From: Pelagomonas calceolata
Taxonomy: Eukaryota
Direction: 5' to 3'
Assembly (NCBI GenBank): GCA_918797485.1
Contig: CAKKNE010000001.1
Location: 2,852,001 to 2,916,000 of the forward strand
Length of the DNA: 64,000 bases
How positions within the stretch are numbered: the first letter of the stretch is position 1; the number at the start of each line of letters is the position of its first letter. The notes under the pieces are model-generated. The model was not told the DNA's origin. It ran no database searches and worked only from the letters and a program-made list of their open reading frames with translations. Below, piece after piece: positions 1-64,000 of the stretch. A program made the translations under genes and the position numbers.

Positions 1-64
1 GATGCGCACTACCCTGAGCCCACTATCTCTAACAATGCCTTAGCTACGACACTACACTTTCTAG

Positions 65-1066
65 GTACTGCAAGCGGCTCTCTGTTCTTTCAAGAGATAA
101 AACGAGGCTTGCTGCACGCACACGCTTTATGCTACGAGACCTCTTGGAGTGCCGTCGCAATGGCTGGAGAGAACGGCGAGCTAAAGATGGTCCGCACAAA
201 TTGGGAACAAAAGCATCCACAACACAAGGAAAAGGCGAAAATCAGTCTCGTCGTGATGAGGAACGAAATCTTGCCCGTGAGCGCCAGCGCCAAGCTATCT
301 CACAGCAGCAGCAGCAGCAACGGCGTCGGCTCCTGAGTGCTAAGGACGTAAGCAGCAAGTCCCAGGATGCGCGCCAATCGCGTCATAGCCAGGCATCGAC
401 TGTGCGGATTCTGTCGAGGGACCAGGAGACAACGAGCAGTGCACACAAATCAGCGAGTGACACATATGACACCCCTTTGGCACGGCCGGCAGCCAAGGAC
501 ACTGCTAAGCTGTGGACAGATGATCGCGCGCAAAATCGCGCGAGATCTTCGCTCGACGAGTTTGCACAGCTCCAGGATCAAGAGGAACTAATTGCATCTC
601 TAGACGAAGTTCCCAACACGAATCGGGTGTATAAACATGTTTTCGAGCTGATAGTTGGCCGCATTGTCGAGGGCAAGGATGCTGAACGGAATTCATCTCT
701 GGCAGCAATTCACGCTCTCGCATTAAAATCAAAGTTAAAGGCAGAAGATGTTACCGATGCGCTTGGCAATACCATTGAGTTTTTATCTGATATTTGCATC
801 GACTCACCGATGGCTGTAGAACATGTGAGTTAGTTACTTCTGATATCTTATGAGCTATTCTACTCTGTCAGGTTGCAAAGCTCGTTTCAGTGTGTCTGGA
901 GCTTAAAATAATAGACATTGCCTGGTTAACTGCCAACTCGCGGCTCAGAGGTGATGACCCTAAAAGTGATGGTGCCTTTGAGCGAAACGCCCTGTTTGAG
1001 CTCCTCACATCAACCTTCGCCAATTACCCTGAAGCATCTGAGCTCAAAAGCCAGCTCAAGTATTAG
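65..1066 (+). CDS. eIF4G-like translation initiation factor, 3' part (end of MIF4G domain plus MA3 domain); 5' end lies outside the window; intron 825-871
   Basis: RTRFMLRDLLECRRNGW matches the MIF4G C-terminal motif; RSSLDEF...LSDICIDSPMA is MA3-like; a GT..AG intron restores the frame to TAG at 1064-1066. Confidence 0.75.
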
Positions 1067-2844
1067 CTTAGCTGTTTATTTGTATTTGTTTAACATCGCG
1101 GCCGAGGGAGATTTTGGCTGCGGGGTCCCACAGTGTCCCTTTGTTCGCCCCAAGACCGGGATGGGGGGAAAGGGTCACTCTCGCGGCGAGACGCGGTGCC
1201 AATCGGGGCCTAACGTCCGGTATTTAGCTTAACTTGCGGGTATTTGGCGTGGGGCACATGAAGGGCCGGGAACCCGCCCCTAAAATCGGCTCTGGCGCAG
1301 CCGCATTCCGATGGATACGGACGCAGTTCGAGAGCAAGAGGGATCAGACCCTTATGGATCCCTCCGCAGAGTCTGGAGAAGCGTGCGTTGCTGGAACGGT
1401 TACAGGGCAACTCGCACCTGAAACCCCCTTCGATGAGGCTTATTGCCACCGTGCGGGCCACCGCAGTGTCGGAAATCATCGACTATAACCCCGCGCCGGT
1501 CCCCGGGCCCGTGGTTTCTCGCAGGAGCGCCCTCGAAGCTCTCAGTTCGTCCCGCGTCGACCTCGACGCGGCCGCCGCGGTGCGATTATTGCCAGCGTTT
1601 TGAGCGGGCGAAGTCGTCCGCGGGGCTCGGGGCATACCCACCGTACTGTCCGCACGGTTTTTTGTGCAGGGGCGTGCCCACATCGCGTATCGCACATCAT
1701 GTGGTGGGAGAGCGATTTGGCGCACCGCGAAATGTTGTGCTGCCGCGCTTTTTCTTGGCGCACCACATCGGCCGACCCCTTGGGCGGTCAGTAATAGCTT
1801 GGGGCTGCCTACGGGCGCATTTTGGCTGCACACACGAGGCCAAAAAAGTTTCGCGTTTAATCGAGTTTCACGGGTTTTTGCCGTTTTTGGCGCGCCGCTG
1901 CGCCCTAGTCCCGATCCCCGTAGACCCCATCGCCCCTATGGATCCGTGAAGGACCCCCCATCCGCGGGAAGGCTCTGAAAAAACCCGGGCTCCCGGCCCC
2001 TGGCACATGATGGGGCTGGAGACGGGTTTCTAATCGAGCCTTCCCGCGGATAGATACGACGCAAGCCATGGCAACTTGAAATGCAGCCATGGCGCATTTC
2101 AATCGATGTGCCAGTGTAATTTACTAGTATAAACTATGACTGCAAGCAACAGAGGTACCCCGGGGAACTGAAAATCGAAGTCCCTGAGCGTGCTCGGACC
2201 CCCCAAAGTCGTCACCGTGCTTTAGAGGGACCTTAAAAGATCAAACCCGAGTTGGTAAATTGCAAACGGATGAGCGAACCGCAAATAGATCTCAAAATCG
2301 CTGCTACAGAAGTCGACCAATAGTCCGTCGCCGTGTGCAAACCAGCGGCCGGCCGGACGAAAGCTTGTAGTCTGCCGGTCGACGTAAGGCCTACCGGTCG
2401 AGGACGTACGTATGCATTCCAGCAGACGAAGGAGCCACTAACTTAACGCCGGATGTGCATCGGCGTTCGATAGGCCGTTAGATTGATCCCCGAAGTTCGA
2501 CACCAGGAAAGATAGAAGACCCCGCCCATCAGGTTACCAACCAGGGTTTCAAAAAAGAAACAAAAAAAGCAACAAAAGCGCATCTTCAATAACGCGTGGC
2601 GTCTCCTATTATGAACTCCAGACAATATTGACCTAATTGACAAGAGACGTAGCTCGGGATAGAAGGACAAATTCTCGAGGAACAACCAGGGTCGTCGAGC
2701 ATTATATTGAATTCTGTCTTCGACACATTATTGTCACCTCGACTTGAAGTTGCTGCCAGTGGCTCTGCACCCGAGCACTGCCTAAGTTACCCAGACAAGT
2801 GACGCCGCTTAGTAGTACTAGAATAATAAAGCACGCTAAAAACT

Positions 2845-5157
2845 TCATTGACTAGTCACCAGGTGTCGCTTGGCGCGAGTGATGGAAAGCAGATTTGTGT
2901 GTCTTGTGTACGGATCCACAATAGTTCGCATTTTTTCCCAATGTAACTTTTTCTGCGTTAAGTACGCCGCTTTCTTTTTGGCGATTACTTGTTTCTGCAG
3001 CTTCATCATTTCCCGAGTTCCCTCTGCCACACGTGTATCTCCGCTTGTTTTTTCTTTTTTCTGCGCCTCATTCTCAAGTGCGTGGTTGCGATCAATTTGA
3101 CGACGGTCCCTGCGTTTTCCTACCTCGTACTTTGCCATCAACCCCAAGCAATTGCGTTGATCAACCTTGGCCATGCGTGCTGCTCCTTGTAAAAGTTCTT
3201 CTTGAGCAATGCGTTCCTTAACCATTTTATCAGCACCAGTAACGTGTTGGTTTTTATTGGTCTGCGCTTCCTCGACTATAAGCTTCTGTTGCTTGTTTTT
3301 GAAATCTTCGCCGAGTTTCAACAGAAGTGAAGCCTCGCGGTGTCTTAGGTCTGCTTTAAAATTCGACAGCCGCTCGATATGTCCCTGCTTTGTCTGATGG
3401 TTTTTTGCTGCAGCTGCAACGCGAATCCTTTTTATATTTTCAATCCGTTCAATCAAGCGGTGTTGTTTGGCCCTGTTGGCTTCAATGAAATCTAAACGCC
3501 TGCACTTGCGCTCTTCATCTGCCCTTTTTTTGTTTTTAGCAAGTCGTTGATGCATTTCCACCAGGGACATCTCATCAAGCAAACCATAACCACTGGCATC
3601 TGTTGGGTCGAAGATATTCATATTCTTTGAATGCACACTATGCTCTGCTTTAAGCTGCTTTACACGTTGAGTCAGCATTTTGGTTCGTTTCTTGTCATGC
3701 AAATCCTGTTCGTGTAATCGGCATTTGATATCTTGCTGTAGCTTTGTACGAAACTCACGTTTTTCAATCAAGATCGCCTCAAGCGCATGCTGCCGTGCAT
3801 GCGTGCGACCCTGCTTCAGTGCACTCACTAGCTGGCGCTTTTTGAGCAAACTCAGGTTTTTCTCGAGGCAGAGTTGCGTCTGCATCGCGTCGCGTTCCGC
3901 AACGCCGAGCAACGCAGTTTGCCTATTGTGCACCAGTTTGTCCAATCTTGCTTGCTGTGCCTCTTCTGCACTCGCTCTGGCAAGATCCCGAGTTCGCGCG
4001 ATTTGCTCATAGCGTGTCTTCTGGTCCCGAGCACGCATATCCAGTTGCCAGTGATAAAAATCGGCGCAATCTCTAAGCTCTGCCTCGTATGTATTAATAT
4101 TTACGGCCTCCTGTTCCTGCTTTGTGCGAAACAGTGCATCCTCCCGGAACATAGTTGCTGCATTTAGTTTTACCATTGCCACCTATGCGCATGCGCGTAA
4201 TAAATGATTTCTTTAGCCCCAGGTTCCCCTCGGGCGCTGCGTCGATGTTTGAGTGCACTCCGAAAGCGAACGCTTGATGCACATTTGCCCTTGCTGCCGT
4301 TTGTCCTTGAGAAATCTAGCTGATCCACCCTTTTTGTTTCCATTGCCTCTTGAGCTACTAAGACGGTCGACCTAGTCCCGTGCAGCGCTATTGGGTGGCA
4401 GATCGTATTTTCTAACTTCCCAGTTACTCTCCGCTCAGGCGTCATGTCTGCGACAAATCCAGAAGACTTACAACTTAATTCCTGCTCAATCACTGATGGT
4501 TCTGGTACCACTCGGGGGACAGGAGCCGTGAGTTTGGGCGGCTTAACTTCTTTTCTCTGACCTGGTGTCATGACCATGGTTCCACAGTCCTTACATGCCT
4601 GCTTTGCAGCTGTAATACCCGTCGACTTGTCGCGTAGTTCAGCAATTATCTGCTGAATTTCAAGTGAAGAAGATGTCAACTGTTTGAGTAACGTATTGCG
4701 TACATAATCTGGATCAAATATCTTGGTCCAGTGTGCAACTACGCCACTGTCCTCCAGACTCGAGGCATTGAATACATATTCTAGAAAATTTACCATCTTA
4801 TCTGGGTCAATGCTCAGTACAAACTTGCGGAACTCTGAGATTGTTAGCTCCTGGAGCCGAAACACACTGAGATATGTCAGTATCATGTACATGGTATAAT
4901 CTGAACGAAGTACCCGAGCTGACATGTCGTTGAAAAAGCAAGCTGCGAATACCTTCAAGGCTGCTTTGCAGCGCATTACTCCATAGAGAACTTCCTTGAG
5001 AAACGCTCCATCCGCATCATTGGCATTGAGCTTATTTATTGACAGATATTCGTTCGCATGCGATTCAAGAGTTGTTCGCTTTGGGTTGTAAGTCTTGATC
5101 AGCTCCTCAGCTTGTTCCAATAGCTGTCGACGTTTGCCCTCCGTGTGACACGACATG
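2845..5157 (-). CDS. CFAP99: Cilia- and flagella-associated protein 99-like; two ORFs probably joined by a short intron near 4180-4230
   Basis: YMILTYLSVFRLQEL, VKLNAATMFREDALF, LRDCADFYHWQ and GYGLLDEMSLVEM motifs plus a long coiled coil. Confidence 0.7.
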
Positions 5158-6106
5158 ATTAGAATAACGGCAGGCAAGTTTACCAAAGGTACCTAGACAG
5201 TTTCAGCTGGTCCTGTCACCCGATGGCTCGATGTAGTAGAGAGGCGCCCGGCGGCCCCCCATCTGGCGGGTCGCCCGGCACCTCTCCAGCCTTCAAATTA
5301 AGACAGAGTCCGCGGCGCCTTCAACTTGAACTTGAAGTTGGTCTTTAGATCAATTGCGCTGCCCCTTCGGCATTCCGGTTTTGGTAGATCTCGAGCTTGT
5401 TGTCCGAGTTTAGCTCGACGATCTGGCCAACGCGTAGGCACTCTGCGGCTGACTCAGGCTCGGACTCCGAGTCGGAGCCCGTTTGCCCCTGTGTGTGTGT
5501 ATATTATAGATTACCTATTTTTTGCCTTTGACCACCGTTGAAGAAGTGGCTCGCGAACCAAGTGCGCGGTCCCAACGCCGCGCACCATGCGCACCAAAAT
5601 CGGCAGGGCACTAGATATGCCCTGTAGCGACGTCCTGCCCGTGGCGTTTGCGACCGCGCAGTCCGACCTCGAAATAACGCTACTTTAGTGCTCGCCCGAC
5701 CCACCCAAGGGAAGGGTCCCGTGACGCGGTCCGAGTCGCTCATGCAACGCGTGTCGCGCATCTCGCTGCGACTGTTTTGCCTACCGGCCTCTCGCGGCCG
5801 GTAGGTATCAACGCCTCGATGACAACCGCGACGCGTTTTGCCAGGCCGCTTTCCCGATCTGACGGCTGGCGCCGTCCTGGCCGCGACTCGGAGTGTCACA
5901 GTGTCACGGTTTTGCCAGTCACTCTTCTATCAACGACCGACGACGAACGACTACACCCAAGGACGAACGAGCGGCGGTGGATGCGGACTTTCCTCCTGAA
6001 ATAGTGGAACACAGGCGATTGAAATTGTAAGTCACTCATTCTAGCCCAACCCATAAGTCATACTACTAATACTCTGTAGCTATCTTTTAACTCGCCAATC
6101 GCCATC

Positions 6107-6673
6107 ATGACAGTGACCGTCCGGACACGGAAGTTCATTCGCAATCCTCTGTTGCAACGCAAACAGTTTGTAAGTGGATAAGTAAACGACACTTCTCACT
6201 CGCGCTATTGCCGCTCAGGTGGTAGACGTCTTACATCCTGACCGAGCGAATGTCCCGAAGTCCGAGCTCCAGGATATGATCGCTAAAGCCATACCCGGAG
6301 CCTTTTACCATGTCAACTGTGTCTCATTCCCTCCCGTAGACCTACAAAGTCACCGACAAGAGCCTCATCTCCCTGTTCGGGTTCCGCAACAAATTTGGAG
6401 GTGGCAAGTCTACTGGCTTTTGCTTGATTTACGACTCTGCCGAATCGGCTAAGAAGTATGAGCCCAAGTACCGCTTGGTTCGGAACGGCTTTGTCGAGAA
6501 AAAAGAGACATCCCGCAAACAGATCAAAGAGGCTAAGAATCGCAAAAAAAAGCAGATTCGACAGTGTTGATGCCAGCATATCACTATTTAATAAATGTCC
6601 GTCTCGTAGGATTCGAGGAACTGGGCGCCGAATTGCCAATCACAAGGCCAAAAAAGCAGCAAAAGACGGATAG
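6107..6673 (+). CDS. RPS24: 40S ribosomal protein S24 (eS24); introns 6170-6218 (GT-AG), 6288-6339 (GC-AG), 6552-6609 (GC-AG)
   Basis: Spliced product [28 protein letters not shown]...[21 protein letters not shown]...[10 protein letters not shown]. Confidence 0.95.
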
Positions 6674-7339
6674 TGGGGGTTTGAGAGTACATCAGAATTA
6701 AGAGATAGCCGCACGTTGCCATGAACCAAACGGCTCTGAGACGAAGTCGGAAATTCCCTTTAGAACGTCTTAGAACGTTAGGAAGAGAATATTCTTCGTA
6801 ATTATGGTTTAAAGTTCAATTTATACCGTGACGTCACCGTGATACTAGGACCAGGAGCGCCGATAACTACTTGAAGCCTGAGTGGCTGAGTGATTCGGAT
6901 CATGATTCTATTTAGACTCGGAAATCTAGGACGCCCCCCAAATCGCTCCAACGCCCCCATCACGCCGATCAACAGCCTGCGCCCAACGCCCCACTGGCAT
7001 GCTCAGGCTACCCACTGGCAAAATTTCTCAGGCTCCGAGTCTTGCCAGTCACGGTAACTTTTTTCATTTTTTTTTACCCACTCGACTCGGTATTTCAAGT
7101 TAGCTACTCGTAGCTCAGCTTGCAAACTAAGATACCCGAGCCTCAGAGTCGCCCGAGCCGTATCTTTCCGTGAGAAGGCCCTTCATTTCCGTCCGCCCTG
7201 GTGTGAAGGGCCTCGTGTGACCCGGCGCCAAAGGCTCAGCTCGCAAAGCCATCACAGCTTATTCCGCGACTTCTTCCGCAGATATTTGAGGATTTTAGCG
7301 TGGCGAATGAGCTTAACTACCTTGCTATGCGCCACACAA

Positions 7340-9391
7340 TCATATGACTCTCACATCGATCAGAGTTACCGCGTTGGTCGATGTTGCGGCAAGGCGAGTA
7401 CCATTTGCATTCCATGCTACTTCAAAGATGTCGGCACCCCCTTGGTTGTAGGTTTTTAACAATTTGCCATTAGGGACGGACCAAATGTTAAGTTGGCCAC
7501 CGAGTGAGCCAGATGCGAGCAGTCTGCCATCAGGAGAGAAAGCAATGGTATATACTTTTTTGGTGTGATTTCGCAATGTGTGCAAACAAACTCCCATGTC
7601 TGTGTCCCAGAGGCGAACTGTTGCATCAAATGATGCAGAAGCCAACCTCAGGGGCGCCTACGATGATAAAACACTGGTTAAAAGTTTAGGAATCTTCAGG
7701 TCATACATTGGGCATATTCGTAGTTTGGCCAGTCGGTGACCAACGAATTGTGTATATCTCCTCAGTGTGATTACTGAACCGATGAACCGGGACGGACCTG
7801 AGCAAGGGCAGGTGGCAAAAACTTTTGTCTATCGATCATGCTCTGTGCAAGAGACTGCCCAAGCTGCCAAATCAGAACCTGGTGGTCATCAGAGCATGAT
7901 GCAAGCAGCCCGCCGGATGGGTCCCATCTTATTGCGTTGACTTCATCAGCGTGGCCAACTAGCACCTGCAACGGTGTGGTAGTTGCTGCTGCCGGGTCGG
8001 TGTCAGCCTCTCTGTCTGCAAGCGCACAGACAGCAATTGTGCGATCTGTTGAGCACGACGCGAAAACATCAAGCCCATGATATCCACCTGAACAATTGAG
8101 CTATTGCTGATGCAATCAGAATTCGAATGGGCTCGGGCGGACACCAGTTTTCCAATCAACGTCAAGGACTTGTGCTGAATGGGCTTCAAACTTATGCTGC
8201 AACTTTCCTGCAAGGGTCTTTTAACTTGTATAATGTAAGTTCTGCACTGAATGCTACCAGTACGTACATCCCACACTGACACACACTTATCATATGAACC
8301 AGTTAAGAGCCGCTTGCCCGCGGAATCAAACCTCAAAGAGAATATGGACTCGGAGTGAGCGTTGAGAGAATGCTGTAAAACGCCTTCGCGAGACCATAGG
8401 CGAGCAATGCCGTCCATGCAGCCTGTTGCGAGTAGACTTCCATCGACTGACCACTCTAATGTAGTCACCTAGTACAATGTTAGCTAAGGATGAGAAACTC
8501 GGTAAGAACTCGGCTGAGAAACGTCGTGATCGTCACCCGCTGAAGTAGATTTTTTTTCTTGTTGCATGGGCGCAATGCATTCAAGGACTCTAGGTAAGGG
8601 GGACTTGATCTTAAGATTTGCTGTTGTTTTGTCATCTGGGAGGTTCCAGAGGCGCACAGTAGAGTCACCTGAGCCTGATGCAAGAAGCTCGTCCCTTGGA
8701 TGCCAGGAGCAGCAGAATACTTCTGCTTCGTGGCCAGTCAGGATCAGCACATCCGCAGATGAAATTGCCTGCGCTAACTTAGTTGGACCATGCTTATTAA
8801 TTTGCTTGTACTCGCCTGTTCTTCTGTCATCCCTGTGGACTGAATTTTAGGAAATGAAGTGCTTTCTGTGGAATGAATTTCAGGGATCGCACTACCCTCC
8901 ATTTCGCTCGTGTGTTTCTTAGAGAAGTCAATGGACTGTGTTGCGTTTGGTGCCACGCATATTCCAATACGCTTTCGCTTGCCAATGGTTCTGCTTTCTG
9001 CCTTTTCTACCTCCTCATCCTCATCTTCATTACGATTCTTGTCATGTTTGACGTACCACTTGGAGTACTTGATGGACTTGCTTTTTGTTATACCTTGTAG
9101 AACTGTGGCACTCAAGATACTTAATTCTTTGGATGATTCAATGCAACAGGTCGGGTCGGTGCTGCATTTTGAAATGTCTGCATCCAAATTTTCTTCCACC
9201 TTGAGGTACATCAGGCCCTTTTGAATTATTGAAATGAGTGCTCCTGGTGGCATCGTATCTGCGTACATCTTTGCAATCTCAGATTGTGTGACCAGAGATT
9301 CGTAAGCAAAGGTGAACGCCGAATGTAGATGTCCTGACTCTTGGAGATAGCGATACACCAGCAGATTAATTTCTTCCGCTTTCAAAGCCAT
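7340..9391 (-). CDS. TBL1: TBL1/SIF2/HOS15-like LisH + WD40 corepressor subunit, multi-exon
   Basis: LisH motif [22 protein letters not shown] followed by multiple GH...WD repeats spread across the ORFs. Confidence 0.9.
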
Positions 9392-10264
9392 GATAACACT
9401 AAGGCAGCCGGAGCACAAAGTATACCTAACTTCCCCCTATCTAGCGTTTTGTCTATACTACTAATAAATGCATTCGGTACATGCCTAATCATTCCCCACA
9501 AATTCCCGATGATATCCCGGAGTCCGTAGCCTGAGGAGTTCAAGTTCAAGTTCCCCGAGCCTGAGGTTCTGGCGGGTATCCCCAATGACTATAAATGCCA
9601 ACGAATAAAATATTTTGGTGATTTTTGTGCCAAGTGCCAGTTTTTTTAACAGGGCGTCCGAAATGAAGCGGCCAGTCACGGTAGACCTCAGGCTTGATGA
9701 CAAGCTAAAGGGAGCCAATTCAGACTCGGAGAAACTAGTAAACCAAGACTGGTTCAAGTTAGTATTGTATTTAAAGGTAGCCTGGGCTCTCTGGCAGACT
9801 ATCTCAGCCGCCGCTGCGCTATTCGTAGCAGCTTTCAAGTTGGGCACTCGCAGACCGCCGAGGCGGCTAGCTTTCGACGCGCGCTCTTTACGCCTGGCGC
9901 AAACGAGTCACTAGGACCTCCACACGCGCTGGCGGCACCAATGCGCCTCCGAAGCGACACGTAGGCCCAAACCCCGAAGCGACACGTAGGCCAAGTCGGA
10001 CTAGTAAATAGGGGCGAATTTGCAGGGCGAATTTCGATTTTATGGCTCCTGCCAGCGTTATCTGGTTAGCTGGCTATTGATGGCTTATTGCCCAGCACGC
10101 GCTCCATGTGTGGTGGGCATCCGGAGCTGCGTGCCATGCCGGCACAGCTGTCACGGTGGGGGAGGGTGAGATGCATCAAATACCGGGGGCGGGCTCAAGA
10201 AGATCCAGAAACCCGCAGGAGCTTAACCCTTATCCTGCAGCTATGGCTATTGATGGTGTGAGGG

Positions 10265-11484
10265 TCAAAAGGATAGCTCCTTAGGTTTCTCCCAGGTAAA
10301 TAAATCATCTTCGCGACCAAAATGACCATATGCAGCTGTCTTTTGCATCATTGGCCGTCGCAACTGCAAATCGCGCACTATGCAACCAGGCCGTAGATCA
10401 AAATTAGCTTTTATGATTTCCACCAGCTCAACGTCAGTTTTGCCACTCAAGGCAGGTCCGGTGCCGTAGGAATTTGCATGTATTGATAAAGGATAAGCTA
10501 CGCCAATGGCGTATGATAATTGGACTAGAACACGGTGGCAAAGTCTGGCATTCACAAGGGACTTAGCTACCCATCTAGCGGCATACGCAGCAGAACGATC
10601 TACCTTGGTCGGATCCTTGCCCGAGAATGCTCCACCACCGTGAGTACCCCATCCACCGTATGTATCGATGATAAGTTTTCGACCAGTCAAACCAGCGTCT
10701 CCATGCGGTCCGCCAACAATGAATCGACCGGAAGGATTCATGTGATAAATTGTATCATCGTCCATATATTTTCCTGGAATAACAGCCCGCACAACTTGCT
10801 CCATCAAGCTTTCACGTATCTGCTCTTGACTAACAACCTCAGTGTGCTGTGTTGAAATCACAACAGTATGCACGCGTTGGGGCAATGGATGTCCAGACTT
10901 AAGTTTGTACTCGCAGGTAACTTGTGTTTTACCATCTGGGCGAACCCAGTCCAAGAGTTTTGTTTTACGAACCTCTGTAAGTCGCATGCTGAGTTGTGTT
11001 GCAAGCACATGGGTCAATGGCATCAACTTGGTTTCCGTTTCATCGGTTGCATAGCCAAACATGATGCCCTGGTCTCCGGCACCAATCTCTTCGATTTTTG
11101 TAGCATCCACACACTGGGCTATGTCCGGACTCTGCTCCTCGACAGCAACTATCACATTAACAGTTCTATAGTCCATGCCCTTGGCAGGATCATCATACCC
11201 TATCTCTCGAAGTGTTTCACGAATTACTGCCTCGTAGTTGACAGTTGCTGATGTAGTGATTTCACCGAATATCATTATCATGCCAGTTTTGGTGCAACAT
11301 TCACAGGCTACTCGGGAAGTTTCATCGTCCTTGATGCATGCATCGAGCACAGCATCACTCACCTGATCACAAACTTTATCTGCACACACATAAAGTATTA
11401 TGGTAAATTCTAATCGTTATAGGGAATACCTGGATGACCTTCACTAACAGACTCCGAAGTGAACAAGAACGTGCTTTCATCCAT
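10265..11484 (-). CDS. MAT: S-adenosylmethionine synthetase; intron 11380-11429
   Basis: [15 protein letters not shown] (across the intron), [23 protein letters not shown]. Confidence 0.97.
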
Positions 11485-12595
11485 AGCTAGGCGTAGCAGG
11501 CCGCTGTTCAAACCTAGGGTGAGTTCGGGTTCACTCTCATGAGATAAGCCGATCGGCCGCCAAAAGGGGACAGTGCCCCCTTTACGGACGCAGTTTTCGC
11601 GTCGAGGCCGCCGTCGGCGACCTAGAACCTGCGCGACGCTTCTTTCCGCGAGCGCGGGCGCCGCGCGCGCGCAGAGTTAGCGTTTTGGGCCCGTGAGCGC
11701 TCCGAGCCCTGCTGACGCGCCGTGTGACGGCCGCCCAAGCGCGTCCGCGGCTCGGTCGCACCGGACCGCGCCTCTGGAGGCCGCGGGCCACAGGTTCGGC
11801 GCCGCGTCGCTCTCCCGCGCCGCCCTCGCGTCGGGCGGCCCGACGATGCCCCGCGCGTCAACCGCTGAAACCGGCCCGGCCATGGTGGGACCGCGGCGGG
11901 CGGAGCCCGCATCCGTGGCGGGCGCCCTCGCGATGGCCAGCTCGGCCGTGCGCACCCTGCCGGGCCCGGGCGGCGGCGGGCCGCAGCCGACGGCGCGTCC
12001 AACTTTTTCCGCGCCGCGTCCGCCGCGAGCGGCCTCGCGTTTCGGGCGCGTTCGGGCCGGCGTCGCGAACGTGCCGTCGCCTGTTTTTTTGGATGGGTCC
12101 CCGGTCCGGCTGCCGCCGGCGCCCGCCGGGCGCGCGTCGGCTCGAAAAAATAATGTAAAATCACCACGTCGCGAGGAGCCCTCAGAGGCGGTTCCTGGAG
12201 ACGCCGTGTGCTGTAGGCGTCCTGACGGAGGGAAGGGGTGTGCGATAAACAGGGCGAAATACCCCCCCCTATCCTATACCCATCACCCTTCAACACGCCA
12301 CGCGTAATAAACACAGTTAAACCAAAACTACTTAGGAGTATCTTAGGACCGTGTCTTTAGGAGTATCTCTTAGGACACGATTCTTCAAAATACACACACG
12401 CACACGCGGGCGTCTTGTCTCTACTATCAACTCCTTTTAGGAGCCCTCGCTTTTCCTTTTAAAACTTGAAAAGGGGGGGGGGGGGTCGAAGAAAAACGAA
12501 AATCATCGCACTGGCATCGCTGGCATCCGTGCGACTCGCGTACTTTTCCTAGCGGCATGGTAACGATCTAGGGTTTTAAATGTAATGATCTAGGG

Positions 12596-15500
12596 TTGCT
12601 TGAGCCGATGCCGATGCCAACTATGGTGTCAAAGATTTCTCGGCGTAGATGGAGTCGTGATAATTATCAGTTCGCCTTTGTGGCACCAGCATTAGACCTT
12701 ATCTCCTTGCTACGCGGTTTAACGACGGCAGGGAATGAAACGAACGCACTCTGTATCCTACTTGTCAGATATATGCGTGGTCTCGGCCAGACTGAAGTGC
12801 CCCTGCACTTATGTTCAACCACGATGCGTTGTCGAGCACGAATCCTTGAAAAGGTGAATGTCTTGCATTATACACCTCTCTGGAGGGCGCTTGAGAGTTT
12901 AATCATACTCATGAAGAATCATAATGTCTCCATGAGTAAACAAAGCGCATCGTACCTGGTGAGCAATCATTGCTTCATGGTCAATGGTATGTAATTTGCA
13001 TGTATTTTTAGGCAGCTCAGTTGGCGGCAATAATTAGTTCATCGAGTCACAATGGCAGGTATGCAAGCATTTTGGCTCTATTCCGCGGCTTTATCCAAGC
13101 TGCTGTTGGTGATGTGTCAGTGACCTTGGATGAGACGCCGCACAGACTGAACGCACAGACTGAATGTTCAAGTTTAACGTTTCTCCTTTCGGTATCATCA
13201 TCTCTTGACTTACCGTTTTGGCTGATCCACAGTCTGCTCCGAGAGCTCACTCTCCTGGTCGATTTGAAGCTTCCATTGCATAGTTTTGCATATTCTTTTT
13301 TAATAATCTGGTCAGAGAAACCATGCTATGTGCACCATTAATATTGCTGGTGTGAGTAGGGCGAATGCACAGAATTGTCCTGATCAAGAGCCACAAAATT
13401 ACCTGAATCATGTGCTTGCAATGGATACTACCAGCACTACCTCAGGATTACCTGTGATACATGAAAGACGGGAGACTGATTTGCACATTAAACCAGCTGG
13501 ATCAAATCTGTCCGTGGAAGAGTCGACATGAATCAACCCCATGTTGAAGGTCCTAGCAGAAAATTTGTAGGTGCTTCCACTTCCGATGTTTTGGTGAGCT
13601 TGTGCACACTATCCAAAATTCTTTCTTGTCATTATTGGAACGAATGGCAGATTCCTTGCCCAACCAAAGAATGAACAAATTCGAAGATATTGTTTGCAAT
13701 GCTGTCCTTGAAATGACTGGAGAGCTTCAGACGTTGAGTTCAAGGGTAACCACCGATCGCGCATTGGATCTCCTGATATATATTGCCATTCTTTCCGGGC
13801 ATCCTATTGATGTTTGCAGAGCAATGAACGTCTTCTCATTGCATTATACTTGCTATGTTCCATGAATTCTATGACCATAGGTTGATCGTGCTTGCGGACA
13901 TGCCCTACTTGTTCTAGTTGACTTTCTCGCACCACACACCAAAAATGGTAATGCCTTTGCTTGCTGGGATACCGTACTGCACAAAATTATTGAGCTACTG
14001 GACATTCAGTCTCGATGCACGATATCATCGAACTGTAGACTATGTCATTCTATTCCTCTTAGCATAGTACTAGAGACCCACATATTTAATATTTTATTGA
14101 GATCTGCAACAAACGAGCATTCCGGCGCCAAAAAAATCTCAAGCAAGACATTGTGGTATTCTTGATATAGGCTCATTTGCACCTGGCAGTGAACTCAACA
14201 GTTAGTGAGTTGGCAACGCTGGTACTTGGGAGTCCTGCTTTTTCCCGTGGTCCTGCTTGTGGTTCTGTGCGAGCATTGTCCATGGCTGGAGCACATAATG
14301 AGGATGATACCTCTAGGCGCTTGTTGATGCAGTTTTGACTGAGGCCAGAATAGACCAGAAGCACCACAAATTGATCTTTGAACTTGAAGCCCATAGCTAT
14401 GGTCTATTTGAAAGATGTATTTCACCGACTCAAGCTTGCATGCTACTGGAGTAACTGATTGAGCCATAATGAAATAATCACACTCGTGTCATAGAACCAT
14501 CAGTCATCTAGGTGGCTACTTGAGGGTGACAGTGACTGCTGCTCATACCAAAATGTACGCGTATTCGAGTTCTGTTTGGAACTAACTCAATATTGCCCAA
14601 TAGGCCTTAAGCAATGCCTCGATCTATGCAAATTTCTGTGTCACTTGAAAGCAACAAGTCTCCAACCATCCAACTGATATTGTAGGAACAAGCTTTCATT
14701 GGTAACATGGTGCACACGCCGTATCCCCTTATTGTACATCACAGTTCAGCTATTCAGGTTCCTGTGGTGATGTGTCGTGTCTTCCATCGACATGTCTGTG
14801 GTCTGATTTCACATCCTTTTCGTGATCCTTCCAGCCCCAAGACACTTCAAAATTTGGTTGGGAGCATACGATGTAGTCAAACTCACACTATGCGAAACTC
14901 ATATATTGGGATGCGTCAACCCTTTGAGCGCATAACTCAACGAGTCAGTTGCATGCCAAATGGCTTCACTCCAAGGCATTTGTGGCTAACTTGGCTTCCT
15001 GGGTGCTTTCAAGCTCTTTTCGCCACAGAATTGTCTTCAGAGGACTCATCCTCAGTAGTCTCCTCTGTCCAATGCTTGTTTTCAATTGGTTACGCGAGTG
15101 CTCTGGCAACATATCCCCCAAAGCCAATGAAAGAATTGACAACTTGGTTATTTCTTGGAACGTTTATTGGTTGCCAAAAGTTTATTTTAGAGTGTACCTC
15201 TTTATTCTTCAAGGATCTGGTGTGGATTGTCAACAACATTGTACATGCACCCGGGAATACCATGAAAAGTCGTCATCGAGCAGTGCCTTTTAGCTTGTCA
15301 TTCAGATTGGCCAGCTGTTAGGCTCGTGGGCAGCTAGTTCCTATTTGCTCCGTCTTGACTTCTACATGCCAATGGTAGCTGTCTGTTAGCTGCGCCTTCT
15401 CTTTGCAATTCACAGGGCTAGCATGCTCCCTCTCAGGTCTGGTCGCCCAATGACGTTTCTATCAAAAAGGAAAGCAATTTCACTCACCTTGTCTCAGGGC

Positions 15501-16490
15501 GATGCGGCCACTCATCTTTTCTTACTTACCTTCAGCGGGAAATCAATCGAGACAATAGAGACGAAAGCAAGCGGTATGCTTTATTCCTTCGCCTCTGGAG
15601 TTTTTTGTATGCACAACGTAGTAGCGCTATAAGGTCTTCTGGTGAAGATAAGCTCCCCTATAGCGCCACGGCGTCTAATGACCTGTGCTGCTGCCTAACC
15701 TCGTTCGCATGCAGTCAAAGCTACCATTGTCTGACATCAAAGCTGCTGGACGACAGCGAAGTAATCCTTCTGAATTTTATCCAGTGCATTCGGGCCTCCT
15801 CCAGAATTCGACGCCTGAGCCTTCAACAGCTTGATCTGCCACCCTTGCTTTTGGCAATTCAACTACTTTCTGGCAACGCTACTGGTATGCGTCTTCCTTG
15901 CGTGGTCTTGGGTACTCTTTCCTCTGTTTCTGCAACTGAATCGTCGTTGTCGTTGAAAAATGTTATGGAATCCTGCAATACATTTCGACAGCTAGCCACC
16001 AAGCACGATACGTCTCTCACTTGCCACGTGTTTACCGTAGTTTTGAGCATGATATATGATTACAATCGCTTGCTGGAAAAGTTTTTTTCCGCCAAAATCA
16101 TTTCGCTTCGAAAGTGGCTGCATGCTGTTGGTTTCCTCTCTCAGCTGCTTAACCAAAACCCACGAGTGTGCTCTCAGACTGCAGCGTTAAGAAGCTTAAA
16201 TTCGCGTGTTCAGTCACGTGCCCTCAGTAGTACACCATCGCATTCCACTAGTCAGATGGAAGCACTGCTAAATGAAGACAAGTATTGGAGGCAGTGGATG
16301 ATAGAAGGTGAATTGCATTTGTTGTACAAACAGGCAGTCCATGCTGATCTCCTGCGCTCTAGTACTAAATGCCAGTGGCAAAACAGTCAACCCCCCAATG
16401 CTTTATCCCAATGAAATCGGTTTTGAACCTGCTCAAGAAGTTTTAGGAACTGGCCATCTGCCCCGAGTTGCCCAAAATTGCCGACGGTAG
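12596..16490 (+). CDS. Possible long multi-exon gene or degraded gene of unknown function
   Basis: Chain of same-strand, Leu-rich ORFs (60-270 aa) with composition like the neighbouring genes; no recognisable motif. Confidence 0.3.
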
Positions 16491-16622
16491 AATCTCCGGG
16501 TAACTTGAAGTTCTTACGCCCGAGGAAGTCGCCACTTGCTATACCCCCCCTATCCTATACCCTTTTATATACACTTACACACACACTGGCACAACACGCC
16601 ACGCGTAATTAAACACCGTGAC

Positions 16623-17097
16623 ATGTGGGGGAAGCCAGACTAGGATTGCTCCATAGCGAATATAAACGCTGTCCTGTAGTGTGGATTTTCTAAAACGAAG
16701 GTTAACCAGGTCGATTCCCGTCCCCTAACAAAGTTTGGGATGGGGTCGTCGGGATTTGGCGTTTTGGCAGACCGATGACTGCAAAAAATACCCGCACGAT
16801 GTGATTCGGCTCGCTCCTAAGCGGTCTTCTTCGGCCCGAACGGCGTCCAGAGCCGCCACACAGTCATCGCCTTGCTTCAGCACCCTTGAATACCGTTGTA
16901 GCCGCCGTGCTGAACGCATGCAGCTGCAGCCGGCGCCAATCGTACTAAACGGGTTTTTTACGACTTTGGAGCTCTCCCTCTCATCGTCATCGACCTCCGT
17001 ACAGACCCCTGACCGATCCCTCTCGGAGACTTCATGCGAAAAAGCCGGTAATTTCGGATCGATTAAGACTTAGTCAGTACCTGGCTTCCCCCCCCCT
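16623..17097. mobile_element. MITE-like insertion with an 8-bp TSD (ACCGTGAC)
   Basis: ACCGTGAC at 16615-16622 and 17098-17105; subterminal inverted repeats GGGGGAAGCCAG / CTGGCTTCCCCC; the flanks rejoin to resemble the uninterrupted repeat at about 12260-12340. Confidence 0.6.
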
Positions 17098-18023
17098 ACC
17101 GTGACCGTAAACTTGAACCAAAAACTACTTAGTGTATTTTACGGTAGCCGCTCCTCGGCAGACTATCTCAGCCGCCGTACTCCCAAAGGTGCGTACTCCT
17201 TTGGTCTTGCATCATACTCCGCCGTATTGCCTTTCAAGTTTGAAATCCTACACTTTCACGAGTGACCACACTTCACTCGTTGGGAGAGAAAACCCAGCAG
17301 TTTGTTAGCATTTTAATAAAACGAGCCTCTGAGTCAGCATCTCCGCCCTCTGAGTCAGCACCGGGCCTGAGCCAGACACCCAGGTTACCGTGTGACGGAC
17401 GAAGTATTCGTCCAAAGCATATTAGGTGCATGTTGTGATGACAACCCTCATTTTAAAGACTGCGTCTTGAAACCAGGACGAGATTCGGGGTGAGGCCGCA
17501 TATTCAAGTTACACGCCTCCCCTTCCTATGCAGCCCTCCGGACGACCTCGGGCATCGAAACGGACCCCTGGTGGGCACTTTAATACCCAACATCTTATTT
17601 TTCACTGGAATAGACTCCGAGTCTCTCATTACAATTCACACCACGCAAATCACATCAACCTCGACGATCCGGCCGAATAGCGGCCTGCCAATTGCGACGC
17701 TTTGTTTGGCTAAATTTAGCAAAGCGCACCGTCCGGGTATCAGTAAGAAGAAGTTCATACCTTTTTGGCCACGAGCTCGAGGCCTAGGCCTCGTGAACAG
17801 CTGCTCTCAAACACCACCGCATAGGCTTACGGGACACATTTCGTCAAGCAGCGTGGCGGGCGCGTGTGTTCATTGTGATGCTGTCGGCTGCCACGAAAAG
17901 CTTTTGCAGCGCTGACAGCCTCGGCACGCGAGTGACTTCAAGGAGACCTGTCGCAGATGCCAGGCCCATGGTCGAGGTGGCAGTTTCACGCCTAGCAACA
18001 GCGCGTTCAATTTCCTATCCATT

Positions 18024-19301
18024 TTAGCGTTCGATAGCGTCCAGGCTAAGTAAAGTCTCAACAACGAGGGCCTTTTCCTCAGCAAATTGAGCATCTGCGT
18101 CCTTGTCGTTGTGGAAGTTACGAAGGTATGTAACTAGCTTATCTCGATTCTTCACCAGAATGAGGGTAATATCTACGGGTTTCCGGGGATTTGCAACAAA
18201 TACCTTTATCATCCGCCATGGTGACTCATTAACTGAATTTGCAAGACTACCTTGAAGAGATGGAAAGCTTCAATTTGAATGCGTTTTCGTTTGCATCTGA
18301 GCAGATTCATAAGTATCTTTAGGTTCTCACGGTCTGAAATGTAACTCATCATAATACTGAAGTTCTCACGCAGAAGAAGGAGCTCGCCGAGGAGTCGGAT
18401 ACTTTCACGGCATGTCACATAATTATTTGATTGAAGCAAAAGGTTGAAATGGCACACAAAGGCTGCATAATTATTTTGGATAAACCTCGCAGCCAGGACA
18501 CCATGTCCCATGAGAAGGACCTTTAGCAACTCAAATGCATCTGCTGTTACCTCAAAACTTTTTAGCTGCACTAAGTCCTGAAAAAGAAGGATTGCTACCT
18601 GGATCCCCGGAGTGAAAGGTGACACTGCTTGGATGCGGTGAAAAAAAAAAGCCAGAAGTTTGGGGCCTCCAAAAGTGACTTTGCCACTATTTCATGTCGC
18701 GCTGCTTCCCGGAGCCTAATTTTATAATAAACTGCAGATTTGATCTGGGAGCATGCTGATTCTGGTGGATTTGGGCGCACTTACATCATACCGCGAATCA
18801 ATGCGAGATCGGCGGTCTCATCTTTGTAGGCGTTCGTAAGAGAGGAGATGATTATAGGGCTCTTTGCAATTACTGTAGCAAATTCAGTAGTATCTGTTCG
18901 ATTCACCAAGTTGGCAAACACATGCGCTGCACTTTTACGTTGTTCTAATGGCAAAAGATCAAGGCACGAGACCAAGCCTGCAGCAAAGTCAGGTTGCGTA
19001 GCAGCCGCAGCTGCAACAAGGGCTCCTCTGCTTTCATCAGGATCACTCTCAGCGTCACCTAGATCAATTGGAGTTAGTTGATTGAAGGTTTCCAAATGAT
19101 ACCAATCAGTATCAAGCCAAGTTCTTGAAGGTGCGTGGCCACAACTGTCGTAGACCTGTTTGCAATTTCTAGCGATGTTTTGTCAACACCAGCAAGTCGA
19201 GTTTGAAACCGCGCGTATCTGGTGGAAGTCAATTCCAAAGTTGCGGAGACTAGGCCTGAGACCAACTCCTCGGGAGGCGCCGGTCGTCTTAGAAACCACA
19301 T
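18024..19301 (-). CDS. MO25: MO25/CAB39 family protein, multi-exon
   Basis: SFEVTADAF, NYVTCRESIRLLGELLL, IQIEAFHLFK, VFVANPRKP. Confidence 0.9.
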
Positions 19302-21886
19302 GCGCGTTGCGTCTCGAGCCAACCACAGGCGTCAGGCACGACCGACCGACCTGCCAGCTACGAGCTTGTACTAGCTATCTACTTTGGAGCCTGGTTCTCT
19401 TACTTAAGTACTTTGAGAGTAGGGATGCCTAGTCTTAGAGCTAAGAGCGACACAGTATTGGACACCGCTCCAGAGTTTAAAAGACAACGGGTAATCGGAA
19501 TGCGGCGCGGCCGCTGGCGAGCTTATTTTGCCAAATCGGGAAGCCGGCGTCCTCGGGAGTAGCGGGAACGCTCGTTTCGCATCAGGTCGGGCGGCGTGCG
19601 GCGTGCGTCACGCACGTTCGGAACAAGCGACACCGCAGCGGCACATGCTGCACATGGTTGCGGAAGCGATGCTAGGAGCCGACAGAGTCGCCAAGATCAC
19701 CAGAAACGGTCCGGGCACGGCGAACTCCTGCCGCGTCGCGGCGCGCGGCGCTCCGACCCAAGTCATCTCTGGCGGTCGCTCACAGTGGAGAAATCGTTCA
19801 CACGGCGCGTATAGATGTGCTCGTAAAGCCGCAGGTGGTGGCGTTGCATACACGCGGACTCATTTTTCACTCTTACCTACTAGCGGAACTAGCAGAGCTC
19901 GGTGCGCGACGCGAGCGGCGCCTCTGCGGAAATCGCGGCGGCTAGCCGAGTTTGCGACCAAACGGTCGGGCCTCAACAAAAAAAAACGGAGCGAAAGGCG
20001 TCTTTGCGCGCGCACGGGCGATTTCGTCGAAAAAGAGGAACCCAGTATTTAAGCTATTGGAGCTGGGGTACCTAGTACCCAGTATGTCTGTCGAGTAAAG
20101 GCACCTACGTCTAGTACCTACGGTATGAGAGGAGAGAGGAGAGCAGGGTAACTAGTAGTACTCAGAATTGGATGTGCAAATAAAGCTCAAGGGCTCCCGG
20201 CCTGGATATAGTATGATATAGAGCCGGGCCCCGGGGGCGCCGGGCCGTGGCACTGCATGGGCCGCGACGAGGCATGATTGGTGCTTAACAGAACATGCAT
20301 GAATGAAGACTACGCCTTAATCCAGGACGAGGTTTAGAGGATCCACATCCAACTACTAAATCGACCCGAAAATTCTACCATCACATCTTGCATCATTCGC
20401 ACTGGCACGTCGTCCGTGACGGCCTCCCTTGGCCTTCACTGAGTAGTGTTCTAGCTACTACCTCCTAAATACTAAGCTAGAGCCTGAGCTCCTCGCTTGC
20501 GATAGCGCCTACGGTACCGTACTGGTAGGTACCTACGGTACCTACGGTACTCGGTCTTGATAAGCCTCCTACCCATCGAACCCCGTTTTGCAGGGTTTTC
20601 GAAATTAAGGCAAAACCGGCCCGTACGCGCCCCTTAGGTCTCCCCAGGAGTCCTCGTACCGAATGGGAGATGTCTCGGCGCCCCCCGGCCAAGATGAGGC
20701 AAACTGGGTGACCAGGCCCTAGATGCCTCCCTGGAGGGACCCTCCCCCCGGTCGCTGTTGTTATGTGTCACTCGCAAGTAAGTTTCCCTTTTCATGTTAC
20801 TCGAAAGGTCCTCTGCGCGAGCTCCCGGGCGCCCCACAAAACGACGCCCGCGCGGGCGTGTGCTCGAGGCCCGCGAGCGCCTCTCGCGGCCGTCGCGAGG
20901 CCGCGCCGGCGCCGCGCCGCGCCGGATTTGCGCCGCGCCTTCGACCTCGCTACCGCGGCGGTAGGCGTCGGCCCGGCGCCGCGCCCCGGCGGCGCGCCAG
21001 AGCCGCGCCGCCCCGGCGCCGTCCTCGGGACGCGCGGCCGTGGCCACCTCCCGGCCTCAACCGCGCCGCCGGCCCGCAGAGTGCCTCTCGGCATCCCTAC
21101 GCGGCGCTCCGCCGACGGGGATCGATCCGCGTAGCGATGTGGCCGACCGCAGCCATCGCGCTCAGAGGGCGCTTTTCTCCGCCGTCGAGGCCGTTCGCGC
21201 TGCACTTTTTTTAGCCAGGCCCCTAGCTCAGTACCCAGTCTCGACTCCTACCGAGTCTCGCCGCCCGAGGGGCCGCCAGGGCCGCACTAGAGGCCAATGC
21301 ATCGACTTAATAGACACACTAGACTAGCATCATGCAACCGACCGCTTGGCTATAGTCAATTCGGGTTGCGGGGGCGCGCGCCTAGAGGGGTGACGGGGTA
21401 GCTATCCCCCGCGAGCGTGTACGTAAGCTTGCTGCCGGTCGTAGAAGCGTGCGTCGTCGTCGCCGTGCCCGGGCGCTAAAAAACCCTAAAACAATTCACT
21501 TCTTAAACGGGTTTTCCAGCGCAATGGCCCCGGCCCTGCGCGGCGCGCGGGGCACCTCCGAGAAAACCGAGATAGGTGCGATCGCTCCGCCCCACGCCCG
21601 GCCCCCGGTCCAAAGGAGAAGGCCCGAGGCGCCGACGCGGCGAAGAAATCGACGGACTTGGGAAAACCTTAAGTGTGGGCGTGGCTGACACAAATCTCAT
21701 CGCGCGGCGGCGAGGGGCCTTCGGGAGTCGCCCCGGGAGATATGATGGCGCTGCGACGGGTCGGAGCGACGATTGGGCTGGCGGACTTGGCGCGGCGGGC
21801 GTCGCCGCGATCGGGGCGTTTTGCTGGAAACGGATGCGGTGCCAGCCATGAGCGAAATTTAGGCCGCAGAAGCGTTTAGGGGTGTC

Positions 21887-23121
21887 CTACGGCCGCCGCG
21901 GTGCCGCGGTGCTAGCCGCCGAGGCTATTTCGAGGTGATAAAGCCGCGACGAGGAGATTTCGAGGTCGGTGCCCGTACGATCTCGAAATCTCGTCGCAGC
22001 TAGTAGCGCGATTTGTGGAAACGGCGTCGACACGCGTCTAAACGACTGATCGAGTATGAACGAGATCTGCTGTCGGCCGCGCTTTAAATTTGGACTTGCG
22101 TATCGCCGGCGATTCACCCAGTCTACGAAATGACTAGGTTTGCCCTTCTCCGGCCGTCGGAGCGGCACGGCCGGCTCCCGCGTTGTGTTTCGAGACGCCT
22201 CGGGCTCTACTACGAATTGCGTGCCTCCAAAAAAAGGGCTAAGTGGCTTTCGTGCACGGTAGACGTGGCCATGTAGCCACCGCATGGCCTTCTCTGAGTA
22301 TCTATCAAAATCACGTGCACGATAGCGAGGCAGTGGTTTTTTTGGGAGCGCCACGCCATCCTCGTCCACCTCATCATCTTCATCTGAATCGACGCAGCCG
22401 TCGTCAGTGATGTCCACGGACTCCTCGTCGTCGTCACTGGAGTCAGACTCGTCGTCGGAGCCCGCGTCGACATTTAAGGACAGCACAAAGGGCTGCACAG
22501 GTGCTGGTTCAGGTTGTGCTTCTGCGTGTTTTTGTTTTTTCTTCTTTCTCCTTGCGTCAGGGCCCCACCGAGTAAAGGACCCTCGCTTCGCCGCCGGCTT
22601 CCTGCCTTCTACTCTCTGAAGACGCCTACACAGGTCGGCAAAGCTTCGCCGATAGCAAAAGGATCATCTGGAGGTGGCCGTGATGGCTTCGACGACCTGC
22701 CCTCTTTATCCTCCCTTAAATCGTCCGCATTTTTGACGACGTCTTGCCAAGTGGGAAACAAGCCGAGACGTCTGATTGTGCTCTTAGCGCTTCGACTGTG
22801 TCGGCTCCTATCATACTCGTGAACTGAGAGGAACCACTGCCCAGCTCGACGCTGCTTGCGGTTTTGTTCGTTGTCGGGCCACTGCTGGACGTACGCCGGC
22901 GGCTCGCCGCTGGGAATGGGCTCGGTTGGGTTGGGCCACAGCGTCGTGCGCACGTACTGTTTGTCCGCCGGAGGCGCTGACATGCTGCGCGAAGAAGAGC
23001 TGTAGCTGCCCTGGCAGCGGCAGCGCGCCGTGCCCCACAGGGGCTTTTTAAAGCGCGTGCCCCCGCTGAGAGCGGGAGCTAGCGTCGGTGGGATACTAGC
23101 CGATTGAGGGCTCCCTGACAC
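21887..23121 (-). CDS. Hypothetical protein(s) with an acidic tract
   Basis: Two same-strand ORFs (170 and 203 aa) with protein-like composition. Confidence 0.35.
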
Positions 23122-23429
23122 ATTAGTATGAACACAAGGATGAAAACTCCCTATGTATCAATTTAACTATCGGGACAGACGCATCGCTTGGGGCCCTCTG
23201 AGCGGAACTTTGGCAGCATTCAGAGGTTTCCCAGGAGGGCTGCCACCGTCGGCGAGACCGTTCACATCCTTAATCGAGTCCTTACCGATGTATACAGTTC
23301 CCTTATGGGGTGGGGGACGTAATTCGGCCATCCGTTTCTGTCAGGGGGGGGATGTCGCTGCATGCTGAAACCCCCCTCGTCGTAGTTAATAATCGGTCTT
23401 GTAAGCCTCCTATCAGTCATCATGAGGTG

Positions 23430-24032
23430 ATGGCGTACGATCACCTCTTAAAGGTCTTGCTGATCGGCGACGCGGGGGTCGGCAAGAGCTCGCTACTCCT
23501 GCGCTATACAGAAGACAAATTCGACGAGGCGCTCGGGTCCACGATCGGCGTAGACTTCAAGGTAAAGACGGTCGAGGCTGACGGGAAACGCGTGAAACTG
23601 ACACTCTGGGATACGGCGGGCCAGGAGCGTTTCCGAACGCTGACGTCGTCGTACTATCGCGGTGCGCAGGGTGTCGTTCTCGTGTACGACGTGACCCGGC
23701 GCGCGACATTCGATGATCTCCAACGATGGCTGGAGGAGGTCGACGCGTACGCGCCCGGTGGCGGCGAAGAGGTTGTGAAACTGCTCGTCGGCAACAAGAT
23801 CGACCGCGACGTCGTTGTCCCGCGCACCGAGGCCGCAGCCTGGGCCCGCCGCCGGGGCATGCTCTTCGTCGAAACGTCAGCCAAAGCTGCGGTTGGTGTC
23901 ACCCAGGCTTTCTGCGAGGTTGTTAACAAGATCCTCGAAAACCCCGTTCTTGTCGCAGCCACGATGCCGGGCAGGAAGCGGGCTGGCCTCGCGGGTGCCA
24001 GACAGCCTACGGCGCCGGCTGCATGTTGCTGA
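23430..24032 (+). CDS. RAB18: Rab18/RabC small GTPase, intronless
   Basis: GDAGVGKS, STIGVDFKVK, WDTAGQERFRTLTSSYYRGAQG, NKID, ETSAK, C-terminal CC. Confidence 0.92.
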   Translation: MAYDHLLKVLLIGDAGVGKSSLLLRYTEDKFDEALGSTIGVDFKVKTVEADGKRVKLTLWDTAGQERFRTLTSSYYRGAQGVVLVYDVTRRATFDDLQRWLEEVDAYAPGGGEEVVKLLVGNKIDRDVVVPRTEAAAWARRRGMLFVETSAKAAVGVTQAFCEVVNKILENPVLVAATMPGRKRAGLAGARQPTAPAACC

Positions 24033-25547
24033 GAATGTCAAGGACTCATCTCAGAGGTCAACTGTTTGTTGATCGACCAACATGAATCTTTCGTGAGGCA
24101 ATGGCGACCTACGACCGTTTACGACGGGCCACCAGCATCAATCATGATGTCACGATGATGTCTATCGGTATCTTGAGACTCGGAGTGAACTCGACCGTTG
24201 CGCTTGTCCGCCGTCGAACCGAGCACTGCCCCGCCGAAAAGTGCAGTAGCAAGTGGTACGCACATGACGGAGACGACACTTGGCCCTGCTGAAGCAATTC
24301 ACTATAGAGTAAAGCTAGAGCTGCCTTTGAACCTGGCCACGCAAAAACAAGCTCCCCCAGTGACCCCCACGGTGCCACAGGAGCAGGGTAGAAATCGAGA
24401 TCTGAACTTCAAGTTAACTTTTAACTTTTCCGGCGGCCTGATCAGTGACTCCGAAACCAAAAGTCCGACTCGGGGTCCTGTGACATTCAACTTAAAGTCG
24501 AAGTAGAAGGGAGGAGGGGGTAAATTCTTGAATGTTCTAGATGTCCAAAAACCGGGCCTGAAGGGGAGGACTCGGTGGACTCAGTCAGGCTGTGGTTTCG
24601 GCAGGCCCCGACCTGTCACGGTGTGTCCGAGTGGCCTGGGGGGCTCCGGAGGCGGATGTATCTTCCGCGAGCGCGGCGACTGGCGGGAGGCAGCGCGGTT
24701 ACCAGTACTAAGTCCCGGCGAGAATTCCAAGTTTGGCGGGTATCGCCGAGGACTGCTAATGCCAACGGTTAAATTATTTTGGCGATTTATGTCAGTTTTT
24801 TTGACATGTTTTTATTAGAGGGGATGGTTCAAAAAAGTGGAATTTGTATATTTATATTCTATGTATCATCCGTCAGAAGGGAACATAAAGTATACACAAA
24901 ATCCCTATTATACTACTGGGACTTGAATCAAGCGACCAAGCGGTCCGCACAGATCCATAGGACGCGCCGAAGCCCCACGCAAAATGTTGTGGTCATGAAG
25001 CTCGCCGCGGCGCTGCTGTTGTCATGCTGCGGACTAGCGATAATCGCCCCCCACCCCCGCGCCGCATGTCGCCCGGAGCCGCCCCGGCGCCGCGTCCGAC
25101 TCGGCAGAGAACCGGCGGATCCAGCCACGGCGATGTAGTTGGCGTACGAATCACCGAGAGAATCCCCCCGCGGGTTGCCCCTGCAGCGGCCCTTGAGAGT
25201 GTCACGGTATAGGAGATCGTGGTAGTTTTTCAATTACCGCAATCACAGGGGGACAAAATACATGACATCTACAAAATAGGCAATTGCAACTACTCTCTGA
25301 TTACGGCGAAGGAAAAAAACAGCAACACCCGTTTGTTAAACTCCAGCGCTCACACGCACGGCCGTAGCTCCAGGCCGTTATTGCCCGGGAACCTTGAAAG
25401 CGGATGCTAGCAGCAGCAATAACACACGTTGTTTAGAGGAGGCCTGGCTGTGTGGTCTGCGGAGAGGAGGTGATACCGCGAAGCGGTGATACTCAGCCGG
25501 TCATTGTGGAAAAAACAATCCGCTTAGGGAGATAGTCCGTTGTGACA

Positions 25548-28500
25548 TCATCTAATCCATCTTTTGATGTAAGATGGATCGAGCTGTTCGTCTATTGCCT
25601 GTGCAACTAGCGAATAGGCATCACGCAAGGTATTGTAGTCACTCTTGCAGAATACAAAACAATGACAAGAACGACTGCTGCAAACGATGCGAATCTTTAA
25701 CCTGACCCGCTTTTCAGTGGGCGTGAGTATCATAGCATCACCAAAAAATGTCTGGGGACCGTACATTTCGTCAGAAATCGTGTCCGTGGCACACTTGCTT
25801 GCGCAAGTTGTGTACAGCACATTTACTGAACCTTTCACTATGAAATGAAGCTCGCGTGCAGAGATTCGGGCAGAGTTGATAATTTGGCCGCTAGAGTAAC
25901 TAGCCGGTCTTAGACTTCTGAGAATAATAGCCACGGCCCCCATGTACTTTTTTTCAATTGTTGAGAATAAAGGTAAATAAGGAAGTACGGCACGATGGAC
26001 ATAAACTGTAGACACAGTTTGCATGTGAGGAGGAAATAAATCCACTATTCTTCTCTCATCAAATACGCCGCTAATCAGAAGAAAGTGATGGTGATTGCGA
26101 CGTACACGAAGGAGGAGCTCCGAAGTTGGAGAGATGGAATGGATTTCACAGAGAAAATCAGAAAGATAGCTTTTTTCTGCCTGCAATTGCCTCTTTGCCT
26201 GATCAAGATTCGTCACTATACTAACAAGTATCCCAATGACATACGCAAAAATCATGGTACCTAAGACCTGGGAGACTATGGTGACGATGAGGCTGCTTGC
26301 ACTATTCAAGGAGGGTTTCTCATCTCCGTATCCGACTGTAGTCATCGTAGCAAAAGCCCAATACATCGTTGTCAAATATTGTGTGGGTCGCTTTTTGGAT
26401 TGACGCATTCTCCGGGAGGCCCGAAAGAAAATGCATGTCAGAGCATGCGCAACTGCGCCCATAACAATAAGGGGCTTGAGAAGCTTTAAGATGGAGGGAT
26501 TTATCCCAAGATTATCTTCAACATGCTCAGCGAGCTCTCCGAGCTTAAGCTTCTGCTGAATTTTGGCCAATCGCACAAGGCGCATTGCGCGGAACAACTT
26601 AATTGCCCTAAAACCTGCATTTCTTCTCTTAAATACACAGTTTGCCTAATGCCCAGTGCAATTATTATTTTGCAAACTTAATTCACGCTGCCACTTTTAC
26701 CAATTTATCAAAGGGGACTGTTGACACCAGGTCAATTGGCAACCAGCCCGAGGTGTACTTTCTTATAATAAGTTTCCGTGAGAATACTAATGTTTGACTC
26801 TTATCAAAGTATGCCGTTTGGAATGAAAGGATCATATCCAAACCAAAGCAAACGTCTATGCAGAGGTTCATGCCTACGGAAAACTCATAAATCACTATTT
26901 TTCAAGACACAGCAATGACCCATCCAAATATTTGTTGGCGGCGAGCAGGGTCGCTCTATGATTTCAAAACAAATTGTGTAGGTGATTGCAACTATAGAGT
27001 AAATGATGAAGAAACAAATCAGGGCGTCCCATGTCACTTTTGCTGGGAGTTCTGGGTGAATGATCCAGTGCTGGCAACAGAAATCAAGCGAAGATATCTC
27101 AAGGACTGCCGCATTGTTACTATTTGAACCAAAACCACGATGCGCATTCACATATCCTGAAGTTGCAACAAATGGAGACTCCTCATTTTTTTCAATATTC
27201 GCCCCTCCCATCATAGTAGAAGGTGATCCATTGAGTCGAGAACGACGATTACATATTTGCTTGTGAGCTTCAGAGGCAACCTGCATGAGGTCAGTGCGAA
27301 AGGGATCGTGGCCCGTTAACGCCCCAAGTAGGACTTCCTTCTTGATAGAATACAAAATTGCCTTGTGCTGCACATAAGCAGAAAACGGGTTGATTAATGT
27401 GAGCAATATGGCTACATCACCAAGAATCTGTCCCGCACTAAAGGTGCCACAACAAAAACCGACGGGAGATGGAATGCGTATATTATCTGAAGCATCTCCA
27501 GACAGCTCTCCAGACAGCGTTGTTAATCGAGTAAGATCATAATGACCAACAGAATTGACATCAAGTGCAGTCAATAGAATAGAAACAACACCGGAGCCAA
27601 TTACAAATAAATGGGTTCCAACTGAGCCCTCGAAAAAAAGAAACTCGCCGTCATTGGCATTGCATGGTAATAGATTTGGAGCAACTGCGACAATAAACTC
27701 ACAATGAGCTCCCTGGAAAAATGATGTGTTGTAAACCAACTGATTATAGCATGTATATACCAAGTCATTGGCCGTTGTTGCTGGAAGCACCTCTAGAATA
27801 TCTTGCATGTCGAAGATTCCGTCCGTCGTAAAAATGTTATTAAAGTGCCTTTTGATTTGAGCGGCGAGTACTGGGGGATACTGTCGGTCATATAGGTACT
27901 CTTCGACTGCGTCCATCTTCTCATTGTGAGTCTTTGATGAGAGATCAAGATTTTCCAGGATTGAGGTAACACCACCAATGATGTAACCAAAGCATGCGCC
28001 GCCCACAATCATTGCAAACATCGCGACGAGTCTTTCCGTGTTGTTTACAATCGCGATGTCTCCATAACCCACCGTCGTCATTGTTGTAAAGGCCCAGTAG
28101 AGTGCGACACGGTATTTGTAGCGAGTTGTTTTCAGGGGGAGAGAGTTTGCATTCACCCAGTGTCTCACGCGCTTTGGGTCCCCCCGCTGGTGTTGAAGAA
28201 CAACCAGCCAATACCAGACCTACACAAATAATTGCTGCCTTATTCACCTCACATACATAATTGCTGCGACACAATAGTGTACACAACAGAGCATATGGGC
28301 TATTACAAAAAGAGTGAGGAGCATACGAACTGCAGACACGAAACCGGGCTGAAAGAGGAGAGACGGCTCTTCCGTAGGATTATTCTTCTTGCTTCGGAGC
28401 CTCATGAGGCGAGTGAGTTTAAAAAGCTTGGACAATCGGATTACACGGACAAATTTAGTAATCTTAGTTAGAGTGGCCTTAATATTACAAAATCTTAGGA

Positions 28501-28996
28501 TGTATGGCAGCAGCGTAGAAATAAAGTCAACTGGAAAACCGTGCCACTGAATGAGATAATGCGCACCAATCTTCCATGGGTCTCCTACCAGAGCTCCTGT
28601 TGGGGTTTGATATGCAGTGAAGCACGAAAAAAACATATCTAGCAAAAAGCTTAGGTCAACCACAAAATCTATGCCAAATCTAATGCATGCTCGCCATGGC
28701 TTGTCTGATAGATGAAGGCCACCCAGGATGTGACAACTTGCCTCGGCATTGAACCCCATGGAATATGGCATTGTCATAGTGAGATAGACAACACAACAAC
28801 AAACAAATGCATCCCAGCAGATTTTACGCCGACCAGATGGATTTATAATTCCACGGGGCAAATTTTCAAGTTCTTCACACGCCGCTGCAGAGTGTGTAGA
28901 TCGGATTTTAGGTTCATTTAGGCTACCAACTTGTGCTACCAGATCACACCACGTCGCTGCGGACTGGTCGTGATATACTCTGATGGCGCCGTCCAC
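25548..28996 (-). CDS. Cyclic-nucleotide-binding-domain (EAG/CNG-like) K+ channel with two tandem S1-S6 + CNBD units, multi-exon
   Basis: Two YWAFxTMTTVGYGD pore loops, two Arg-rich S4 segments and two CNBD-like regions. Confidence 0.8.
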
Positions 28997-29277
28997 TGCC
29001 GGCCCATTGACGGCCTAATTGTAAAATGAAATTAGACGAGTTAAAGCGATGGACCACCGAAGATTGCCGGAGCATTTGGAGTCCGAGTTGACCAATGCAC
29101 AAGGGACGAAGACACGTGAGCCAGGAATAGCGTTTCATCAGGATCCATCTGGGTGTTATATTGAACGTACGAGCTGTAGGAGCAACAGGGGAGACGATCT
29201 TGATTATATCCATAGATACAAAATATAGATACAGTATCGACCGATTGTCACCTAACGACGAATAATGTCCCCCCAAA

Positions 29278-30147
29278 TGCTCTTAACACAGCACGGTAGG
29301 AGGCGCCGATTTTACACACCGGAAGAGGTAAAAGCACACAACTCTGCCGACGATGCGTGGTTCTCTTTGTTTGACAAGGTGTTGGATCTAACCAAGCTTA
29401 TAGCAAAGAATACTGCTTTGGCAACCCCTCTAATAGACTGTGCTGGCAGTGACATATCCCATTGGTTTAATAGCAAATCACGGACAGTAAAAAGTTACTA
29501 CAGTCAAGTTAAAAAAGTAGCGCTTCCATATATTCCGATGGGGAGATTTATACATGTTAGTTTGTAAGAGAATTCATCTCTCCAACAGTGTCTTCGTCTT
29601 ATCGCCACACGTGGCTTGGGTGAACCCTGACATATAGGTGCCGCCTTCGGAACCGAGCTCAAAATGGTGTACTAGTGATTCGAATGGGCTCGAAGAAATT
29701 CCATGGTTGTTTGCTGTGATCTTTCAATCATGATTAAATTTTTTTTTTAGGTGGAGCGACACTCAGTACATAATTGGGAACATCTCTCGTAATGTTCGCA
29801 AGTTGAGGGTAGTGAATACTTTGACGCAACAGTCCGATGTCTTTGAGGTTTGTGGTGAAGAGACAATTAAAGAAATCCAAACTCGGCGCGGTCCAGTGTT
29901 CTCTGGCGTGACAAAATCCGTACACACACGCCGCAACAATAGCTACACGGAATACAATACCCATGCACAGTCTTATACATGGAAATATCTGAAAGATCGC
30001 ACTTTTGTTCCGATAGAAATGAGCAAAACATTGGAACAACTTGGCATTGTGGATGAGAGCAAAGTATTTGAGCATGCGGGAATTAATCAAGACCAGTACA
30101 TGCCCGTCGTGCACATTTATTTTAATGATGATTTGACAGATGACTAG
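29278..30147 (+). CDS. CYB5D1: Cytochrome b5 domain-containing protein 1 (flagellar radial spoke); introns 29556-29637, 29706-29750, 29886-29942 (GC-AG)
   Basis: FYTPEEVKAHNSADDAW, AGSDISHWF, GRFIHVPP, YNTHAQSYTWKY, HIYFNDDLT. Confidence 0.88.
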
Positions 30148-31161
30148 ATGTTACCCAGCGAGCAACTCAATTTGGGGCCTGCTTTCCCCAGTTCCATATT
30201 TTGGACCGAGTTGAATCAAGCTAGCTGACTCAACAACAACAATGACAACGACCTCAGGATTCCCCCAAAATTTTGCACACTCGCAAATTTGCCACCTGTG
30301 CGCTACAAGAGGGCATCCGCTAGGAGGCCACCGGCGTGACTTACCATCAGTCGAGAATGAGTCTTCGCGCCCAATTGATCGAGAGCCTCTGTATGCCATT
30401 GACGTGGCATTTTCCTCAAGGTTATCCTGATCACCGGGAGCCCGCACTCAAGTCCGCACTCAAACTCAAACCCGCACGTAAGACTTGTTTGATAGGGGCC
30501 GTTTCGGCTTAGCCACACACCGGAAATTCCCTTTGAGCCCTATATAGATATGGAATGTTAGGAAATAATTTTCAAGTTGCGTAATTATGGTTCAATTTAT
30601 ACGTCTCAGGGGCGATTTTTGGGTTGGGGCGGGTTTTATCTCGGACCATCGCACCGCGTCGCAGCTGCTTTCTCAGCGCGAGGCTGCCCGCATGGTAAAA
30701 AACTTTGTACAGCCCATTATTTTAGCACTGGCATACGGAACCTGCGCCTCAGCAAAAATTTCCTGCCATTCGGCTGGCCCGGGCGGCCCGGGCGCGTGCG
30801 GCCGGCCGCCGAAAGATCCGGCGAAGAAAGCGGCTGAAGCCGAGCAGAAAAGAAGAGATGCACACAAAAAAGCAACTATTGATTTTGATAAAGTCTATGA
30901 TGACAGAAAGCGATACTTGGACGCTGGTATCGGAGACGAGTTCGCGGGTTGGAGAGCTGACATAGAACGCCTGCCGGATCGTTTCGCTCGCCCATTTCAG
31001 TCACGTCCTAGAGGGGCAAGTAGGCCCGTTAGGCTCGGCTTGCCCGGCAGGTTTGGGGTTCGGACCGGGTGCCAGTTTCCGCAAGTGTGTCCGCCCCCTT
31101 GCAGATCAGCGACGTCCGGTGCCCCCGGTACTAACCTAGGCTACTTGACTGACCCACGCTA

Positions 31162-31533
31162 CTACGCCGCCAGGACGGCGTACTTTCGCTGCGGGAAGTT
31201 CTGCTCCCGCTTGCGCTGCTTCAGCGTCTTCCGGCCGCGCTCCGCGGGCGTGAGCGCGCGCCGCAGCGCGCGCGTCTGCTTGGGCCGCAGGTCCTTGGGC
31301 AGGAACTTCTTCCCGGCGTAGGCCTCACGAAGCTTTGCCTTCTGTGTCTGGTTGTACACCGTCAGCACGCGCGCGATGGACTTGCGCACGACGCCGATCT
31401 TGGCGAGCTTCGACGCCGCGCCGCCCGTCACCTTGGCGACGCGCAGCTGCGCGAGCTCATTCTTCAGCTCCTCGAGCGTCTTCAGCAGCTCGCTCTTGTT
31501 CTTGGTGCGCAGCTCGTGCGCCTTGATCTTCAT
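31162..31533 (-). CDS. RPL35: 60S ribosomal protein L35 (uL29), intronless and GC-rich
   Basis: KIKAHELR...[17 protein letters not shown]...[11 protein letters not shown]...[12 protein letters not shown]. Confidence 0.97.
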
Positions 31534-32407
31534 CGCGGCGTCGCGAATGCCCTCGCGGCCGGCGGCGGCCTGCGGATGGGGGGAGGGCGGGGGCGCGTCG
31601 GGGCGCAGGCGCTCGGATCGCGCGCTCGAAGCCCTCTCGCGAAGACCTTGGCGGGCGTCTGCGGCGGCGACGGCCTCTCACTCACGGTCGAGCGTGCCGG
31701 CTCCAGCACGCTCGACCGTGCCACAGCCGGCGACGACGGTCTCAAGCGCGAGCTCGCGCCGCCGGCGCCGGCCCCGGCTTTGAGCGCGCCGGCAAGAGAG
31801 CCGCCTCGCAGAGACATGGCTCAATGCGTCGTCGCACACAACCCGACGCCCGCGCTCGACCCGTGGTGGCCGGCTCGGCGGTTCGTGGCGCGCGCGGGCA
31901 CGCGCCGCCGCCCTCGGGTAAAGCTCTATATGGCTTTTTTTGTGCTCGCTTAAAACCGACGCGCAACCGCGGCGCAAGTCTCTCTCTCTCTCGACGCAGC
32001 GCGCACCTCAACCAGCCGCTCAATAAAGACGCCGCGTCAAACGCACGACAAAGGCGCCGAGCGGAAACACGGACAAGAGGCAACAATCGCCTCCTCGCCG
32101 AGCTTACTCTTAGAGTATAGGACTGGGGGGGGGGGGGCGGAGGCTAAAAAACCGCGCGTGCCAAAGCGTCTCCTCGGGAACAATGTTCCCCAAAGAGCAC
32201 GTTTTGCAACATCCAGTGGAAGAAAAAATGCTGTCAGGGACATCGCCAAGCTGCTTTACTATTTCATTCATGTGACTGGGATCAAATGATCTGAAATCTC
32301 CATCTCCAACTATTTGAAATCGATCTGCGGGCACGTATCGATCGTGGAGGATCGTGGTGACGCGGGCATGCTGGTGATTTTGGCACACTAAGACTTACAA
32401 CAATGCC

Positions 32408-33281
32408 GTGCCCCGTACCGTTAACGGTACGGGGCACACAGGCCCTAGTGAGTTTTGCGCCACTAGCATTTAAGCTGTTTTGCGCCGCTCGTCAGAACGC
32501 TGTTCTTCGCGCTCGTCCTTTTAGCCCTTGTAAAAACGTTTCTCTCGCTCCCCGCGTTCCGATGAGCACCTTTTCAAAACCATCCGAGCCCATGCTGCCG
32601 CGAAACTGCCACCGATCTCTGTGCAGAGCGCTCACACGCGCGCACGCCAGCCGCACTTCATTCCGTGGACCGCGCACGCACAGCGCATAGCATGAGGACG
32701 TGATCCGCACACGTGTGGGATGCATACAGCTGTAGCAGACGACGACAACGACCTATCGGTTTCCCTCCTGAGCTCCGGCTGGTACACCCTGCGCACCCAC
32801 TGCGACACGCTACACAAGTCGAAAAGAGCAGTCGTCGCCGTCTGCGCCCGATCTGCTGCCTCGTGGCGCCGCGCGCTGTCAAAGCTCGGCGCTGCGGCGG
32901 CGTCCGCGACGGAGCACGACGACGTCAAAACCGTCAAACCTGCGGTCGCTGCGGCATCGTGCGCCGTCGTCGCGCTGCCCCGCTGCAGCGGCGACGAAGG
33001 CGTGCGTAGCGGCGCTCGCGAGCGGTGCTCGCCTGATCCCCGAGAAGCCCGCGGCGTAGGAGGAGCTGCCGCGCCGCACCCGGCGGTGGTGCGTCCTCAA
33101 GAACTGGGCGCTTAAGCCGGGCGTACTTTGCGTCGGCGAGTTGTGGACGTTGGAAGCGGAACGTCCGCTTGGCGCTGCCGCCGCCGGCGCGCCGCGCCTT
33201 GTAAAATGCAAGTGCCCGTGGCCCGTCAGCGTTGTGAAAACTGTCCTCACCAATTCATCAGCAACGCAGCTCCGGACCGTG
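32408..33281 (+). repeat. Palindrome-headed repeat, copy C (internally deleted)
   Basis: Starts with a 30-bp palindrome; similar to the reverse complement of about 52540-53320, then jumps into the Zn-ribbon coding sequence (CKMQVPVARQRCENCPHQF). Confidence 0.85.
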
Positions 33282-33512
33282 GAGCTGGGGCTGGAGCTGG
33301 AGCTTGGCCACAAATTTAGAAAGGATAAAATCAAAGAATTCCGACTGACTTGATGCTACGATCAATGTTGGATCGAGCGATGGATCGGGCGATGATGGCT
33401 CTCATTTCGACGTAGCTTAACATAGTAGTGCGGGTTTGTTATCCGGACATCGAGCTACCTCCCGCGCGCAACTGCTGACACACTACGCAGCTAATCCGCA
33501 GCGATACATAGC

Positions 33513-33983
33513 TTGCGCAGGAGTTCAGAAGCTTTGCGCACCTCTGCGCAACACCTGACACGAAGCGCGCAGGACACCATGTCCACGCTAGAGACCATGT
33601 CGGAGAAACCAAGTGTTGATGTGACCTTTACGGAGCAAAGCTTGCACGTGCAGCTCACCCTGCATAAGGCTGGGACAGTATGGCTAGATTGCGTTGAACC
33701 GCAGAGCGCGGCGCACGGACGCGTCAATGTGGGCACATCGCTGGTTGCGGTCAACGGCGCACGGATGGGGAAGCTATTTGGCCGGCAGGCCTGGGTTACC
33801 TTCTGTGAGCGTATCAGAAATATGCAACGACCGATGACACTCACATTCTCCTACTACCCCATTTCTGACGTGTCCTCTAGTCCATACTCGTCAGTGGTTG
33901 ACGACGAGTCCACCTATCGCCAAACTCCCTCCTTTTGGGCTACGGACCATTCCCTTGCCCCTGTTAGTTCCTCATCCTCTTGA
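33513..33983 (+). CDS. Small hypothetical protein, PDZ-like
   Basis: VNVGTSLVAVNG...RPMTLTF resembles the C-terminal half of a PDZ domain. Confidence 0.4.
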   Translation: MRRSSEALRTSAQHLTRSAQDTMSTLETMSEKPSVDVTFTEQSLHVQLTLHKAGTVWLDCVEPQSAAHGRVNVGTSLVAVNGARMGKLFGRQAWVTFCERIRNMQRPMTLTFSYYPISDVSSSPYSSVVDDESTYRQTPSFWATDHSLAPVSSSSS

Positions 33984-34211
33984 TGTTATCCCCATCCTCT
34001 CCCTAGACCCGCGTGAAAAATAAAAAATAAGTAACTTTCTAACCGTTCTATCTTCTGTTAGGGCCAGCGCGGCCTTGAGCGACTTGTTCTTGCTGATGCT
34101 CGACATATTGGGGGTTTCGGCTGAGTGTGCCGCTGCTATATGGTTGCGTTCGTAAGTTTTGGCGTAAGTAAAGGATGCATCTCGCGAATTTCCCCCAAAA
34201 CGGAACGTGGA

Positions 34212-34422
34212 GTGCTCCCAAACAATTAACGGTACGGGTCACACCAGCCCTAGTGAGTTTTGCGCCACTAGCATTTAAGCTGTTTTGCGCCGCTCGTCAG
34301 AACGCTGTTCTTCGCCGCTCGCACTTTCCGCCCGCGTAAAAACGTTTCTCTCGCTCCCCGCGTTCCGATGAGCACCTTTTCAAAACCATCCGAGCCGATG
34401 CGGCCGCGAAACTGCCGCCGAC
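34212..34422 (+). repeat. Palindrome-headed repeat, copy D (end module only, left arm of the palindrome decayed)
   Basis: TTAACGGTACGGGTCACACCAGCCCTAGTGAGTTTTGCGCCAC... matches 32421-32615. Confidence 0.85.
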
Positions 34423-35628
34423 ACCCCGTGGGATGGGGTGGCGTCGTCGGGTGCACAGCCTCTCGCACGCGAGTTCCAGCTGCGCTCGTTAGTGCGCAGC
34501 AGCGACTGACTCTAGCGAACCACAGAGCGCCGCGCTGTCCGCCGCGCGCGCATTCTTCCTCTAAGGCGAGCCGCCGGAGCGAATCGCGAGCCGCCGGAGC
34601 GAATCGGCGCGATGGCGTGCGTGAACTCGTGCGAGTCGTGCGAGATCATCGCCGTCGGCGCCGTGGTCACGGTGAGAGAGAGGCAAGGCACTGGCAGTGG
34701 CGGCGTCGGCGTAGCACTTGGCGGCGCCCTGTGAAAGTCAAATTGTGTGTGTGCTCGAACGCAAATTGCACGCCGCGCGCGTGGCCGCGTGATTTTGGCC
34801 GGCGCAGGTCCGCGCTGTCAACCACGATGGGACGCTTTGCGTCAAGTACACGCTCGGCGGCACAGCACGCGCAGTCGCGAGCGCTGACTGCAGGCCCGGG
34901 AACCACGCGGGCGAGCACTATGAGAATAAGCTGACCAAGTGGCGCAAGCGCGTCGACGGCTTCTTTGGTTGTGACGAGAAGGAGGAGGACGGGGCCTTCG
35001 CGGCGCGGGTTGCTGTGCTCCGGTTGGACGACCTCATCGACAAGAAGAGCCCCGAGCAGGTAGAGAGCCAGTGCAGAAATGTTCATGGTACGTTCAAACT
35101 GGAGTGGGACCGACAGGACATAATCAATCGACTCGCTCTCAATCTCAAAGAGGAGCCACGGCTTGTGACCGGCATAACTTCAGGTGGAGTACGTACTCGA
35201 CAAGATGCTCCACGTGCCGCGGCCACCGGTCCAGGTCGCTTTCCTCCAGGGTGCGATTCCGCTTCAGGCCGGCGCCTGCTTCGACAAGCTAATTGACTTG
35301 CTTCAGGGGCCCACCGGCGGCGGTGACGGTGGCGGTCTGGCCATCGCGACCACGTGCCAAGGCCGCGGCTGCGCAAAGAAAAAGGAGGCCGCCGCCTGGC
35401 GGACAACGGGATCGTCGTGGCTTGGTCGGCGCATCATCCTAGAGCCCGCGTGCATCGGCGCCAAATTCTTGCATCCTTGCGGGGCGCTTTCGAAGTGCAA
35501 CCCTCCGTCGAAAAAGGTGCCGAAGAAAATCATTTGATGGTACGCTCAGGCGGACGGCGAAATTCCGTCCATGGCAACGGTCGACGGCTACCGGCCGCCC
35601 GCTGAGACACGTTTGCGCATCGAGCAGC

Positions 35629-38571
35629 ATGGACCCTACGTGCCAGACCGTGCGGACATCAAAGATACCTTCAAATTTCTTTGATAGGAGTCGCACCAAT
35701 CGTCGAGCATGTTGCCACTGCTCTCTCTCTCTCTCAGTCCCAAAAGAAGAGAATTGCGAAGACCTCGAGTTAAACTTATCTGATCAGTCAATATCTGGGC
35801 AGGTGCCTCTCTTCCGCGCGCGCTTCGACGATGCGGCGTTTGACGCGCGCACGGACCTGTACGAGGCAGACGTCGAGCACGCGGCGGCGGAGGCGCTCGC
35901 TGTCGAGGGCCTCACGTCAACCGCCGAGGCTGGAAAAAACGCGCTGGCGCCCAAGCGCGCAGCAGCGCGCATCTGGTCTATCAATCTAGGCGAGCTGATC
36001 TTCGCGCCGGCAGAGTTGGGGCGGCTCTGCGAATGCTTTGCGAACGCACGCTGCGGCGTGACGCATATCTTTCTGGAGTGCAACAACCTTAGTTGCGTAC
36101 CCTATGACCCAGGAGGACTGGGAAATGATTGCGTGCGCGAGCTGGCGCGCGCTGTTGCGGCGCGGAGGAGGGCAGACCGCTTGGATCTGCGGGGGGCGTG
36201 GAAGAATTTGATTCGTGATTTGGTCAGAACAAACCGCGCGAAGCACGACCTGTACCTTTTCTGTGATGGTGACACAGACTAGAACACTGTGGTGCGGCAG
36301 GCTGTCAAGAACTGGTTCAACCCCACTGGCCACTCTGTGAACAAGGTCTGGCTCGCACGGCAGAAGGGTGGCGGCGGCGCTGATACCGATGGGGCACTTA
36401 TGAAGGCTGTCGCGACGCGGCACCGCCGCACGGATGAAAAACGGGCATTACCAGGCGACCGCGTCCGCGTCCTCTGCGATGACGGTGCTTGGGCGCGCGG
36501 CGTCGTGGCGCTTGCCACGGCTGACGGCAGCGACGCGACGCCCCTCAGAGTGGCGTTGGATGCGTCGGCAACCACGATGCTGCCGGCCCAGCTCGACGCC
36601 GCGACGTTTGGCGTGGCCTGGCGCTGGGACGACGTGCCCGAGTGCGGTGACGTGCTTGAATACGATCTCACGCACCAGCCAGGCGTAGCAGCCGCGGGCC
36701 ACCACGTGCCGGCGCACCTCGTCGCACGTGACGGCCTCCGGCGCTGTGTCGTCGTCGGCGCACGCTACGGCGACACCGGCGAGTGGCGGACCTGCAGTTT
36801 TGTGGATGCGGGCGGCGCGTGCCGCGCACAGCATCGCGTATTGCGGCTGCCGCCGATCGACACACATGGCCTTACGCGGCCCGTCTGGCGCTTCCAGCAC
36901 GCAGCGGGTACGACAGGTGCGGCAGTGGTGGCGGCCTACGTCCGCGGCCGGGGTCGCGGCACTGCCTCGGCGGCCACGGCGCCGGCGGCCGTTGCGGGTT
37001 TGCGGGTCGTCTGCCGCATCAACGGCATCAACCGCACGGGTGTCGTCGAACACGTCGGCGCCACACGCCGTAGGTATGCACTCGAGGAGGCGGCAGCACC
37101 GCCTTGGGAGCTAGCGCCGGCGCCGAAGAAGGCACGGGCGTACAAGCAGCGCGGACCGTGCGACGCGCGTATAGGCGCGTGGATCGAGGTCTACTGGGCT
37201 GGCGATGACGATTGGTACCTAGGCCGCATCGCTGGCCAGCGGACGGTAGCCAGCGGTGGCGTCGAGTTCCAGGTCGCGTACGCCGACGGTGAGACGATCT
37301 ATCATGCGCTCCAAAACAAGCCGTTCGCGGGCGACAGCACGCCGCCGGCTGGGGCCAACGGCGACCCCGAGCAGTTCCGTTTTGCTGCCGCGCCGCCACC
37401 GTCGCCGTCGTCGCCGCCACGCGCACCACACGTGCACGCAACGCCGACAGACCCGACGCGGCTCAAAAAAGGCGACGTCATCGACGTCTTGCTTGCCGGC
37501 GCGGCGACGGCCACGCGCGTGAGGGTCGAGAGCAGCTACGTTGTCAAGGATGACGGCAACTGGAGAGCCGACAATGGCGATGCTGCGCCGCCTCGGCATG
37601 CACGCGATCCGACCGCTGCGCCAGCACTGTTACCGGCCGCTGCTGGGCGCCGCGAGCGCCGCAAGCCCAAGAAGTTCGCCGCTGACCTCTCGTCGACAGA
37701 ATATTCGCGCGCACTCCGACTCGCGGCCGAGAAACGTGCTTCCGCAGCGCGCGCCGCGATGCGTCACGACCTTTTGCTTGCCGACGGCCGCAAAATAGTA
37801 AAATGTCGCCTCGCACGCGTCGTCTGCGGCGAAGACACAAGCGGCGCATCGTGGACATTCGTCAGACACATGAGCAAACCCGCGAAGGCATTGAAACGGA
37901 AGCAGGCACCGGCCAAGAGACTGGCACAGGCCAAGAAGCCGGCGGCTGAGACCAAGCCGGCACCGCATGCACCTGCAGCGCCACTGCCGCTGCAAACCGG
38001 CGACCGGCCGCGCCGCGCTGCACTGCGCACTAAGCGGCCAACCGACGATTTGTCGTCGACTGAGCTTACGTGTCTTCTGCGTAAGGATGCGCGCACGAAG
38101 GCTGACACCTGCGACGTCCTGCTTGACCCGGCACACGGCCTCAAAGAGCGCAGCGTCCAGCTGCGACTCGGTCCGAAGGCCTTCCGCGACGGTTTGTGGC
38201 AGCCCGAGACATCCGTTGGAGCCGCCGCCGGTGGCAAGGCGCCGTTCGTGATGCAAACCGAGTCGTGGGAGGCTGCTGCCGAGGCGCGCAAGGGCAGCGC
38301 TGTGGCGACACGCGGGCGGCTCCTGGCCAAGTACAAGGGCATCGTCTTCCGCCACATAGACGCCACGCACGACGAAGTCCGCGTCGTCGATGACATCGTC
38401 AGCTCGCGCGACAACGACCGCTGGGAGGTCTCAACGAAGCTTGTCGGCGGCAACGGCGACGACGTCCCTGTGCCCTACGGCATTGGCCCGCTCATCGCCC
38501 TGGGCATGGTGGCCGCGGCGCCTACCTACCTGCAGACACGCGACATCGTCCTCGAGATATCCAAGAAGTGA
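35629..38571 (+). pseudogene. Large Tudor-like-domain protein interrupted by one in-frame TAG (36280-36282)
   Basis: ORFs 35629-36282 and 36289-38571 are in the same frame; IGAWIEVYWAGDDDWYLGRI...VAYADGE is Tudor-like. Confidence 0.55.
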
Positions 38572-39058
38572 GGCCTTTTATCTGCCCCCACTACTCCCCG
38601 CGCCGTTAGCCTCCCAGATAAAGCTAAATCGGGATATTCCACAGTCGTCCGCATTTACAGAACAATTTTTGGAGTCTATACATGGGCAATACCCCGCATT
38701 TACATTGCTACTACAATCATGCGCTAGGGCCGAGAATAATGATTTAGACTCCCTATCCATTGCGGCCCCAGCGCGCACCGCGGAGAGAGAGAGTTGCTTA
38801 GTAACGGGGGGGGGTTTCACCCCCCGCCGTTAGCTAAGTAACGCACTCTCTTCCTGCGGAGCTAACCCGTGATGGTCAAATCTTGAGCGGCTAGGTGGCC
38901 TAGCTCTAAGCAAAGCAATCGACGCGACTAGTAGGTTTACGTTATTGCAAGTTGGCTGGGACTCTAGTCCGGAATAGAGCGTCCACTCTACTGAGCTATT
39001 GGTTGAAGGAGGTCGCTCCTATTACGGTGGGAAGAAGGGGATTCGGTGGGAGCGGCAC

Positions 39059-41446
39059 TCACTCGCAGGCCACGCGTTTGGCCCTCTTGTTGTCGACGGT
39101 CGCTGACTCGGCCACGAACAGCTCCCGCTTCTGGGCGCGGCGCGCGGTGCGCCGCGCCAGCATCGTTGGTTCCGGCGGCGCGTCCTCCTCCCCCTCCTCC
39201 TCCCGCTCCGAGGACACGGCGTCGCGGTCGAGGTCGTAGCCGATCATGGCCGGGCACTTCACGACGCGCAGGAAGCCCTTCTTGTAGTTGTGCAGCACGT
39301 CGCTCTTGCTGCCGCCCAGCGCGATGACGTCCGCTCCGCACTTGGCCTTCTTGTAGGCCTCGTAGCGCGTGTAGCTCGCCGACTCCGGGCGATTCGGGTT
39401 CGCCTGGGCGAACGCGATCTCGAAGCACGCGTTGACGAGCAGCATCTCCGCGACGACTTTGGGCGCGGCGCCATCCAGCAGCCACCGCACGCTCTCGGCA
39501 TGTTCCTCCCCCTCGTTGCCCACGGCGGCTGCCGCGGGCGGAGTCTCCTCCTCGGGCGCGGACGCGGCTTGGGGAGGGGGCGCGGGCGCGTCGCCGACCG
39601 CCACGCGCACGTCGGCCGCAGCGACAGTGTTGAACACGTCGGGCTCGTCGACCCACTCGACGTCGTAGGTCCCGTCGTCGTTCACCCGGTCGATGACGGC
39701 GCGGGACCACTGCCAGCCCCACTTCGCCTCGACGCGCGCGCCGACCGCAAAGGCTGGCAGCGCCGCTGCATCCGCCGCGGTTGCCTCCTCGCGCGCGGGG
39801 GGCGTCTTTCTCTTGGGCGGCGTCGCGGGCGCGGCCGCCACCGCCACCGCCACCGCCGCAGCCTTCGCCTGCCGCCAACCCGGCGGCGGTTCTGCCGCCC
39901 GTTGTACGGGCTGCAGCATCGGCGGCGCCGCGCGCGGCGGCCCCAGAATTGTCGCGCGCATCAGGTCCAGTGCGGAGGGCCGCGGCAGGTTTGTGCTCTT
40001 GAACCGCTTTTTGGGGCCGCGCGGCGGTACCGGCCGCGGCGCCGGCGCCGGCCACCGCCGCGGGATCGTCGCCGCCCCGACCCGGGTCACCTTGAGCGCG
40101 TCCTTCTTCTTCTTTTTCGGCACCGTGCGTTGCCGCGGCGCGGGCGCGGGCGAGGGCGCCGGCGCGCGCCGCTGCGCGGACAGCGCGTCGTCGTCGTCGC
40201 CGATTGATGCCGCGAACGACGAGAAGTCGTCATCACTAATAACACGGCGCTTCTTTGGCAGCACGGCCTCGCTGAGCTCCGCTGCTTGGCGCGCCGCCTT
40301 GGCCTTGAGGCGTCTCCTGTGTTCTTCGATCCAGCCCTGGACCTCGTCGACGGCCGAGTACTCGCAATCATCAATAGTGCCCTTGTCGCCAAACTTCGCG
40401 TCATGGTAGAAACAGACCGGCTCATCGTGCTCGGCGTCGAAGCTGACCTTTAGGACGCGCCACCGCTCGCCGTCGTCGACAAATTCTACACCCTTGAGTT
40501 GGGTGTTCAGTCTCGCGATGAGTCTCTCGTCGTACTCAACGCCGTTTTCCGGGATTTCTGGGTGATCGGTTGCCTCGAAGGCTGCCGCGGCCATGAAGTC
40601 GTCGTTCTCTCTCTCAAATAGGTCGTCCGGCGCGACCGGTTGCTTGTCGTCGTCGTCGTTGCTCGCAGCGGGCGGCGCCGATGGCGCTGCGGGCGGCGCC
40701 GCCGCCGCGGGCGGCGCGGCGGCCTCGCTGAGGCTGGCGAACTTGGCCAGCTTCTTCTTCTTCTTCTTCTTCTTCTTCTTCTTCCTCTTGGGGTGCGCTG
40801 GCTCGGCCAGAACGGCAGCCGGCGGTAGTGCAGCTGGCGCAGGTACGTCGCCGACCACCGCGCGCACGTCGGCCGACGCGACAGTGTTGAACACGTCGGG
40901 CTCGTCGACCCACTCGACGTCGTAGGTCCCGTCGTCGTTCACCCGGTCGATGACGGCGCGGGACCACTGCCAGCCCCACTTCGCCTCGACGCGCGCGCCG
41001 ACCGCAAAGGCTGGCAGCGCCGCTGCATCCGCCGCGGTTGGCTCCTCGCGCGCGGGGGGCGTCTTTCTCTTGGGCGGCGTCGCGGGCGCGGCCGCCACCG
41101 CCGCCGCCGAAGCCGCAGCCTTTGCCTCCCTCTTGCGCGCCTTTTTCACCGCGGACTTTGACTTGATCTTCTTCTTGTGTTTGCCCGTCCTGGTCTTCTT
41201 CGGGGCGAGTTCCAGCACGCCGCCCAGTGACGACCTCGCGGAGTCCAAGACGGCCGCGGCCGCGCCCGCGACCGCGCCGCCCACCTTCTCGGCGAGCTCC
41301 TTAGTCGTTGACTGCATCTCCGCGAGGACGGCGTCCGGCGGCCCGTCGTCGGCCGTCATCACGCTCATCAGGCTCAGGCCTAAGAGACCGGCACCTACAG
41401 CCAGCGATGCTTTGCCGATCGTCAATCTCGTTCCTTTGACCGACAT
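39059..41446 (-). CDS. Protein with an N-terminal hydrophobic anchor, Lys-rich tracts, two Tudor/Agenet-like domains and a C-terminal NPxRP-RYE-YK domain
   Basis: FAVGARVEAKWGWQWSRAVIDRVNDDGTYDVEWVD occurs twice; likely start MSVKGTRL. Confidence 0.7.
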   Translation of the reverse strand: MSVKGTRLTIGKASLAVGAGLLGLSLMSVMTADDGPPDAVLAEMQSTTKELAEKVGGAVAGAAAAVLDSARSSLGGVLELAPKKTRTGKHKKKIKSKSAVKKARKREAKAAASAAAVAAAPATPPKRKTPPAREEPTAADAAALPAFAVGARVEAKWGWQWSRAVIDRVNDDGTYDVEWVDEPDVFNTVASADVRAVVGDVPAPAALPPAAVLAEPAHPKRKKKKKKKKKKKLAKFASLSEAAAPPAAAAPPAAPSAPPAASNDDDDKQPVAPDDLFERENDDFMAAAAFEATDHPEIPENGVEYDERLIARLNTQLKGVEFVDDGERWRVLKVSFDAEHDEPVCFYHDAKFGDKGTIDDCEYSAVDEVQGWIEEHRRRLKAKAARQAAELSEAVLPKKRRVISDDDFSSFAASIGDDDDALSAQRRAPAPSPAPAPRQRTVPKKKKKDALKVTRVGAATIPRRWPAPAPRPVPPRGPKKRFKSTNLPRPSALDLMRATILGPPRAAPPMLQPVQRAAEPPPGWRQAKAAAVAVAVAAAPATPPKRKTPPAREEATAADAAALPAFAVGARVEAKWGWQWSRAVIDRVNDDGTYDVEWVDEPDVFNTVAAADVRVAVGDAPAPPPQAASAPEEETPPAAAAVGNEGEEHAESVRWLLDGAAPKVVAEMLLVNACFEIAFAQANPNRPESASYTRYEAYKKAKCGADVIALGGSKSDVLHNYKKGFLRVVKCPAMIGYDLDRDAVSSEREEEGEEDAPPEPTMLARRTARRAQKRELFVAESATVDNKRAKRVACE

Positions 41447-41683
41447 GGGATGCCGCTCGAAGCCGTTTGATGTGGTGCTGAGAGCTGGGGCAGCCCGCGC
41501 GAAGTTCTGTCGCCTCTCTAAGCGCGCTCCCCAAAAGAGTAATTTGCGCGGCTCCATTTGAATGAATTAAAAAAAAAAAAATTCAAATTACTCTTTTGGG
41601 GAGCGCGCTTAGAGAGGCGACAGAACTTCGCGCGGGCTGCCCCAGCTCTCAGCACCACATCAAACGGCTTCGAGCGGCATCCC

Positions 41684-42577
41684 ATGTCGGTCAAAGGAAC
41701 GAGATTGACGATCGGCAAAGCATCGCTGGCTGTAGGTGCCGGTCTCTTAGGCCTGAGCCTGATGAGCGTGATGACGGCCGACGACGGGCCGCCGGACGCC
41801 GTCCTCGCGGAGATGCAGTCAACGACTAAGGAGCTCGCCGAGAAGGTGGGCGGCGCGGTCGCGGGAGCAGGCGCGGCCGTCTTGGACTCCGCGAGGTCGT
41901 CACTGGGCGGCGTGCTGGAACTCGCCCCGAAGAAGACTAGGATAGGCAAACACAAGAAGAAGATCAAGTCAAAGTCCGCGGTGAAAAAGGCGCGCAAGAG
42001 GGAGGCAAAGGCTGCGGCTTCGGCGGCGGCGGTGGCGGCCGCGGCCGCGACGCCGCCCAAGAGAAAGACGCCCCCCGCGCGCGAGGGGGAGGCCCCGCCC
42101 GCGGCGGCCGCCGTGGGCAACGAGGGGGAGGAACATGTCGAGAGCGTGCGGGGGCTGCTGGATGGCGCCGCGCCCAAAGTCGTCGCGGAGATGCTGCTCG
42201 TCAACGCGTGCTTCGAGATCGCGTTCGCCCAGGCGAACCCGAATCGCCCGGAGTCGGCGAGCTACACGCGCTACGAGGCCTACAAGAAGGCCAAGTGCGG
42301 AGCGGACGTCATCGCGCTGGGCGGCAGCAAGAGCGACGTGCTGCACAACTACAAGAAGGGCTTCCTGCGCGTCGTGAAGTGCCCGGCCATGATCGGCTAC
42401 GACCTCGACCGCGACGCCGTGTCCTCGGAGCGGGAGGAGGAGGGGGAGGAGGACGCGCCGCCGGAACCAACGATGCTGGCGCGGCGCACCGCGCGCCGCG
42501 CCCAGAAGCGGGAGCTGTTCGTGGCCGAGTCAGCGACCGTCGACAACAAGAGGGCCAAACGCGTGGCCTGCGAGTGA
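41684..42577 (+). CDS. Inverted, internally deleted paralog of 39059-41446 (Tudor domains lost, frame kept)
   Basis: Near-identical to the reverse complement of 41050-41546 and about 39025-39545. Confidence 0.7.
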   Translation: MSVKGTRLTIGKASLAVGAGLLGLSLMSVMTADDGPPDAVLAEMQSTTKELAEKVGGAVAGAGAAVLDSARSSLGGVLELAPKKTRIGKHKKKIKSKSAVKKARKREAKAAASAAAVAAAAATPPKRKTPPAREGEAPPAAAAVGNEGEEHVESVRGLLDGAAPKVVAEMLLVNACFEIAFAQANPNRPESASYTRYEAYKKAKCGADVIALGGSKSDVLHNYKKGFLRVVKCPAMIGYDLDRDAVSSEREEEGEEDAPPEPTMLARRTARRAQKRELFVAESATVDNKRAKRVACE

Positions 42578-42980
42578 GTGCCACTCCCACCGGGCGAATC
42601 CCCTTCTTCCCCACCGCCGACTGAAGTAATTCTAGAGTTACTTCAGTAAGACCCCCTACTACTAGGGTTACTTTGGATCATACTAGCGCGATATACTTAC
42701 CTCGCCTGGATCGAGCCATTAAGACCGTGGCGTTGTTGTTGGAAAGCGCGCCCGTCGACGTATATTAACCAGACTTAATTTCAGCAGAAGTCCAAAGTGA
42801 AACGTGAAATCATTTGATGATGTGGTTGTTTAAAATGCATTCGTGTGTGCGTGGTACCTCCACAATGACTCCCCTCAAGTGTTCCACGAATTCACTGCTA
42901 GTACTTCTGCTGGGTTCTTCCCGGAGCTTTTGGACGTCGAACATAGCGGCCAAGTAGCTCCAGCGGGAGGAAGTACTTAG

Positions 42981-44066
42981 TCACGATTCACCCACGACGG
43001 ATTGTAGTCTAGAATACGCTTCCGATCGAAGTTGTGCTATTATGGCGCGCTCGGACATGCGTATATGATCGTCGTCGAGCTCGCGTGTGCAGAAGTAGTC
43101 TGCGCGCGTATCGTCAGAGCACCAGGCGACGCGGACGCAGCCCCGGACCATGTCCACCGACGTCAGCTCTTGTTCGAAAGAGACTGCCTCGGCGAGCTCT
43201 CGCTCGTGATCGAAGGCTGGGTGGAGACCATCGAGGTCTGCCGTGGACAAAGGCGCGTCCTGGAGCTCAACGAGCATGGCCCGCGTATACATGTAGGTAA
43301 ACACCAACTTCAGATCGACGTCGGCGTTGGCGTTGGCATCATCTAAGGGTTCATCGTAGTACATTTCTTGGACCGCGACGACGTACTCGTCTAGGGTGAC
43401 CTCACCGTTTTCTTCACCGGCGACCACTCGAATTTTTGGCATTACGCAGCCGTCGGCGTCGTCGATGCCCATGCTGTCCAAAATGAAGGGCTCGAAACCG
43501 GGAACCGTCACGGTTGCCTTCCGACAGAAGATCCGTTTGAAGCCGCGCTCAACCGGAGGCAAAACAAAGCACGGGTGGACCGGCTCGGAGGTTTCGTCCT
43601 GGTCTTCCGTGGACCATGATAAAGCGTCCATTAAAGGCGCCTCGACGCCCATCGTCGTCCGCGTGCCGATACCGCCTATATGTAGAGATTGAGGTGGCCT
43701 CGTGGGCTCGGTCGTGGCGTCCGGCGCCTCGTCCTCCACCTGCGCCTCGACTGCCTTCTTTATCGTCGTCGTCGTCGTCGTCTTCTTCTTTTTCTTTTTC
43801 TTCTTCTTCTCAAGCACATGCTTCGCCATGGTCGTGGTTGACTCGGCTTTGGTTTTCGACTTGTATTTGCTCTTCTTGGCCTTTTTCGACTTGGGAGTGA
43901 GGCCCAGCATGCTCCCCAGCGATAGCCGTGCATTTTTGCCGGCATTTTCCCATGCATCGTCGCCGCTCATGCAGAGAATTGCGCCCAGGCACAACCCTGT
44001 TCCAGCCAAAGCCAATACGGCTTGGGCCTTAGACGGTCTGTTTTCTTTCATCGGGCGACTGGACAT
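42981..44066 (-). CDS. Protein with an N-terminal hydrophobic anchor, a Lys-rich tract and a C-terminal BAH-like domain
   Basis: YVVAVQEMYYD...LVFTYMYT...ERELAE...VDMVRGCVRV...DYFCTRELD follows the BAH motif order. Confidence 0.55.
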   Translation of the reverse strand: MSSRPMKENRPSKAQAVLALAGTGLCLGAILCMSGDDAWENAGKNARLSLGSMLGLTPKSKKAKKSKYKSKTKAESTTTMAKHVLEKKKKKKKKKTTTTTTIKKAVEAQVEDEAPDATTEPTRPPQSLHIGGIGTRTTMGVEAPLMDALSWSTEDQDETSEPVHPCFVLPPVERGFKRIFCRKATVTVPGFEPFILDSMGIDDADGCVMPKIRVVAGEENGEVTLDEYVVAVQEMYYDEPLDDANANADVDLKLVFTYMYTRAMLVELQDAPLSTADLDGLHPAFDHERELAEAVSFEQELTSVDMVRGCVRVAWCSDDTRADYFCTRELDDDHIRMSERAIIAQLRSEAYSRLQSVVGES

Positions 44067-44835
44067 GTCACTGCAGCCTGCGTGCGGAGAGAGCTGGACG
44101 AGCTGGGCTGCTTGGCGACAGCAACTCGGAAGCGCGAAGTTGGCTCGGACCTGTTGGGCTCCGCCGTCCCCGGACTCGTTTGAAACGCCGTGCGGGTTAT
44201 CTAGACCTACTAGGGTCGCTTATTACCCTTAGCTTAAAGTAGCTTTTACCGACACTAGCCCCTAGTAGGTTGTGCTTTGGAGGGCCGGTAGACCACCTTG
44301 CACCCACCCACACGGGCCACCCGGCTGGTGCTGGACGCGTCCAGACCCCTCAAGGCTCCCACCCAGCGGAGGGCCGTCCTGTGCCGGCTGTCGAGACGAA
44401 TGGAATTAAAAACATTAGCGCTCCAAAAAAGGCACTTGTAGCCCCCGCGATGACCGCGATCCGGTCACCCGCCGGCCAAGCCTGCTGGCGGACGTCTTGC
44501 GGGTCTTTTGAAGCCTCGGAATCGTAGGGTTGGTGGAGTAACATTCTCAATCTAAATTTGGCCGATTTGGGGCAAGACCCCCCCTAGCAGGTTCGGGCTT
44601 CAGGACGGCGCACTTCCGCACAAGGACGGATCCTTCCTGGGAGGGCTTCCCTACCGTTCGCCCCCGAGGTTTGCTAAAGTATTAAGTTCAAATCTGTGGA
44701 GCGCGGACTGCCCCAGCCCATAGAGGAGCGGCGCACTCGCAGCCGAGACCTCGCAAAGCGGCCACTCAGCCGAAACCCTCGCAGAAGCGGCTGCCCCAAC
44801 GTATAGCAGCGGCACACTCAGCCGAAACCCCCAAT

Positions 44836-45900
44836 ATGTCGAGCATCAGCAAGAACAAGTCGCTCAAGGCCGCGCTGGCCCTCGGCGGCGGCCTCGTGAC
44901 CGTCGGATTGATGGCTGCCATGATGAACGACGACGACGGACCGCCCGAGGACGTCGTCGACGGCGTGCAGTCGACGATGACCGGCCTCGTGGACAAGGCG
45001 GGCGGCGCGGTCGCGGCCATGGCCGCGTCCGTTGGCGACGCCGTCAAGGCGTCGCTCGGCGGCGTGCTGAAGAGCTCGGCGCCGCCAGCCGCGAAGAAGG
45101 CCAAGAAGAAGAAGACGGCGAAGACGAAGGCGGCGTCCAAGGCAAAGAAGGCGCGCAAAGCGGCGAAGGCTGCCAAAGCGGTGGCGGCGCCCGTGACGCC
45201 GCCGAAGGCGCCGCGCGCGGCGCCCACGCAGGAGGAGCCGGTCGTGGCGGCCGCGCCGCCGGCACCCGAGGCCGCGCCGCCCGCGGAGGCGCCCACGACG
45301 GCTCCGCCGGCCTTCGCGGTCGGCGCGCGCGTCGAGGCGCGGTGGGCCGGGACGTGGTACGGCGCCGTCGTCGATTCAACGCACGGGGACGGGAGCTACG
45401 AGCTCGAGTGGCTCGACGACCCCAACGTCTTCAACACCGTGGCGGCGGCCGACGTGCGCGCGGCGGCGGCCGACGAGCCCGCGCCGCCGCCGCCGCCGGA
45501 GGCCGAAGAGGAGGCGGCGGCCGCGCCCGAGGAGGAGGCGCCCGAGGCTGCGGCCGCGGCCGCGGCCGAGCAGCCCGCGGACGACGAGAGCTGCGAGGAG
45601 GCGGCCGACGTGCAGGGCCTGCTCGACGGCGCCGCGCAGCGCGTCATCGTCGACATGCTCCTCGCGAATGCGAGCCTTAAGATCGCGTTCGACCAGGAGA
45701 ACCCGAAGCGCCCGGACTCGGCGAGCTTCAAGCGCTACGAGGCCTACAAGGCGGCCACGTGCGGCGCCGACGTGCTGGCGTGGGGCGGTTCCAAGAGCGA
45801 CGTGCTCCACGACTACCGGAAGGGCTTCCTCCGCGTGACGCGCTGCCCGGTCATGGTCGCCTACGACCTCGACCGCGACGCAGACGTAGGGTTGAGTTAG
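44836..45900 (+). CDS. Anchor + Tudor + NPKRP-RYE-YK domain protein; diverged paralog of 39059-41446
   Basis: FAVGARVEARWAGTWYGAVVDSTHGDGSYELEWLD; IAFDQENPKRPDSASFKRYEAYK. Confidence 0.75.
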   Translation: MSSISKNKSLKAALALGGGLVTVGLMAAMMNDDDGPPEDVVDGVQSTMTGLVDKAGGAVAAMAASVGDAVKASLGGVLKSSAPPAAKKAKKKKTAKTKAASKAKKARKAAKAAKAVAAPVTPPKAPRAAPTQEEPVVAAAPPAPEAAPPAEAPTTAPPAFAVGARVEARWAGTWYGAVVDSTHGDGSYELEWLDDPNVFNTVAAADVRAAAADEPAPPPPPEAEEEAAAAPEEEAPEAAAAAAAEQPADDESCEEAADVQGLLDGAAQRVIVDMLLANASLKIAFDQENPKRPDSASFKRYEAYKAATCGADVLAWGGSKSDVLHDYRKGFLRVTRCPVMVAYDLDRDADVGLS

Positions 45901-45940
45901 GGTTGAGTTAAAACCGAGGGGCGGGGCCGAGGGCGCGGGC

Positions 45941-47400
45941 GTGGGCGCCGCGCCACCCGAGCGAGGATCCGTATGTCGCCAGGTCAGGCGCGAAATCGAC
46001 GGTCTCCCGCTCGTAGAACGCTCGCTTGTTGGCCGCTGCGCGCAGCCGCTTCGCCGCGGCTTGTATGCCGTCGCGGTGGGCGCGCAGCCGCTTCTTCTCC
46101 TTGCGGGCTGCCTTGCGTGCTTCGCGGTCCGGGGCTGCGTTGCTGATGAACTGGTGAGGACAGTTTTCACAACGCTGACGGGCCACGGGCACTTGCATTT
46201 TACATTTCGGGCACGTCTTCTTCGGGGTGCGGGCGGCCTTCTGGTTTCGTACTTCAACGTGGGTCAAATCTTGTAGAGTCATCATGAACACTATGTTTCA
46301 CAGATGTCCGCGCTACTCCGTGCGCTCCGTGCACTTGCGCCCTTTGCTGCTTGAAAATTTTCTAGACATTTTGGCGGCTCGCCGGCACCTCGCTGTTACA
46401 TACAGCAAATGTCGATCTCGACACCGTGCACGAATTGATCCCATGACACGTTGTCATTCTCCCTCGACGCCTATCCATCGAAGAGCTCCAAGACCGCGCC
46501 GCCGCTCACGCCCGACTGCTCGTGAGCCAATGAGCACTCGACGCGTCTTTCGTCCGCCGCATGCACTATTGGTTACGCGTGTGTCGCCGAACCAGAGCAA
46601 CGCAGCGCTCTTAATAGGTGCACGTGCCAAAAACTCGCAAGCCACGTCGGCTCGGCACCGGTCGCCAGGCGCGGCGCGCAGGCGGCGGCAGCGCCAAGCG
46701 CACGTTCCGCTTCCAACGTCCACAAACTCGCCAACGCAAAGTACGCCCGGCTTAAGCGCCCAGTTCTTGAGGACGCACCACCGCCGGGTGCGGCGCGGCA
46801 GCTTCTACGCCGCGGGCTTCTCGGGGATCAGGCGAGCACCGCTCGCGAGCGCCGCTACGCACGCCTTCGTCGCCGCTGCAGCGGGGCAGCGCGACGACGG
46901 CGCACGATGCCGCAGCGACCGCAGGTTTGACGGTTTTGACGTCGTCGTGCTCCGTCGCGGACGCCGCCGCAGCGCCGAGCTTTGACAGCGCGTGGCGCCA
47001 CGAGGCAGCAGATCGGGCGCAGACGGCGACGACTGCTCTTCTCTTGCGTAGCGTGTCGCAGTGGGTGCGCAGGGTGTACCAGCCGGAGCTCAGGAGGAAA
47101 ACCGATAGGTCGTTGTCGTCACCTGCTACTGCTATATGCATCCTACACGTATGCGAATCGCGTCCTCATGCTGCGCGCTGCGCGTGCGAGGTGCACGGGA
47201 TGAAGTGCGGCTGGTGTGCGTGCGACATGAGATGGTGCGGGTTAGTGTCGGCGGCAGTTTCGCGGCAAGGTGGGCTCGGATGGTTTTGAAAAGGTGCTCA
47301 TCGGAACGCGGGGAGCGAGAGAAACGTTTTTACGGGGACGGGAAGGGCGAGCGGCGAAGAACAGCGTTCTGACGAGCGGCGCAAAACAGCTTAAATGCTA
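45941..47400 (-). repeat. Palindrome-family repeat, copy A (about 1.46 kb; lacks the palindrome; contains truncated Zn-ribbon ORF 45908-46291)
   Basis: Direct repeat of 51797-53265. Confidence 0.9.
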
Positions 47401-47546
47401 CCGCGAGCTCGGCTCCGGCCCGCCGGTCCGCGTAGTGCATCGAGCCTCGCAGCGTTTTCTCACGTCGCACGCACTCCAAGCGGCTCGCCGACCCCTCCGC
47501 GACGGGGCCGCCACGGCTCTAGTAATCATAGTTTTGGATCATAGTC

Positions 47547-47939
47547 TTAAACGCGGGCAGCCTCCGTCGCGGCGGCCCCGGGCGGCCGTGCGGGCGCCGG
47601 CGAGGCGTCGGCCCGGATGCGGTCGACAGGCACGTCGGCCTCGCAATCACCGGTGTCAAAGGTCACGGTGTACTTGCGAACGCGCCGCGTTTTATTGGCC
47701 TGGGCCTGGCAGGCGACCTTATACGCGGACCCCCGGTCGTAACGTTTCGCCATGACCTGCACCTCATTGACGGCCGTGACGATCCCCGGCGACCACGCGG
47801 CGCCGAAGAGGGTGTCTTCCATCTCGCCCGTGTGCGGGTTGCGGAACCGCCTGACGTGCTGGAGCTTGACCGCCGCGACGCGGTTGCCGACCTTGAAGAA
47901 CTCCTGCGGCGGCGCCGGCTGCGACGATGAGCAGCCCAT
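47547..47939 (-). CDS. Small Tudor-like protein with an N-terminal acylation motif (MGCSSS)
   Basis: FKVGNRVAA...WSPGIVTAVN...YTVTFDTGDCEADVPVDRIR. Confidence 0.55.
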   Translation of the reverse strand: MGCSSSQPAPPQEFFKVGNRVAAVKLQHVRRFRNPHTGEMEDTLFGAAWSPGIVTAVNEVQVMAKRYDRGSAYKVACQAQANKTRRVRKYTVTFDTGDCEADVPVDRIRADASPAPARPPGAAATEAARV

Positions 47940-48355
47940 GATGCGACAGATCGGTGATCCACCACAGGCTGCCTTCCCAGAACCAGACCAAGGAGTTGCA
48001 AGGAGTTACCCCCACCACACTTTCATCAGTAGCAGCCCTTTGAGCACACAACTGGACGCAGCCTTGCCAAGCTGGCTGCCCACGGCTTCCCTACTCTGGC
48101 CAGACTCCGCGCGCGGCCGGTCTGGCTGATCCTGCTAGGCATCCCTAGTGTCTTTCTGCCGCTAACCCTATTATTTGTCACCCCCCCCAGGGGCTCCGCC
48201 CACTAGTTCTAGCACCGCGAGCTGGACCTTATAAGGTCCAGCTCGACAGATATAAAAAATCGAGTCGGTCAGGGTTAGGGTTAAATATCCACCAGGAAAT
48301 TACGTGAAGATGCCAAGGACGCGGTTTCCCCTTCATTCTTTTCGTGAGGTTGAGT

Positions 48356-49918
48356 CTAGCCGGGGGCAATTTTTTGGGCGGCACGCGCCGCTCCGATCAT
48401 GTCACGGTTCAGGTAGCACGAAACCAACGAGCGGACACGGAACCAGCCGGGATCATCACTTTCGTACCACGGCTCTGTTGCGCAGTGCGGCGCCGAAGGA
48501 TTAAACAAGAGTATGTCGCCCTGACGCAGCGAGACGTAGATTCCCTCGGGTCCACTGGCAGGAAAATAGAAACCGCTTCCACGCACGTTTTGGCCGTGTG
48601 CCCGGGACTGAGCACGTGCGCGCTTACGGGGCGGTCTCACCGTCTCGTCATTCGAACCCCACGCGCAAGCGACCATAAACGCAAGACCAGGATCATCGTC
48701 AACATGTGCTAAAATGGCACCGAGATCCAACCAGACGGCCGCCAGTAAGGGTACACTGGGGGCTTCCGTCCTGCCTTCGCCGAGCCAATCCTGCATGTTG
48801 AAGGCCAGCTTCGCCATTTCGTGCGGCAAAAGCTGGGCATAGAGGTAGGGTCGAGCTTCCTGGTATATTTTCTCCAAGGTGCATCGTAGCTCCTCGTTGA
48901 GGCGTGCGCGCCGCGCCGACGGCGCTGCTGGCTCGTAAAACAAATTCCTGACTGATGTTTTCCGGTCAAGGTGGGGTGGTGCGCGGTACCCGCTGTGCCA
49001 CGCCCGCTTGTAAACTCTGCTACGTGCCTTGGATTGTGCTTGCTTGGAACCGCTGAACTCGTCCACCTCATCAGCGGTCTCACTCGCGATGGCCGCGAGA
49101 ATGCGCGCTAGGTCGACGGAGGGTTTGGCGAACGGTCGAAACTCGCTGTTTAGCTTGCCACGGACTACGACGAAGTCGAGCTCGGCATCTGGTGTCGGCC
49201 CGGCGCAAATCGCATCAGCGCCCCGCCTGAAGTGTGAGTTTTTCGGGATGGGCCTGAGGGTCGTCTTTGTATAATCTTCCGGCCAGGTTACGCGTAAGCG
49301 CGTAATGTCGGCGAGGATGCGAAGGCGCATCGGAAACTTTTTTGCATTGAGCATGTGTCGCAACTCAGGATCACGGTCAAGAAGCGGACGCAAAATCTCC
49401 TCGCACTTTGCCGTAGTAACGCAGAGCGACGGTGGCGAACAACCTTTGCAAGCAAATTTGCAGACGGCCGCTGCAGCAGCCTTGTCTAGCGCGTGCTCGA
49501 GGTGCTCCCGCACCTCGGGGCGCGCCATGTCCGGCGCGGTGGTCCAAAAATTACCAGTGTGGCCTCGTTGTCCCGTCCTGCCGTTTGCATCGATTCGCAG
49601 CTGCGAGCCCGCATGATTCCCCCCCACGCTGCTCCTGCTCGGCAGGTGGCATGCTCCCTTGAGCCGCGCTAGCTGATCCTCTCGCGCACGCTCCCCAAAC
49701 AGCGAGCCGTCGCGTACGACTGCGGCAACGATTTGCGCCCAGGCGAGGGCAAATTTCTTCCCATCACCTAGTTTTCTCCGCTCGAGATGCTCCTGCGCGC
49801 GCAGATCCTCCAGTGTTGCGGCCGCATCATGGAAACCACTCCGACGTAGCACCTCGAGAAGATCTCCCTGCAGTGTTCTCTTGTCACAGGGCAGCTTTGC
49901 GTCGTCGGAAGATGCCAT
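48356..49918 (-). CDS. 2OG-Fe(II) dioxygenase, TET/JBP-like
   Basis: AHVDDD (HxD), GSGFYFP, LRQGDILLFNPSAPHCAT (distal His) and RVRSLVSCY, in the order typical of the TET/JBP double-stranded beta-helix. Confidence 0.7.
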   Translation of the reverse strand: MASSDDAKLPCDKRTLQGDLLEVLRRSGFHDAAATLEDLRAQEHLERRKLGDGKKFALAWAQIVAAVVRDGSLFGERAREDQLARLKGACHLPSRSSVGGNHAGSQLRIDANGRTGQRGHTGNFWTTAPDMARPEVREHLEHALDKAAAAAVCKFACKGCSPPSLCVTTAKCEEILRPLLDRDPELRHMLNAKKFPMRLRILADITRLRVTWPEDYTKTTLRPIPKNSHFRRGADAICAGPTPDAELDFVVVRGKLNSEFRPFAKPSVDLARILAAIASETADEVDEFSGSKQAQSKARSRVYKRAWHSGYRAPPHLDRKTSVRNLFYEPAAPSARRARLNEELRCTLEKIYQEARPYLYAQLLPHEMAKLAFNMQDWLGEGRTEAPSVPLLAAVWLDLGAILAHVDDDPGLAFMVACAWGSNDETVRPPRKRARAQSRAHGQNVRGSGFYFPASGPEGIYVSLRQGDILLFNPSAPHCATEPWYESDDPGWFRVRSLVSCYLNRDMIGAARAAQKIAPG

Positions 49919-50839
49919 CCGAGGCGAGTCCGCCGCAGTGGATAGGGAGGGCGGCAGTAAGCCGCGGATGCTTGCCGAGGCGCCCTCCTGGGGCAGCCTG
50001 GGTGCAGGCAGGGCGCAAATTGCTCTGCCTCAAGGGAAAGAGGGAAAGCCCAAGCTGGGGCACAGCTAAAGATCAATACTTACGTACCGAGCTCCGGAGC
50101 CTTTGCGCCGGAAGCTTCTAGTTCTACGCAGCCCTAAGCCTCGCCCGGGCCGGGGGCTGCGGTGTACACTAATGTACCGCATGCGGTACATTAGTGAAAC
50201 TTCAACTTGAGTTCATTGTAAAAAAAAAATCTAGATAATTAGAAACATGTCTGAATCATCTTCATCCTTGCGACTTATGGAACAACTTTACAAGAGCGAT
50301 GAGGAACGCTGCTCAATTTGGCAAAGTCACAAATCCAAGTCGAAGCTGCCCACGGAGAAGGCCGAGTAGCCCTTTCGCTCGACGATGCGCTGGAGGTCCT
50401 CGATGGAGTGCTCCTCGCGCCAGTTGTGGATGATTTCGACGTCGCCTTGATAGGCCATGTCAATGTCCTCGTGCGCCGACCAAATTGATTTAACAATTCT
50501 ACTTGAAAAATTCCAGGAACAAACAATCTGTATTCATAGCCATTTTTTTGGGTTAGCGACCATCGAAGCGGGCTTTGGTGGCCTCGACCAATTCAACGCA
50601 TCGCTCAAGGGCGTCGTGGCGGATCTGCTAAAGCGCGCCGCGGACACGCCACGCGGCGGGCCATCGTTCTCCGTGCGGTCGTCGACGAGTAATTTGTGAT
50701 CTGTGGTACTCGCCCTTAATCAAACCCAGTAGTGCACGGGTTTTACATAGAGGGGAATTACTCCGATTTATAACCAACCCCCAAATAGAACCACGACCAG
50801 CACTGCGACGCCATGACCGCCTGCTGACGAACAACCCAG

Positions 50840-52147
50840 TCACTTCAGAAAACCGGACAGCGTGGACTGAACAAGCGCGCTAGCGCGCGCCGCCATTCCG
50901 CGAGGTCGTGCATCGGGAGCGACCGGGGGCGTTTCTTCGTCTTTCATCCAGAAGACGAGGTAAATCGTATTCATGGCTTCGTGCACGCCGTTTCCAGCAG
51001 CCTTCAATGTATTTGTGAAGCCCTCGTATTTGAGCCTCTTGACGTATGCTTGCAAATCCGTCTCGATTTTCTGTGCAGTACCCTTGCCCTCGACTTGAAA
51101 AAGGGCGAACATGCGTTTCTTGGTTCCGTTGCTCGGATCTTTCTGGCCCAAGCGGACGAACGGAGCTTGCTTCGTCACGCCGATGTCGATGTCGTACCCA
51201 AGCCTCAAGAAGCATTGAATGACGCGAATCGACCAGTCTTGGTAGAGCCTAATAGCCTCTTCCTTCCTTGGATGCGTCTTGTAGACAGAATTTTTAATTG
51301 GATCCAACTTCCACGGTCCGCTCTTTGCGACCTCCTTCTCGCTCCCCCAGCTGTGCTCGTGGAGATCTGGTTCGTCACCTCCTCCCTCGATCAGCAATGC
51401 CAGCTCATTTATCACCACGCACGACCCACGACTTAACCGCTGCGACCGCTTCTTCCACATAGCGACCTCTTGCCTCAGAGACCGCTGCATCTCCTGGTAC
51501 TTGGCGCGCTCACGCGCGGCGGCTACCTCCAAAGCGGGAGCAGGCGGATACAGCGTGGGAGCAGGTGCCTCCGGCGCGACATCAATCTGCATGGGCGCCT
51601 CCGGCGCGACGGCTGGCGCATCCGGCAAGGCGACCGGCACATCCGGCGCGACATCCATCGGCATGGGCGCCTCTGGCGCAGACGCAGGCGTCTCCGGCAC
51701 TGCGGCCAAAACTGTCGGTTCGAAAACGGTTGGCTCCGCCGGCGCGACATCTAGCGCCTCGCGCGCAAGCGCCATCCCTTCCGTCGGAGCGGCCACGTGG
51801 GCGCCGCGGCACTCGTGCGAGGATCCGTGCGTCGCCAGATCAGGCGCGAAATCGACGGTCTCCCGCGCGTTGGCCGCTCGCTCGTTGGCCGCTGCGCGCA
51901 GCCGCTTCGCCGCGGCTTGTATGCCGTCGCGGTGGGCGCGCAGCCGCTTCTTCTCCTTGCGGGCTGCCTTGCGTGCTTCGCGGTCCGGGGCTGCGTTGCT
52001 GATGAACTGGTGAGGACAGTTTTCACAACGCTGACGGGCCACGGGCACTTGCATTTTACATTTCGGGCACGTCTTCTTCGGGGTGCGGGCGGCCTTCTGG
52101 TTTCGTACTTCAACGTGGGTCAAATCTTGTAGAGTCATCATGAACAC
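50840..52147 (-). CDS. Zn-ribbon + Pro/Ala repeats + coiled coil + GIY-YIG-like nuclease domain
   Basis: CPKC-x10-CENC; YDIDIGVTKQAPFVRLGQ...AQKIETDLQ...GFTN. Confidence 0.5.
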   Translation of the reverse strand: MFMMTLQDLTHVEVRNQKAARTPKKTCPKCKMQVPVARQRCENCPHQFISNAAPDREARKAARKEKKRLRAHRDGIQAAAKRLRAAANERAANARETVDFAPDLATHGSSHECRGAHVAAPTEGMALAREALDVAPAEPTVFEPTVLAAVPETPASAPEAPMPMDVAPDVPVALPDAPAVAPEAPMQIDVAPEAPAPTLYPPAPALEVAAARERAKYQEMQRSLRQEVAMWKKRSQRLSRGSCVVINELALLIEGGGDEPDLHEHSWGSEKEVAKSGPWKLDPIKNSVYKTHPRKEEAIRLYQDWSIRVIQCFLRLGYDIDIGVTKQAPFVRLGQKDPSNGTKKRMFALFQVEGKGTAQKIETDLQAYVKRLKYEGFTNTLKAAGNGVHEAMNTIYLVFWMKDEETPPVAPDARPRGMAARASALVQSTLSGFLK

Positions 52148-53320
52148 TATGTTTCACAGATGTCCGCGCTACTCCGTGCGCTCCGTGCACTTGCGCCCTT
52201 TGCTGCTTGAAAATTTTCTAGACATTTTGGCGGCTCGCCGGCACCTCGCTGTTACATACAGCAAATGTCGATCTCGACACCGTGCACGAATTGATCCCAT
52301 GACACGTTGTCATTCTCCCTCGACGCCTATCCATCGAAGAGCTCCAAGACCGCGCCGCCGCCCACGCCCGACTGCTCGTGAGCCAATGAGCACTCGACGC
52401 GTCTTTCGTCCGCCGCATGCACGGGCGTGTTGATTAGGCGTGTGTCACCGAACCAGAGCAACGCAGCGCCCTTGATAGGTGCACGTGCCAAAAACTTGCA
52501 AGCCGCGTCGGCTCGGCATCGGTCGCCAGGCGCGGCGCGCAGGCGGCGGCAGCGCCAAGCGCACATCCCGCTTCCAACGTCCACAAGCTCGCCGACGCGA
52601 AGTACGCCCGGCTTAAGCGCCCAGTTCTTGAGGACGCACCACCGCCGGGTGCGGCGCGGCAGCTCCTCCTACGCCGCGGGCTTCTCGGGGATCAGGTGCA
52701 CGTCGCTCGCGAGCGCCGCTACGCACGCCTTCGTCGCCGCTGCAGCGGGGCAGCGCGACGACGGCGCACGATGCCGCAGCGACCGCAGGTTTGACGGTTT
52801 TGACGTCGTCGTGCTCCGTCGCGGACGCCGCCGCAGCGCCGAGCTTTGACAGCGCGCGGCGCCACGAGGCAGCAGATCGGGCGCAAACGGCCACGACTGC
52901 TCTTCTCGACTTGCGTAGCGTGTCGCAGTGGGTGCGCAGGGTGTACCAGCCGGAGCTCAGGAGGGAAACCGATAGGTCGTTGTCGTCGCCTGCTACTGCT
53001 GTATGCATCCCACACTTGTGCGAATCGCGTCCTCATGCTGCGCGCTGCGCGTGCGAGGTGCACGGGATGAAGTGCGGCTGGCGTGCGCGCGTGTCAGCGC
53101 TCTGCACAGAGATCGGCGGCAGTTTCGCGGCAGCATCGGCTCGGATGGTTTTGGAAAGGTGCTCATCGGAACGCGGGGAGCGAGAGAAACGTTTTTAGAC
53201 GGGCGGAAAGGGCGAGCGGCGAAGAACAGCGTTCTGACGAGCGGCGCAAAACAGCTTAAATGCTAGTGGCGCAAAACTCACTAGGGCCTGTGTGCCCCGT
53301 ACCGTTAACGGTACGGGGCA
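51797..53320 (-). repeat. Palindrome-headed repeat, copy B (most complete; leads into the 435-aa ORF)
   Basis: 28-bp palindrome at 53293-53320; shared with copies A, C, D and E. Confidence 0.9.
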
Positions 53321-53581
53321 GCCGGTGGTCACGTCCCAGGAGACGGTGCCTCGGACATCTCGACGTCGCCGCCCGACACGGCGCCGGTGACATTTGAAGT
53401 CTTTCGCTTCTTGGTCCGCTTGAGCCGATCGTTGTCCCGTCTGAGTTGTTCTAGCTCCTCGCGGAGCTCCTCGATCTTGGCCTCTCTGATCCTCTTGAGC
53501 CGATCGTTGTCCCGTCTGAGTATTTCCAGCTCTTCGCGGAGCCGAAGCTGGCGCCTAAGACTCGCGACGTGGTCGCGCACC

Positions 53582-53794
53582 TGCCCCGTACCGTTAACGG
53601 TACGGGGCACACAGGCCCTAGTGAGTTTTGCGCCACTAGCATTTAAGCTGTTTTTCGCCGCTCGTCAGAACGCTGTTTTTCGCCGCTCGCCCTTTCCGTC
53701 CCCGTAAAAACGTTTCTCTCGCTCCCCGCGTTCCGATGAGCACCTTTTCAAAACCATCCGAGCCCACCTTGCCGCGAAACTGCCGCCGACACTA
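53582..53794 (+). repeat. Palindrome-headed repeat, copy E (end module only)
   Basis: Palindrome at 53582-53609, then sequence matching the reverse complement of about 47243-47400. Confidence 0.9.
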
Positions 53795-53813
53795 GGACCG
53801 TTTCGGACCCGCT

Positions 53814-53900
53814 CTAACCCGACTCTCGCCCAACCCTAACCCTAACCCTAGTCTCATCCTAATCCTAACCCTTACTCGGACCCAATCCTAACCTCAACCT
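53814..53900 (+). repeat. Degenerate interstitial telomere-like (CCCTAA)n tract
   Basis: AACCCTAACCCTAACCCTAG...CCTAATCCTAACCCT...ATCCTAACCTCAACCT. Confidence 0.65.
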
Positions 53901-55355
53901 CGCGACAGATAAAAAAAAGTCGAGTCAGTCATTCCGATTCTAACGCGACGCGTTTCACCATTCGTTTTCGCGGGAAACGTGGGCGATTTTTTAATCGGGC
54001 TAAATTAGCACCAAACGTGCAGTAGCCGATCCCCATGGACCCCTGGCATTGCCCGGGCACCCTATCCGTAGCCAGATGCGGGTGAAGGTACTTTTGTGGG
54101 CCCCCAAACACAGCCAAAACGCACTGGGCGCGTCTTCGCGGTGGCATAGCAAGCGACCATCCCAGCCAATTGTAGATCTGCGACCGGTCAAATGTGGCCC
54201 AGGACCGTTGCTTTTGGCTGGGAAACGAACGTGTAGCATCGGATTCGAAAATAAGCAGCTAGGGGGGATTCCGTTGGAGCAAAAGACCATGCCCGCGCTC
54301 AAGTTTTCGACCTGTCCGGAAATTGGACCAGGCTTGGTTCCTACTCGTCCGCGGGACGGTTACGGATCGTTTTTCGGGCAGCGGAGGCAGGAGTAGGGGG
54401 TCGAGATCTTGGAGCCGGGCCTCGGCAAGGACTGCTAAATTTGTGCCTTTACCAGAGCGATACGCAATCCACTGAGAGAAAACAAATTGCGAGTGTCACG
54501 CGCGGATTGATTAGCGTTCCCAGCTCGAAAACTGCGGATGCTGCGCCTTTGTGGGCCCTGATAGAGCCTCGGACAGCTTAGCAGCTGCCTGGGTCGCGCG
54601 GCTGGCGCACGACGCGTCCGGCTGGCTCGGCGACCGTGTTCCGTCGCGGTGGCGCCGCATGGCTGCGCTGGCGCCGCGAAACGTTCCGAGCGGCTCTTGA
54701 CACACCCGCATCCGACTCGAGGCCTCCGAGAACGCCGCCCCAAAACCGCAGAGGCGCGCGCGTCGACGAGTCGCCGCGCCGCACCCGCCTCACCGCCCCA
54801 CCACGCCTCACCCTCCCCCTCAATCACAGGTACGACGATAACCCGCAATCTCAGCCCAAGCAGGTCAGTGTGCGAGTAATTTTGCAGCCACAGCGTTGGC
54901 AGACGTGCTCAACACGGTCGGAAGCATGCAGCGCTGCGCCGGTTTGGCGCGCCGTGGCTCTGACGCGCCAGGGGACCTCTGCCATCGTTTCCATCTGCCG
55001 CGGGCGCTAGCCCGTCCACGCCTGGTCCTTGGACCAAGACGGGCAGCGAAGCCATTGCGGGCGACCGGACAACCACGCTGGGGGAATCTGGTTGCTACAC
55101 ACAAAAATCTTGCCGAGCCGTGACTCGTCACGCTGGCCATGGACCTCTGGTCCCGGCCGCGGCGCTGCTCGCGGACGTGCGCCCTCGACGCTATCGCCGC
55201 GACGCCGTCTCCGTGTGAGCGGCGCGGCGATGGCGTGGCGCCGCTGGCACGGGACATGATGGATTTAGTACTTATCTACACACACACAACGCAAGCGAGA
55301 GGCGCGCGCGCCGCGGCAGGCCCGGGACCGTAACACAACGCAGGCAGAGACAAGG

Positions 55356-56372
55356 ATGAAGCTCGCCGTCGCACTGGCGGTCCTCCCCGCGGCCGCGGCG
55401 TTCGTCGGCCCGGCGGCCGCGCCCGCCGAGACGCGGCTGCGGGAGACCAAGGCGGACCTCGAGGCGCTGGCCAAGGAGCTCAACCCGACGGTCGGCTTCT
55501 ACGACCCGCTGGGGCTCAGCTCCCAGAACTTCTGGGGCAAGAGCGAGGAGGAGACCATCGGCTTCCTGCGCCACGCCGAGATCAAGCACGGCCGCGTTGC
55601 GATGGCGGCCTTCTCGGGCTACGTCGTCCAGGCGAACGGCTTCCACTGGCCCTGGGCCATGACCATGGACGGCCGGTCCTTCGACGTCGCCGGCTCGCCG
55701 CCGGAGCAGTGGGACGCGATCCCGCTGAACGCGAAGCTGCAGATCGTCGCGTTCGTCGGCTTCCTCGAGCGCGCCGCGGCGCCCGCCCCGCGCCGCGCCG
55801 CCCCGCCCCGCCCCGCCCGCCGGCCGCCCGCGACGCGCCGGCCGCGCCCGCGCAGGTTCTACAGCGAGATCGCGGGCACGCACTACATGAAGGGCGGCGT
55901 GCCGGGCAAGTACCCCAGCTTCGCCGAGACCGGCTTCGACGCCGTCATGCCCTGTGTGGAAATCAACCAGTGTGTCGGGCGCTCATTTCTCGGCGATGAC
56001 GCGGCCGTGCTGTGCTGGCTCCGTCGAGCGGCGAGGAATCGGCACCGCCACGCCATCGAGCAGGCATCGCGTCGATGGCGTGGAGGTCGACGCGACGATG
56101 CAGCACGAACGCGCCGTAAAATTTTGATTTCCACACAGGTCATGCCCGTCGACCTCTACGACCCCGCCGGCCTCTGGGGCGACATGTCGGCCGAGAAGTC
56201 GAAGCGCGGCCTCGCGGTGGAGATCAACAACGGCCGCGCAGCGATGCTCGGCATCTTCGGCTTCATGGCCGCCTCGAAGGTCGACGGCTCCGTGCCCGCG
56301 CTGTCCTTCATCAAGCCCTACGCGGGCGACTACATGCAGCCCTTCGAGGGGAACTTCGACCTGTTCGCGTAG
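55356..56372 (+). CDS. Fucoxanthin-chlorophyll light-harvesting (LHC/FCP) protein; introns 55769-55855 (GC-AG) and 55944-56138 (introner)
   Basis: Signal peptide with AAAF motif, FYDPLGL, AEIKHGRVAMAA, VEINNGRAAMLG. Confidence 0.95.
   Translation: MKLAVALAVLPAAAAFVGPAAAPAETRLRETKADLEALAKELNPTVGFYDPLGLSSQNFWGKSEEETIGFLRHAEIKHGRVAMAAFSGYVVQANGFHWPWAMTMDGRSFDVAGSPPEQWDAIPLNAKLQIVAFVGFLERAAAPAPRRAAPPRPARRPPATRRPRPRRFYSEIAGTHYMKGGVPGKYPSFAETGFDAVMPCVEINQCVGRSFLGDDAAVLCWLRRAARNRHRHAIEQASRRWRGGRRDDAARTRRKILISTQVMPVDLYDPAGLWGDMSAEKSKRGLAVEINNGRAAMLGIFGFMAASKVDGSVPALSFIKPYAGDYMQPFEGNFDLFA
55952..56138 (+). mobile_element. Introner (non-autonomous TIR element) in the LHC gene, TSD GTCATGCC
   Basis: TIRs CTGTGTGGAAATCAA / TTGATTTCCACACAG; perfect TSD at 55944-55951 and 56139-56146. 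Confidence 0.95.
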
Positions 56373-56459
56373 GCGGAACCCCCTCAACTTGAACCCTGAG
56401 AAGACGAGTTGGAATAAAGGAGATTAAGAGGGAGAAGGAAGTATCCTAAGATACAGGCC

Positions 56460-57765
56460 CTATCGGCCCCGCCGGCGCTCGCGGCGCGAGCGCGAGCGCG
56501 AGCGCGAGCGCGAGCGGCGGCGGGCGCGCCCACGGTCGCGGCGGCGGCGGCGGCGCTTGCGGCCGCGGGACGCGTCGGAGGAGTCCGAGGACTCGTCCGA
56601 CGACGACGACGTCTCGTCGCGGCGCTTGGCGACGCCCCAGCCGCCGATGCTCGGCGCCGCCGCGAGGCGCTCGCGGTGCTGCGCCTCCCGCGCGGCGCGC
56701 TGCTGCGCCGGGTTCAGGAACGCGAGCGCCGGGTCCGGCCCCGCGGGGGGCGCCGGCGCGCCCCCGCCGGCGCCCGCGCGCGCGAGCGCGGCCAGGACGG
56801 CGGGCGACGTGACGCCGGCGAGGCCGGCCCCGGGCGCGGGGCCGCCCGCCTCGCCGGCGCGCAGCGCCGACGCCTGCGTCGCGCGGAACGCGAGCAGCGC
56901 CGCGGCGGGGTCGCGCGCGCCCGCGGGCGGCAGCGGCGTCGGCTGGTTCGACTGCGCGAAGAGCCGCGGCTGCATGGCCTTCTCGACGCGCAGCGCGGCG
57001 CCGCAGACCATCGTCCCGTTCATCGCCACCGCCGCCTCGGCCGCGGCCGCGTCGAGGAAGTCGACGAAGCCGTAGCGGCCGTCGCCGGCCACGCGCACGT
57101 CGCGCACGCCCCCGATGCACTCGAAGATCTGGCGCAGCACGGCCGGCGACGCGCCGGGGCTCAGGTTGCCCACGTGGATCGTCCGCGAGGGCGCGAGCAG
57201 CGGGTTCGCGTTCTGGGGCACGCCCGTGGACGTCACGGCTGTGCTGCCCATGAGCTGCGCGGCCTCGGAGAAGCCCGCGAACGCGGCGGCGGGCGCGGGC
57301 GCGGTCCCCGGGCCCGCGCCCGGGAGCTCGCCGCCTGCGCGAATCGACCGGTGAGCCGGGCGCGCGCGACAATTCTCGACGACGTCCCTTCTCGGCGAGA
57401 ACGCGGCTGCGTCGGCCGGAACGAGCGGCCGTAGGCCACAACGCCACGCCATCGAGCTGGCGGCGCGTCGATGGCGCGGAGGCCACGATGCAGCACTGGC
57501 GAAGACGCGTCGCGACGCTTTGATTTGTGCACTGCTCGCCGCGGCAGCGCGAGATGACGCCCACGAGGAACGCCGACGGGTTCCGCACGGAGGCCAGGTT
57601 GCTGGCGAGAAATCTGTCGACGACCACGGCCGCGAGCGGCTCGGGCAGCGCGGCGAGGTCCTGGAGGACCTTGGGGTCGAGCGCGTTCGCCTCGATCAGG
57701 CCGGCGTCGACGGCGCCCTGCAGCCGGGCAGCGAGGGCCGGGGGGAGGCTGCTGTTGCCAAACAT
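56460..57765 (-). CDS. RNA-binding protein with an hnRNP Q/R acidic-domain-like N-terminus, an RRM and an RS tail; intron 57335-57542
   Basis: VRNPSAFLVGVI; RTIHVGNL (RNP2); RYGFVDF (RNP1); RSRSRSRS. Confidence 0.8.
57335..57534 (+). mobile_element. Decayed introner in the RRM gene, TSD CTCGCCGC
   Basis: TSD at 57327-57334 and 57535-57542; decayed TIRs; internal CGCCACGCCATCGAGC...CGCGTCGATGGCG shared with the other copies. Confidence 0.85.
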
Positions 57766-59225
57766 CCAATACGCGTATACGGCGGTCTTACTAGGCAGGC
57801 GGCGAAGAGCCAAAGCTTGTCGAGAGCGGTTTTTACTTCTTCCGCGTCCGGCTTCCCGCGATCGCTTCGAGGTAGGCGCGGTTTTTACTTAGCCAAACAA
57901 CCAGAGCTCGACGGCGGCGATTCCTGGTCTGCCTCGCGCCCTCCTGGCTCAAGGACAACCACGACCGGACGCAGCAGTCGCTGGAGTCGCTGGCGGCGCG
58001 CGGCGTGACGCCCTAGGTCCCTTCCCCTGTCGAGTTGTGCCTCCCTTAGAGACGATGTGGCGCACTACTGTGGTGCCGCTTGGTGCGTCTGGGACTCACG
58101 TGCGGCAAAAATAGCGGACAGGGCAGCAGAGCATCTCTATTTTAGCCTGCGGTGCCTGCGAAATCCGACGACGATTCGTGCTCTCCAGCTCTAAATCGCA
58201 GACAGCCATCTGCACACGAGCAGACGCGCGATGGCCCAGCCGAACCGGCCGACGCGCATAGAAGATGTGGACCTCGGCGCTGATGAGTTCAGCTGGATAA
58301 ATAACTCCAAAAGAAATAAGAAAGGCGTCATGAACAAAATCAAGGAGTGCTACGTCGCGGGCGTCGACATCAGGAGGCCGCCCGCCGGGCGGCCTCTATG
58401 TCCGACTGGCGGCCTGGGCATCGGGCCAGTTTGTTAGCGAGGCGCTCGGGGCTGATGTTTAGGGAGTGCCGTGCGTCGGAACAGTACAACAACGACCCGA
58501 GAACTATCGCCCTGCGTGCCAATGAAGGGTACATGCAGGCGACCTGCGGGTCGCCGCTCCAGCGAGCATACCCACGCCACTTGGTGCCAAGCTAAGTCTT
58601 AACAAACCTCAAGTAGTCGCAGGTGGACGACGACGCGATGCGATAGATGCCCGGCGCCGGCTTGTGTGTGCGTGTGTGCGCGTGCGCGTGCGCGAAGATG
58701 TCTTCGCCGCCGGCGCGGGGCACCTCCCGGAATCGAAGGCCGTGCGCATCGCGATCTCGGACGCGTGCGCAACCGTGTGGCCAGCGCCGTGGTCGGGGTG
58801 CTAGCAGTACCCCCCGCCCGCGTAACGTAACAACCCTGTGCCTCCGGCCCACCAGGAACTTGGCAAGAAGACTCGGACGAACCGGGGATATATGCGAGTG
58901 CAACCCCCAGGCAGGCACTGGCAGGCAAGCCTAGCCGGCTTTCGGGAAGCCGCGCCCCGGGGCGAAGCCTAGCCCACTGAAGCCTAACCCACTAGCCGCC
59001 CCTGCAGCACGTCGAATCGCGCGCAGAAGGACTGGGCCCAGCAGCGCACCGGAACTCTACAAAGCGCGCTCTCAACGGCCACACTCGCGACGGCAAACAA
59101 GCTCAGCGGATTGGGGCGCCCCGAATTCCGTGCGGAGTTTGGACTGCTCGAAACCCGTGCGGAGTTTGGACGAACGCGCGGACTACCCATGGGGGTGCAC
59201 TGGGCATTCCTTTAGTGAAGTGGAC

Positions 59226-59840
59226 CTAGGCGTCGGGCGGCGCGTAGTCCGCGGACAGGATCGACTCGACGAGGGCGTCGAGGGCACCACCGCCGTCGGG
59301 CGCGGCGCCCGGGCCGTCGGCGGCTGACGGCTCGTCGTCGTCGTCGAAGATGGCGCTGAACGTGCCCGCGTCGACGTCCTCCTCGTCGAGCCCGTCGGAG
59401 GCGGCCGCGGGCTCGCCCGCGCCGCGGCGCAGGCGCAGCGTCACGGACCCTTCCCGCGCGCGGATCAGGCCCTCGACGCGGTCGAGCCCCGCGCCCTCGC
59501 ACCGCCAGACGCCGGCGCCGAAGACGGCCGAGACGCCTATGATTTCGTCGCCGGGCGCGACGCCGGCGGCCGCCGCGCAGCCGCCCGCGCGGCAGCCCTG
59601 CACGAGCACGCGGCCGTTCGCCCCCTCCTGCACCGTCACGCCCAGCGGCCGCGTGAGCTCGACCTCCAGTTCGTCGTCCGCGAGGCCGGCGGCGACGTCT
59701 TCCTTCGCCCCGCCGCCGAATAGGCCGTGGAGCGGGGCGGGGCGCGCCGAGCCTCGTCGCCAGCGCGAGGCGGCTGTTTCGGTGGCGGGTATCACGTAGG
59801 CCGCAGTGGCGAGCACGCTGCAAGCGTGAGTAATCCTCAT
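59226..59840 (-). CDS. PDZ-domain protein with a signal/transit-like N-terminus
   Basis: VELTRPLGVTVQE...GVAPGDEIIGV...VTLRLRR. Confidence 0.7.
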   Translation of the reverse strand: MRITHACSVLATAAYVIPATETAASRWRRGSARPAPLHGLFGGGAKEDVAAGLADDELEVELTRPLGVTVQEGANGRVLVQGCRAGGCAAAAGVAPGDEIIGVSAVFGAGVWRCEGAGLDRVEGLIRAREGSVTLRLRRGAGEPAAASDGLDEEDVDAGTFSAIFDDDDEPSAADGPGAAPDGGGALDALVESILSADYAPPDA

Positions 59841-60205
59841 AGTCCCGCGCCGCGTAAAGACCTAAAGACCGGCAGTCTCACGCAAACAGCTTGTGTCGCG
59901 GTCTCTAAAGACCCTACGGCGTAAAGACACGGTGCCTAAGCTTCCTCTACGGCACAGTTGTTTAGGCGCAACCGCGTAAAGACCTGACACCTCTCTACGG
60001 CGTGCAGGAGTCGGAATCAAACAAGTAAAGTGGCTAGTAGGATGCAGGAACCGCAAACACACAAAGCGGGTCTTCCGGCTGAAAAGAGACTCCAACGAGA
60101 AGCTAGAGTACGTAAGCCACTAGGAATAGCAGGCGGTGAATACAGGCCGCGTGACGGCACGCCACAAAAAAGACAACCACTCGCGAACGTATACTCACCG
60201 AGACG

Positions 60206-60640
60206 ATGGCCCTCGCGGGCCAGCCCGCGGACGACGCCGCCACGCTCGCCTTCGGGCCCGAGTTCCCGCTGGACAGCTGCGAGTGCCTCTCGGACGCGGA
60301 GGTCACGACGATCCTCGACACGCACCTGCGCAGCTCGGCCGCGGCCGACCGGCCGTTCCCGCGCAAGGCCCTGGAGTACGCGCGGCGCAACGTGGGCGCG
60401 CGGCCGCTCGAGGCGGTGAAGACCGAGGCCGTGCACGTGCGGCAAGCGCTGCAGGACCTGGACTTCGAGGGCACGGACGCCGGCGCGCTCCACGTCTTCG
60501 AGGTCGCCGCGATCACCAATCTGATGGGCCGGGACTCGGAGCCCGAGGAGGCCCGGGCCCTGGTGCCCAGCCTCCGCCGCTACGACGACGACCAGCTCGG
60601 GCGCATCCTCGCGGCCGCCGCTGGCGCGCGACAAAACTAA
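60206..60640 (+). CDS. RPB4: RNA polymerase II subunit RPB4
   Basis: DDAATLAFGPEF...CLSDAEV...FEVAAITNL...EEARALVPSL. Confidence 0.85.
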   Translation: MALAGQPADDAATLAFGPEFPLDSCECLSDAEVTTILDTHLRSSAAADRPFPRKALEYARRNVGARPLEAVKTEAVHVRQALQDLDFEGTDAGALHVFEVAAITNLMGRDSEPEEARALVPSLRRYDDDQLGRILAAAAGARQN

Positions 60641-60846
60641 TAATAAATAATAAATTAATTATGGCGGCGGCCGGGTAGCTAGGCGGCCTAGCTCTAAGCA
60701 AAGCAATTATTAAGGAAGCCCCCGCGGCGGGGACCTCGCGGCTAGGCAGCCTAGCTCTAAGCAAAGCAAGACCTAAAAAAGGAACAAGCTCCTAGTAAGA
60801 GCCTTCTCCCTGCTCGGTCAGGATGCCCAACCGGAGCTAGTAAATA

Positions 60847-61182
60847 AAAAAGGTATGAACCACTTCAGGGTCACCTGCCCTGAGGGCAGCTAACCCTGGA
60901 GGAGTTCATGCCTTTTTCCCTGCCGGGGGCTGCTCCGCAAGGGTGCCAAATCCGGCGTGGGGGGTGATGGTTCGGGTTTAAGACTTTTTGATTCTTATAA
61001 ACCACTGATTTCGGGTTTTGGGGATGGTTTATAAGAATCAAAAAGTCTTAAACCCGAACCATCACCCCCCACGCCGGATTTGGCACCCTTGCGGAGCAGC
61101 CCCCGGCAGGGAAAAAGGCATGAACTCCTCCAGGGTTAGCTGCCCTCAGGGCAGGTGACCCTGAAGTGGTTCATACCTTTTT
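60847..61182. mobile_element. Foldback/MITE-like element: 158-bp inverted arms with a 20-bp spacer
   Basis: 60847-61004 reads as the reverse complement of 61025-61182; flanks are AGTAAATA / AATAAATA. Confidence 0.9.
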
Positions 61183-61252
61183 AATAAATAATTCAAGTTG
61201 GAAGGAATATCCTAAAGGAAAAGGACATACACCAAGCCTCTTCTAACGCGCA

Positions 61253-62889
61253 TCACTCCCCCAGCCGCGCGACGACGCACGTGATGTCGTCCCGGTACAG
61301 GCCCTCGGCGTCGCGCCACCGTTGGGCGGCTAGGTCCACGAGCGCGCGGCAGGCGTCCGCGCACGCCTCGGGCCCGCCCTGGTCGAGCTGGGCCCCGACG
61401 AGCGCGGCCGCCTCGTCGCTCCCCACGAACTCCCAGACGCCGTCGCTCGCGGCCTGTGTGGAAATCAAAATTTTACGGCGCGTTCGTGCTGAACCGTCGC
61501 GTCGTCCTCCACGCCATCGACGCGACGCCTGCTCGATGGCGTGGCGGTGCCGGTTCGTCACCGCTCGACGGAGCCGGCACGGCCGCGTCATCGCCGAGAA
61601 ATGACTTAGTGAAGAATTGTCGGGTGCACCCGACGCACTGGTTGATTTCCACACAGCTCGCGGCCACGAGCGCCGCGTCGCGCGCCACGTCGACGGCGTG
61701 TCTTCGCACCTCGGCGTCGCTCACGACGCCCACGCGCTTGGCCGCGCCGTCGCCGAGGCTCCGCGACATGGCCAGCCCGACGCGCGTCCGCTTCGCGTCG
61801 AGCCAGACGCGCGCGCTCAGGCCCGGCGCGGGCGGGTCGCTCACGAAGCCGCCGGCCGCCTCGACGCGGCGCCGCTCGTCGGGCAGGTCCGGGTTGTGGT
61901 CGCGGCTGAGCGGCGCCGCCTCGAAGCCCGCGCCGGCGCGCCGCACGACGACGGCCCGCGAGTCGCCCGCGTTGCCGCAGACGAGCGTGCCGCCGAGGCG
62001 CACGACGACGACGGCCGTCGTGCCCGAGTAGGTCGACTCGACGGCCGAGGCCGCGAGCGCCGCGTCGGCCTCGCGGAAGGCCGCCGCGAGCGCGGCCTCG
62101 CAGGCCGCCGCGCCGGCGTCCGCGGCCACGGCCCGCTCGAGGGCCGCGACGACCGCGCGCGTGCAGAACTCGGCCACCTGCTCGCCGTGCTCGCCGTGGC
62201 CGTCGAAGACGCCGTACAGGGCCCGCCGCGGCGACCCGCCGAAGGGCTGCACGACGACGCCCCGGTCCTGATTAATCTTGGCCACGCTGCCCACGGCAGC
62301 GCCGACCGCGCGCGGCTCGATGCCGTGGTACGTGAGCGCGCCGACGGCGGCGGCGGGCCACGGCTGCGCGGGCGCCGCCGGCCGCAGCGGGTCGTAGGCC
62401 GGGCTGCGGAACTCGACGCTCGCCGCCGCCTCCGCCCCGGCGCCGGCGCCGGCGCCGGCGCCGGCGTCGGCGCCCGCCCCGGCCGGCGCCGTCGCGTAAC
62501 TTAGGCGCCGGCGCCGGAATGTCTCGGGGTCGGCCACGACGCCGCGCGCGGCGGCCTCGAACGCCTCCACCAGCGCGGGGCGCTCGCCCTCGGCCGCCTC
62601 CGCCCACGCCCGATCGCCGCCGCGGCTCTCGTAGAGGTCGTCGAGCCGCGCCTCGACGAGGGCGCGCCGCTCGCCGGAGAGGGCCTCGAGCCCGAGCCGC
62701 GTCCGCAGCGCCGTCACCTGTGTGGAAATCAAATTTCAGACGCCCCACCCATCGACGCGACGTTGTCCCCTTAGCTGCGTCTGCTCTATCCCCGTATATC
62801 TGCGGCAGCACGAACCTAACTCACTGGTTGATTTCCACACAGGCCGCTACCACGGTCTCGTCGGCGCGGGCGCTCGCCGCCGCGCCCAT
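61253..62889 (-). CDS. PP2C protein phosphatase with a putative myristoylated N-terminus (MGAAAS); introns 62718-62850 and 61454-61664
   Basis: INQDR, GVFDGHG, SGTTA, NAGDSRAV, LAMSRSLGD, AASDGVWE (across the intron), DDIT. Confidence 0.92.
61454..61656 (-). mobile_element. Introner in PP2C, TSD CTCGCGGC
   Basis: Perfect 15-bp TIRs; TSD at 61446-61453 and 61657-61664; internal sequence highly similar to the LHC copy. Confidence 0.95.
62718..62842 (-). mobile_element. Short introner subfamily in PP2C, imperfect TSD GCCGTCAC / GCCGCTAC
   Basis: Same 15-bp TIRs around a largely different interior; 125 bp in total. Confidence 0.9.
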
Positions 62890-63466
62890 CCCGAGGCTGC
62901 CCCGCGACCGCGACGCTCGGGCGCGTACGAAGTCGGCGGGCCGCCGACAAGGAGCGGACCTGCCGGGACCTGCCGCGCGGCGCGCAAGCAGCGCCGGAGA
63001 TTGGCGCGTGCGAAGGAGGAGAAGCAGGGGTCAGACGACTAGTGGCCGGCCCCAGGGACCAGTTTTTTTTTGTGTGTGCTCTAGATTTTCAATTCAATCC
63101 AAAACGGGTTTGCTTGAGAGTGCTTTTGCCTTGCTGCTTCGGCTTTGAGTGCTCGCCGAGATCCGAGCTCGCTGTTTCCACAGCCTAGTTAAACAGCAAC
63201 GCCGACCTTTTACTCTGCTGTGCTTCTTCCTGGCTCGGCCGTGCATCGCCCCGTCAATTAGCGTGTCGCGTGAGAGTGGGCGAAACGCGCGACCAGGAGA
63301 CGCTGTTTGGGCGTACCTGTCGAGCACATTTGGCTGCAGAGGAGACTAAGGCCAAAGATAAATCACGGCGATTGAGCCCCGAGAGCTCGCGGTTTTCTAC
63401 GTCGACAGCAACACGAGAGACAGCATACAAAGTACTAGCGTACAAAACTACAGCTGACTTACGTCG

Positions 63467-63976
63467 ATGGAGCGCTCGCGCGACCGAGCGCGTGGCGAAC
63501 GGCACCGGTCGCGCTCCCGGTCGCGGCGGCACGAGCGCTCCCGAAGGCGCCGCCGACGTTCTCCCTCGTCGTCGTCTTCGTCGTCGTCCTCGTCGTCCTC
63601 GTCGTCGGGGTCCGAGGCCGCGCTCTACGAGGGCTTCCACAGCGACTCGGACGACCAGGACGACCGCGCGGTGGCGTGGATGCGGCGCTTCGGCCGCAAG
63701 GCGCACCTCGAACCGCGGCGGCCGGCGCCCATCCGCGGCGACTCGCTGCTCGAGGTCGTCAAGTCGGCGCAGCGCCTGAACGTCGTGGGCAAGTACGGCA
63801 ACTGGGACGATTACTTACGCTTCCTCCATCGGCACAGCCGTCGGTGCCGGCCACCTCCAGGACGTCGTCCAGACGAGCAAACCCAGTTTCTTTTGCGAAA
63901 CTTTTTACGCACGCTGCACGCCACCGACCGGCGTGGCCTCGTGGACCGGATCATCCGCGAGCACCGGGACGTCTGA
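63467..63976 (+). CDS. Hypothetical protein with an RS/Ser-rich N-terminus
   Basis: 169-aa ATG-initiated ORF with GC3-rich codons. Confidence 0.45.
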   Translation: MERSRDRARGERHRSRSRSRRHERSRRRRRRSPSSSSSSSSSSSSSSGSEAALYEGFHSDSDDQDDRAVAWMRRFGRKAHLEPRRPAPIRGDSLLEVVKSAQRLNVVGKYGNWDDYLRFLHRHSRRCRPPPGRRPDEQTQFLLRNFLRTLHATDRRGLVDRIIREHRDV

Positions 63977-64000
63977 CCGAGTAAGGACCTCGTCCGTCGA

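What the first reader, a model, noticed from the sequence alone, without database searches (positions are those of the whole stretch)
32408..53609. Family of 28-30-bp palindromes with a shared core and 6-bp centre punctuates the accessory island
Seen: GTGCCCC-GTACC-GTTAAC-GGTAC-GGGGCAC at 32408-32437 (28-bp copies at 53293-53320 and 53582-53609; decayed copy at 34212-34242); ACTGAA-GTAAT-TCTAGA-GTTAC-TTCAGT at 42620-42647 (one mismatch); CGAGCT-GGACC-TTATAA-GGTCC-AGCTCG at 48218-48245; CACTAAT-GTACC-GCATGC-GGTAC-ATTAGTG at 50167-50196. Outer arms and centres differ, but length, symmetry and a G(T/G)A(C/A)C-N6-G(G/T)T(A/C)C core are kept. They lie between the main gene modules. Known: protelomerases/telomere resolvases cut palindromes with a 6-bp stagger, and tyrosine recombinases use 6-8-bp spacers. 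Inference: these may be recombination, resolution or hairpin-end sites that delimit exchangeable gene cassettes in a eukaryotic genome. No cognate enzyme is visible in the window.
Basis: partly seen in the sequence, partly recalled or inferred. Interest (0 to 1): 0.88.

Follow-up and report, generated by a model that had tools for sequence, protein, structure and literature searches.

The report
Hairpin-tipped ends of algal jumping DNA
These 28-base mirror sequences are the exact tips of several families of jumping DNA (one family alone turns up with about 120 different neighbours in ocean samples), likely pasted in by a retrovirus-type integrase and likely folded into hairpins while they move, much like ends recently described for virus-like elements in another protist.

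Summary
The palindromes are real and far beyond chance, but they are not crossover sites between gene cassettes. They are the outermost 28 bp (30 bp in one family) of mobile DNA elements. Family A (32409, 53293, 53582, damaged copy 34212) occurs in 121 distinct contexts in metagenome contigs. Its flank changes exactly at the outer edge. 89 ends are perfect, in two versions with both arms changed together. Four of five inward-facing end pairs carry a 4-bp target duplication, including 32409/53320, which makes a 20.9-kb element with ~790-bp inverted ends. One of them (G), inserted at window 38681 in other haplotypes, encodes a retroviral-type integrase folding like mavirus/foamy-virus integrases. 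No tyrosine recombinase or protelomerase was found. Best reading: ends of integrase-mobilised, Polinton/virophage-related elements that likely form hairpins when free. Nine of 11 ends with a truncated outer arm break at the centre. Closest precedent: 52-nt terminal palindromes of Halocafeteria endogenous virophages. Family A's own integrase and any capsid or replicase genes were not found.

The parts
32405..32408 (+). 4-bp target-site duplication (GCCG), left copy
   Evidence: identical to 53321-53324; contigs of X5 and X9 leave the window exactly at 32408, X3 reads through
32409..32436 (+). Family A terminal palindrome, TG...CA, left tip of a 20.9-kb element
32409..33199 (+). Left terminal inverted repeat (~790 bp, 95% to 52528-53320)
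34212..34424 (+). Family A end with inner arm intact (34228-34241) and outer arm lost or decayed; A similarity to 34424
   Evidence: same junction in L039, L066, L117
36283..38571 (+). Cargo ORF, 762 aa, no Pfam hit
38681..38682 (.). Empty site: in L066 and L068 a family G element (28-bp palindrome, TG...CA, integrase gene 760 bp inside) is inserted here; window and L039 are empty
39059..45900 (.). Three paralogous cargo ORFs (39059-41566 -, 41543-42577 +, 44686-45900 +) sharing a domain also fused to the C-terminus of 3 integrase homologues
   Evidence: tblastn E 8e-5 to 4e-4
42620..42647 (+). Family B 28-bp palindrome (one mismatch); likely an element tip, single copy seen
   Evidence: paralog 39025-39561 matches up to 42616 and lacks it; no second copy
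45940..47400 (-). Internal copy of family A sequence, cut about 55 bp before the palindrome
48218..48245 (+). Family C 28-bp palindrome inserted into a high-copy 35-bp repeat (48182-48217)
   Evidence: other copies of the repeat continue with a different consensus after 48217 in all 4 runs laid
48356..50029 (-). Cargo ORF behind palindrome C with a likely TET/JBP-type 2OG-Fe dioxygenase domain
   Evidence: HxD...H...R motif; ESM Atlas hits 0.94-0.95 with Tet_JBP clusters; no Pfam or PDB hit
50167..50196 (+). Family D 30-bp terminal palindrome, multi-copy, element extends to the right
   Evidence: different outer flanks in L059 and an X4 contig
50840..52153 (-). Family A internal ORF, 437 aa: zinc ribbon plus a GIY-YIG/T5orf172-like part (lead only)
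   Evidence: also inside A elements in L042, L068; Atlas 0.82-0.85
52528..53320 (-). Right terminal inverted repeat ending in the family A palindrome 53293-53320
53321..53324 (+). 4-bp target-site duplication (GCCG), right copy
53582..53944 (+). A further family A end (palindrome 53582-53609) of a second subtype, no partner end in the window

Best explanation
The palindromes are the outermost 28 bp (30 in family D) of several families of mobile DNA elements nested in this island, likely inserted by a retroviral-type (rve) integrase of the Polinton/virophage kind, and their tips likely fold into hairpins when the element is free. Shown: terminal position, many different insertion sites, 4-bp target duplications, co-varying arms, and an rve integrase inside one such family (G). 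Inferred: (1) the same integrase clade moves families A-F in trans; (2) the freed end is a 12-bp-stem hairpin whose 3'-OH (CA in A and G) is joined to the target, after which repair copies the hairpin out as a perfect 28-bp palindrome plus a 4-bp duplication; (3) the hairpin may also prime copying of the element, as proposed for Halocafeteria virophages; (4) occasional opening of the hairpin at its tip leaves the half-palindrome ends; (5) single surviving ends mark deletions, rearrangements or large cargo elements, which is how gene content of the island varies.
For: Terminal position: 121 distinct upstream contexts in 120 loci plus the window; 89 perfect, 6 full-length with 1-2 mismatches, 12 without outer arm, 11 otherwise rearranged, 3 too short. 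Flanks show no conserved target motif. TSD: 4 of 5 inward pairs (window GCCG, L027 CAAC, L116 CTCG, family E in L040 ATCT; L030 none), chance per pair 0.0045. Co-variation: 74 TGCCCC..GGGGCA and 15 TGACCC..GGGTCA, one discordant end at a contig end. Both versions occur with both alleles of a site just inside the palindrome, so the arms stay matched across haplotypes. Length rule: non-repeat perfect palindromes in 466 kb fall at 28-32 bp (6 cores) or at 22 bp and below. Enzyme: G encodes a 613-aa protein with conserved D161, D243 and E283; best fold matches are PFV intasome (E 9e-9) and mavirus/MELD rve integrases (E 2e-9); Pfam rve in 3 of 9 homologues. Island cargo shares a domain with integrase homologues. 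Centre breaks: 9 of 11 simple outer-arm truncations keep 0-4 nt of it, p 0.002. All seven palindromes fold as hairpins, -7 to -15 kcal/mol. Precedent: bioRxiv 10.64898/2026.07.28.741278.
Against: No integrase was found inside any family A-F copy (tblastn of 159 integrase-family proteins hits a catalytic core only in L066/L068), so the enzyme link rests on G. G's second end and TSD were not seen. Only A and G end in TG...CA. Three homologues in giant-virus-like contigs (L135, L136, L138) have no palindrome above 18 bp near them. No capsid, ATPase or replicase was detected. Centre breaks also follow from ordinary palindrome instability in chromosomes. Most resolved A copies show no partner end within the locus (28 of 33 rows lose similarity 59-967 bp inside), which ordinary two-ended insertion does not explain directly. 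No hairpin molecule was observed: only contigs were available.
Confidence: 0.65

Rival explanations
1. Ordinary cut-and-paste DDE transposons (Ginger-like or several superfamilies) whose inverted repeats begin with a doubled, symmetric transposase-binding site; no hairpin intermediate exists.
For: 4-bp TSD and TG...CA ends match Ginger (PMC2836005, passages); G's tip fits TGTNR; D starts with CACTA; no replicase found.
Against: Seven unrelated sequences share one length and loop-free symmetry; arms co-vary; breaks cluster at the centre; the G protein shows no conserved HHCC finger in the alignment (by eye).
Confidence: 0.2
2. Tyrosine-recombinase or protelomerase sites cut with a 6-bp stagger at the centre.
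For: 28 bp = 11+6+11 resembles dif/telRL geometry (recalled); 9 ends break within 4 nt of the centre; a telRL-like site exists in a brown-algal endogenous giant virus (PMC13236599, passages).
Against: Insertions carry the whole palindrome, with unrelated flanks at the outer edge and a 4-bp TSD. Centre and arms differ among seven families. No such enzyme in 108 island ORFs (Pfam also missed the G integrase, so this negative is weak). A protelomerase acting in trans to make the hairpin is not excluded.
Confidence: 0.07
3. One-ended rolling-circle (Helitron/HUH-like) elements with the palindrome as terminator hairpin.
For: Most A copies show one conserved end and a variable inner break; some interiors hold captured genes.
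Against: Two-ended copies with 4-bp TSD exist; the palindrome is flush with the end, with no CTRR tail; no HUH protein seen. In L070 the two sides of a one-ended copy are not one gene, so it is not a clean insertion.
Confidence: 0.06
4. Transcription-terminator or regulatory hairpins of the neighbouring genes.
For: B, C and D lie downstream of minus-strand ORFs.
Against: Family A sits at about 120 unrelated places, inside and outside genes; presence is polymorphic.
Confidence: 0.02

Closest known systems
Terminal palindromes of endogenous virophages and PLVs of Halocafeteria seosinensis (bioRxiv 10.64898/2026.07.28.741278; passages and part 3 of 5 read)
   Same: Palindrome at the tip of the TIR next to the TSD; association with particular rve integrases; nesting of elements; RING and GIY-type accessory genes; hairpin-priming model.
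   Different: 52 nt there (subtype 5) against 28-30 here. There the carriers are complete viruses; here no capsid or replicase was detected. Here there are 119-213-bp miniatures, a 20.9-kb high-GC cargo element, about 120 insertion contexts, co-varying arms and centre-cut ends, none of which appear in the parts read.
Ginger1 and Ginger2/TDD DNA transposons (PMC2836005; passages read)
   Same: Integrase-type DDE enzyme, 4-bp TSD, TG...CA ends (G fits TGTNR).
   Different: No target preference here (CCGG or RTATAY there); TIR up to 790 bp; 'palindrom' does not occur in that paper's main text; five of seven families do not start with TG; no HHCC finger seen.
Polinton/Maverick, mavirus and MELD-virus rve integrases
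   Same: Fold and domain order of the G protein; about 20-kb size with long TIRs.
   Different: 4-bp TSD (5-6 bp there, recalled); no pPolB, ATPase or capsid detected.
Protelomerase telRL sites, e.g. the Ectocarpus endogenous phaeovirus (PMC13236599; passages read)
   Same: Perfect palindrome with a possible hairpin at the centre.
   Different: There one internal site per genome and CC-CC junctions without TSD; here sites are terminal and bordered by a TSD.

Membership tests
Polisuviricotina (Polinton/PLV/virophage) | rve-type integrase near one end | tested here: met
   met for family G only; none found in A-F
Polisuviricotina (Polinton/PLV/virophage) | long terminal inverted repeats and a TSD around 15-25 kb | tested here: met
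   32409-53320, 790-bp TIR, 4-bp TSD; joined empty site not read letter by letter
Polisuviricotina (Polinton/PLV/virophage) | major capsid protein, packaging ATPase, replicase | tested here: inconclusive
   no hit in 108 island ORFs (Pfam) or 16 proteins (PHROGs); these libraries also missed the G integrase; G is incomplete in both loci
Ginger1/Ginger2 | 4-bp TSD | tested here: met
   4 of 5 pairs, families A and E
Ginger1/Ginger2 | TGTNR termini | tested here: not met
   G only; A starts TGC/TGA, B-F otherwise
Ginger1/Ginger2 | target preference CCGG/CCGT or RTATAY | tested here: not met
   flank positions -1 to -8 of 89 ends show no conserved motif
Ginger1/Ginger2 | N-terminal H2C2 zinc finger | tested here: not met
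   no conserved His/Cys set in alignment A1 (by eye)
Tyrosine recombinase / protelomerase site | strand exchange at the centre, no TSD | tested here: not met
   junctions at the outer edge in 95 full-length ends; TSD present
Tyrosine recombinase / protelomerase site | cognate enzyme and conserved binding arms | tested here: inconclusive
   arms differ among 7 families; no enzyme in window; whole genome not held
Helitron / HUH elements | no TSD, subterminal hairpin followed by CTRR, Rep protein | tested here: not met
   TSD present, palindrome flush with the end, no Rep hit
Hairpin-ended replicons (parvovirus-like priming) | fold-back or hairpin-capped free molecules | not testable with these tools
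   all runs offered were assembled contigs

The most novel reading that the evidence does not exclude
A group of capsid-less integrase transposons with a fixed-length hairpin tip. The symmetric 28-mer presents the same end on both strands, so one integrase could nick the outer edge on one strand and the inner edge on the other. That would resolve an extruded cruciform into a hairpin-capped end with a free 3'-OH, with no second-strand nuclease and no protein-primed polymerase. Such ends could act singly, capture 20-kb blocks of host-like cargo (including a TET/JBP-type gene) and drive strain-to-strain gene-content change in an abundant ocean alga: a transposition route between Ginger transposons and virophages.
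Probability: 0.25. Interest if true: 0.85.

Novelty: new variant of a known kind. Interest (0 to 1): 0.62.

Why it matters
Retroviral-type integrases cut only one strand of each end, so how Ginger-, Polinton- and virophage-type elements free and copy themselves without RNA or a protein primer is an open question. The Halocafeteria preprint proposes hairpin ends and asks for wider tests. This alga supplies an active system with short defined ends, natural compensated variants, centre-cut products, miniatures of about 120-210 bp and a candidate integrase, which makes the hairpin model directly testable in vitro. The ends also mark a source of gene-content variation in a widespread marine alga, and a 28-bp-palindrome scan would be a simple way to find such elements in other protists.

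Tried and rejected
1) Target preference for CACCG, suggested by B, C and one X2 joint: not borne out by 89 family-A flanks. 2) One-ended copy in L070 as a clean insertion into one gene: homologues continue about 290 residues differently, so the copy marks a rearrangement or a large element. 3) A fixed second, non-palindromic end at 53944: longer copies continue past it. 4) Family A palindrome core in viral contigs: 14 hits, none with A arms or flanks; G palindrome 0 hits; G integrase and G ORF2 as single queries found no viral relatives, P0012 none. 5) Integrase homologues in L135, L136, L138 lack long palindromes. 6) Sequence searches of the G integrase against Pfam, PHROGs and PDB were blank or weak; the fold gave the answer (mean pLDDT 69). 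7) Fold of the 48356 ORF failed (pLDDT 30); not searched. 8) No whole genome is held, so no genome-wide count. 9) Earlier scan notes: none for this genome or sequence; two from other genomes did not bear. 10) Nine literature searches found no description of such ends in pelagophytes; the library lacks most subscription papers and Repbase.
Full report
Observation. All seven sites are present as described. Five perfect palindromes of 28-30 bp plus one GC simple repeat lie in the window, whereas 30 simulated 64-kb sequences reached at most 22 bp. The host is a marine eukaryote: the flanks encode an LHC protein, ribosomal L29, SAM synthetase and a Ras protein, and the stretch is held by three runs of one organism and by marine metagenomes of several studies. 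I infer a pelagophyte alga from its TIR-bearing introns (recalled resemblance to Aureococcus introners). No whole genome is held.

Position of the palindromes. Self-comparison shows that the three intact GTTAAC-centred copies (family A) share several hundred bases on one side only, and that similarity stops at the outer edge of the palindrome. With the window they give 121 distinct contexts: 89 perfect 28-mers, 6 full-length with 1-2 mismatches, 12 lacking the outer arm, 11 otherwise rearranged, 3 too near a contig end. The flanks are unrelated and show no conserved target motif. The loci may include sister species, and contexts count places, not events per genome.

Target duplications. Among five inward-facing pairs, four have identical 4-mers on both sides: the window pair 32409/53320 (GCCG), a 213-bp miniature in L027 (CAAC), a 119-bp one in L116 (CTCG) and a family E miniature in L040 (ATCT, left end reduced to a 12-nt arm). 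L030 has none. Chance is 0.0045 per pair. So 32409-53320 reads as one 20.9-kb element with 790-bp inverted ends. Contigs of X5 and X9 leave the window exactly at 32408 while X3 reads into the palindrome; X13 does not cover the flank. The letters of the empty allele were not shown, so its join to 53325 is inferred.

Other families. C sits in a high-copy 35-bp repeat whose other copies continue differently after 48217 in all four runs laid. D has different outer flanks in L059 and in an X4 contig. B is absent from the inverted paralog that matches up to 42616 and was seen once. Apart from simple repeats, perfect palindromes in 466 kb were either 28-32 bp or at most 22 bp. What is conserved is length, symmetry and terminal position.

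Enzyme. In L066 and L068 a G element is inserted at window 38681/38682, where the window and L039 are empty. It is lower in GC (39-48% in most 500-bp windows) and encodes a 613-aa protein 760 bp from its tip. Pfam and PDB sequence searches were blank; rve scored weakly in 3 of 9 homologues. D161, D243 and E283 are invariant or nearly so in 23 homologues. The model (pLDDT 69) matches foamy-virus and Ty3 intasomes and the mavirus and MELD-virus integrases best. The family has 206 representatives at E up to 0.001. Three homologues carry a C-terminal domain that recurs in three cargo ORFs of the island. Against a tight link: no catalytic core was found in the window or in any A-F copy, and homologues in three giant-virus-like contigs have no long palindrome nearby. 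No recombinase, protelomerase, HUH, capsid or replicase hit appeared among 108 island ORFs, but Pfam also missed the G integrase.

Signs of a hairpin. Family A occurs as 74 TGCCCC..GGGGCA and 15 TGACCC..GGGTCA ends, with a single mixed end at a contig edge. Both versions occur with both alleles of a position just inside the palindrome, so the two arms stay matched while neighbouring sites reassort or mutate again. Of the 12 ends without an outer arm, two are rearranged (L023, L105) and were dropped. Adding one end that lost 2 nt (L033/L069) gives 11 simple truncations; 9 keep only 0-4 nt beyond the centre (p 0.002, or 0.006 without the ambiguous 34212 copy). All seven palindromes fold as hairpins. 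These fit hairpin-capped free ends that are sometimes opened at the tip, but chromosomal palindrome instability predicts centre breaks too.

One-ended copies. Of 39 rows, 6 were the palindrome read from the wrong side. Of the other 33, three belong to two-ended miniatures, one is the reference, one a duplicate, and 28 lose similarity to the references 59-967 bp inside. Some continue into DUF285 fragments, others into host genes such as Hsp90 or a kinase. A test on L070 showed that the two sides are not one gene. Single ends therefore mark deletions, rearrangements or elements larger than the loci. L068 shows the result for this island: G replaces window 38682-50574, and the right end is a half palindrome with another flank.

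Mechanism. Shown: terminal position, polymorphism, 4-bp TSD, arm co-variation, an rve integrase in G. Inferred: the same clade moves the other families in trans; the free end is a hairpin whose 3'-OH is joined to the target; fill-in restores a perfect palindrome; the hairpin may prime copying. Confidence 0.65 for the whole, about 0.95 for 'element ends with a 4-bp TSD'.

Comparison with known systems. The Halocafeteria preprint (10.64898/2026.07.28.741278; passages and part 3 of 5 read; supplements closed and may hold lengths and TSDs) reports palindromes within TIRs next to TSDs in four virophage subtypes and one PLV subtype, 52 nt in subtype 5, linked to particular rve integrases, and proposes hairpin priming. 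This finding works like that, but membership in Polisuviricotina is open because no capsid or replicase was seen. Ginger elements (PMC2836005, passages) share the 4-bp TSD but fail on termini, target preference and zinc finger. The Ectocarpus telRL-like site (PMC13236599, passages) is internal and has no TSD. DUF285 genes are reported in flux between a pelagophyte and its giant virus (10.1101/2024.10.30.620910, passages), which fits a viral traffic route. 10.64898/2026.10.13.758929 (passages) suggests that replication-integration modules can move alone. Nine searches found no account of these ends in pelagophytes.

Verdict. Real, explained in outline, a new variant of a recently described kind. 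Interest 0.62; the novel case (hairpin-ended, capsid-less integrase transposons) has probability 0.25 and interest 0.85.

Noticed in passing
window 48356-50029 (-): Likely TET/JBP-type dioxygenase carried behind palindrome C; only 3 close homologues found, cluster of 178 members. A possible DNA-base-modifying cargo gene.
   Followed up: partly
window 39025-42616: Large inverted duplication centred on a 37-nt A-rich loop at about 41565, giving two divergent copies of one cargo gene; a third paralog at 44686-45900.
   Followed up: partly
window 60844-61185: Foldback of 161-bp arms, 99% complementary, 20-nt loop; MITE-like.
   Followed up: no
window 55952-56139, 57342-57482, 61453-61656, 62715-62845: Repeated introns with terminal inverted repeats (introner-like) in the LHC, RRM and PP2C genes.
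   Followed up: no
window 48182-48217: High-copy 35-bp GC-rich repeat with many different upstream flanks and a conserved downstream start; another mobile-element end, hit by both C and an A end.
   Followed up: partly
window 53815-53870, 45888-45912, 48268-48283: Short TTAGGG-like arrays inside or next to element ends; part of the family A subterminal region.
   Followed up: no
L077, L080, L094, L099: The inner break of short A copies is followed by a few bases that repeat or invert the outer flank, resembling templated end-joining.
   Followed up: no
L004, L022, L052: DUF285 repeat genes lie directly inside or beside family A ends.
   Followed up: partly
L135, L136, L138: Relatives of the G integrase sit among giant-virus-like genes without visible ends; L138 is filed under a bacterial MAG and is probably mis-binned.
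   Followed up: partly
window 1-30000: Low-GC stretch (43-55% in most 2-kb bins) of core genes next to the 58-73% GC part; possibly the low-GC region of a chromosome.
   Followed up: no
window 34060-34140 and 44802-44882: 81-bp exact inverted copy of the start of the 44686 cargo gene.
   Followed up: no

What the first reader, a model, noticed from the sequence alone, without database searches (positions are those of the whole stretch)
35629..52147. Island concentrating chromatin readers with a putative DNA modifier and nuclease
Seen: within about 17 kb there are four Tudor-like genes, one BAH-like gene, a TET/JBP-like enzyme and a Zn-ribbon/GIY-YIG-like protein. They appear intronless, and there is no housekeeping gene between RPL35 and the LHC gene. 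Inference: cargo of a large mobile or selfish element that reads and rewrites chromatin marks (for example anti-silencing), located at the edge of the low-GC block.
Basis: inference. Interest (0 to 1): 0.75.

Follow-up and report, generated by a model that had tools for sequence, protein, structure and literature searches.

The report
Palindrome-capped nuclease element beside algal centromere
This stretch beside a likely centromere of a marine alga is not one big mobile element but a patchwork of duplicated host genes with likely chromatin roles, plus a small gene for a predicted DNA-cutting enzyme that sits at many different places in wild populations, is capped by a 28-base palindrome, matches no transposon class tested here, and has a piece in a giant-virus contig.

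Summary
The window matches Pelagomonas calceolata chromosome 1 at the edge of the low-GC centromere block. The island exists, but it is not one cargo element. Three 'Tudor genes' are one family made by local inverted duplication (one copy has no Tudor). The first gene has four introns. The Tudor family and the BAH-like gene have relatives on other chromosomes, and the TET-like gene lies next to the nuclease at only 1 of 23 informative loci. Domain calls: Tudor and a permuted GIY-YIG are supported, TET/JBP rests on motifs and Atlas, BAH is unconfirmed. What is mobile is smaller: a ~3-kb unit with the Zn-ribbon/GIY-YIG gene, found with 27 different downstream junctions in 44 metagenome loci and under purifying selection. 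One end is fixed at the outer edge of a perfect 28-bp palindrome; the other end varies. Several unrelated repeat families share that 28-bp cap. No RT, Rep or transposase was found with it. A giant-virus contig carries the nuclease domain at 87% nucleotide identity. Most likely the palindrome-capped elements copy themselves and neighbouring DNA into new sites and built the island; the enzyme responsible is not shown.

The parts
32409..33285 (+). Internally deleted copy of the nuclease element: 28-bp palindrome (32409-32436), shared module, leader, 86 bp of the Zn-ribbon coding region
33579..33983 (+). 134-aa ORF, PDZ-like by eye only (no Pfam hit); covered by an RNA contig
34060..34140 (-). 81-bp exact inverted copy of the 5' end of the 354-aa gene
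34226..34424 (+). Fragment of the palindrome module with clipped palindrome
34612..38571 (+). Five-exon gene, 1158 codons, with Tudor/SH3-like barrels and an LRR-like part (both by eye); introns 34714-34807, 35060-35183, 35448-35549, 35640-35802; stop at 36280 present in the window and run X1, sense (C) in X3, X4, X15, X17
39059..41557 (-). 832-aa protein: hydrophobic leader, Lys-rich stretch, Tudor, middle domain, second Tudor, small C-terminal domain of no known family
39025..42616 (.). Inverted duplication (96-98% identical arms, 36-bp loop near 41565) giving two divergent genes
41684..42577 (+). 297-aa copy of the same family lacking the Tudor domain; cluster of 103 members
42620..42647 (.). 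28-bp palindrome with one mismatch, 3 bp from the end of the inverted duplication; same family abuts the nuclease gene in L008/L059
42981..44066 (-). 361-aa chimera: hydrophobic/Lys-rich leader plus BAH-like domain 54% identical to the C-terminus of host protein P0133
44836..45900 (+). 354-aa single-Tudor member of the family; paralog P0005 on another chromosome
45908..47400 (-). Truncated copy of the nuclease element (125-aa Zn-ribbon ORF, no nuclease domain, no palindrome), ending in telomere-like repeats
47547..47939 (-). 130-aa protein with weak Tudor_5 match; present in MMETSP
48218..48245 (.). Perfect 28-bp palindrome of a further repeat family
48356..49918 (-). 520-aa likely TET/JBP-type 2OG-Fe(II) dioxygenase (HxD...H...R); only 3 close clusters found; present in MMETSP
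50168..50195 (.). Perfect 28-bp palindrome capping a second repeat family
50339..53320 (-). Longest copy of the mobile nuclease element: fixed palindromic end 53293-53320, ~210-bp shared module, leader, gene, and a 3' tail holding a host-gene fragment; other copies stop at variable points in this tail
50840..52141 (-). 433-aa protein: CxxC-CxxC Zn ribbon (25-42), Pro/Ala linker, circularly permuted GIY-YIG-like domain (D319-G321-T323, R330, E360, N377, TIY 392-394 invariant)
53582..53944 (+). 363-bp non-coding module: 28-bp palindrome, shared 210 bp, TTAGGG-like repeats, variably truncated far end

Best explanation
The interval is a patchwork of duplicated host genes at the edge of a likely centromere, interleaved with palindrome-capped repeats, one of which carries a predicted GIY-YIG nuclease and is found at many genomic sites; these elements likely built the island by copying themselves and neighbouring DNA into new sites. 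Shown: the nuclease unit has many different flanks, one end fixed at the outer edge of a 28-bp palindrome, a variable other end, no evident target preference, and purifying selection; the other genes do not travel with it. Inferred mechanism I commit to: the element-encoded nuclease likely makes a break at or next to the palindrome (which would extrude as a 14-bp-arm cruciform, so unrelated families of the same length could all be used), and host repair synthesis would copy from that fixed end for a variable distance and join by template switching, which would give truncated copies, inverted duplications, chimeric genes and captured fragments. Low recombination next to the centromere would let the products persist. 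The Tudor, BAH-like and TET-like genes are likely host-derived passengers that are now expressed; a role in local chromatin is possible but untested.
For: Mobility: 66 loci; 27 junction classes among 44 loci, 26 unlike the window; flanks hold unrelated host genes. Fixed end: 13 of 13 pattern-matched copies end at the palindrome edge, first outside base G5/C4/T3/A1; second family 9 of 9; 5 perfect 28-bp palindromes in 32-54 kb, 1 elsewhere in the window, 0 in 100 shuffles; at least six unrelated sequences share the 28-bp length. Module points palindrome-outward in 24 of 31 cases next to the gene. pN 0.022-0.042 versus pS 0.11-0.17 in the 14 diverged algal copies. Fold matches to giant-virus GIY-YIG proteins; weak match to I-TevI residues 9-93 (Z 3.2). 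Palindromes abut rearrangement ends in the window and in loci. Host origin of passengers. Centromere: published Hi-C.
Against: No activity is shown for the nuclease; the second Tyr of the GIY-YIG motif is Asp in all 8 aligned sequences, so it may be weak or only bind DNA. No PDB fold match reached significance. Some copies have clipped or decayed palindromes (L003, L008, L012, window 34226) and were not in the 13. Loci come from short-read metagenome contigs of several lineages (88-100% identity), so some junctions may be misassemblies or duplicates. An RT or Rep acting in trans was not excluded: the whole genome was not available and the published table was cut before its end. No clean empty site was seen. 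Arm covariation is only borderline (Fisher p=0.052).
Confidence: 0.5

Rival explanations
1. The palindrome-capped units are non-autonomous Penelope-like retroelements moved in trans by an RT not seen here; the palindrome comes from self-priming, the variable end is 5' truncation, and host genes are copied with introns.
For: GIY-YIG partner, variable truncation, inverted flanking copies, palindromes at junctions and intron-keeping host-gene mobilisation are described for PLEs (passages of PMC3846280; PMC8557442; PMC6431247). TTAGGG-like repeats lie in the module. Chlamys PLEs are listed for Ectocarpus.
Against: No RT in 40 flank ORFs scanned; only 3 RT rows in the held part of the gene table, one being telomerase; no hammerhead by Rfam, one bare core match that does not close the stems by eye; nuclease is permuted and stands alone; no TSD seen by eye.
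Confidence: 0.22
2. They are non-autonomous rolling-circle elements (Helitron-, Replitron- or IS91-like) moved by an HUH Rep in trans; the palindrome is the origin or terminator and the nuclease is cargo.
For: Terminal hairpin, no evident TSD, one-ended read-through and gene-fragment capture are typical of HUH elements; Replitrons are reported in Pelagophyceae (passages of PMC10288648; PMC6431247). A CTAG lies 9 bp inside the palindrome.
Against: No target dinucleotide at the fixed end; homology continues past the CTAG; no direct terminal repeats; 0 rows for PF14214 or 'helitron' in the held table.
Confidence: 0.15
3. One reading: the whole 17 kb is cargo of one large selfish element that reads and rewrites chromatin marks.
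For: Several chromatin-type domains cluster here (3 of 10 genes would be rare against 131 Tudor-barrel rows in about 14,600, p about 1e-4 if independent and equally detectable). TET-carrying transposons are known in fungi (PMC12730594). L012 also links the nuclease unit to the 3' end of the first gene, with different DNA between.
Against: TET linked at 1 of 23 loci; no recurrence of Tudor/BAH elsewhere; no transposase, TIR or TSD around the block; introns; host-like GC; only one Tudor family is recognised in the published table.
Confidence: 0.06
4. The cluster is a host-selected pericentromeric chromatin module (membrane-anchored readers plus a DNA modifier), and the repeats are bystanders.
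For: Three proteins plus the BAH-like one start with a hydrophobic segment (KD 1.7-2.1) followed by a Lys-rich stretch; TET-like and first gene are at single-copy depth in all DNA runs; genes are expressed.
Against: BAH-like gene and the 832-aa middle are at about half depth in X4 and X12; many structural variants exist; leader similarity of the BAH-like protein is marginal (79 and 15 of 2000 shuffles); a nonsense allele is tolerated.
Confidence: 0.07

Closest known systems
Penelope-like elements, including Terminons (PMC3846280, PMC8557442, PMC6431247; passages read)
   Same: GIY-YIG nuclease, truncation at one end, inverted flanking copies, palindromes, telomeric-type repeats, host-gene capture
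   Different: No RT found; nuclease is free-standing and circularly permuted; fixed end is an exact 28-bp palindrome in unrelated families; no hammerhead or TSD found
Helitrons, Replitrons, IS91-type HUH elements (PMC10288648, PMC6431247; passages read)
   Same: Terminal palindrome, no evident TSD, one fixed and one variable end, gene-fragment capture
   Different: No Rep or helicase found; no target dinucleotide; no TC...CTRR ends; no direct terminal repeats
TET/JBP-carrying DNA transposons of fungi (KDZ and others; PMC12730594; passages read)
   Same: A TET/JBP-type gene near mobile DNA and a centromere
   Different: TET-like gene here is single-copy, not inside TIR/TSD boundaries, no DDE transposase beside it, does not travel with the nuclease
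Unclassified P. calceolata low-GC-region repeats R_13, R_25, R_80 (PMC9481584 Supplementary Note 4)
   Same: Repeats over 500 bp in or at low-GC regions with no homology to known elements
Giant-virus GIY-YIG proteins (Klosneuvirus A0A1V0SLJ9, Yasminevirus A0A5K0U8Q9, CroV E3T5U1)
   Same: Best fold matches to the nuclease domain
   Different: 16-18% identity; here in a host nuclear repeat with an N-terminal Zn ribbon

Membership tests
Penelope-like element | PLE-clade reverse transcriptase in the element or a partner | tested here: inconclusive
   None in the unit or in 40 flank ORFs; 3 RT rows in a cut table; whole genome not held
Penelope-like element | GIY-YIG endonuclease fused to RT, canonical motif order | tested here: not met
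   Stand-alone gene; GIY-like strand (TIY) is C-terminal
Penelope-like element | Hammerhead ribozyme in terminal repeats (absent in Naiad/Chlamys) | tested here: not met
   No Rfam hammerhead at E<=1 in 31-56 kb; one bare core match only
Penelope-like element | Truncated copies in tandem or inverted arrangement | tested here: met
   Variable far ends and palindrome-outward modules in 24 of 31 cases
Helitron / HUH rolling-circle element | Rep (HUH) with or without helicase | tested here: inconclusive
   None in unit or scanned flanks; 0 PF14214 rows in cut table; divergent Reps would be missed
Helitron / HUH rolling-circle element | Terminal hairpin followed by CTRR, insertion at AT or TT | tested here: not met
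   Element ends at the palindrome itself; outside base varies
Replitron | Short direct terminal repeats and HUQ Rep | tested here: inconclusive
   Far end is not fixed, so no terminal repeat could be defined; Rep not searched genome-wide
TET-carrying DDE transposon (KDZ and others) | TET/JBP gene inside TIR/TSD boundaries with a DDE transposase, in multiple copies | tested here: not met
   No TIR around it, single-copy depth, 1 of 23 linkage
GIY-YIG nuclease superfamily | Three-stranded sheet with conserved Arg, Glu, Asn and Tyr | tested here: met
   R330, E360, N377, Y394 invariant in 8 sequences; model pLDDT 75; BFVD GIY-YIG matches. Residue roles are recalled; PDB match weak
GIY-YIG nuclease superfamily | DNA cleavage | not testable with these tools
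   Needs biochemistry
TET/JBP dioxygenase | HxD...H iron triad and C-terminal Arg strand in a double-stranded beta-helix | tested here: inconclusive
   Motifs present and kept in P0128; Atlas Tet_JBP lead; no HMM or structure support
Tudor domain | Profile match to solved Tudor domains | tested here: met
   PHF20 Tudor E=0.0014-0.008 for the 832/354 family; weak for 130 aa; not tested by profile for the 1158-codon gene's first exons
BAH domain | Profile or fold match to BAH | tested here: inconclusive
   No Pfam or PDB hit; not folded; motif likeness recalled

The most novel reading that the evidence does not exclude
Pelagomonas carries an undescribed class of eukaryotic mobile DNA with no RT, Rep or DDE enzyme: a circularly permuted GIY-YIG nuclease recognises any 28-bp terminal palindrome by shape, and host break repair copies the element from that end. 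The same machinery mobilises several unrelated non-coding families, shuffles host chromatin genes into a pericentromeric nursery, and has passed its nuclease to a giant virus.
Probability: 0.22. Interest if true: 0.85.

Novelty: new variant of a known kind. Interest (0 to 1): 0.58.

Why it matters
P. calceolata is among the most abundant open-ocean eukaryotes, and two genome papers leave its repeats mostly unclassified. This locus gives one of those repeats an anatomy: an exact 28-bp palindromic end, a variable far end and a selected nuclease gene. That makes the mechanism testable in culture and in vitro. If the nuclease alone drives movement through host repair, it would be a new route of transposition. 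The viral copy is a recent, traceable host-to-giant-virus transfer candidate. The island also shows how new chromatin-type genes may arise beside a gene-rich centromere.

Tried and rejected
Whole-genome search: no genome held. TET-like protein: single-sequence AlphaFold unusable, pLDDT 37; no relatives in viral contigs, GTDB genomes, phages or PDB. Nuclease: no hits in IMG/VR contigs, phages, PDB sequences, Foldseek PDB; VIA best Z 4.6 to unrelated folds, so absence of a PDB match says nothing. Palindromes: 0 matches in viral contigs. RPL35/L29 row Pca_2p15320 was not syntenic and was dropped. L003 as donor locus: rejected, its identity falls to 85% in the last 80 bp and the ORF there looks chimeric. 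A shared SH3-like domain between the 832-aa middle and the first gene's C-terminus: not supported (359 of 3000 shuffles; E=2.7). Assembly artefact for the inverted duplication: unlikely, the Tudor-less form has 103 cluster members. Read depth was used only as a hint (contig depths, summed): nuclease 228 versus 33-38 in X4, 87 versus about 17 in X12, about 1x in X3 and X5. Earlier scan notes: 3 look-ups, nothing. Literature searches without a description of this element; subscription papers, bioRxiv supplements, figure-only pages and the cut end of the gene table were not seen and may bear on novelty.
Full report
Setting. The window is a pelagophyte nuclear sequence. Homologues are named Pelagomonas calceolata, and the gene order SAM synthetase, Mo25, Rab18, cyclic-nucleotide channel, cytochrome b5, [interval], LHC, RRM, PDZ, RPB4, PP2C equals Pca_1p15450-15720 in the supplementary table of PMC9481584 (table searched by term and cut before its end). 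That paper (passages, section 6, supplement 2 text) reports one low-GC trough per chromosome, supports these as centromeres by Hi-C, and notes three repeats in them with no homology to known elements. The preprint 10.1101/2024.10.30.620910 (passages) calls the species' repeats mostly unclassified. In the window most 1-kb bins up to 31 kb have GC 0.43-0.52, with local peaks; the island is at 0.53-0.74 with GC3 0.64-0.94, which is host-like.

The genes. Self-BLAST shows that the 832- and 297-aa genes are arms of one inverted duplication (96-98%), and the 354-aa gene is a 70-77% paralog. The 297-aa copy lacks the Tudor. A profile of this family hits PHF20 Tudor at E=0.0014; the aligned W, Y, W and D match the aromatic cage as I recall it, not from a call. 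A third row with the same best hit, Pca_3p19240, lies among ordinary genes on chromosome 3; that it is P0005 is inferred. The family's C-terminal 100 residues have no named family. The 361-aa protein joins a similar hydrophobic leader (marginal significance) to a domain 54% identical to the C-terminus of P0133, a TFIIS-N protein on another chromosome; BAH is a recalled motif likeness, with no Pfam or PDB support. The 520-aa protein has HxD...H...R, kept in the 69%-identical P0128, and an Atlas lead to Tet_JBP on 16% of a viral cluster; nothing stronger was obtained. The first two ORFs are one five-exon gene: run X18, one of three RNA runs laid, shows four joints with GT/GC-AG ends, and they give a 1158-codon frame with one stop that four other runs read as sense. 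Tudor-type barrels are common in this genome: 131 rows in the held table. Three independent lineages in ten genes would still be unusual, but only one lineage is detected at the table's threshold.

The nuclease. A search of 1.84 billion representatives gave 23 hits, about 20 of them real relatives, all short-contig environmental sequences. Invariant residues are G315, D319, G321, T323, P327, R330, E360, N377, AG.G and TIY 392-394. The model (pLDDT 75) matches giant-virus proteins, two of the top three named GIY-YIG. PDB searches gave nothing significant; I-TevI appears at Z 3.2 over residues 9-93, which leaves out its first strand as I recall it, as expected if that strand has moved to the C-terminus. 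I read this as a circularly permuted GIY-YIG with an N-terminal Zn ribbon (Pfam UPF0547 E=4e-4, below cut-off).

Mobility. One metagenome scan gave 66 loci. Of 45 that reach the stop codon, 44 have 25 or more flanking bases and fall into 27 junction classes between window positions 50339 and 50847, one being the window's own. Flanks hold unrelated host genes: ankyrin, TPR, kinase, mTERF, Piwi-like, histone H1 and others (40 ORFs scanned, chosen by length and composition). The TET-like gene follows in 1 of 23 loci with at least 1300 bases past the stop; Tudor and BAH genes appear in 2 loci that are the window's locus. In the 14 diverged algal copies pN is 0.022-0.042 and pS 0.11-0.17. The window holds the longest version plus two broken copies.

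The ends. The element's upstream end and a 363-bp non-coding module share about 210 bp and end in a perfect 28-bp palindrome. All 13 copies that matched my pattern end exactly at its outer edge, with no base preference outside; the far end is cut at many points. Copies with clipped palindromes exist and were not counted (L003, L008, L012, window 34226). A second, unrelated family behaves the same in 9 of 9 copies, and at least four more sequences have the same length. The interval has 5 perfect 28-mers against 0 in 100 shuffles. Palindromes directly abut the end of the inverted duplication (42620) and several nuclease junctions. Next to the gene the module faces palindrome-outward in 24 of 31 cases, not all independent. 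No target-site duplication was evident by eye.

Viral copy. L029, an 11.4-kb contig of 21-39% GC outside two islands, with an NCLDV major capsid, HNH and DUF285 genes, has 593 bp that are 87% identical to window 51477-50897, fused in frame to a low-GC N-terminus. Differences from the window run 39 GC-to-AT against 16 AT-to-GC, and its best match among the loci is 88.9%. This fits a real transfer from alga to virus followed by drift; it is one contig and no second case was found.

Mechanism. Shown: fixed palindromic end, variable far end, many sites, selection on the nuclease, rearrangements at palindromes. Inferred: a constant length with no shared sequence suggests recognition by shape, and a GIY-YIG nuclease could cut an extruded cruciform (structure-selective cutting by SLX1 is established knowledge; abstracts seen). 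Host repair copying from that end would explain truncation, template switches and chimeric genes. PLE-type retrotransposition and HUH rolling-circle movement explain much of the same anatomy (passages), and neither enzyme could be excluded without the genome. Membership tests fail or stay open for each known class.

Verdict. The chromatin-type genes are host-derived duplicates beside a centromere; the mobile part is a small palindrome-capped nuclease element that I did not find described. Interest 0.58; 0.85 if the nuclease-only mechanism holds (probability about 0.22).

Noticed in passing
L029:7003-8160: Giant-virus contig with the algal nuclease domain fused in frame to a viral-looking N-terminus, 87% nucleotide identity, AT-biased differences
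   Followed up: partly
L012:11635-16897: 5-kb low-GC segment between the nuclease unit and the 3' end of the window's first gene; holds a broken DDE-integrase-like frame (by eye) whose C-terminal part resembles the 832-aa middle domain (12 of 3000 shuffles) and ends at another 28-bp palindrome
   Followed up: partly
window 36280: Nonsense allele in the 1158-codon gene, present in the window and run X1, absent in X3, X4, X15, X17
   Followed up: yes
window 39873-40743 and 42553-43752: About half the contig depth of neighbours in metagenomes X4 and X12, hinting at presence/absence variation; single-Tudor 376-aa and 369-aa forms are common in the protein clusters
   Followed up: partly
window 44836-45100, 41684-41950, 43800-44066; P0048: Shared N-terminal hydrophobic segment plus Lys-rich stretch in front of different reader-like domains; could be a membrane anchor with a nuclear signal
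   Followed up: partly
window 45583-45891: Small conserved domain with nearest Atlas clusters in ciliates and phages, no Pfam family
   Followed up: partly
window 55952-56139, 57342-57482, 61453-61656, 62718-62844: Introner-type repeated introns in LHC, RRM and PP2C genes, as described for this species
   Followed up: no
window 60844-61185: 342-bp near-perfect palindrome (95%) between RPB4 and PP2C
   Followed up: no
window 21371-21476; L007:3091-3574: Shared repeat; the L007 ORF looks like the C-terminus of a non-LTR retrotransposon by recalled motif, no Pfam hit
   Followed up: no
window 50339-50700 and 53340-53580: Host-gene fragments (a short repeated domain; a coiled-coil piece) caught beside or between palindrome modules
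   Followed up: partly
L051:918-3083, L061:729-2954: Piwi-domain genes directly downstream of nuclease copies at two loci; CoiA-like genes at L045 and, by eye, L063
   Followed up: no

Follow-up and report, generated by a model that had tools for sequence, protein, structure and literature searches.

The window analysed in this study is a stretch of 64,000 nucleotides from Pelagomonas calceolata. Its gene order (LisH, SAM synthetase, Rab, ion channel, Tudor-like ORFs, light-harvesting protein, hnRNP Q/RRM, PDZ, RPB4, PP2C) is that of Pca_1p15440-15720 on chromosome 1 in the P. calceolata annotation (PMC9481584, rows up to early chromosome 6), in which no function is assigned to the rows that separate the Tudor genes from the light-harvesting gene. 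On the minus strand lies a reading frame of 520 aa, which the first-pass annotation had described as an intact TET/JBP-like dioxygenase gene bracketed by two perfect palindromes and set between direct repeats. The position and integrity of the frame are as claimed, both palindromes (H1 and H3) were confirmed, and the direct repeats flanking the frame (45940-47400 and 51796-53265) are 94.6% identical over 1473 columns. A further palindrome family of the same size, H2, occurs at 32408, 53293 and 53582, with a half copy at 34226; these three copies and the half copy indicate that such palindromes are a trait of the whole repeat island. The gene was compared with its surroundings in at least four metagenome loci (L001, L002, L003 and L004). 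The features are as follows.

32408-33285, plus strand: the H2-tipped unit in a third, partial copy that carries an internal deletion.
45940-47400, minus strand: repeat copy 1, the H2-tipped unit truncated at both ends and lacking H2.
47547-47939, minus strand: 130-aa ORF with a weak Tudor-like match (E 0.17), whose cluster includes MMETSP transcriptome entries.
48182-48217, no strand: piece of about 36 bp of a very high-copy genomic repeat, with two CTAG; other copies continue differently on both sides.
48218-48245, no strand: palindrome H1, 14-bp arms without spacer, 110 bp beyond the stop codon; kept in L001 and abutting the high-copy repeat.
48246-48282, no strand: short motif and TTAGGG-like tract between the stop codon and H1; a related motif is found at 53896-53944 and in L004.
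48356-49918, minus strand: TET/JBP-like 2OG-Fe(II) dioxygenase gene of 520 aa, with an ATG start and no stop inside.
50167-50196 (feature to 50201), no strand: palindrome H3, 15-bp arms without spacer, 248 bp upstream of the ATG; forms the end of a multi-copy repeat.
50275-50482, minus strand: reading-frame fragment, extending further 5' in L003, with a junction at 50482.
50840-52147, minus strand: ORF of 435 aa whose N-terminal part matches a zinc ribbon (UPF0547, E 4e-4, below the cut-off).
51796-53320, minus strand: repeat copy 2, comprising the H2 tip (53293-53320), upstream DNA and the 5' part of the 435-aa ORF.
53582-53794, plus strand: short copy tipped by H2 and oriented away from copy 2.

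The GC content per kb is 44-60% in the first 30 kb of the window and 53-77% after 31 kb. Centromeres of P. calceolata have been placed in one low-GC region per chromosome, where unclassified repeats are found, according to sections of PMC9481584. The TET/JBP-like gene would then lie within a repeat island, at about 32-54 kb, on the border of a putative centromere region, and the repeats tipped by palindromes may belong to the unclassified ones that this genome is reported to have. A connection with the DNA methylase gene that lies near the L29-domain gene Pca_2p15320 was also considered and rejected, since the neighbouring genes differ and the window belongs to chromosome 1.

Homology searches with the 520-aa protein returned a cluster of 178 near-identical sequences and, outside it, one relative at 69% identity and three distant ones (P0020, P0028 and P0031). 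The search for relatives gave 13 matches, of which the repeat proteins P0029 and P0030 were discarded as spurious; P0003 and P0021-P0027, apparently frameshifted or partial versions of the same gene, were excluded from the family profiles. The four real relatives (24-69% identity) all keep H405, D407, H478, T481, R496 and S500. Neither a profile search nor a search seeded with P0028 yielded further relatives, and the viral contigs held no close relative of the protein. All four codon differences in L001-L003 are synonymous, and the 12 full-length cluster variants compared carry 1-4 substitutions, none of them in the catalytic set. The TET/JBP-like gene is real, intact and divergent.

The superfamily signature of 2OG-Fe(II) oxygenases, an H-x-D/E...H triad with a distal Arg as given in part of PMC11572971, is present in all five family members, the 520-aa protein included. 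H405, D407, D409, H478, T481, E482, R496 and S500 are invariant in the five; H405, D407 and H478 are predicted metal ligands, R496 is the predicted 2OG-binding residue, and S500 would substitute for the usual serine at R+2. Most of the catalytic motifs named in the first-pass annotation are there (H405-x-D407, GSGFYFP, GDILLF...H478 and R496). Its "R..SLV..Y", counted from R494, is wrong, since R494 is replaced by Ser or Cys in three of the 12 full-length variants compared from the protein's cluster; the Arg invariant in all five is R496 (R-S-L-V-S-C-Y).

Three sets of proteins were used for comparison: nine phage TET/JBP proteins, six AlkB proteins (E. coli AlkB and five plasmid homologues) and three PF13640 (P4H-type) proteins. 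An aromatic residue at R+6 is found in all family members and in 9/9 phage TET/JBP proteins, a position held by Arg in 6/6 AlkB, and Thr at H+3 occurs in 5/5 family members and 8/9 TET/JBP proteins versus 1/6 AlkB. H-x-D-x-D, on the other hand, is shared by the family (5/5) and AlkB (5/6) and occurs in none of the nine phage TET/JBP proteins. The R-x-S of the last strand, aligned here in 9/9 phage TET/JBP proteins, is absent from the family, which has R-x3-S-x-[YF] in 5/5; the R-x5-R of AlkB (6/6) is likewise missing from all five. The motif picture, read from the sequences, is thus mixed: the R+6 aromatic and the H+3 Thr are TET-like, and H-x-D-x-D is AlkB-like. With TET/JBP proteins (PF12851; phage gp2-like proteins, NgTET1 of Naegleria and the dinoflagellate thymidine hydroxylases CryTJ1/AmpTJ1 described in part of PMC11572971) the protein shares the H-x-D...H...R set, and also G-x-x-aromatic-x-F-P, the GD-hydrophobic-F strands, H-x-x-T and the R+6 aromatic; they are also its best profile and language-model match. 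It differs from them in having R-x3-S in place of R-x-S and H-x-D-x-D in place of H-x-D-x-x-D/N, and it adds a helical region of about 100 residues, to which no fold was assigned, before the catalytic domain. No partner glycosyltransferase or methylase was found in the window.

Sequence searches with the 520-aa protein gave no match in Pfam, PHROG or PDB, and both the whole protein and its C-terminal parts fell below the curated cut-off of PF12851 (Tet_JBP). Among the relatives, P0028 matches Tet_JBP at E 0.037 (13.7 bits against a cut-off of 34.9) and P0031 matches the Tet-like family 2OG-FeII_Oxy_6 at E 0.15, both far below the cut-off; none of the four matched a Pfam family of AlkB or P4H type. 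In the ESM Atlas, Tet_JBP accounts for 23 of 30 matches of the whole protein and for all 30 named matches of residues 225-520 (top score 0.96, 211 of 256 features in common), two results that come from one method and count as one source of evidence. In HHalign comparisons, the family profile scored 53-58 (probability 89-93%) with the nine phage TET/JBP proteins, 34-35 (28-42%) with the three PF13640 proteins and 22 (1.5%) with the six AlkB proteins, and the maximum of 40 column shuffles was 21.9. Subsets of five sequences gave 38-51 against 21-23. A control comparison of TET/JBP with PF13640 also scored 52, so different 2OG families can reach about 53, and the phage TET/JBP set was itself seeded from a gene picked by the motifs of the 520-aa family, which makes the comparison biased. 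Profile and language-model features nevertheless support a protein that appears nearer to TET/JBP than to AlkB or P4H. Among the fungal TET types, very divergent PE types were also found only through profile or structure comparison, according to parts of PMC12730594.

The two structure models are poor (mean pLDDT 44.8 and 49.4). In a fold search with these low-confidence models, 44 chains were found at Z >= 8, and the rows listed are almost all 2OG oxygenases or share their double-stranded beta-helix fold. NgTET1 ranked second in both searches (Z 8.7, rmsd 4.3, 181 aligned; Z 10.0, rmsd 4.8, 184 aligned, again with low-confidence models); ALKBH1, AviO1 and prolyl hydroxylases score within 1 Z of it, which amounts to a tie. 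Foldseek listed FTO and PHD2 first, with no E <= 0.001 and no TET chain among the matches listed. The structure comparison proposed earlier, of TET/JBP against AlkB and prolyl hydroxylases, thus shows in these models the predicted fold class of a double-stranded beta-helix 2OG oxygenase; it does not separate TET from other 2OG families. The proposed TET/JBP-like identity is supported, short of proof, by the profile scores, the ESM Atlas and the weak Pfam matches of the relatives. Regular membership in TET/JBP is denied because the protein falls below the Pfam cut-off and lacks R-x-S; hence it is called a variant. A TET/JBP-like function is considered probable.

When the window was shuffled 30 times under an order-2 Markov model, the longest palindrome arm obtained was 11, and 14 was never attained; the real arms measure 14 and 15, so H1 and H3 are not products of chance. 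Both fold as DNA hairpins (z about -4.1). They have no sequence in common (TIR match 4/20), and no TIR and no exact TSD was found at the six boundary pairs tested. In the H2 copies, the common sequence runs inward from the outer edge or the centre of the palindrome, and nothing is common outside. The viral contigs contained neither the H2 palindrome nor the 36-bp repeat, and the prokaryote genomes were without the latter. The 1.46-kb direct repeats are partial copies of the H2-tipped unit (the 5' part of the 435-aa ORF and its upstream DNA); a role as LTRs was ruled out, as they are partial gene copies. The island also shows large foldbacks, and two junctions carry a 10-bp repeat, which suggests replication-type rearrangement as well. 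Rfam found no ribozyme, and three sub-threshold miRNA matches fall on a foldback.

Metagenome loci and culture runs show how the palindromes relate to the gene. Among the at least four loci that carry the 5' end of the gene, H3 is present in L002 and L003 and absent from L001 and L004, which diverge from the window at 50167 and have a common alternative upstream stretch. L003 diverges at 50482. L001 keeps H1 and the 130-aa ORF and then continues like window positions 32464-33682; flanks differ in three of the at least four wild loci, as would also suit a gene that is a mobile passenger. In three culture runs, the unitig depth of the gene was 15.5, 186.8 and 540, versus 16, 181.8 and 537 for the next unitig. 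Contig depth is not copy number, and in two runs one neighbouring stretch has roughly half the depth of the gene, which makes two gene copies possible; the gene is probably one locus. The bin containing 48182-48217 was 80-90 times as deep as the gene in the three runs, with loose ends before 48181-48183 and behind 48217 among those listed, which indicates that H1 abuts a high-copy repeat. The H3 bin was 4-8 times deeper, and the loose ends listed for it include ones before 50168 and behind 50201; this indicates that H3 caps a multi-copy repeat that extends away from the gene. The palindromes are therefore likely to be the tips of separate non-autonomous repeats inserted or rearranged beside the gene, not the paired ends of a cassette.

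For the class of these repeats, non-autonomous HUH-type elements are tentatively favoured. Helitron2 is described with a hairpin at its very 5' end (part of PMC3627910) and Helitron1 with a 3'-end hairpin and CTRR (part of PMC11417382). As in the Helitron2/HLE2 elements treated in those sections, repeats of the H2 and H3 families terminate in a palindrome able to form a hairpin, the first base of the H2 copies is T, and no TSD is seen. Unlike them, none of the three H2 copies has a T flank (no T|T site) and no RepHel was found in the island; within 30-56 kb no partner inverted repeat of at least 9 nt was found, where HLE2 would be expected to have an asymmetric TIR of 8-15 bp. The HLE1 3' pattern of a hairpin, CTRR and then T is seen after H1 and H2 and is absent after H3. 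On the minus strand, CTAG occurs twice beyond H1, 5 and 11 nt on, with a T behind the second, and these CTAGs sit within sequence common to other repeats. In the H2 family the shared body comes after CTAG, the reverse of HLE1.

Several alternative explanations have to be weighed. The protein could be another 2OG-Fe(II) oxygenase, such as an AlkB-like base demethylase or a hydroxylase of proteins or small molecules, its TET likeness being a generic signal from the C-terminal strands. H-x-D-x-D as in AlkB, the missing R-x-S, the place of ALKBH1, AviO1, FTO and PHD2 at or level with the top of the fold searches, and a TET versus P4H-type control that scores as high as the family versus TET all agree with this explanation. 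It is unlikely, however, given that R-x5-R is missing in 5/5, that the AlkB profile score is at the level of the shuffles, and that all 30 named ESM Atlas matches and the weak Pfam matches of the relatives point to Tet families. As to mobility, the fungal carriers of TET genes listed in parts of PMC12730594 are KDZ, hAT7, PHISTA, EnSpm, ESTA, IS3EU, Plavaka and Helitron1/2, and the locus resembles them in that a TET/JBP-like gene lies amid mobile-looking DNA; it differs in its stramenopile host and in having no transposase, TIR, TSD or sign of amplification. The gene and both palindromes had been proposed to form one mobile cassette, and a composite bounded by the 1.46-kb repeats is a variant of this idea. 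Both palindromes do lie within 250 bp of the ORF, and a single unitig covers 48189-50195 or 48267-50195 in the three culture runs. The two ends are unrelated, however, without TIR or TSD, H3 is missing from two of at least four loci, and the 1.46-kb repeats consist of incomplete copies of a different coding unit, which also has further copies. The copy-number comparison likewise went against the cassette: H3 and the 36 bp beside H1 are multi-copy, and the gene's depth is that of its neighbours. This explanation is largely refuted and very improbable.

Alternatively, the gene may be a passenger of a non-autonomous rolling-circle element (Helitron-like or other HUH) that ends at H1, has its transposase elsewhere and shields elements from methylation silencing. 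The CTAG after H1 resembles HLE1 3' ends as described in part of PMC11417382, no TSD lies at the gene boundaries, the upstream flanks differ between L001/L004 and L003, the downstream arrangement differs in L001, and a gene fragment is present at 50275-50482. TET-carrying Helitron1 and Helitron2 elements are known in fungi, and Replitrons have been reported in Pelagophyceae (sections of PMC12730594 and PMC10288648, respectively). Against this, the CTAGs belong to the high-copy repeat, whose other copies have no H1 after them, the gene shows no amplification over its neighbours in the three culture runs, and the H2 family is arranged in the reverse of HLE1. No transposase, Rep or helicase was found in the 62 frames of at least 135 aa in the island, which bears out the earlier remark that no KDZ transposase is recognisable, and the repeat-masked P. 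calceolata annotation, in the part reaching early chromosome 6, has no PF14214 or "Helitron" row. A literature search gave no relevant report of Helitrons in Pelagomonas. The passenger explanation is rather unlikely, if slightly less so than that of another oxygenase. The reading preferred here, which has about an even chance of being correct as a whole, is a divergent TET/JBP-type 2OG/Fe(II) dioxygenase whose predicted activity is hydroxylation of 5mC or thymine in DNA at the 5-methyl group, and whose gene probably occupies one locus in a rearranging mosaic of hairpin-tipped repeats that borders a putative centromere region.

Enzymes of the 2OG oxygenase superfamily use Fe(II) and 2OG to activate oxygen, and a methyl group is hydroxylated. 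In the dioxygenase proposed here, Fe would be bound by H405, D407 and H478 and 2OG by R496, with S500 in place of the R+2 serine. The likely substrate would be 5mC or T in DNA, hydroxylated at the 5-methyl group. The part of the P. calceolata annotation that runs to early chromosome 6 contains C5 DNA methylases and no Tet_JBP gene; the SNF2-linked C5 methylase Pca_1p15180 stands 25 rows ahead of the SAM synthetase row. Because this methylase is listed for the species, 5mC is slightly preferred over thymine as a first guess. In the pelagophyte Aureococcus, DNMT5 is associated with linker methylation, according to part of PMC9998398. The enzyme may serve to remove or convert methyl marks on local repeats, and its effect could go in either direction: transposon-borne TET/JBP proteins have been proposed to counter silencing in fungi (part of PMC12730594), and a TET/JBP protein of dinoflagellates makes hmU, by which repeats are silenced (part of PMC11572971). 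In six RNA runs from four studies, 0.69-0.82 of the sampled words of 47400-51800 were present; these counts are pooled over a stretch of which the ORF makes up 36%, are strand-blind and may include DNA carry-over. Four RNA runs with next to no words were left out. Part of the ORF is thus probably represented in the six runs. A literature search for TET/JBP in pelagophytes or Aureococcus found no describing paper; the family surveys of Iyer et al. (2009, 2013 and 2014) reportedly list stramenopile TET/JBP proteins.

A bolder possibility, which is improbable, is that Pelagomonas non-autonomous elements ending in perfect palindromes of 28-30 bp shuffle Tudor-like, zinc-ribbon and TET/JBP-like genes at the borders of centromeres, and that an enzyme of the R-x3-S subfamily writes hmC or hmU there and contributes to setting the boundary between the low-GC centromere and the methylated arm. 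If this boundary-setting reading were true, the protein would found an algal subfamily whose 2OG pocket is rewired, accompanied by an undescribed class of elements, in an ocean eukaryote that ranks among the most abundant. The importance of the locus is below the earlier expectation because no self-contained mobile cassette was shown. If the variant TET/JBP-like dioxygenase is active, an abundant ocean alga would gain a means of oxidising DNA bases, and the TET/JBP group would include a subfamily with altered active-site motifs that standard Pfam scans miss.

The 130-amino-acid ORF beside the dioxygenase gene (47547-47939, minus strand) is flanked by a 10-bp direct repeat, whose copies (47400-47409 and 48214-48223) both coincide with junctions that had been defined independently; no other plus-strand copy occurs in the window. 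Positions 48182-48217 are occupied by a 36-bp fragment of a very high-copy repeat, which in some contigs is arranged in tandem with a 17-nt linker. TTAGGG-like tracts adjoin island-internal junctions at 45890-45912, 48270-48282 and 53830-53880.

Elsewhere in the island, a foldback of about 1 kb with 96% arm identity (41044-42086) is nested within inverted duplications spanning 39025-42616. The duplicated unit is a gene family with Tudor-like domains, and ORFs of this family were located as follows:

39059-41557, Tudor-like family ORF
41558-42577, Tudor-like family ORF
44836-45900, Tudor-like family ORF

A Tudor-like stretch, seen by eye and without Pfam support, is found in a 760-aa ORF (36289-38571), which is preceded by other unannotated reading frames. 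A second foldback, of 342 bp (60844-61185), has 161-bp arms (99% identity) and a 20-bp spacer, and is placed between the RPB4 and PP2C genes.

In L004, a metagenome locus that carries the dioxygenase gene's 5' end, an ORF of 2171 aa (1350-7865, minus strand) separates this end from a fragment of the H2 palindrome family; judged by eye, the ORF seems to fuse a solute-binding domain with membrane segments and leucine-rich repeats. The phage locus L005, which served solely as a control, contains consecutive genes for ParB, Tet_JBP and a TET-associated glycosyltransferase (6082-9022). P0035, a protein from a single contig, combines the N-terminal part of a P0028-type dioxygenase, a distant relative, with a BTB domain replacing the catalytic strands, and may be a chimera. 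The published annotation rows Pca_5p10030-10040 fall outside the window.

Genes in the window hold related inserts of 150-210 bp (55952-56139, 61453-61656 and 57342-57496), which match in size the introner elements reported for P. calceolata.

What the first reader, a model, noticed from the sequence alone, without database searches (positions are those of the whole stretch)
55944..62850. Four transposon-derived introns that splice out seamlessly using the TSD as the donor site
Seen: each element ends in ...CAG (acceptor from the TIR) in the gene's orientation. Each 8-bp TSD begins with GT or GC on the coding strand (GTCATGCC, GCGGCGAG, GCCGCGAG, GTAGCGGC). Removing the element plus one TSD copy restores the protein: FDA|VMPVDLYDP, ISRC-R-GELP, ALV|AASDGVWE, DETV|VTALR. 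Known: this is the introner mechanism described in Aureococcus anophagefferens, and 8-bp TSDs suggest hAT-like mobilisation. Four occur within 7 kb, and I saw none in the low-GC genes.
Basis: partly seen in the sequence, partly recalled or inferred. Interest (0 to 1): 0.7.

Follow-up and report, generated by a model that had tools for sequence, protein, structure and literature searches.

The report
Transposon-made introns in a marine alga
Four small mobile DNA pieces sit inside three algal genes and are missing from the RNA of those genes, leaving the protein code intact; this is likely the already described 'introner' route to new introns, and one of the four is likely so recent that many wild cells lack it.

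Summary
Confirmed, with two corrections, and already known. Four elements of one family (125-203 nt) interrupt genes for a light-harvesting protein, an RRM protein and a PP2C phosphatase. RNA data skip exactly 195, 208, 211 and 133 nt, restoring frames colinear with orthologs. Corrections: E4's duplication is only 6 of 8; E2 has decayed ends and is inserted backwards. Gene order matches the published Pelagomonas calceolata chromosome 1 table, not Aureococcus; 956 such elements with GT/GC donors and terminal repeats are published for that species. In ocean metagenomes 116 of 121 family copies have GT/GC at the duplication start in one orientation (background 33%), and that strand is the coding strand in 40 of 41 testable copies. 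E3 is likely polymorphic: 13 of 15 listed near-identical PP2C proteins show E4 unspliced but an empty E3 site, so its RNA skip is not yet proof of splicing. hAT mobilisation is unproven; no transposase seen. The scan had not noted this family before.

The parts
55356..56372 (+). Light-harvesting (chlorophyll a/b-binding family) gene; exons 55356-55768, 55856-55943, 56139-56372; 244 aa
   Evidence: PF00504 split across the exons; 223 of 244 identical to ortholog P0128 with no gap near the E1 site
55769..55855 (+). Ordinary 87-nt GC-AG intron, not of the family
   Evidence: Sequence; P0130 and P0128 read straight through; join not among the rows listed
55944..56138 (+). E1 intron, 195 nt, phase 0: TSD copy 55944-55951 (GT donor) plus element 55952-56138 (AG acceptor); second TSD copy 56139-56146 stays in the exon
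   Evidence: skip of 195 in 4034 and 3528 raw reads and an X1 contig
56460..57765 (-). hnRNP-Q-acidic-domain plus RRM gene, two exons, 365 aa
   Evidence: PF18360 and PF00076; colinear with P0402 across the E2 site
57335..57542 (-). E2 intron, 208 nt, phase 1: TSD copy 57535-57542 (GC donor) plus element 57335-57534, a diverged family member in reverse orientation with decayed TIRs; second TSD copy 57327-57334
   Evidence: skip of 208 in X1 and X7 contigs; X7 also holds the unspliced element (depth 12.3 against 187 for the joined contig)
61253..62889 (-). PP2C phosphatase gene, three exons, 430 aa
   Evidence: PF00481; 307 identities with ortholog P0002
61454..61664 (-). E3 intron, 211 nt, phase 0: TSD copy 61657-61664 (GC donor) plus full-length 203-nt element 61454-61656; second TSD copy 61446-61453; likely a recent, polymorphic insertion
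   Evidence: 99% identical to the copy in L071 at another locus; skip in X1, X7, X4 contigs; empty site in near-identical proteins
62718..62850 (-). E4 intron, 133 nt, phase 0: TSD copy 62843-62850 (GT donor) plus internally shortened element 62718-62842; exon-side TSD copy 62710-62717 differs at 2 of 8
   Evidence: skip of 133 fitting GT..AG in X1, X7, X4 contigs

Best explanation
These are four copies of one small repeated element, each flanked by an 8-base target duplication and each absent from RNA of its host gene; they are likely non-autonomous cut-and-paste DNA transposons (introners) that the spliceosome likely removes as ordinary introns. A transposase encoded elsewhere (inferred, not seen) makes an 8-nt staggered cut. 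The terminal repeat begins CTG, so both ends read CAG outward and whichever end lies downstream supplies the AG acceptor. When the duplicated target begins GT or GC on the sense strand, the upstream copy is the donor. Splicing removes that copy plus the element and restores the mRNA letter for letter. Insertions without such a donor are likely purged by selection (inferred). The four copies differ in age: E3 full-length and likely polymorphic, E1 and E4 shared with wild relatives and shortened, E2 the most diverged. The host is likely Pelagomonas calceolata or a very close relative.
For: Shown: TIR/TSD anatomy; one family; RNA skips of the four predicted lengths. E4's mismatched TSD fixes the cut to within 3 nt and shows the downstream copy is kept. 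Orthologs are colinear at all four sites. In metagenomes, exact duplications peak at 8 nt (35 of 72 copies; 0 at 6, 7 or 9-12). GT/GC starts exactly 8 nt before the element in 67 of 121, against 13-26 at offsets 5-7 and 9-11. 75 of 75 resolved copies (TSD up to 2 mismatches) have GY in one orientation: 32 forward only, 30 reverse only, 13 both; background 0.326. The far end keeps its AG in 32 of 32 copies where it is the acceptor and 25 of 30 where it is not (Fisher p=0.022; 55, 66). The GY strand equals the inferred coding strand in 40 of 41. Host: eleven-gene stretch aside, the annotated order LisH-WD40, SAM synthetase, Rab18, ion channel, LHC, RRM/hnRNP-Q, PDZ, RPB4, PP2C matches Pca_1p15440-15720.
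Against: E3's skip comes only from contigs of runs not shown to carry E3, so it may reflect the empty allele. No raw-read join was listed for E2-E4. No transposase or long autonomous copy was seen among 16 unresolved loci inspected, and the genome was not available. 5 of 121 flanks lack GY in either orientation. 47 of 122 matches were dropped from the 75-copy count, 17 of them with 500 nt or more downstream. Coding strand was inferred by a codon-composition score, not by annotation. Where the TSD is perfect (E1-E3) the cut can slide 9-10 nt; GY..AG is the only canonical placement but is not read directly.
Confidence: 0.93

Rival explanations
1. The RNA joins reflect strains that lack the insertions, and the elements are unspliced MITEs in this strain.
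For: For E3 the empty allele looks common, and no run was shown to hold both E3 and its join (12, 52).
Against: E1 is read into by many near-identical LHC proteins from contigs (37) yet is skipped in thousands of reads. X7 holds both E2 and its join. E4 is retained in contigs (37; X20 pieces in 52) and skipped in three runs. E2-E4 are not multiples of three, so retention would break the genes.
Confidence: 0.04
2. The family spreads through RNA (reverse splicing) and the direct repeats only reflect a preferred site.
For: Near-absolute tie to the sense strand (40 of 41); the E3 RNA folds well (z=-4.1); an RNA route was proposed for other introners (passage).
Against: Both orientations are equally common (32 against 30); the 8-bp repeats differ at every locus; the donor is not part of the element (55, 73). 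Reverse splicing predicts one orientation and a carried donor. The fold follows from the TIR and inner palindromes.
Confidence: 0.02
3. E1 is a coding insert that adds 65 residues to the light-harvesting protein.
For: E1 is 195 nt, in frame and stop-free in this window.
Against: Other alleles of E1 end in a stop within 12-20 codons (P0124, P0255, P0256), and the skip is seen in 4034 and 3528 reads (12).
Confidence: 0.01

Closest known systems
Putative introner elements of Pelagomonas calceolata (Guerin et al. 2022, PMC9481584; preprint 10.1101/2021.10.25.465678)
   Same: Likely the same species and family: intron length peak near 210 nt, GT and GC donors, AG acceptor, conserved TIR, 956 copies.
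   Different: The passages I saw do not state the 8-bp TSD, donor co-option, two orientations or polymorphism. Figure S3 is a picture and Supplementary Data 3 lay beyond the stored text, so sequence identity with their families and listing of these four loci were not checked.
Aureococcus anophagefferens introner elements (Huff et al. 2016; not held, seen only through citing passages)
   Same: One splice site carried, the other recruited from the TSD, introns made in either orientation; family 4 of Gozashti 2022 has TSD, TIR and 200 nt mean length.
   Different: Different host by gene order and protein identity (A. anophagefferens PP2C 47%, LHC 74%, which may be paralogs). Annotated donors there are 96% GT; here 50 GT and 12 GC among 62 unambiguous copies (55) and 2 of 4 GC in the window. 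Sequence homology untested.
Polarella glacialis ILE classes 6, 8 and 10 (10.1101/2020.10.14.339549)
   Same: 8-nt TSD beginning with G used as donor, both orientations.
   Different: Dinoflagellate host; GA donors allowed there; no sequence comparison made.
hAT-superfamily MITEs (features recalled)
   Same: 8-bp TSD and short TIR.
   Different: No transposase seen; hAT ends usually begin CAG or TAG (recalled) where this family begins CTG; only weak enrichment of two-sided GY..RC targets (13 of 75, about 7 expected, p=0.02).

Membership tests
Introner, Aureococcus type | Repeated, sequence-similar introns at unrelated loci | tested here: met
Introner, Aureococcus type | Terminal inverted repeats | tested here: met
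   15 of 15 in E1, E3, E4; decayed in E2
Introner, Aureococcus type | Locus-specific target-site duplication of fixed length | tested here: met
   8 of 8 in E1-E3, 6 of 8 in E4; exact 8-nt repeat in 35 of 72 metagenome copies
Introner, Aureococcus type | Acceptor carried, donor recruited from the TSD | tested here: met
   E4 join; 116 of 121 flanks with GY (73); AG kept 32 of 32 (55)
Introner, Aureococcus type | Intron formed in either orientation | tested here: met
   E2 reversed; 32 forward, 30 reverse (55)
Introner, Aureococcus type | Removed from RNA without change to the coding sequence | tested here: met
   Met for E1, E2, E4; for E3 the join is seen but the strains were not shown to carry it
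Introner, Aureococcus type | Absent from orthologs | tested here: met
   P0128/P0277-79 and P0002/P0271-74 are whole single-ORF calls, some on contigs of 5-20 kb; P0402 colinear at the E2 site (70). Protein level only; their DNA was not seen
Introner, Aureococcus type | Insertion in nucleosome linkers | not testable with these tools
   No chromatin or methylation data
Introner, Aureococcus type | Sequence homology to the published A. anophagefferens or P. calceolata families | not testable with these tools
   Huff 2016 not held; TIR letters not found in the readable supplements (50)
hAT superfamily | 8-bp TSD | tested here: met
   P and Merlin elements also make 8-bp TSDs (recalled)
hAT superfamily | hAT transposase bounded by the same TIRs | not testable with these tools
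   No genome held; none in 31 long window ORFs (41); longest copy seen 294 nt (33)
hAT superfamily | Palindromic target preference as in Hermes/hobo (recalled; not universal in hATs) | tested here: inconclusive
   13 of 75 two-sided against about 7 expected; A at position 7 in 12 of 62 one-sided copies

The most novel reading that the evidence does not exclude
The family is still jumping in wild populations of a cosmopolitan alga (E3 present in some cells, absent in many) and its insertion is aimed at sense-strand GT/GC sites in transcribed exons rather than only filtered by selection: just 5 of 121 copies lack such a site, where random insertion with free survival in about 11% intergenic DNA would leave roughly 30% without one. 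That would be a DNA transposon reading the host's transcription direction. The polymorphism alone is likely (about 0.85); aimed insertion is the unlikely part.
Probability: 0.1. Interest if true: 0.7.

Novelty: already known. Interest (0 to 1): 0.27.

Why it matters
Intron gain by transposons is established in pelagophyte algae, so the mechanism is not new. The locus is a clean teaching case: four ages of one family in 7 kb, both orientations, GT and GC donors. The likely polymorphism of E3 would make it possible to catch intron birth in ocean metagenomes and to measure, from allele frequencies, how strongly selection filters new insertions. I did not find such an analysis for this host in searches; intron polymorphism is published for Micromonas (abstract).

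Tried and rejected
Genome-wide copy count and transposase search: no genome held. Viral carriers: 0 matches to the 21-mer; 53 matches to the 15-mer, 0 of 53 with an inverted partner within 1 kb, read as chance. Autonomous copy among 16 unresolved metagenome loci: none; they were short, truncated or had decayed TSDs. Host name from cluster look-ups: none given; RPB4 search gave no named close relative. Runs X19 and X20 (kind unknown) covered the PP2C gene only in fragments; one X19 piece crosses E3's edge by 23 nt, below the tool's 31-nt bar, so it is not counted. Four-in-7-kb clustering: p=6e-5 per window at 956 copies (0.3 such windows expected per genome), 4e-3 at an assumed 3000 (20 expected), so not pursued. 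Huff 2016 could not be read. Earlier scan notes: none by sequence or place, one unrelated element by words.
Full report
Observation. The region holds four elements at the stated coordinates. E1 (body 55952-56138), E3 (61454-61656) and E4 (62718-62842) have a perfect 15-nt terminal inverted repeat beginning CTG; the 15-mer occurs 6 times in the window and 0 times in 100 shuffles. E1, E2 and E3 have perfect 8-bp direct repeats; E4 has 6 of 8. E2 (57335-57534) lacks a clean TIR pair but aligns to E3 at 76% in the opposite orientation relative to its gene, far above shuffled scores. All four are one family: E1/E3 95%, E3/E4 78% over aligned columns.

Genes. Pfam places the interrupted genes as a light-harvesting protein (+), an hnRNP-Q-acidic/RRM protein (-) and a PP2C phosphatase (-) with two insertions. 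Removing each element with its upstream repeat gives open frames of 244, 365 and 430 residues. Orthologs are colinear at the sites: P0128 has no gap within 12 columns of E1; P0002 none at E4 and one gap near E3, several residues upstream of the junction and shared with empty-site alleles; P0402 reads straight across E2.

RNA. I laid 8 of 24 listed runs. E1 is skipped (195 nt, GT..AG) in 4034 and 3528 raw reads of X21 and X24, which are one sample, and in an X1 contig. E2 (208) is skipped in X1 and X7 contigs, and X7 also holds the unspliced element at lower depth (12.3 against 187). E3 (211) and E4 (133) are skipped in X1, X7 and X4 contigs. X7 and X4 are RNA by the tool's guess only. No raw-read join was listed for E2-E4, where depth was a few reads, and X19 and X20 listed none of these joins. 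In E1-E3 the perfect repeat lets the cut slide 9-10 nt, and only the stated placement gives GY..AG. In E4 the mismatched repeat narrows the cut to 3 nt and shows that the upstream copy leaves with the intron, which is the most direct support for the donor lying in the duplication.

Family. Exact flanking repeats peak at 8 nt (35 of 72 copies with both ends). Of 122 matches, 75 resolved to a full element with at most 2 TSD mismatches; all 75 have GT or GC at the start of the repeat in one orientation (32 forward, 30 reverse, 13 both) against a background of 0.326. Counting all 121 flanks without that filter gives 116, with 5 misses and one duplicated locus. The GY strand is the inferred coding strand in 40 of the 41 one-sided copies that passed my score and length cut-offs, and the far end keeps AG in 32 of 32 copies where it serves as acceptor against 25 of 30 where it does not. 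The contigs may come from several species.

Age and polymorphism. E3 is full-length and 99% identical to a copy at another locus (L071). Among 15 listed of 125 near-identical PP2C proteins, 3 begin inside E4's tail, 10 begin at the GTG just after E4, 2 do not cover that end and 0 are fully spliced, yet all 15 read through the E3 site. Their contigs reach 10-15 kb, so they are likely DNA with E4 and without E3; partly spliced RNA is the alternative, and I did not see the DNA. E1 and E2 are read into by other near-identical proteins with internal differences, so they are shared and older. E1's stop-free frame is not kept in those alleles. E4's two repeat copies can each be derived from one target by a single G-to-A change (inference; ortholog P0002 has V-A-G there).

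Host. The order LisH-WD40, SAM synthetase, Rab18, ion channel, then LHC, RRM/hnRNP-Q, PDZ, RPB4, PP2C in the window matches rows Pca_1p15440-15720 of the published Pelagomonas calceolata table. The first 30 kb are 50.8% GC, like the 52% centromeric troughs described there, whose introns are shorter. The named A. anophagefferens homologs are only 47% and 74% identical. Shared order is not sequence identity, so the species is likely, not proven.

Mechanism. Shown: anatomy, RNA skips, both orientations, tie of GY to gene strand. Inferred: mobilisation by a transposase in trans, removal by the spliceosome, and selection as the reason for the GY bias. Because GY follows the gene and not the element, and two-sided targets are only slightly enriched (13 of 75, about 7 expected), a simple sequence preference of the transposase does not explain it. 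The scarcity of copies without GY (4%) needs few surviving non-coding insertions; biases toward genes and GC-rich sites are reported for introners (passages) and assembly bias may add. Aimed insertion is the bold alternative, at about 0.1.

Known systems. P. calceolata has 956 published putative introners with GT/GC donors, AG acceptors and TIRs (PMC9481584: passages, section 6, supplement 2 part 1, rows of supplement 4; preprint: passages). Its Figure S3 and Data 3 could not be read and may already list these loci and the TSD. The carried-acceptor, TSD-donor, two-orientation pattern is attributed to A. anophagefferens in a citing preprint (passages); Huff 2016 itself was not seen. Gozashti 2022 (passages and supplement rows) lists an A. 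anophagefferens family with TSD, TIR and 200 nt. Other papers were seen as passages or abstract (69). hAT membership is not established.

Verdict. A real and well supported case of an already known mechanism, in a host where it is already reported. Interest 0.27.

Noticed in passing
window 60844-61185: A 342-nt palindrome with 161-nt arms at 99% between RPB4 and PP2C, MITE-like. X1, X4 and X20 contigs leave the window sequence at 61200 while X7 runs on to 61137, so it is likely polymorphic too.
   Followed up: partly
window 53113-53789: Large inverted repeat, 209-nt arms at 95%, around a 259-nt spacer with a 75-nt duplication; foldback-like, not of the introner family.
   Followed up: no
window 1-30000: GC 50.8% against 62-69% further on, with conserved genes and no family copy; likely the edge of a low-GC centromeric region.
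   Followed up: partly
window 55769-55855: Very GC-rich 87-nt GC-AG intron in the LHC gene, absent from ortholog calls P0128 and P0277-79.
   Followed up: partly
window 55613 joined to 61656: 350 reads in X21 and 107 in X24 join the LHC gene to an element end on opposite strands; possibly an LHC paralog elsewhere with its own family copy.
   Followed up: no
window 61454-61656: Read depth over E3 is about 1400 on each strand while its exons have under 5, pointing to many copies elsewhere present in poly(A) libraries.
   Followed up: no
window 62046-62137: One X4 contig skips 92 nt with non-canonical ends inside the PP2C exon; probably an artefact in GC-rich repeats.
   Followed up: no
window 32000-53000: Block of duplicated ORFs without Pfam match (39059-45900 share long segments; three near-copies at 32720, 46752, 52613).
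   Followed up: no
L019, downstream of the element: A second, decayed family end lies about 145 nt beyond the first copy, suggesting tandem or nested insertion.
   Followed up: no
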